Shown piece after piece: positions 1 to 33,409 of a stretch of DNA of 33,409 nucleotides. Below the pieces are notes generated by a model. It saw nothing but the letters and a program-made list of their open reading frames with translations. It was not told where the DNA came from and did no database searches. A program made the position numbers and the translations under genes. The DNA lies in contig CAXNAA020000033.1 in NCBI GenBank assembly GCA_964200075.2, positions 1 through 33,409 of the forward strand. The letters are read 5' to 3'. Within the stretch, counting starts at the first letter, position 1; every line of letters begins with the position of its first letter. Source of the DNA: Sphacelaria rigidula (taxonomy: Eukaryota).

Positions 1-343
1 CTAGGTTTTGGTGGCTTGTTTTACAGCGCCGTTGCCACTCGACGCCAACCCAAGAGTCTAGAGGTGAGGGGGACGGCGACACAAGAGAGGGAGGGGGGAA
101 TGTTATGGCCGTGGTGTTGCAAAAAAGAATATCCAACATCGAGGTAGCGGCAGTCATGAAATGTAATTAACGTGATATAAAAATATTGTTATGCCCGCAA
201 GGGCAGATCCATGCAAACTCCTGGGTGCCAGGCGTGCGCGCCCACTTCATGTTCACCCCTTGCAAGTCTTCTGGAATCTGCGGCACAGTTCCAGCGCCGG
301 TACCCTCAGCGCTTTGATCTTTACTCCCTACTTCTGCGGACAT
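1..343 (-). CDS. Possible 5' part of a spliced gene (343-172, 57-1) with a zinc-finger-like motif; maybe transposon-derived
   Basis: ATG at 343; GTTAAT donor at 171; pyrimidine tract and TAG acceptor at 58. Joined frame reads WICPCGHNNIFISHSWVGVEWQRRCKTSH and stays open to the window edge. Confidence 0.3.
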
Positions 344-559
344 GTTCTTCTCTACTTGCTTCGACTTGCCCCTACAGTACCACCTACCGTTTCGGTACAC
401 CCGGCGCAGGCCGACGTTACCAGCAAACACGTGCGGTGCAGTACAGCAACTACTATCGCCATCATCCAGCGATCAGGGGGTACCCCCCCTCAAAAAATCG
501 GATACCCCCCCCCCCTCCTCCAACCCCAGAATGAGGTTTGTGCGGCGAAAGAGGGGGTG

Positions 560-764
560 GTGAAATCGATATGGGCCCCCTCGGTGCAGCAGTCCCTTTC
601 TCTCGTCGACAGTGGAGCCGAATTTTGTGTATACCTACGACATAGTCCCTCTTCACCGTTGGGAACGGTGTGAGAAAAGATCGTGTGACTTCACCGAGAT
701 TCGAACCCACGACCCAACCATCAGAAGGTTCCGAGGTTGCCAACTGCGCCACCGGGGCGACCGG
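560..764 (-). mobile_element. tRNA-derived SINE
   Basis: Minus strand starts ccggtcgccccggTGGCGCAGTTGG (Pol III A box, 740-751) and has GGTTCGAATC (B box, 698-707). No complete cloverleaf. Unrelated body follows, with hairpin caccgtt-ggg-aacggtg at 654-670. 3' boundary approximate. Confidence 0.78.
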
Positions 765-1356
765 TTCTAAGCATCTATTAATAGGACATCTTCTTTGACA
801 TTGACCGAAACGTCCGGTCTTGTTGATACCAACCTGAACAAGCATGGCACAGAAAATGCGTTTGTTGTCAGCATCCAAAAGCAACTCCACCTACCCCCCC
901 GGTTCCTTGATTCGGGGCACTCTCTAAGCACGGGCGGGAAGTACGGGCGACAGGCACACACGAACATCCAACCGGTGACCTGTCGCACCTGTGAGCATGT
1001 AGAACACGTAGCGCGGCCGACCCTAAGAGGAACAAAGCGATATTGAAGCCACCGCTAAACGTCAGCAGCCTGACGGAGGGCCCTCTCTATATCAAAGTGA
1101 CTCATCCAAGAGCATAGGGGATCATCACTGGTATTAGGGTGATTCATAGTGTAGAATACGTTGCCTCTGAAAGCTTCGGAGCCGTCTCAACACGCGTGCT
1201 GAACTCGCACGTATGTGCAACGCGCTGCCTCGACATATGTGAACTTTTCGGGTCATCGGTACTCTCTTGTGATTTTTCGAAGGATACGCTGTATCTGGGC
1301 GGGGACTCGCGCACGAGATTGGCATATCGAGAAATAAATTCACGGGGATTTTGAAT

Positions 1357-2329
1357 ACCAATGCGGGATGGGTTGCAGTTGTAGTAGCTTCAATCTGAAA
1401 TGGGTTTTTTTTTCATCATTTTTACATAGTCAGCGATTGTGAATGGTTTTTCACGCGCCACCGCTCATCCCAGCGAGCGGTTGATCCTGACGTTTGGGAG
1501 TCGGGAGATACTATAAGGGACATGCGCTCCACGTTCTAAAAAAAATCGCCCCTGCGCTCGATATTGAACGATTTCCAAGCTGAATTGGCAATGGGTGGTA
1601 TTGACCATTCTCGGTCGAGAAATCATTTTTTGGTTCTAGCGCAATAAAATAAGTGAAAAAAAGATGACGTAAAATCATTCATGAGAGTGATCAGGAATGG
1701 TACACCCCCGCCTGGGATATGCAGAGCTGGGTTGGGCAATTTTTGTTTTCAGGCACTTTACTGAATTTTTTCGATTAGTATCCGTCCTCGGCACTTAGAG
1801 GTCCTGGCGTCGATAGATATTCGGAAGATAAGCAGGTCGTGCTCAGAACACAATCCTCAATTGGTGATGTCGGGGTGATACGTAGTCAGTATCTTGTTCA
1901 TTAGGGGGTGTTATCGACCGTCACTGGTCCACAAAACACGTTTTTTCGGCTCTAACGCAATAAATAGGTGAAAACTAAAGTAGCAATCATTTTCATCTGT
2001 TTATGAAAAATTTAAGGATTGTTACAATCGAGGAAAAATACACAATTGTCAGATTCTGGGGCTGGGTAATCTCAGGACCCCTGAAAACCGGTCAGCCTGT
2101 AAGTCGTTCAATAATGAGCGCAGATGTGACTTTGTTTCGGAATGTGGAGGGGATGTCTGGTATCTCCCGATTCCCAAACTATGAGATCAAACGTTCGCTG
2201 GGATGAGCGGTGGCGGGCGAAAACGCTTTCGAACATCCCCGACTACGAAAAAACTACGAGAATCTCCTATTTCAGATGTGAAGTACTGTACGATCTCCAC
2301 GGTGGAGCTTGCAACCATCGGCTCATGGT
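1357..2329. mobile_element. Long-inverted-repeat (foldback/MITE-like) non-autonomous element
   Basis: Arms ~1357-1512 and ~2158-2329 are imperfect reverse complements: perfect 21-mer 1456-1476 vs 2195-2215; 19/20 match 1492-1511 vs 2160-2179. Internal direct repeat ~1626-1660 vs ~1941-1973. No TSD found. Confidence 0.65.
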
Positions 2330-3259
2330 CGTGCCCGTGCGATTCGCACTCCTCTCACTTCATGCCGTTGCATGCTTCTCGCAACCCCTACTGGTCTCAT
2401 TCGCCTCATTACAAGGACTGTGCCTTCTCCTTAGCATCAGAACCCATACTGGCGGTGGAGATACAACACCTACTTTTTTTTATAAGAACGCCACCAGGCA
2501 TATGCCGTATTACAATTCTGCACGTGCCGCAGACCACCGCACATTGCCGTGACGACTGACACCACCACAAACGGATATCTCGCCAGCAGTGCATGGAGCC
2601 CCACGAATGTATAAAAGATCGTTCGTATTGGGTAAACGCCAACTAGAGAATAGTTCCTGGTTATCATCAGTTATGGCTTCCACCCTCAAACAGTTCTGCA
2701 AACAAACGTAGATCAGTTGTTTTGACTGTGATGCCTTCGAGTAGGGGTCACAAAACAATCAGCGCCCGTATGCAGTTGATTTCCATCTACTGTACGCGTG
2801 CGTTGAAAATCGCTTCACGTTGTACGAACACTACAGATGCAGGGGCTACAAGACTGCGAGAAAATAGTGTGGTCACTCCCAGTGGACACGTGTTTTTCAT
2901 TGTTGGAATTTAGTGCAGGACAAAACTAGTGCAATTTGAATTTGATCAAGTCAAGCAAACGAGCGCCAATAGATGTGGGTCATAGGCCGACAGGCGATAC
3001 TGCTCTTCATCTACGGGATGTATGGTTTTTGGCGAACCCATAAGTCACATGTGTCGGTTCGCAGTCTTGCAAGCCTCTAGTCCCCTGATAAAACCACTTT
3101 TTGTTATTCGTGGCTTGGTCTCGATTAGATATTACCAGCGTCTTGTTTGATGGTTTCCACTGCTACCCTAATGAATTGACACGATTTTCTTCAGGTCTGA
3201 GTTTCTCTCCTGATCAACGGCTATACACAAAGTACCTAACTTAAACATTATGAGAAAAA

Positions 3260-3600
3260 GTCCAGGGCTTGCAAATAATTGGCACGTGGCATCGACGGTT
3301 AAACAAAGGACTACAGAGGTTGCGACGTGGGTGCTCGAAAACAGGTAGGAAAACAGATTCCCGATGTTGAAGATTAGCGAAGAATAGCATTAACATAGAG
3401 TGGACAAGCACAGATTTGCTCGGAGAAATTGCCCCAATAGACTGTTGTACGGTAACACAACCCACGGAAAAGGTGGCGACGTGGGTGTTAAAAAAATGGG
3501 TAGGAGAGAGGACTGACGTGGGATATGAACAGAGAACAGCGGCAAATTAGAGCGAGTATGTACATATTTGCCCAGAGAAATCCCTCCGCATCACTGCTGT
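3260..3600. repeat. Old diverged tandem repeat, ~153-bp period
   Basis: cgacgtgggtg...ggtagga at 3323 and 3477; acagatttgctcggagaaat (3410) vs acatatttgcccagagaaat (3562). Confidence 0.55.
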
Positions 3601-5794
3601 AACGGGGTTCCGTAGTCTGGCGCCAGTGTTTGAGTCGGCGGTTGACGGATCGATCTTAGAACTCCACGTCAGGTAGACGTAGCAATCAAGATACAAGTAG
3701 TAATCAAGGCGGGGTGGCAACGACAATCGGTATGGAAGCAGTAAATGCGCTAAATAGTGCCCAACTCTACCCTACAGCATGAGCACCAGCGTTGTCAACT
3801 TGGGCCCTCAAGTGGATCTTGCGGCAATCGGAACGCGGCGGTGCTGTAGTACGACGATGGCTACCACGATTACGAGTACAGGGCTTCAAAACTGTGTGAG
3901 TTTTGTCGCCGGGACTGTGAGCGCACCCAAGACGCCGTTGATCTGAGAAACAGATATCGCAGCTGAATAGTGTGCAAAGCCAGCCCAAGCCTGAGGTGTG
4001 AAGATCTTCGTTCGTTATTCATTGGTAGTTGCAAGCCAGAGATGATTTACTACTGTACTGTGCTGCATTCCCCTCAGCGTGCAATTGGAATGTCGAACAC
4101 CGCCGGTGATTGTACTGCACTGCGCTGCTGCACCCTACCGCTGGTGGTACTACAGTTTAAATAAACAGTACCTTCACTGTCTGTTCATGTACTGTACTGA
4201 CGGTACAACAAAACCCCAAGTACATTGCGTGCATACACCGGCAGACCGCGCGATCTAGTTCACCTGCACGAACTTCACACATATTTCAAGCAGCGCATAT
4301 ACCCTTCGCCGACATCATAGCATCACACCTTTTGGATGTCACCCATTACCCCTCCAGGATCGCTGGGAACCCGTTCCGTAACATCCGCTGCTGGAGCCGC
4401 ATCGCTGGCCTGAGATCCAGGCTCCGTTATGTCACCTTCGACAGGGGGACCAGAACATTTCACTTCTTCCGCACTTACCACGACAGCACCGACATTGTCT
4501 CTACTGCTGCTTACACTTCCGGTATCATGTTGTTCCATCGTGAAAGTCGGCCTGTCTCTCCTGCACCGAAGAGAGCCTAGAGCGCCCTGCTACAACAGTA
4601 GGTTGCACCACCAGGATTGCAATGGGTCATTATCCATCGCTCCATCTGGCTAATGACAGAGGTGTATCCGAGATGAGAGTTTGGAGTATAACGAAACTGT
4701 TGCGCGAATCGATCTTCGATCTTTGTGCTAACTGGTGCTTTCCAACCGGACGTGGAGGGCCGCTACAACACCACAGCGGACACCGCCCTATGCGTTGTAT
4801 ATCTTCATGACAGAGAGCATCGGAGATGTGGGAAATAGGGGGTAACAGGAGATCGAAAATCTGAACTTGTTAGGCAAGATACCATACGGTGCAGTATCGG
4901 ATCTTACAGCACACTTAATAATGGTATCCACCACCACCTGTAGATACACACTGAAGTAGGTAGCATGGCGAAGTCCCGTTCATGTACACTGTCAATATTT
5001 GACGGCACTTCACTGTACGTAAGAGGAGCATTCTCCTCTCTTTCCCTGTAGGCATTTTCTTCGTAGCGGCGATCCGCGCGACCAACATAGCGGAACCTCG
5101 GCGGCCACCTATGTCTACGGCCGACCGCTGGCACAACCTTCTCCGTGTTGGGTGACCGAACAGCCAAGGCAGAGTTGCCGCCATGCTCTGGAGCAGATCC
5201 TTCTTGGCTCGGGATTTGCCCGTGGCGGTGAAGATTCTGTTGCTCGCTCTTTGCTCCATTCGTGGAGGTGCAAGGAGGGCAGATGTTGGAGCAGCGTCCA
5301 CCAAGTCGCGCGGTCAGCAGTACAGGTGGGCAGCCAATAATTGCTATTTCGAGACGCTGTAATGTACGCCAAGCTCAGGTCTACCGTACACGTGGTCAAA
5401 TCAGCCAACCAACAGTATGGCGTGTGGGGGGAAGATGGGAAACGGCGTTGGGGGTGTGTTTCATGAGCCTGTCATGTGTACAGTTTCTTCTTTCCGTTAG
5501 TGACGTTCGACCAGGGAACAGGACCGCTGAACCCTTCTCGCGATGAAACTAAGTCAAGTATAGAAGAAGGAGGGTGGAGAACTAAACAAAAAAAAAAAGT
5601 CCTGTGTTGGCCTTCCTCCGGTGTGACCCCGGCTGATGCGCACATATACCAAAGGTGTAGACTGGCATCCAGAATGGATGGGATGACAATACACACTCAT
5701 CGCGCAAAACACCAAGGCTGTGTTCTGTAGGGTACGGGTATGTTCTGTAGCGTATGAGATTCCTTACAGAACTTACGGAACTATCGGATATCTG

Positions 5795-6470
5795 TTTGAA
5801 AGTCTTACAGAAATTACAGAAGCTGTCGGGTACCGATTTGAAAGTCTTACAGCAACTGCAAAACTTGTCGGGTACGGTGTGGGAGGCTTACAGAAAAAGC
5901 GTATCAGCAATCGGGTATTTCTTCAAGAGCATACCCGCGCTCCGGGTATGGAAAAAACTGTGTACAGAACGCACAGAAGCTGTCGGGTAAGGGTACGGGA
6001 GGCTTGCAGAACTCACAGAAGCTGTCGGGTAGGGTTTGGAAGTTGCACAGAAAACCGTCCCCGCAACTGGATATCTTATCAGGAGCGTACCCGTGCCCTC
6101 CGGTAACGGTACGGCAGGCTTACAGAAGTCATAGACCCATCGGGTACCGGTTTGAAAGTCTTACAGAAATTACAGAAGCTGTCGGGTACCGGTTTGAAAG
6201 TCTTACAGCAACTGCAAAACTTGTCGGGTACGGTGTGGGGGGCTTACAGAAAAAGCGTATCAGCAATCGGGTATTTCTTCAAGAGCATACCCGCGCTCCG
6301 GGTATGGAAAAAACTGTGTACAGAACGCACAGAAGCTGTCGGGTAGGGTTTGGAGGTTGCACAGAAAACCGTACCCGCAACTGGATATCTTACCAGGAGC
6401 GTACCCGTGCCCCCCGGTAACGGTACGGCAGGCTTACAGAAGTCATAGACCCATCGGGTATCGATATAAA
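5795..6470 (+). repeat. Near-identical tandem duplication (356-bp period) built of ~40-bp subrepeats, inside the hAT-like element
   Basis: tttgaaagtcttacagaaattacagaagctgtcgggtacc at 5795 and 6151; the second copy lacks one 42-bp subunit (offset falls from 356 to 314). Confidence 0.9.
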
Positions 6471-7659
6471 ACTCTTACAGAATTTACAGAAGCTGTCGGG
6501 TACCGGTTTGAAAGTCTTGAAGGAGTCACAGAGCTGTAAGGTACGGAAAATACCCCGGAAAATGCTCCGGGTATACAGAAAACCGTACCCTTCAAAGCAC
6601 AATCTTGATATTATCATTGCCCCTGTGGTGAGACCCACGTCACTACAGTGGCGAACTACAGATGACCGTCCACGAGAACTTTGAACGGTTTCACGGGGTT
6701 GATAGAGAAAGACTACACGAACACTCGCAGTAGTGCATGTGCACGGGATTGTCAACATCTATCGGCTTCACGTATACTTCCAGAGAGTACATGAGGGAGC
6801 ATTGACGGCTACCTGCTCTCTGGAAAGCCTTCTGGCACAACAGAACCGTCGACGGGCATGACGACTTCCGGTGGAAGCTCATACTCTTTGCTGTGCATGT
6901 CGATAACGGCTTGGGGTTTGATGACCACGACACAATCACCATGAACGTCGATGACGTGCGTCTTGCTACTTGATCCCCTTGTGGCGCAGATGAACCGCCC
7001 CCACTCGAGCCACCAGTCGAGTCTGGCGGAGATTCATGCTGACGGTCTGCATTTTGTTTTGTTGCACTTTGAACCCCCCCCGTTCCTTGGGACGGGTCCA
7101 TGGTCTCAAGGGATCATCCCAACTCTCCCCCGGTACACGCCTTGCATTTTGGTCCCGCGGATTGGGTCAGCACTCTCGCACTGTGTCAACTCACGTCAAA
7201 CAAACTCAGTCGCTTACTTTGCTTTCTCACGTTATCACGCTTTCCGCGGTGGACATCAGATATTACGAAGAAAGAACGAAAAACCCAACGCATCGGGAAT
7301 GGAACCCTCGTTCTCTCTACCCGAATGGCGAGAGGCAGACCATTACACCACCGGGTCGCGGCGACTCTACTACAAACGCACTGCACTGCACTGCACTTCA
7401 GTACTGCACATATTTCGTGTTTCCACTCAGCAGTAGTACCTCGTATCCCGTCAAATTTGAAATAAAAAAATCTTCCAACATTGAACTTTTGTTCGTGTAC
7501 AGTGTTGAATGAAGGAGTAGGGTAAGTTGATCGATGCGAGGTACATGCTTAGATCATGAAATTGTGTTTGGATCAAACCTCTATGCATACCTCCCCAAGT
7601 TATATATCCGTGCTCGTATCTGCAATGGGGTATATCTACAACGGTATACCCTATCCTCA

Positions 7660-8127
7660 GGTAGAGGTATGGGAGACTTACAGAGCTCACAAAGCTGTAG
7701 CGTACCGGTACTGGATGGAAGTCTCACAAAAAATACATAACTTGTCGGGTACGGTATGGGAGGCTCACAGAAAATCGTATCGGCAATCGGGTATTTCTTC
7801 AAGAGCATACCCGCGCTCCAGGTACGGGTAAACATTGTTTACAGAGCACACATAACTGTGGGGTAAGGGTATGGGAGGCTTACAGAGCTCACATAAACCG
7901 TCGGGTAGGGTTTGGAGGTTGTACAGGAAACCGTACACGCAACCGGGTATCCTACCAAGAGCATACCCGTGCCCCCCGGTAACGATACGGCAGGATTACA
8001 GAACTCACAGAACTACCGGGTGAGGGTTTGAAAGTCTTACAGAAGTCACAGAACTGTTGGGTACAGTAAAGATCCGGAAACATACCTCGGATTCACAGAA
8101 AACCGTATTCTACAGAACACAACCTTG
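7660..8127 (+). repeat. Diverged same-orientation second copy of the subterminal array, ending in the right TIR
   Basis: cggcaatcgggtatttcttcaagagcatacccgcgctcc (7781-7819) matches ~5905-5943 and ~6261-6299. Confidence 0.85.
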
Positions 8128-9699
8128 CAAAACACCATAGACATGTAATAATGAAAGTAGTGACTCCATTGCTCAGGCGGATGAAGAATGCTAACCATAA
8201 TAGCCATTCGACAGCGTGTCCGACATCGATGTATGCACGCACAAGAATTCAAACAACAACACCAGAACCAACGTCAACACCATTGCCAACATTTCACTCA
8301 CCGCGCCGCTTTCCCCACACAACACAGGGAAAGTCGACACCGTGTTCTGCACATGCATCCCGCTTTCTCTTTGGAAAAAGAAGGTCGGACTGATTTCGAT
8401 GAGGCATGAATTATGGTGGTGATCTTCGGAATTGAACTGCCGTGAAGATGACGCCAGTTTAGTATCGAGCTGTTTCGGTGAATCACTATTTCGACCCACA
8501 CGAAGTATGCCTGACAAACACCAAGGAGCATAGTTCAACTAGGTCGCTTCATATAGTCTGAAAAAAGTCGCCGGAAAAGTCCCGGCGGGCGATTTTTATC
8601 GGTGAAGGTTTTCGTCGAAGTCCGTTTTTAAAACCCCACCTTAAGGTTCATGAAAAATTCCCGGGGGTTGTACACCCAAGGCCACCATCTAGCTTGCGTG
8701 CAAACGGTGTTAGTGGTCATTATTTACACTGGGTGCTTGTGCCACCTGCGGTAAACTAAACACGCGATCTCGTGCAGGTACAGAATAGATGGGATGACAA
8801 CACAACACACACACGCAGTAACGATTTGTACTGGTATAGCGGGGGTCGAAACGACAGGCCTGTCAACCCTTGCTTCAGCCGACCACCGCTTGGTCAGTAG
8901 TAGTGGCGCAGCAGTTCAGCGGTGCAGGGTGCACCGGTATGGTTTGAGCAGTACGCACATGCATAGCTACTGCTGCACTGGCTGTGTATACTACACTTGT
9001 ATGTGTGGAGTGTGTAATCGAGCGCCACTTCCAGGCAGTTGATCTCACCGAGAACTGACCGTTTTCTTCTGACATATTCGGAAAAATCTCGCTGTCTGAA
9101 AAAATCCCGCAGTTTCCAGAGATGTTTTTTACGAAAAATGGCCGTATAGTGTCGCGTTCTGAAAAGCGTATCTGGAAACTGACCAGGATGATTGTTTTAA
9201 GTGAATTGTTCAGAATATTAGAAACGGCTTTAGCACCCGATAATAAAAAGTCTCGGAAAACGTTTCCCCGCATTTTAGAGTCAGCGTAGAAGGAAAAAAA
9301 GTCGATAAAGTTGTACGTTCCACAACGAAAAAATCACATTCAACTTTTCAGCGTGAGGTCGCTTCTTCTATCCAAAAAACGGACTCTCTGAGAACTACCC
9401 TTTTTGAGCCTTTCATCGCGGAGTTTTGGCGGAAAACGGGCCTTGGCAGATTGGGCCTCCTCTGAAAGATTTGCTACGCTTTCCAAAAGAATTCTAGCGC
9501 ACTTTACCGATATTTCGTACGCCCAGTTTTTCTTTTGGCAGGATTACCGATTTCCCAGTCGCCCAAAACTTCTTTGAGTTGTCGGGAAAAACACAAAAAC
9601 GTTCACGTGTTGCCCAACCGGTTTAGCAAAGTCATAATCTTGACGCAAAATACCACGGCCAATTCCCCTCTTCCAAACCTATCGATTCCCCTCCGACAG

Positions 9700-9780
9700 T
9701 CTTGTACAGCCGAAGCACTTGGTGGCGTACTACCCTTTCGACGGCCACTCTGGGAACATAGCTCCATCATCCTCCGGCAG
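9700..9780 (+). CDS. Exon A: start of LamG-like domain 1 (LVQPKHLVAYYPFDGHSGNIAPSSSG)
   Basis: Acceptor cccctccgacag, donor CAG|GTGAGG. LVAYYPFDG is the typical LamG-like N-terminal motif. Phase 2 end fits exon B. Alternative acceptor at 9710. Not in the ORF track. Confidence 0.8.
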
Positions 9781-12334
9781 GTGAGGTTCAACGTTGGTAT
9801 CGTAGATAATCTCCACACGGCAACAAGGTGGCGACTGCGAGCGGTAACGTAAACAAATGTTTGTGACCATTCCCCAGCCATATGGTGAGGTCGTGTGTGT
9901 TGCGCCAGACAAAGTGCAATATACTGACCGAGTACTTTCTGTAGGAACGCTTTCTGTAGCAGCACGATCCGTACCCGCTGTGTGTTTCGCTCCGAGGTTT
10001 TGGGAAAACAGCAGAGGTGTTGGCGGGACGTCCAGAGTATAATCACACACCTAGAATGACCGACTGGGACATCGAGTAATGCTACGGGAGGTGTGAGACA
10101 GAGACTTGCACGTAACGGGGATTGTATATATATCAGACAACCACACACCACTTTTACGGGCGAAAGTGGTTTCAAACCGTGCTTTAGTCTTCTTTTTTTC
10201 TTCTTGCTTTCAACACCCCCGCTTCTTCGGGACGAGTCCGAAGTCTCAAGGAGTCAACCCACCTCTCTCTCGGCACCTGCCTCGCAATTTATGATCAAGC
10301 ATTGGATCAGCATACCTGCACCACGTTGACACTCTTCAAAATTTCTTTGCTTCTCACCTCCTCACGTTTTTACCGTGTGTATACGTGGGTTATGTGGATA
10401 GTAGATAGCAACTGAGACATGATACCTACAGCATTGACCCTAAAGTGGCTGTTTCATACAAGCAATGGTTTAACCTCTCCGAACCCCCCCTCTCCGTAGG
10501 TTCATTTTCAGCAACCCCTTTGCCCTGTAGCCCTCCTGCATACGAACTGTTGCTCCCACCCGGAAGTTGACCGTAAACGCAACTCTAGAGCTAACCCTGA
10601 CCGCACTTATTCAATCCGAGTCATTTTCATGAACCTAATCCTCAATATTCATCCACTTTGCTGCATTTGCGTTTTCCACCCTTGGGCACCATCCACTTGC
10701 TCGCCAGCAACTCATTGGATGCACAAAACAGCGGCGGAGTTTCCACGAGCGAAGCGGTTTCAGGGTTGTCTTATTACCTCAGCGGACACGACTTTCTCGA
10801 CGTACCGAAGCTGGACATCAGTCCACAAGCTTTCCCCCTACTGACCATCGGCGCATGGGTGAAGGTGGGAACAGAAAGTCAGCGAATTATAATTCGAAAG
10901 AGTAGACATTATCGCACAGTTTAACAAAATCCCCTTTTTTACAGATCACGAGGTGTTTGCGTGTGATTTGAAAATAACAGATGAGGCGACTTGTGGCACA
11001 CTAAACGGTGAAGGTGCTTACATTTGAATACAGCGAGCTTTACCTGGACTTGTACGATAACATGTCAACAATACATGCATACAACAGAAAAATATTACTT
11101 TGCATCATGTCCACCGCTGTATAACTCATGCGACACGGCTCAAAGACGTCGAGCGGCTAGATCAAGTTCAGACAGGCCCCTAGACAAGAAAAAAACACTC
11201 ATGTACCAATAACGAAAACCCTGTTTTGCCCCGACGTACAGCTCTCGTGAGACGGCTCCCGAGACAGTAAACGGCCATATTAGTTTCAGGCCAAGTACTA
11301 GACATGGAAATGAGATTCCACGTACGAATGGTAGGGCCCTGTTTCGCCCCGATTCTGAGAGATTCTCGCTCAACGTTTCATGTTAGTGCCTCATCATTCA
11401 CTCGTTCCGCTCGTGCTCCAACTTTGTCCCCGCGCTGTCCTTGTCCCCGCACACGTTGCTGCACGCAAACTCAGATCCTAGGCTACGCTAAGCAGGGTTC
11501 GCGTAATGGGTTTGGCTCTTCCCGATATCTCTTTGCTGATACTAGCAGCGACCAATACAACAATACCGGTCGTTTCGTCGCCCTTGACTACCGGGGGGGG
11601 ATTGGAGGGGGGAAGGGGGCAGACGAAGATTTACCGAGCCAGGGACCAGGGTGGGCTCTCGGTACGGGGTCGGATGGAAACGGTGTGCTAGGGTTGGGTC
11701 AGGTTGCAGAGTTGTCAAGGTAAGCTCGAACATCGCCACGTATCCTCATGATATATCTTCTCTTGATCGCCGTGATGTTGGAACGCTTCTAGTGCGGGAT
11801 GAGCGACGCGCGCTCGCGCAGACGTTATTACCTTCCGGGATAGTGCCCTGGGGCGGCTGCGTGGGTGCCGTCGGTGCGAGTGAAGCGTAACAGGCGGGGG
11901 AGAAAGATCACTGGCTAATAGGTGGCAATTGATTTATCTTACTAGGCCATCGGTCGAACAAAGCCTCTTTCGGAGGAGGTGCAATATGGGTTGAAATGAA
12001 ATTTTAAAGGGTCTCGTCGGTACGGCGAACAGATGCTATCAGCGACGTTACACACAGACCAATAAATCAAACGGATAGTCCTCCGTTGGGTTGTCCTCGT
12101 GTACCGGACACAGCGTTCCATGCGTTTCGGAGCAAAATACCAAAAAACCAATAATAGTGTGTAGGGATATACGCGCAAGCGTTGGTAATCGAATGATGGT
12201 ATGAGCGGTGCTGCAAAGAGCACATCATTATTCTCTTGAAGATAATGTATCGGGATAATTACAATGCCGGACATACTGTATGCCAGGACGTGGCTTCTTC
12301 TCCGGCATCTTCCCCTGCATTTCGTTCAAGGTAG

Positions 12335-12370
<36 letters not shown>

Positions 12371-13865
12371 ACCCCGGAATGATCAACCGGTGCTGTTGGC
12401 CGTTGGTCCGCTGCGCGGGGCTTCGTAGACGAAAAATAGCAGGTGGTTCTACAAAAGCACTGCAACAGAGCGATGTTCTCTTTCGAGTGCATCCTTGGTT
12501 AGGGGGAACGTAACGTAAGCTACTACCCAGTGATCTTTACGTCTGCTGCTCATGTGTAGGTTTCTCGTGTCCGTGTCGGTGCTTGTTTGTCTCGACATTC
12601 TTTGGATGAGAATCGTATCTTTGTTCAGCCAATCAGGAAACTGCGTGCCACTTCGCCCTTCTGTCAGTGTCGCTCAGCATCGCTCTTTTATGGTTGTTTT
12701 CCAACTGTTACTAAAATGCGACAGTTGCTCCCGGCGCACGATCCTTCTTCCAAACCAACAGATGGACGTTCGTTGCAGCGGTATACAGTCAAGAAGCTGG
12801 AAATGCCACTCTGTTCGTCAACGGACAAACTGTTACATCACAGACTTCAATTCCCAAGGCAACCGGTACATGGGGTGAGATGTCTGAATCAAAGGGAAGA
12901 TTCATCGAGAGTGTGTTAATCGTCGTACATGACCTGATCGCCTACGAGTCATGATCCAGCAGTCGTTACACAATGGCTGTACCCAAGGTGAACAAACATT
13001 TGTAACCGTCGATCGGCATACAGCGCCGGAAGCCGCACGCTATGACGGGAATGTGTCCCGCCCTATGCGATGATATTGGGTATATCCAACACGTTTGCCT
13101 CTCTGAGACTCTTGGTTAAAACATGGCGGAAGTGGCAGAAACACCCACCGTCCCCCTCATGTCTTTCTTTTTCTTGCCAATGCCTTCCTTCCATGGTACC
13201 TTCCCCCAATGTGGTGTGTTACTATGTGGTGTTTTTTTCTCATGTCTAGTATATTCTGTGAACGTACCTACGGCTGTCCCTCATTTGTCTGCGTTCAGCG
13301 GGGTGTACCTGGCCGGTGCAAACCCGACATGGTATATTCCAGCATGATCAGAATGTGGGGTACCGCGCCTTTGTTCTCGGAATTGACGTTATAAGTAACA
13401 TATGTACCTTGATTTGCTTTTAGACCCCCTAACCAATGTAGGTATGGGTGTGTAAAGGGCACAGACGAAGTGACCCCGGCGGTTACAGTCCGACTCAGGC
13501 GTAGTAGAGGTACAAGGATAAACCTATGTGAATATTGTTGCTATGGTTGGTGATCTTTGGTACCCCGAGTTTGGCCCCTATTTTCTGTTTGGCTTTCGCG
13601 TGTCGAGTGGGAACATCGGGCTTTCCCCCCAGCAGTCCGAACGGTCGCCAGCGACACCAGGTTTGATGGGATTAACAATAGTTCCTTTTTATGTTTCTCG
13701 CGCCTGCGTTCATTATTCTGGGTCCTATCTCATGTTTTTGGTTTTGACGTCATTACACCTTGTTTTGGGTAGTGAGCCGGTGACCACGGAAGGTGTCCGC
13801 ATCGGATGCCGGGTTTGAAAATAGTAGTTCTGTGCAGATATCGGAACGGTTTTGAATGTGAAGAC

Positions 13866-13937
<72 letters not shown>

Positions 13938-16900
13938 CTTCGTGTGCGCAATGTATGTATACGCTACTATGGACAGCTAGAAAGTAGATATATCACATCG
14001 ACACCATCAAAATGTCACACTTTTGCACTTGCACCATGCGTCGTGTCGAATGCACCGCTTGTATTTTCTCCCCAATGCTATCGGCATAGAACATGGAAAC
14101 GGTGAGAGCTTTGGCGCGCTTCGTGTAGGGGCGGGCCCGGGTGAAGACGGAGCGGCCGATGGGGGCTCCGGTCTAGTAGCGTACGTGGACGAGGCATTTG
14201 TGTACGGGACGGCACTGACGGTGGACGAACTGAACTATCTATTCCAGGCAGCCCAGGTATGATCGGGGAATCATCCTCTCAGTACAATTCCACTTGTAGA
14301 ACATCGATTTCCCCTCCATCGTGTATCGCCCGATAATGTATTCCTGGGAACTTGAGGATCGACGTGGTTACTTAAGACGTTGCTCGTATCACTGGTGCTC
14401 ATGAGACCACTCGTATACCTCCTGCACTGAAGGGAAAATGATATCGTTGAAGGATTTCGAGAAAACATGGCTTTGTCAAGTCTGCAAATGGAATTGTGCT
14501 CCATTCAGCTCTTTGTATATTTCCGCATCTAATGATGAAACGCCCTACCTCTACTTCATATTTGAGAGTAAATATTGGGCAGTTGAACGACGGTTCGTGT
14601 TCCCAGCGCATTCGAACGGTCGTGATATACGACACGGCCGAGGGTTTTGTGGATGGTGGAGGAAGGGCATCACAAAGTTCTATTTTTTCGTTCCCTGCTA
14701 CCCCACCGTTGAAGCGGTGTTGAAGATGTTGATTCCACTGAGAAACGTCTCTCACGGCCACGATTTCATGCACCGTGACCCTGTCGTCCTACCTGTGGAC
14801 CTCGACAAAGACTATGTACAAACACTCCAGGAGTATTTCTGAACTCACTGCCATTGATGTATATACCCTTTGGCACCTTACAAAACGCCTGGCAAAATAT
14901 ACGTATCACGTGATCCGTGCTTCACACACGGTACCTGTTGTTGGTGCTGCCTTTTGTTAAGCTCAAGTAGTCAAGAGAATTTCGGCAGTGCATCCACAAT
15001 GTATGAAGACAATATCAAGAGCTCTCCCACACGCTTTCGCCTTCCGCGCACAGTAAGACCTTCTGTGTGTTATCACTCTCCAGGTCCCGCTTCCTCCATC
15101 GGCCGGCTCGGCAGGGTACGCCTTGAGACTGCAGGGGTCCCGGTGCATAGAAGCGACTTCCCCCCTTGGGTCTGAGGCAGCGCGAGAGCTTGTCGTGGGC
15201 GCGTGGCTGCACCCGTCGCAAGTGCGTGTGTGGCCGCTGCTATCATCTGGGTTTTGCTCAACTCGAGATATCTTTCATTGTTGAGGATACTGTTTTGCCA
15301 TGATGTGGGATGTGGACATGCTCCATTGACTGGGATGTTTGCGGCTGGCTGAACCGTCTTCCAATTGCGGAGACGTTTGCTATCGTTGTGTTGTTTGCCC
15401 TACCGGCATGTTGTACAGTTTTTTCTGCTTGCGCCGGCGGGATATTTTTTGTTTACTGGAGTGTTGCCTAATGCTTGTACATCGTGAAGATACACATACA
15501 GAAGTGTCCCCCACCTTGAGCGGGTATTTTGAAGGTGGTTCCTCACTATATATGTACATACATACATTGAAATATTCCCATAGGCTGAGGTAGGTACGTA
15601 TTGAAACATGCAAGAAGACTGAATGATGCCGATACGATGCGCAGTTGAAAATAACAGGAATAAAAACTGGCTCCTGATAAACATTGAGACAGCATGAATC
15701 CTCTTCGATCAGCACGTGCTTTTTTCTGGTATTGCGTGGCTCAAGCGGCAACCATCCCCTTCCGGCGCGATGTACTCCAATTCGAGGGCAGGTACTTCAG
15801 CGCGAAGTGGGACTGATAGATTGGAAAGGGGTGGATGGAGACACTGTCCGAGTCACCATGTGGCACGACACGTCCGCAAATCTCACTAGAGTTCGGCTGC
15901 GGCTCAGCAGTACTCTGGACTGGTCGGCGCCCTGTCCATACCTGGAGGTGATGGTGCATACACATCGTGGTATTTCGGCGGAAGCGATAACGTGTTTTTG
16001 AAGCACAGACACGCACCCGCGCTTGTTTGGCGCGTTGTGTACTTCTTTTCGAACGTACCTCCACGCCATCAGGGCAGTCACAGACTGAAGTTCCACTTGG
16101 TACACTCAGCCCAAGATTTCGTGCCCGTGCTATTCCTGGTGAAACCTCGGCGTGGGGTTGATAATGAGAAGCGCAGCACTTCAGAAAATCGGCAGGCAGA
16201 GAGTGTAGTTCCATATGCTGTTGCTCCCAACCCATACAGAGAGTAAATACATGCGCGTACACCGGTGTCGCCATCGCTACATCTCGTGCCATTGCTACCT
16301 CTCGCGTACCCCTGCGGTGAGGTTATGGAACACAGTGGTTCAAGGGTTCGTGCTCATATTTTGCCGTAGAAACAAGAACGTTGTGCACCATTTCCGTCTC
16401 TTTGCCGGAATGAGAAGAAGAAAAGATCATTTGCACACTTCTCTCGCACGAGGCAGCACTGCAGAAGTGATCAACTATCGATTTTTCTCATCTTCCGTTG
16501 CCACACCCTTTGCCCCATTGCCGCGCGGAAGCCGGATACATGGAGCCATGTTAGGGTAGGCTGGAATACATCGTACGCTCAGGCGTACATCAACGGATCT
16601 TTGTGCGAAAGTGCCGCAATGTTGGATTATCCGAGTAATGACATGGATATCGGAGGTAAGGGACAGGATGTACGAGATTCCTTACTGATTGGCGCGTGGC
16701 GGGGAGCACCTGACGGTACCGGCACGGACCAGAGAGGCGGATACTACAACGGTGTTGTTGACAATATCGAGGTTAGTTCCAACGCCTTCTGATCCATTGA
16801 ATCCCAATGCCATACCGTACCGCTTCCCTGCACACCCTCTCTAGCTCGAACGTTTAGCACCGTGACTCTCCCATGTTTGAGGAAATACAAAACTAGCACC

Positions 16901-19900
16901 ATTCGGCTACCGTTGACACTACCGTTCCTGAGCTGGGTATGTAACATGCAAGTAGTGAGTGTCTGACCCGTTTCACATCGGTTTTCACTCGCCGTTTCCT
17001 CGGGTCATATGTTCTTTATCCTACGTACATACAAAGTACCATGTGTTGCCGATTGCCAATTAGCTGCTCCTGGCATCCTGATATGGTACCGGCTCGGTGG
17101 TTGCAGCCCCATTAGTAACCCAGCCTCCCAACGGATGTACGCAAGATCGACACGTACTGTACCGTTCAAACATGTCGTAGAAATTGGAAATGCATACAAT
17201 CACCCCGTACACATTCTTCGATATCGCCCCCCCCCCCCCCCCCCCCCCCCCCCAACCCACACCCCAACCTCCACCTCTCTCCGGCCGTGCCATCCTATCC
17301 ACCNNNNNNNNNNCATCGTTTCATTATGAGAAAATCCCCAAACCCCCCCCCCCACCTTTTTCTTTCTCCCCCCCCCCCCCCCCCCCCCGTGCTCCTGTAA
17401 TCGACATTCCCCGTGGTATCGTGTAACCAGGTCTGGTCCTCACCAGTCATGTACGGATCACGAGATCCCCGTGTCCCTCTCACAGGCTTCGAGCCGGGTC
17501 TAGTAAGCCTTTGGACATTCACCGAAGGTCGAGGAACTGTGACGGTCGACTCTGCGTCATGGAGAAAACCCGCAGACGGTACCGGTGCCCCCGGCATCGC
17601 ACGATTTGGGGTCCTTACCCCTGCAGTGGCTGTCGCATCGCCTAGCGCTGCGCTGTCAACATCTGACAGCTCTAATGGTGTGTCCCAAGTAATCAAAACC
17701 TCAGGAATCCTTCGTAGCTATGTAGGGGAGGGGGGGGCTTATTGGTTGCTTGCCTTGGTCGTTTGACCGTTGACCATGCACCCCTTTGGAGACGGAGCAC
17801 CGTTCCTACTCCTATTAAAGACGCGTCCAACATTTGGGCGCTCATGTACTTTTTTCGATACGAATCGTCGTACTTGTCTTATCCTCTTCCTGTTTTGCCG
17901 TCTGTGGTCACCAGCTATCTCGTAGTATAGCGATCGTTTTGTCGCTACTATCTGGTGCTCCAAACGATTTCATGCCACATTCGTTTAGTTCCCACATTTC
18001 CCCTCGAGCACTTGACTACGCTAGCCCACCTTATTCCAGCCTGCCCTTTCGGGCGGGGGGAAAAGGAGGAATCATTTAAAAGCTCGAATGTGGAGAGCAA
18101 AACGGCCTTTCCTAGCAGGTGTCCTGTCGGGTTTCGCCCATCCATTCCTTTGCCGTGTCTCTTGCAGCGCACAATACTACCAGAAAGGTTGGGTTCTTCA
18201 AGTAATGGCGGCGATGCTGGAGCTTGAACCACAGATTGCGATTTTGTTTCCGGCTATCGCGACTAGTGAATGCAACCACAATGGTGCTTACTTCGAACAA
18301 ATTGCCATATGTTCCCGCACGTTTCCCAAGTAAAACGTTACCATAACATCGTTACAAAACATGACACGCACTGCGTACAATGACACAACAGCAGACTTGC
18401 GTAGAGTGGATACCTACTTCTACCAATAATATTCCTTCTCATGCCGTGAATCGAACTCCCAGGGGGGGCCCAACGTCCAAGCGCACCGCTTCTTGCTTGG
18501 ACAGTCTCCACTGCTCCGGAGGGCGGCCTCGCACGGTCGTTCGATACACGCCCGTTTGTTTTCCGGATAAACGGAACAGACGCGCATCTACGCTCGCTAT
18601 TCGCTGTATTCACTACAGCGCCCGAAGGAGGGGTGCTTGAGGTTGCTGCACCGGTTGGGGGTGACGGCGGTGGAGTGCGTCCATCGCGCGCAGATATGCT
18701 AGATACTCCTGGGCGGATATTACGGGTGGGTGATGCTGTGCCATTGGGTACAAGGTTAATGTATACACCGAATTCGGGAGCGCATGACCCATGGCCCTAC
18801 GAGAATGGTGTTTCTTGGGATGCTGATGAAGATTGGACCACGGAAGCCACGCCGTATGATTGGTTGGCGTATCGAGTGGAGACTACGGACGGTGCCGAGA
18901 TTTCTATAAATGAGGCGGTGGTGGCGTTGAGCGTTCGTCCGGACGAAACTCGCTCACGGTTGAGCTGGCCGTCCAAGGTGTGGATCTTATGAATTTGGGG
19001 AACGATTCAGGGTCGTTTTTATTTGCTACTTTCGACCTGAAATAGTGGAACACGAAATATCTGATTTTTTCTTCTTTTGCAACGTACGCATTGGAAGTCA
19101 TCATTTACTACCAGCGATAGCTTCGTAAATCGCCGGAACGGAGTATGGCAACCTCTTAATACCCCCTCCTTGATGAAGTTCCGGCATTTTATATTATGGG
19201 ACTGGTTATTTCCGGGGAAAGGATGTATCGTTCTCCGTCGGGACTTAGAGTGTTACCTTTTTCTGTGGCCGTAGGAGGGCTACTACTGCCCTTTTTGTTT
19301 TTGTGCGATTAGGTCCCATGGACGAGACAGGCGTCATTTTTTGAAAATAGTATTATCTCCTTTCGGTACCACCTGATGCCACAGATATAGAATCGCGCAG
19401 CAACTTGCATGTGTTGTTTCTCCGGCATTGAAGATAGTATCGCTTGCCTGTATGTTTTCTACTGATGACATACATCCAAGCAACAACCTTTGGTGAAAAA
19501 CATGGGCTGGAAATGCACAACACCCATATGCAATATTCTGTCGCGGAAACTTCAGAACCATTGGTTCAGTGCAGCTGGTAGTGCGTGTCAAATGTGGTGT
19601 CAGTGGGTTCCGAACAACTATGTTGGCTACGACTATGTAGCGTATAATATAGAGTGCTACGCAGTACAGGGCGTAAGGGCCATTCCGTCCCTCGACACAA
19701 CAGTGCATGATGTCGATGCATTGTACCAACAGGCAGCACCGTACACGATTGTGATAACCCTGCAAGTTCGGTCGGAGCTATGCCGTACAGTACATGCAGT
19801 ATAGTAAAGTGTTGCATGACTCGTGCTTTGGTATCAGCATATCAAATGCGTGAAAATGACTGTCCTGCGTCTACTCCACGTCCTTCGGTCTGCAGTCCGT

Positions 19901-22900
19901 CGACCGTCACATCCCCAAGTGTTTCATTCGATAGCCACCCGTTATCACGGTGTAGCGCACAGCCGTTGGTTCAAACTAACCGAGGCCCCCCAAAAAATTC
20001 GATTTGGTTCGAGCAGCGTGTTTCTGTCACTTGTAACAACTCGGATGAATAGCTTCGTCAGCGATGCGATTTGATCAGCCATCACTTTCTTCTCCCCCTG
20101 GCTACCGTGCGGCATCGTGCGCCCCACGTGCGACATGACCGTGTGAAACACGCATGTAATTTCGCGCCTGCTGCGCGCTTTTGTGATATCGGAAAAATCC
20201 TTCCCCACACTGAAAAATCAAGGACATTACTCTCTACGACTACGAGATCCAAGACGTGGACGCTTGGGAGGGGCGAGGCACCCCGCTGCAGGTGTCTCTA
20301 GCGGTTACCGAAACCCTGGGAACAGGTGCGCACGGGCCAACCGTGTCCCTTTCAACCAACGATGGACTAAGTTTTGCCGCACAGAGATCGGGGGACGGCT
20401 TGAAAGATCGATCAACGGTATTTGTCGCAGATTTGGCGGATGCAAATACCGCTATTTCCGCAATAACTCTGCACACAACAGCCGACGACGGGGCTGTAGC
20501 CGCATCGGGCATTATTTCCTTAGGCGCTTGTGATTCCGGGGCGTGTGGGATGGCAACTTCCGAGGGAATAAACGTGACCGCTGCTAATGGGAGCAGGGCG
20601 GGCTGGTGGGATCGGGGGGACGAGTCTAGTGAGGACGAACGGGTGGAGCAGAACATCTCGTTCGGTTATCGGATGGGGACGCTTCCAGTGCTCAAGGATG
20701 TTTGGCCGATTGCTGCTCCCGTCGGGGGGGGGCTCATTGTAGAGGTGAGGTTCCAGGGAGCAGCGGCGGGGGAGGACGTTGAGGGTGTCCTTTAGTGAAG
20801 CATACCCTTCCGATTGTAGGTACTACTACGGCGGTATGTGGAATGATATGTTAGAACGCGTGCAGTTATGCACAAAGATCCTCGCTCGATGTGTGACTTA
20901 GCCAGAGACATACGATGGAGGTACTTTGGGACTCTGAATACTTCAATCGGGGTTCTAGCACCCGAAGTACCAGTCGACATTCGTAGCCACTACGACCTGT
21001 CCGAAACGTTCCTTCGACACCCTCCCACACAATATATAACCCGTGTGGGTGTATTCTCGAGTACACAGCGTTGTAATAACCCAAAACACAACTGGCTTAT
21101 TCTTTTGCCCCAGGACGAGTCTGGTCTGGCAAAAACCCGGCGTGCTCCGTCCCGGGTTTGTAGAGGTGCGACGCCAATGGTCTAATGACTATGACATGCA
21201 TGATCATGAGTACACCCCCCCAGGACTTCGTCCTCTGTCGCTTCAAATGACATGCATTCTGGTAATGATCACGCAGTACGTCCATCGTACGAATCATAAC
21301 TCGAAAAATGTATGCTTTCCCATTTTTTTGTGTAACCAGATCCGGGGGACGAATTTTGGAGTCTCCGACTACGTATGCGTATTCGGCGATTACAGCGACG
21401 GGCAAACGACAGTGGCAACCCACGTGGCACCCGGCCTTATTGAGTGTCCAATAGCCGCTGCTCCCACGGATATTGACGGAAATAGCATTCCTGGCTCATC
21501 CTCAATTCATCTCTTGAGCGCCGTTGGGTTTCATAGCAACCGCCTCGCATTTTCATACTACACACCGCCAACCCTATTGGGCGTGGCTCCAAATTTCGGG
21601 CCTGTCGATGGGGGTACCAGCGTTATCATCACAGGCCTAGGGTTTTCCAATCGCGGCAGAATTGAATGTTCGTTTGGAGGGGTGAAAGTTCAAGGCCATA
21701 TGTTGTCAGAGACTGAGGTGGCTTGCACATCGCCTGCTATGGTTGCCCCCAGTGCGATACCGGATTCATCTGACGGATTCGTTTCGATTCTGATAACCGT
21801 AAACGGATTGCACTACGGCTATGACGCTGGCGGGTGGTCGGAACAGGTTATGTACGAGTATGTAGAAGTTCCTGTGGTGTCGTTCTTTCGACCGACAACC
21901 GGCCCGCCGAACTATTACGCAGCATCACAAAGCGGCGGCGGGAAGTTGGAGGCGACCATCACCGATTCGGAGATGACGAACAGCCGATATATGACCGTTT
22001 ATGGAGCACATTTCGCGAATACGGTTTACCTCTCTTGTCGCTTCGGTGCCTTGCTGACCACCGCAACGTATATTTCTTCGTCGGAGGTGCGATGCCGCAT
22101 CCCACCGTATTCCGCGACAACAGGCGATGCACCCGTTGTTTCTGTGACTACGAACGGGGTAGACTTTAGCCGAGAGGGGGCACCATCCGCGACGTTCACG
22201 TACGTCTCCTCGCCGGAAATGTCGGTACTCTCTCCCAGGCTCGGACCGGCAATCGGAGGAACGCGGGTGACAGTTCTCGGGAGGAATTTTGTCGGCGGCG
22301 GGACTGCAGTGGACGAGGCCTCATTGCTCTGTCGGTTTGAGGTGGAGGATCAAGCTTCGATTAGCACTGAGAGCAGTAATGCCGCAGTTTCGTGGGATGT
22401 CCAAGCGGTCGTCGAATCCGACAGTGTCGCTACATGTTTGTCTCCTAAGGTTGCTTCGGTCATGTCAGGGGGCATGATTCACGCTGGGGTGCGAGTATCT
22501 TCAGACGGGGGCTGGAGCTATTCAGCTTCGTCCATGCGCTTTCTTTTTTATGTGCAGGCAACTGTCACATCCGTCACGCCGGCCACCGCGCCGGCTTCCG
22601 GTGGAAGTGATATAATGATTTCCGGGAGCGGGTTTTTACCTGGGAATGGACTCCCGCTCTGCTTGTTCACACCGACGAAGGTGTATGTTCATGGTGCGCG
22701 TAGCGGGGAGGAACAGAGAGCCGGAAACGTCGTTGTTACTAATGACTACCCTCTTGACACCTTCACAGGCGCAGCGACGTGGCTATCGAATGAACTAATC
22801 GAATGCAAGGCGCCGATCATGGAACTGGACAGTGGCACCGCCGTGACATTTAAGGTACGCGTTTCTAACAATGGCCTGGATGAGTCTTCAAGCGCCGGCG

Positions 22901-25900
22901 AGCTCATTGTCTACCCGTCGCCACAACTATCCAGCTTGTCGCCGGCAGCTGGACCCCGCACAGGCGGGACAATGGTCAACGTTACCGTGGAACGTTGGTC
23001 CTTGCCCTTTGGAATTGCCAGCGTTGGCTTAACACGTTGCCAGTGGGGGGGAACTATACCCGTTCCCGCGGAGATAGCGATGCGTCAGGAAGACGAAGGC
23101 GGTGGCCGCATAGTAGTCACTTGCTTCTCCCCCGGAGTCGACACCGTCGTAGAAACAGGACCTCCGGAATATGAAGCAACAACAAGCCAAGATGATTCCG
23201 AGCTCCATCTCGCTTCAATTTCAGATTTCATTTCTGAAGTGTCGGTGAATCTACTAATTGACGGTCGGAACGTGAGCTCCGTCGGGCTGCCCTACCATTA
23301 CTACGGTAGTCCTATGCTACAAACCGCGTCACCCACTGCAGGAGTTACAACCGGAGGTACAGAGATCGTCATCAAGGGATCTGGTTTCATGCTTTCGGCC
23401 CCGCGAGAGCGGAGTTCGGGGCAGGCAATATGCGCATTCGGGAACACCACAACCTCTGCTGTTTTGGTGTCTGATGCTGAGTTACGGTGCCGCTCTCCGC
23501 AATGGACTGGCTCGGTGGTACCAATTACGGGGACGTCCGTAGCCGTGACGGTGTCCCTCAACGACGGAATTAACTTCGGTACTTCTTCGGTACGATTTGA
23601 CTACTTACCGATCGCGAATGCAGCAGGTGAGAGACATTTATCTAATTGTGAAAGGATGTTTTACTATAGAAACACAAATACGACCTAAAGTAGGGTGGAA
23701 GACCCCTGCATGTTATCTGGAACTTCAGAATTCTGTGGACGGAGCTAATGATTTTGCCGTGGTGCTCAGCACGGTAATTGCCGTGGAAAGAAGTGTACGT
23801 CAAGTAAACGACGAAATGGTCCTGATTTTGTTGATATGAGTAGGTTCTTCGCCTAGCAAATATTACTCTCTTTCACGTGAATATTGTCCCCAGGAGTTTT
23901 TCCCAGCACCGTTCCACCCGCCGGAGGGTCCGAAATATTCGTCAGCGGCAGTGGCTTCTCGCCATCAGACTATCTGTCTTGTTCCTTTCAACCACAACAA
24001 GGAGCCTCGCCAGGATCCAGCGAGTGGTTCAATACCATGACCATCGTCACCGCAAAGTGGATATCGCCCGAGGAAGTGGTTTGCATAACTCCTACCCTGA
24101 TAATGCCAGTGAAATCACCACTGAACGCGACGATGCCGTTCATTGTCGCACGAGTTGCAGTGTTAAACGACGGTGTAACGATGGAGGGCGCCCCGTGGGT
24201 GGAGCTGATTATCTCGAACATTCCTATTATCACAGCGATAGCTCCTACAGCCGGGTATGTAACTGGCAATACGACTGTGGCTGTTCTCGGCGAGGGATTC
24301 CTGGACACCGACGGGTTATCATGCGTTTTCGGGGACACAGGCGCTGTGTCTGTCGAGTACGTCAGCCCGACTCAGATCACATGTGTATCACCACCACTGC
24401 TTTTTCGCGCGAACTTGACCGTCGAAGAGCCAGCGCATGAGACAGTGGAGCTGACGGTTAGCAACAATGGAGTACACTATACTGCCTTGTCAGCGATTCC
24501 CTTTCGCTACGTTACCCCCGTGAGAATATCGACGATTCATCCAAGCTTGGTCAATCTCGAGGACTTGGCGCAAGGTGGGGTGGCGGTCAGCGCATCCGCC
24601 AAGAGCTTTTCTCACTATTTCGGTGATCAGCGTACCCCAGACGACGGCAACGTCACGTGCAGATTCGATGGACTTGGAGACTCTATCGCTGGTTTTGTAA
24701 GACCGACAATGATCATGTGTCCACTGCCAGCGGTTGAAGCCTTGGCCGGTCAGGTTCTCGTGTCTGTCAGCGTCAATGGCTACGACTTCCCTTCGGCAGA
24801 ATATGGCAAGACAATTACCTTAGCACCCGCTCCTCAGGTAACGTCAATTTTCCCACAAATGGGGCCGGCCTCAGGGGGAACTGTCATCGAGGTGCACGGT
24901 GAAAACTTTGGAGCACTAGATCCCCTTGTGTGTACATTCACCTTGGTCGGAAACGACGCAATCACAGTGCATGTCCCTGCGGAGTATGACGGCACAAACG
25001 CTGTTTTGTGCATCACCCCGCCACTGCCACCAACAAGCTGGACACACTCAACAGAACAACGAACTGTATTGACTGCCCTTAGCGTCATCCTCGCCGATCG
25101 ACTGGTGGAAGAAAGGATGGGGCAGGATCCCCACGTGCTCGCTACCGCGGAGTTCATGTACTACCTTACCCCCGTGGTCAAAGAAGTGCAGCCGAGGGTT
25201 GGAGCTGCGGGCACACTGGTCACGATCCTCGGCAAGGGTTTCTTGGACTCCCCGGGGCTCATGTGTCGGTTTGGAGAGTTGTCCCAAACGCCGATTGTTG
25301 TCGACGCCGCGAAAACGGGGATCACGTGTAAGGCGCCTCGCCAAGAGACTGGTCATGGAATTGTTGCGGTCGAGATATCGAACAACTTGGTCGATTGGAC
25401 AAGCAGCGGCGTGACGTTCCGTTATCGACCGCGCACAGTAGTCAACAGTATTACGCCGAAGATAGGTCCCGTAAGTGGAAACACTATTGTGCGCGTGGCA
25501 GTCGCTGGTCTTGCAGCCATCATTAAGCCCGTCGGCGACGACGACGATGATAGCACGCTTTCGTGCCGTTTCGGTTCCAGACAGGTGAAAGCCGCACGTG
25601 CATCTGACGACGAGATATCGTGCGCTTCCCCAGCCGTGACTGAACCCGGAGCAGTTACTGTTGAGATTTTCGAAAGTGGAGTCGCCTTAAGCGATAGCAG
25701 GTGGCGCTTCGACTACGTTCCAGATGTGCAAGTGAGCGGGGGTGATCCCTCAGCTGGACCAGAGGCGGGCGGTACCAATGTGATCATCACAGGCAATGCG
25801 TTTCTCGGAGTAGAGCCAGTTGTGTGTGAGTTCGGGGCTCCGGCTTTCCGCGTGGCTGGACGATGGCAAAGTCGCATCGCCTTCATGTGCGAGGCCCCAC

Positions 25901-28900
25901 CTCACCAACCCGGCGTTGTGCCGTTAAGGGTGAGCACGAACGGCCAGCAGTACGTTGATACCGGGCTTGTTTACACTTATCAACCGCAGGCGACGGTTAC
26001 AGCCGTTTCGCCTACCAGTGGGTCGGTATACGGCGGAACGAGCATCGTTGTCAGCGGTACTGGCTTCGTCTCCAGCACAAAAGTAGCATGTCTGCTCGGA
26101 GAACAGCTGGGTGAGGCAGCGTACGTGGACTCCACTCATATACTCTGCCGGGTGCCGAGGGCGGATATACAAGATCGAGCATCATCCGTTGCTGTGAGGA
26201 TAGCCAACAATGGTGTGGATTTCACTGATACCTCCGAAATTGCTTTCGAATATGTGCTGCCGATCGAGTTAGTACATATTGCGCCCACTTTAGGTCCCAC
26301 CACTGGCGGAACAATAATTAATGTTCATGGAATGGGGTTCTCGGCTTCCCTAAATGTTCAGTGCGTGATAGATAGCGTTGCCGTGGTGACTACGGTGATA
26401 TCCTCAACGCTGTTAACATGTGCTACCCCTAACAAAGCGATCCCTGGCGTGGTTGAGGTGGAGCTAACACAAAACGGGCTGGATAGGAGCTCAACGTCTG
26501 TGACGTTCCTATACCACACGCCTGTCGATGTAGTTTCGGTGTATCCTTCATCGGCACCAGAAAGTGGGGAATCAGCGCTGCTGGTTTCTGGATCAGGATT
26601 CGTAGAGACTGCCGAGCTGGCGTGCGCCTTCACGCTGTCTACCGGTGGGGTTATCTCTTCAATTTATCGGAAAGCCACGTTCTATTCGGGCAGCCTCATT
26701 TCCTGTCAAAGCCCGGCGGGAAGTGTGGGCACAGCCTATCTTCAGGTGACCAATAACGGTGCGGATTTATCGAATTCATCGACGTCGCTCACAGTCACCA
26801 GCAAGTCGACGATCACAAGCCTATGGCCATCTTCAGGCTCCACTTATGGGGGAACCAGAATCCGGGTGCGGGGAACAGGTTTTCTCAGCTCGTCTACCGT
26901 TTTCTGTAAATTTGGAAACGATGTGGTTAGTGCCGAAGTTGTGGTTGATTACACAACCGTCATATGCATGACACCCCCCAGCGAAAGCGAGGGATCAGTG
27001 CTTGTCCAGGTCACCAACAATAATGTGGACTGGACTTCCAGCGGCGTGGAGTTTACGTTCAGGCCTCCCATCTCGATTTCGAGCGTGTCGCCCAAGAGTG
27101 GTCCTATAGGCGGGGGTACGCTGGTTCGTGTTGTGGTGATGGGGATTCATGCCGATATTGACCGAGGAACCATTTCCTGCCGATTTGGACAAAGCTTTGT
27201 ATCCGCCGCGTTTATAGACGCTGATGGGACCGTCCTTTGCGTATCCCCTTCCGCATCATCCTCGGGCGCTTCGTCATTAGAGCTCAGCCGAAATGGTGTA
27301 GAGTTCACATCGGATGGATGGACATTCTATTATGTACCCGACATGATGGTAGAAAGCGCGTGGCCGCTAATGGGCCCGGAATCTGGCGGGACAATGATCA
27401 CCCTTGACGGGCATGGGTTTTCCGACATTGGGGACGTTGTCTGCGAATTTGGTTCGCCTGGTAGTCGAGTACCAGCAATCGGGATCAGCGTGACCGTGAT
27501 TCACTGCCGTTCTCCCGCTCACATGCCCGGAACAATATCGTTAAGAGTTGGCGTGAACGGACAGCAGTTTGTGGAGACGGGAGTAATTTTCGATTATCTC
27601 ATGGAATCCACAGTGAGACGCCTTCAGCCTTCCTTAGGTCCAGTGCACGGCGGGACAGAAGTCGAGGTGGTGGGCGCAGCTTTCGTGAACTCTACCACGC
27701 TGTCTTGCCGCCTAGCCGATCGAGTTGTACCTGCGACGTTTGTAAACAAAGAGCTCGTGCTTTGCGTCACACCTCCATCGCCATCTATTTTACGCCTGTC
27801 GCTGGAAGTATCGAACAACGGTATCGACTTTACCACCAGCGGAATATTGTTTTCATTTGTGGCCGCTTTCGACATCATACAAGTTTGGCCGACGAGCGGC
27901 CCCACAACCGGGGGTACCTTAGTCACTGTTCAAGGATCCGGCTTTTCGGGGGGAGACAAGGTTGTCTGTATTTTCGGCGGCAGTCAGGCGGCGGCAACTG
28001 TGCACAGTGATGATGAGCTGTCCTGCCTTGCTCCACGCGCTATGTTGGAAGGCTCAACCTATCTACGGCTTACAAACAACGGAGTTGATATGGTATCAGC
28101 GCCCACACATTTTACATACGTGACGCCCATCCGACTGACGAATATCAACCCGACCACCGTGGGAGAGGAGGGTGGGGAAACAGTGGTTATCACCGGGGAG
28201 CACTTTATCGCTTCGCCTTCGTTAGCTTGTAGATTCGGCTCGCAGGACACCGTACCAGCATTTTGGCTGTCACTCACTGAAGTGTCCTGCTCGGTACCGC
28301 CCTCGCGAGCGGGTCCACACGAGGCGACACTAGCGGTCACCAACAACGGACAGGACTTTGCTAGTACAGCTCTTACGTACACGTACCTACCGACGATCAC
28401 AGTGCTCAAGATTGATCCTGTCGAGGGTCCCATGGATGGAGGCACCGAAATATCGATAGTAGGAAGTGGTCTAGGTCAGACCGGGCTATGGGCGTGCATA
28501 TTTGGCGAAAGTGTCGCTGTACCAGCGGTACAGCTTCCGAACGATGCTCTGCGATGCCAATCACCTGCGCATGAACCTGGTGAAGTATCTGTGCGTGTGT
28601 TTAGATCTTCGTCTGCACTGGCATCTGTGACAAGCGACGCAATTGCTGCCGCCACTGCCAACACGCTCAAGGACTTCGGAATGAGATTTCTGTATCAAGC
28701 AACCGTGTACATATCGACGGTGGAGCCACGCAGCGGGTCCAACCTGGGAGGAACGCCGGTTACCCTTCGTGGGTTTGGTTTCAACAACGCTAGCGCGTTG
28801 ACTTGCGGGTTTGAAGAGCGGAACGGAAAGATCGTTAAGACGCCAGCATTGCGGGCATCTGTAGGGATGGTTGTTTGCTCATCTCCGCCTCGTCGCTCGG

Positions 28901-31900
28901 ACAAGGATACCGCCTCTGTGTTGGCGGGAGGGTTAGTTCATAACCCTTCGATAGTTTCTGTCTTGGTAAGTTTGAATGGCCTGGATTTTACTAGACGTGG
29001 TCCACAATATGTTTACTACGAGCCGGTCGAAGTGGTGACGGTTTTCCCTTCGCTGGGATCCATCAACGGAGGCACGTTTGTCACCATTACGGGCCGAAAC
29101 TTCCTACCATCTGAGGGCCTCAGCTGTCGCTTCGGGATGTCCGCGCCCTCGCCAGCGGATTTCATTGCCTCGAATGCACTCCGCTGTGTAACTCCGCCAG
29201 CTCCCGCTGGCCCTGCCACAGTCGAGGTGAGTTGTTAAACGATGGGGCGGTGGTTTGTCCACATTTCGGGGCCGAGTCGTTCAGCGCGAGGGACAGTATT
29301 TGCTCTACAGTCTGGAGTTCAGAGCTCCGTTGTATTGTTCAGTCACGGAAACACGACCATTTTTACTCTCTTTCCACGTTGTTATCACCCCTCATCAGCA
29401 AGTTTCTGCTGACAAAGATGGGTGCTTCCAGCTTATCGTTTGGGGGCGTGGGTACCAAACCCGGCGAAAGATCCATTATGGACCCCAGCGGACACATGTC
29501 GATCCTACAACGAAGATGGGCGAGCCTAACTGGGTGAATTGAAGGGTGTTACAGAGGGGGTTGAGTTGCTAGGCTGCTAAACGAAAGTGGGAGACCACCA
29601 GGCTATATCAAACTGCCTGAAAAGGACATGGTTTCCTCCAGATATGACATAAGCCTGTTTTGAGCTACCTTTGGAAATATGGAAGGACAGTTTGACCTTG
29701 GGTGATCACGCTATGGAACAAATTGGCCTGTTCACTTGAAAGCGGGCAGTAGCTCGCCTGGCAGCTCAGCAATTTAGCTCATGACTACGCCCTTGGCCCC
29801 TGTACTCCATCAACCTAGGTGACGGTCTCCAACAATTTAATGGAGTTTTCTGCCTCATCGGCAAAGTTTGTGTATCATCCTGCATTACGTGCGGAACGAT
29901 TCAGCCCCGCTGCGGGCCCTCTCTCCGGTGGAACACCCGTTGTCATCGATGGCAGTGGTTTTCCTGCGACCTCACGGCTTGCGTGTCGCTTCGGCAGGGT
30001 CGAGGTCAAGGCAACCTTGGGGTCTCCTCCGACGAGAATGATTTGTGTTGCTCCAAAGTTGGCCTGGGAAAGGCGAGTACCGGTGCAGGTAACGGCCAAT
30101 GGTATAGACTGGGAGAACGTGGGAGTGAAAGGAACTGCGGAAGTGGACACATCATTCTTTACATACTACAAACCGCCCAAACTGAGGCAATTACACCCCA
30201 GCATCGGCTCTCTCTTCGGCGGTACGCGTGTTTCGATCTTCATCGATGCGCATCCGGCGATACTAGGGGGAGACGGTCTACTACTTTGCCGTTTCGGGAA
30301 CGTGTCAGTGCCGTCAATACAGACGTCGGAAACGATTATGGCGGCGCACCCGAAAGAAAAATCCGACAAGGAGGAAGATGCGATTGTGCTGTGCGATGCT
30401 CCTGACTTGGGTGCGGGAAATCTTACCGGAGTTGAGGTATCTGTGAGCGTCGATGGAGGACTTCACTTTTCGTCGCCAGCCCTCGTGTATACGTACCTGC
30501 AGGTGAGCGCAACCCCATGACTTCGCGTAGCGTTTTCTTGCACCAATATTCCAGTTGTGTCGAAACCTATCGTCGTCATCGTTTTTATTCGGAACACGTA
30601 ATGAGAATCAATTTCGAGGGAGTCTGTCTATTTTCTCAAGTCTTGCACTCATTTGCGGGTTTTCTTCCTGAACGTGGAGGCAAAATCCATCCTTTATCAC
30701 AAATACTTTTGTTTTTACCTTGTTTTCGACTGCACCAAGTGTTGCCGTGTTATCTCAGCTCACGAAGGCCTGACAAGATTAGGAATAGATGACATGGAGA
30801 AGCGACGTTACCGTGTTGCACGGACCTAGGAGAAGCGAGAGTAGAAGAAGTAAGATCCGCACATTTTGCGGTGCAGGGTACGGACCGACTATCGCGCATG
30901 CACGACGCTTGTTCCCGTCTTCCGGCACTTATTATCATTGACCATCGCTGATACTTTTGCCGCGTTTTTTTCCGGCTCGGTGTGGCGTCGTCCAGAACAA
31001 TCGAATGTCGTGCAATTTCCGTGAAAATCGAGCGATCGAAATACTATCGAATGCCTTTTACTTTGAACCACAACAGGTGCCAACAGTCTACTCCACAGCT
31101 CCTTCGGCCTCTATGGAGAAGGGAGAGACTACAGTCGCCGTCACGGGACAAGGTTTCGTCAACCTTCCGACACTGGCGTGCCGATTCGGAATGGTCACTA
31201 GACCCGTGCAGTTTGTCTCTAGTGAGTTGATTCTCTGTCCGACCCCATCGACATCGGAACCAGGCACGGTGCATCTAGAAGTTACCGTCAATGGTGTCGA
31301 CTATTCTGCGCAAGAAATTCCCCACGCCTTTTTGTCCATGGTAACCCTAAGGCGCTTGACGCCTCACACGGGCCTTGTGGGAGGTGGATCTACCGTGCAA
31401 GTGGAGGGTTCGGGATTCGCTCAGTTTTTGCAGAAAGGGTTGCGAATTCACTGTCGATGGGAAATGCCCGGACCCGCCCCGCACGACATACTCGAAACAC
31501 GAGCAGCGATCAGCGCCGATTGGAGGGTGACGTGTGTTTCTCCGGCGGCCGGGGAGGCTGGGAGGTGAGTCATATACCATGAGTTACCGGCCAGCCAGGT
31601 TAACTGGCAATCCTGATCTTAGTGGACCTTAACATAGGACGACAATTAGTTGTCGCCGGGGCCGAGTCGGCCGGTCATGGTTGGTCATCCAATGAAATCA
31701 CGCCTACCATGAAGGCTTATGGCGAACTATGCATCACCAATGGCCTACCCCGGTCGAAGATAGAGGTGGAAGTCATGTCCCTGGAGTACTACCGAACGGC
31801 TTTTTTCTCTCCTAAATTGGCACCACCGGTCCTGGACTTTTGTCATGCTGCTGTGCTACGTTTTAGCACCGTGCTGCCGGAAGGGCTGGGTATTCCAAGA

Positions 31901-32785
31901 GTAATAGTAACGCCTGGGACAACGGAATGTTCTCTCCGGCTGGGTAGTTTTATTCATGTTTGTCACACATCTGCTCACTTTATTTCCTCGGGACGAATCG
32001 GTAGTTAAGGGATCAACATACTCTTCCCCCGATATCGTTTTTTATCTTGGTGTCAAGGATGAGATCAGCACTCTGCAGCGTGGCAACTCTCGTCAAATTT
32101 CCTCTGCTATCAACGTCCTGACGTATTCAATGACGGAAACCAGATTCTCATCATATATCGTATCTCTTGAGGTTCCAACCCGCAATGTTTCCCCCTAGCT
32201 GGTCTTGGTGTACCACGACCGAGGCGCGGTAATGTCCGGAAAAATAGGGCAAGCGTCTGCGTACGTTGGTTACAGGGCATCATCGTGACATGCCCGTGTT
32301 CCGCTCGCCGCTCCATTGTTAAACGATTCAGGTCACGCGTGTCCCTCGTCGCCGGAGACGTGAACGTAGCCGACGTTGGGATGGAACTGTTCTATGAATA
32401 CGAGCCGCCTGCAATGCCTGTCGTTCTTGTTCCCGCTCACGGCTCACCCGCGGGCGGCACGAGGATTGCAGTCTTCGGCGAGGGCTTCCTCGATAGACGG
32501 GAGCTAGGATGCCGATTCAGTTCTGTGTCTGGCGGTGGTATTAAACACGTTGGGCACGAGGTCGGAACGGGCAGTGGGGTGGTGACGGTGGATATCCCGG
32601 CCGTGTTCGTGACGACCGAGGAGGTGCACTGCTTGTCACCGGCATTTGACGCGTTGTACACCGACGAGGATGAGAAATTGGAAACACACCATGCGCTGGT
32701 GGACGTGTTCAACCACGGTTGGACTCACGACAATCACGGCGGCAACCGCCGTGGGCTCACCTTTTGGTACCGTGTGCAACTTAAG
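9700..32785 (+). CDS. Giant multi-exon gene, partial at both ends: 2x LamG/ConA-like + ~2 cadherin/Ig-like + >=31 IPT/TIG repeats; putative cell-surface/extracellular protein
   Basis: join(9700-9780,10708-10864,11475-11719,12762-12874,14090-14256,15084-15221,15792-15947,16532-16771,17431-17677,18619-18977,20223-20744,21340-23626,23894-29226,29819-30502,31077-31564,32332-32785). All introns are GT-AG with matching phases; 1 nt + 3,890 codons with no stop; domain motifs run across junctions. No start, signal peptide or stop identified. Confidence 0.88.
10708..10864 (+). CDS. Exon B: LamG-like 1 (NSLDAQNSGG...YYLSGHDFLDVPKLDISPQAFPLLTIGAWVK)
   Basis: Acceptor ttgctcgccag, donor AAG|GTGGGA; TIGAWVK motif; phase 2 to 0. 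Confidence 0.85.
11475..11719 (+). CDS. Exon C: LamG-like 1 (ILGYAKQG...LGQVAELS)
   Basis: Acceptor caaactcag, donor AAG|GTAAGC; phase 0 to 2. Confidence 0.82.
12337..12368. repeat. (AT)16 microsatellite, intronic
   Basis: Directly visible. Confidence 0.97.
12762..12874 (+). CDS. Exon D: LamG-like 1 core (R-WTFVAAVYSQEAGNATLFVNGQTVTSQ...)
   Basis: Acceptor ccttcttccaaaccaacag, donor G|GTGAGA (same-phase alternative after 12865). W-x-x-V-A-x-V-Y...L-F-V-N-G motif; phase 2 to 1 bridges its neighbours. Not in the ORF track. Confidence 0.85.
13869..13937 (+). repeat. (CAA)23 microsatellite, intronic; possible retroposon tail
   Basis: Perfect repeat between exons D and E. Confidence 0.97.
14090..14256 (+). 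CDS. Exon E: end of LamG-like 1 (ALRVGAG...GLVAYVDEAFVYGTALTVDELNYLFQ)
   Basis: Acceptor ggcatag, donor CAG|GTATGA; resembles the LamG C-terminal G-x-IDE-x-x-VY-x-x-AL-x-x-x-E motif; phase 1 to 0. Confidence 0.87.
14270..14842 (+). pseudogene. Possible decayed ORF of unknown origin inside intron E-F
   Basis: One frame runs ~190 codons with two internal stops (134 aa uninterrupted). The in-register antisense frame is also mostly open. No recognised domain. Confidence 0.3.
15084..15221 (+). CDS. Exon F: start of LamG-like 2 (VPLPPSAGSAGYALRLQG...ELVVGAWLHPSQ)
   Basis: Acceptor cactctccag, donor CAA|GTGCGT; 138 nt, phase 0-0; AL-x-L-x-G and VGAWLHP motifs. Not in the ORF track. Confidence 0.82.
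15792..15947 (+). CDS. Exon G: LamG-like 2 (VLQREVGLIDWKG...WSAPCPYLE)
   Basis: Acceptor gggcag (in-frame alternative ttcag, start 15801), donor GAG|GTGATG; phase 0-0. Confidence 0.72.
16532..16771 (+). CDS. Exon H: LamG-like 2 (PDTWSHVRVGWNTSYAQAYING...LLIGAW...YYNGVVDNIE)
   Basis: AAG acceptor, donor GAG|GTTAGT; W-x-H-V, YING, LLIG and YNGVVDNI motifs; phase 0-0. Confidence 0.85.
17226..17388. other. Poly-C tracts flanking a 10-N assembly gap (17304-17313), intronic
   Basis: Directly visible. Confidence 0.95.
17431..17677 (+). CDS. Exon I: end of LamG-like 2 (VWSS...EPGLVSLWTFTEGRGTVTVDSAS...)
   Basis: Acceptor gtaaccag; GLV-x-x-W-x-F-x-EG-x-G-x-x-x-x-DS motif. Donor ATG|GTGTGT (phase 1) fits exon J. 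The alternative donor after 17688 would need an extra micro-exon. Confidence 0.8.
18619..18977 (+). CDS. Exon J: cadherin/Ig-like domain (PEGGVLEV...LMYTPN...YDWLAYRV...EAVVALSVRP)
   Basis: Acceptor ttcactacag, donor AAG|GTGTGG; YTP...D-x-x-x-Y-x-V pattern of bacterial Ig/cadherin-like repeats; phase 1 to 0. Confidence 0.82.
20223..20744 (+). CDS. Exon K: second cadherin/Ig-like domain (IQDVDA) and start of IPT/TIG 1
   Basis: Acceptor aatcaag, donor GAG|GTGAGG; ends PVLKDVWPIAAPVGGGLIVE, which joins IRGTNFG in exon L; phase 0-0. Confidence 0.87.
21340..23626 (+). CDS. Exon L (2,287 nt): IPT/TIG repeats 1-7
   Basis: Acceptor tttttgtgtaaccag, donor CAG|GTGAGA; repeated P-x-x-G-x-x-x-GGT-x-V-x-I-x-G-x-x-F...C-x-FG...C-x-x-P...V-x-x-NG; phase 0 to 1. 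Confidence 0.95.
23894..29226 (+). CDS. Exon M (5,333 nt): IPT/TIG repeats 8-26
   Basis: Acceptor ttgtccccag, donor GAG|GTGAGT; 1784-aa open frame of tandem ~85-110 aa IPT/TIG units; phase 1 to 0. Confidence 0.96.
29819..30502 (+). CDS. Exon N: end of IPT/TIG 26, repeats 27-28
   Basis: Acceptor caacctag, donor CAG|GTGAGC; ATVE|VTVSNN junction completes a domain; phase 0-0. Confidence 0.93.
31077..31564 (+). CDS. Exon O: IPT/TIG 29-30
   Basis: Acceptor accacaacag, donor GAG|GTGAGT; phase 0 to 2. Confidence 0.92.
32332..32785 (+). CDS. Exon P: end of IPT/TIG 30, repeat 31; gene continues past the window
   Basis: Acceptor cgattcag, donor AAG|GTGAGA; PAHGSPAGGTRIAVFGEGF...CRF...VHCLSP; phase 2 to 0. 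Confidence 0.9.
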
Positions 32786-33409
32786 GTGAGATTGAAACCG
32801 TTGATTGTGTTCTTGAAATGGGGGTAGTAGGGGCCATCGGCGCGTTTCAGAAAAGAGTGCCGTACAGGCCAAGGGGTGGTAACTCGATGAAAATGATACA
32901 ACACTCCAAAGTTTCATTGAAGCCGGATTTTTTGGGGGAGGGGGAGTACATTCAAGTCGAGGCACCCCGCTGCTAGGGGTGGTCAGATCTTCGAAACTGG
33001 AGTTCGTTGACGTTTTCAAGGTGTGTCAATGAACTCGATCAAGGATATGTCCGGGAGATTGGTGCGACCTTATCTCGAATCAGGATGATCGAACCGAAGC
33101 GGTGAATAAAACTCAGCGAGCCGACCGAGGTTTGGAGTTGCCTGGAGATCAAGCCGCACCCTGTAGACAGAATGTAAGAGAACGACCGGTACACCGGACG
33201 AGTTACTTCTACATGTTTGATCACTCCTTCATCAGATGAAGTGATTACAGCGGCTTTCGTGATGTTTCATTGCCGTTTTCGGACGACGTTGAGGGTATTA
33301 TTACGTGGTCAAAACGGGGGGGGGGCGTACTCATTTGTTGCTTGGGGTGTACTCATGATCATGCATGCCATAGTCATCAGACCATTGACCTCGCATCCCT
33401 ACAAAGCCG

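Follow-up and report, generated by a model that had tools for sequence, protein, structure and literature searches.

The window, by which we mean the whole 33,409-nucleotide stretch of Sphacelaria rigidula DNA that was analysed, carries on its plus strand 16 phase-matched exons (9710-32785) that join to 11,742 nt and encode 3,914 amino acids with 0 stops. All 15 introns of this 16-exon model are spliceosomal with GT..AG ends, and the coordinates and content given by the initial annotation proved right. Two stop-free frames of 882 aa (21040-23688) and 1,785 aa (23881-29238) lie in the same frame on this strand. Two alternative borders at exons 7 and 8 lead to proteins of 3,937 and 3,952 aa, and the frame stays open in both. 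The exons are:

Exon 1, 9710-9780, plus strand: start of LamG1 (PKHLVAYYPFDG...), from the Viterbi model and the splice table.
Exon 2, 10708-10864, plus strand: LamG1 (...TIGAWVK), from the Viterbi model and the splice table, with positive codon log-odds.
Exon 3, 11496-11719, plus strand: LamG1 core, from the Viterbi model and the splice table.
Exon 4, 12762-12874, plus strand: LamG1 (W-x-FVAAVY...LFVNG), from a Laminin_G_3 match and spliced contig X5 record 23.
Exon 5, 14090-14256, plus strand: end of LamG1, from X5 record 23, with a putative donor at 14257.
Exon 6, 15084-15221, plus strand: putative start of LamG2 (GYALRLQG...VVGAWLHPSQ), from reading of the sequence; phase 0 on both sides, frame open.
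Exon 7, 15890-15991, plus strand: LamG2; 3' border uncertain (15991, 15993 or 16038), frame open in all three.
Exon 8, 16532-16771, plus strand: core and end of LamG2; 5' border uncertain (16465 or 16532).
Exon 9, 17431-17677, plus strand: last LamG2 strand, then a linker, from continuous ORFs of homologues.
Exon 10, 18463-18977, plus strand: all-beta module, from 7 homologues (46-63% identity).
Exon 11, 20223-20744, plus strand: second beta module (weak PKD-like likeness) and first half of TIG unit 1.
Exon 12, 21340-23626, plus strand: second half of TIG unit 1 to the start of unit 8, from Pfam TIG (E 1.4e-46).
Exon 13, 23894-29226, plus strand: 5,333 nt, TIG units 8-26, from Pfam TIG (E 2.3e-189); colinear with P0011, P0013 and P0015.
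Exon 14, 29819-30502, plus strand: TIG units 26-28, from Pfam TIG, orthologue alignment and a profile of the gene's own units.
Exon 15, 31077-31564, plus strand: TIG units 29-30, from the same three sources as exon 14.
Exon 16, 32332-32785, plus strand: TIG units 30-31, ending at the donor AAG/GTGAGA, from orthologue alignment.

A spliced transcript exists for part of LamG1, with the RNA nature of run X5 being a guess. The RNA cover consists of a single contig of this probable RNA run with a depth of 2.1 (X5 record 23), which covers 12760-12873 and 14089-14193, so that the intron 12875-14089 (GT..AG) has been removed. The contig begins 2 nt before exon 4 with 42 further letters, which fit the junction 11719/12762 without proving it. 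From exon 5 we infer a join to exon 6. The next exon after exon 16 was not found in 32786-33409, and brown-algal orthologues align up to position 32788 and then run on (...QLK/ISKVTPSTG...). The best explanation is a single, very large nuclear gene that has its first ~3,900 residues within the window and extends past it.

The N-terminal head and the middle modules

Two LamG domains had been proposed at the N-terminal end. Exons were searched singly with Laminin_G_3 (PF13385), which has a gathering cutoff of 27.6 bits. LamG1 reached 28.3 bits on 12715-12951 (exon 4), in a match limited to profile positions 76-112 of 151, and the other LamG1 exons, searched singly, gave no Laminin_G_3 match; LamG2 scored 19.7 bits on 16370-16789. 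The LamG assignment therefore consists of one exon barely above the cutoff and one below it, with LamG1 supported by one exon and LamG2 putative by Pfam. The LamG2 region aligns to a part of P0061 that itself scores 51.7 bits for Laminin_G_3, and exon 8 is homologous to this part and to the start of P0003. Pairwise comparison of the joined LamG parts with P0058 and P0061 gave weak matches (E 0.12 to 1e-4). Neither exon 1, a short piece, nor exon 2 matched a Pfam family when searched alone. The motif in exon 1 was read by eye as matching the start of the LamG profile.

The end of LamG2 shares one ORF with exons 9-10 in P0003, and exons 9 and 10 are continuous in the ORFs of all seven relatives (P0003-P0009). 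Exon 10 was predicted by AF2 as all strands (pLDDT 62.5). Neither exons 10 and 11 nor 16 homologues matched a Pfam family, Foldseek returned nothing at E <= 1e-3 for either middle module, and the best VIA Z scores of the two (5.7 and 8.1) were to generic beta-sandwiches. In the absence of a Pfam family and a clear fold, the description of these modules as cadherin-like is unproven. Exon 11 resembles the PKD-like units of P0058 repeatedly but weakly; with single-unit scores that do not exceed 13.3 bits, this hints at a possible kinship of the middle module.

A parallel for this part of the gene is P0061 (EukProt g4869.t1, 527 aa), which aligns to model residues 315-857 with 25% identity (E 2e-20). 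It has the same order as the window gene, namely Laminin_G_3 (E 1.3e-13), a middle part, a PKD-like part and the first TIG, but differs in being short and partial, and its single TIG match is weak and, at 17.3 bits, stays under the cutoff. The open phase-matched exons, the splitting of TIG unit 1 by intron 11 and the colinear P0061 all argue for the proposed one-gene architecture of two LamG, two beta modules and a TIG array.

The TIG array and its conservation in brown algae

Pfam TIG (PF01833, gathering cutoff 20.9 bits), with ORFs searched separately, found 18 stretches in one long ORF (614.4 bits, E 2.3e-189) and 5 in the other (156.8 bits, E 1.4e-46); two other ORFs held 1 stretch and 2 stretches plus 1 weak one (15.8 bits, below cutoff). 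Exons 14 and 15 scored 53.7 and 52.7 bits, both above cutoff, and the TIG_plexin profile matches too. While Pfam alone totals 26-27 units by separate ORF, a profile made from the gene's own units, intron-split units included, yields the 31 that had been claimed. Exactly two cysteines occur in each of these 31 units, together 62 of the 66 cysteines of the protein, and the pattern C-x-[FWLIV]-x ... C-x-x-P fits 28 of them, so that the Cys pair ascribed to most units is confirmed. N-x-S/T sequons, on the other hand, had been called frequent but are not enriched: there are 20 in 3,914 aa compared with 21.5 +/- 4.1 in 1,000 shuffles, 674 of which reach 20. The units have diverged (mean identity 28.5%, maximum 45%). 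Because they are old and diverged, yet all open, selection has maintained the array. The head is tied to the rod by TIG unit 1 (45 bits), which intron 11 interrupts and which is complete only when exons 11 and 12 are joined; the stretch that closes exon 11 (PVL..VWP..AP..GGL.VE) is kept in relatives.

The family is conserved across brown algae. P0013 of Hapterophycus canaliculatus (55% identical), P0015 of Scytosiphon promiscuus (55%) and P0011 of Ectocarpus fasciculatus (42%), each deposited as 'unnamed protein product, partial', are colinear with window positions 24853-32788. They are orthologues or close paralogues and are pure TIG arrays that have, as in the window gene, two cysteines per unit. 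Each of these partial models begins within the TIG array and lacks both LamG head and middle modules; current brown-algal annotations thus split the gene into partial models that lack the head. The brown-algal orthologues continue for 1,800 to >2,600 aa past the last exon of the window with no end reached and add at least 24 TIG units there, TIG only and again with two cysteines per unit.

Related architectures and possible roles

Fibrocystin and fibrocystin-L (PKHD1, PKHD1L1), which have a single membrane span, resemble the window gene as surface proteins of very large size whose extended ectodomain is made up of many IPT/TIG units. PKHD1/PKHD1L1-type proteins are among the matches (P0044-P0047), with 24-30% likeness over 9-36% of the query. 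However, they carry G8, PbH1/beta-helix and PA14-type parts and no LamG head, whereas the window gene shows the reverse. G8 and PbH1 families matched none of the window exons, and nothing but TIG occurs in the further 2,600 aa of the orthologues; as far as these sequences reach, membership in this family was rejected on these grounds. Plexin/MET-type receptors use extracellular IPT/TIG units as stalk or recognition modules. The same is reported for TgrB1/TgrC1 of Dictyostelium (10.1101/2025.08.01.668227). Both groups have few TIG units, in contrast to the dozens of the window gene. By Pfam, the window holds no Sema, PSI or kinase/GAP parts; membership in the plexin/MET group was discarded as LamG and middle modules precede the TIG array instead of Sema/PSI. 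Bacterial giant repeat adhesins, for example P0058 of Engelhardtia mirabilis (3,669 aa) and the Rhodoferax TIG protein P0014, share the same kit of beta-sandwiches (LamG including Laminin_G_3, PKD/Big_9/cadherin-like, TIG), but the window gene differs from them by its 15 spliceosomal introns and its orthologues across brown algae. Within the reach of the literature and database searches, the view of an uncharacterised architecture was upheld; for parts of the family, partial protein entries without a name already exist.

The LamG domains and the single Cys pair found in each unit lead us to infer that the protein is probably extracellular. Upstream of exon 1 the window contains no convincing exon with an ATG, a hydrophobic stretch and a phase-0 donor that would encode a signal peptide, and the 10 upstream ORFs match no Pfam family. 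There is no membrane anchor within the window, past which the C-terminus lies. Distant giant TIG proteins have N-terminal signal-like segments and membrane segments.

With moderate confidence we propose a single gene for a probably extracellular protein that presents a lectin-like LamG head on a long TIG rod and has a role in adhesion, wall or recognition. Two concanavalin-A-like/LamG modules and two beta-rich modules would form the N-terminal end, followed by an unbroken chain of Ig-like IPT/TIG units, 31 in the window and, judging by the orthologues, at least 24 more. The conserved Cys pair of each unit would form a disulfide, and the chain could behave as a semi-rigid rod of ~4 nm per unit, that is ~125 nm in the window and >200 nm in all. 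While a head on a stalk is a fair reading, the ~100 nm initially estimated is too short: the further units in the orthologues suggest a stalk well over 200 nm. At its far end the LamG head may bind a glycan or protein ligand, and the protein might thus act in adhesion, wall/matrix organisation or cell-cell recognition, be it held by a membrane anchor, bound to the wall or freely secreted. Complex multicellularity and thick polysaccharide walls arose in brown algae apart from animals and plants, and to our knowledge only a small number of brown-algal proteins for adhesion or the matrix have been described. A conserved protein of >6,500 residues with a lectin-like head and dozens of Ig-like modules would be a candidate for cell-wall, cell-cell or spore/gamete adhesion or recognition.

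Alternatively, the gene could encode the extracellular arm of a giant multi-pass receptor, its TIG chain ending in the conserved ~500-850-aa multi-transmembrane module known behind other protist TIG arrays, such as those of P0020, P0022 and P0029, and serving not just for attachment but to sense or signal wall strain, contact or mate recognition. A C-terminal cluster of 3-9 hydrophobic 19-mers occurs in 11 of 41 giant TIG homologues, the ochrophyte Triparma P0029 and the 'complete' transcript ORF P0020 among them, and 8 of 9 compared membrane modules are homologous to each other (21-48% identity, E 1e-12 to 0). Such a cluster is missing from brown-algal P0011, P0013, P0015 and P0016 and from the TIG ORFs of further relatives, all of which are partial. 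Moreover, likeness to the proteins with this module is 25-29% over TIG repeats only and falls short of orthology, and these proteins lack LamG in precomputed Pfam lists. We regard this receptor as rather unlikely. Also rather unlikely is a protein of >6,500 residues in which a LamG tip, a TIG rod of >200 nm and the conserved, uncharacterised multi-pass membrane module make up a sensor of contact or wall strain or a receptor for mating or self-recognition; if true, it would be a giant sensor in a lineage with independently evolved complex multicellularity.

Very unlikely is a division into two or more genes, in which a small LamG protein would terminate shortly past position 14256 and/or the ATG at 21247 would begin a separate TIG protein. 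Without use of the donor at 14257, exon 5 is indeed followed by a stop after two codons, the in-frame ATG at 21247 has a hydrophobic start (MTCILVMITQYV), and none of the annotated brown-algal proteins retrieved holds head and TIG array together. Yet a start at 21247 would cut off the first half of TIG unit 1, which lies on the conserved end of exon 11, LamG2, middle part and TIG are joined by P0061 and P0003, and all exon junctions are phase-compatible. In four relatives, a head ORF and a far-downstream TIG ORF (P0006/P0078, P0003/P0096, P0007/P0099, P0008/P0085) were reported with an equal-sized longest contig, which hints at one locus. That the locus is a relic, silenced or in decay (for instance through repeat insertions), and makes no protein is scarcely credible: high-copy repeats in introns 8, 9 and 11 and just upstream, the lack of intron 9 in 7 of 7 relatives and an RNA cover of almost nil would fit, but 11.7 kb of exons run without a stop, every TIG unit has retained both cysteines and one spliced contig was found.

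The gene model and the probable continuity of its parts

The window sequence, with a G+C content of about 50%, contains a real gene fragment. The ORF scan yielded two long frames:

21040-23688, + strand: stop-free frame of 882 aa
23881-29238, + strand: stop-free frame of 1,785 aa

An obvious intron (CAG/GTGAGA ... CCCCAG/G, slashes marking the exon borders) links the two frames, and a GTGAG-type donor is found again at the end of the longer one. Our exon model started from codon log-odds scanning and a small Viterbi chainer for exons, both trained on these two TIG frames, and was then adjusted by eye, by alignment with orthologues and by one spliced contig. It extends from 9710 to 32785 and comprises 16 exons (11,742 nt, 3,914 aa) with zero stops and exclusively GT..AG introns, in agreement with the initial annotation, which had proposed 16 exons over this interval and more than 3,890 aa. 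Exons 1-5 and 6-9 correspond to LamG1 and LamG2, exons 10-11 to two middle modules and exons 11-16 to the TIG array. Uncertainty attaches to the exon 7 and exon 8 borders in the N-terminal half of LamG2, for which two alternatives of 3,937 and 3,952 aa are equally open.

Several observations tie the parts of this model together. TIG unit 1 (45 bits with the gene's own profile) begins in exon 11 (...LPVLKDVWPIAAPVGGGLIVE) and ends in exon 12 (IRGTNFGVSDYVCVFGD...), and the half-domain at the end of exon 11 is conserved among relatives. Exons 9 and 10 form a single continuous frame in all seven ORF fragments of relatives, and the closest of these ORFs (P0003, 63% identity) includes the LamG2 end as well. 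The EukProt protein g4869.t1 (P0061, 527 aa) follows the order of the gene model, with Laminin_G_3 (E 1.3e-13) first, then the middle part and the start of TIG, and can be aligned with model residues 315-857 (E 2e-20). Four relatives show an equal longest-contig figure for the head ORF and for a TIG ORF far downstream, which hints that both lie at one locus there. Among four sequencing runs mapped to the window, we found one spliced contig in total, and most of the gene is without cover in runs X5 and X6. This 261-nt contig of X5 (labelled 'RNA?', depth 2.1) maps to 12760-12873 and 14089-14193. It covers both flanks and thus lacks intron 12875-14089 exactly at GT..AG, and the start of exon 5 was accordingly shifted from 14129 to 14090. 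The weakest link of the model is the predicted junction of exons 5 and 6, deduced from phase and motifs only; if the donor of exon 5 is not used, a stop follows this exon.

Head, middle modules and TIG array

The initial annotation had described two LamG domains. We ran Pfam on LamG exon by exon; LamG exons other than 4 and 8 are too short to score singly. Exon 4 of LamG1 alone reached 28.3 bits with Laminin_G_3 and thus exceeded the cutoff of 27.6, whereas exon 8 of LamG2 stayed below it with 19.7 bits. Pairwise comparison of the joined LamG parts with P0061 and P0058, a giant protein of the planctomycete Engelhardtia mirabilis, gave weak matches (best E 1e-4, LamG2 with P0061).

For the modules of exons 10 and 11, Pfam gave no family, whether in the window itself or among 16 homologues. 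AF2 modelled both as all-beta, with low confidence (pLDDT 62.5 and 65.1). Foldseek retrieved nothing from pdb at E <= 1e-3 for either module, and VIA-align (wide) listed generic beta-sandwich rows only (best Z 5.7 and 8.1). Residues 37-96 of exon 11 matched the near-identical PKD-like repeats of P0058 about 20 times; since every single match is at most 13.3 bits, the summed E-value overstates this link. Given these results, an Ig-like nature of the middle modules is plausible, but the cadherin-like character also proposed initially is unproven. The ESM Atlas returned phage 'hypothetical' clusters at 0.90 for a middle module, a low-recognition result that we consider unusable, and a single-protein scan found no metagenome loci for the module.

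The TIG array is recognized with high significance by Pfam IPT/TIG in both the 1,785-aa frame (E 2.3e-189, 18 stretches) and the 882-aa frame (E 1.4e-46, 5 stretches). With a profile derived from the TIG units of this gene, 31 units are counted in the window; Pfam on separate ORFs gives 26-27. All 31 units contain exactly two cysteines, together 62 of the model's 66, and the previously noted pattern C-x-F-G ... C-x-x-P fits 28 of them. N-x-S/T sequons, formerly regarded as frequent, are not enriched (20 observed, 21.5 +/- 4.1 in shuffles). The units are old, with a mean pairwise identity of 28.5% (best pair 45%); no clear super-repeat or recent duplication was detected within the array (lag means 27-31%, top pair 45%).

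Extent of the protein and its relatives

The best named relatives are brown-algal entries annotated as 'unnamed protein product, partial'. The orthologue of Hapterophycus canaliculatus (P0013, 3,288 aa; 55% identical) is colinear with 26488-32788 over its first 1,483 residues, that of Scytosiphon promiscuus (P0015, 3,815 aa; 55% identical) with 27361-32788 over its first 1,189. The next exon (...ISKVTPSTG...) is absent from 32786-33409. Past the window end, P0015 contains 24 further TIG units and nothing else. As P0015 stops where an exon ends (...GGGTE/VS...) in the ORFs of about 20 relatives, its model is itself incomplete at the C-terminus. Because of these 24 additional units and this incompleteness, the full protein is predicted to exceed about 6,500 aa and to carry at least 55 TIG units. 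Sphacelaria and Choristocarpus are early branches of the brown algae. Entries of both are among the matches to the exon at which P0015 stops, so the family seems to be old within this group.

The gene product would work in the manner of giant TIG-repeat ectodomains such as fibrocystin-L, plexin/MET stalks, Tgr recognition proteins and bacterial repeat adhesins. Neither the G8 and PbH1 domains that define fibrocystin nor the Sema and PSI domains that define plexins occur in any sequence of the gene or its orthologues seen. A LamG-LamG-beta-beta head on a TIG array of at least 55 units was present in none of the annotated brown-algal models retrieved. We found no paper on the gene or linking TIG/IPT arrays to brown algae; the Phaeoexplorer supplementary tables may list the family. 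In the available portion of the Phaeoexplorer preprint, IPT is mentioned nowhere but in a figure legend dealing with FG-GAP proteins. A 'TIG' match in PMC5559719 is a journal abbreviation, not the domain.

Several of 41 giant homologues possess signal-like N-terminal segments, and 11 of the 41 a C-terminal cluster of membrane spans. These membrane modules are mutually homologous in eight of nine compared (21-48% identity):

C-terminal 500-900 aa, behind the TIG arrays of P0020, P0022, P0026, P0029, P0032, P0033, P0040 and P0048: multi-pass module

The module of P0029 had no PDB sequence match, Pfam family or Atlas cluster. The multi-pass module, conserved in several protists, appears to constitute an undescribed receptor-like family. 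We infer an extracellular location for the algal protein from the single Cys pair in each unit, from the LamG modules and from its family context.

Upstream region and introns

A scan of 1-9710 and of the gene interior for a signal-peptide exon gave only weak candidates (4429, 5183 and 8794), none of them supported. Ten upstream ORFs, including those in 5641-8781 and near 4601, matched no Pfam family. Within 5168-8800 the depth of DNA-run contigs rises from about 28 to 1,500-33,000, and in many contigs 5641 is connected to about 8781 through other sequence. The stretch 5641-8781 looks like a high-copy repeat or transposon-like block of about 3.1 kb just upstream of the gene, and the actual first exon may lie hidden or at a great distance. 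In run X5, probably RNA, a contig of 3,472 nt (depth 75.5), seen from 4501 or earlier, ends exactly at 4601 and represents an abundant neighbouring transcript.

Repeats also occur inside the gene:

13858-13948 (approximate): long trinucleotide microsatellite in intron 4, poly-N/poly-Q in two frames, where reads are cut
17217-17313: proline-codon-like simple repeat in intron 8, adjoining a 10-N assembly gap (17304-17313)
17678-18462, + strand: intron 9, with a high-copy element at about 17745-17960
21116-21219: short element in intron 11, depth 61,000-81,000, loose ends at 21116 and 21219

Intron 9 is missing in all seven ORFs of relatives, where the reading frame runs through the site, and may be a recent gain by repeat insertion; no terminal repeats were detected in it. 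An ATG at 21247, inside intron 11, is in frame, has a hydrophobic start and reads on into exon 12; it could possibly serve as an internal start of a head-less isoform.
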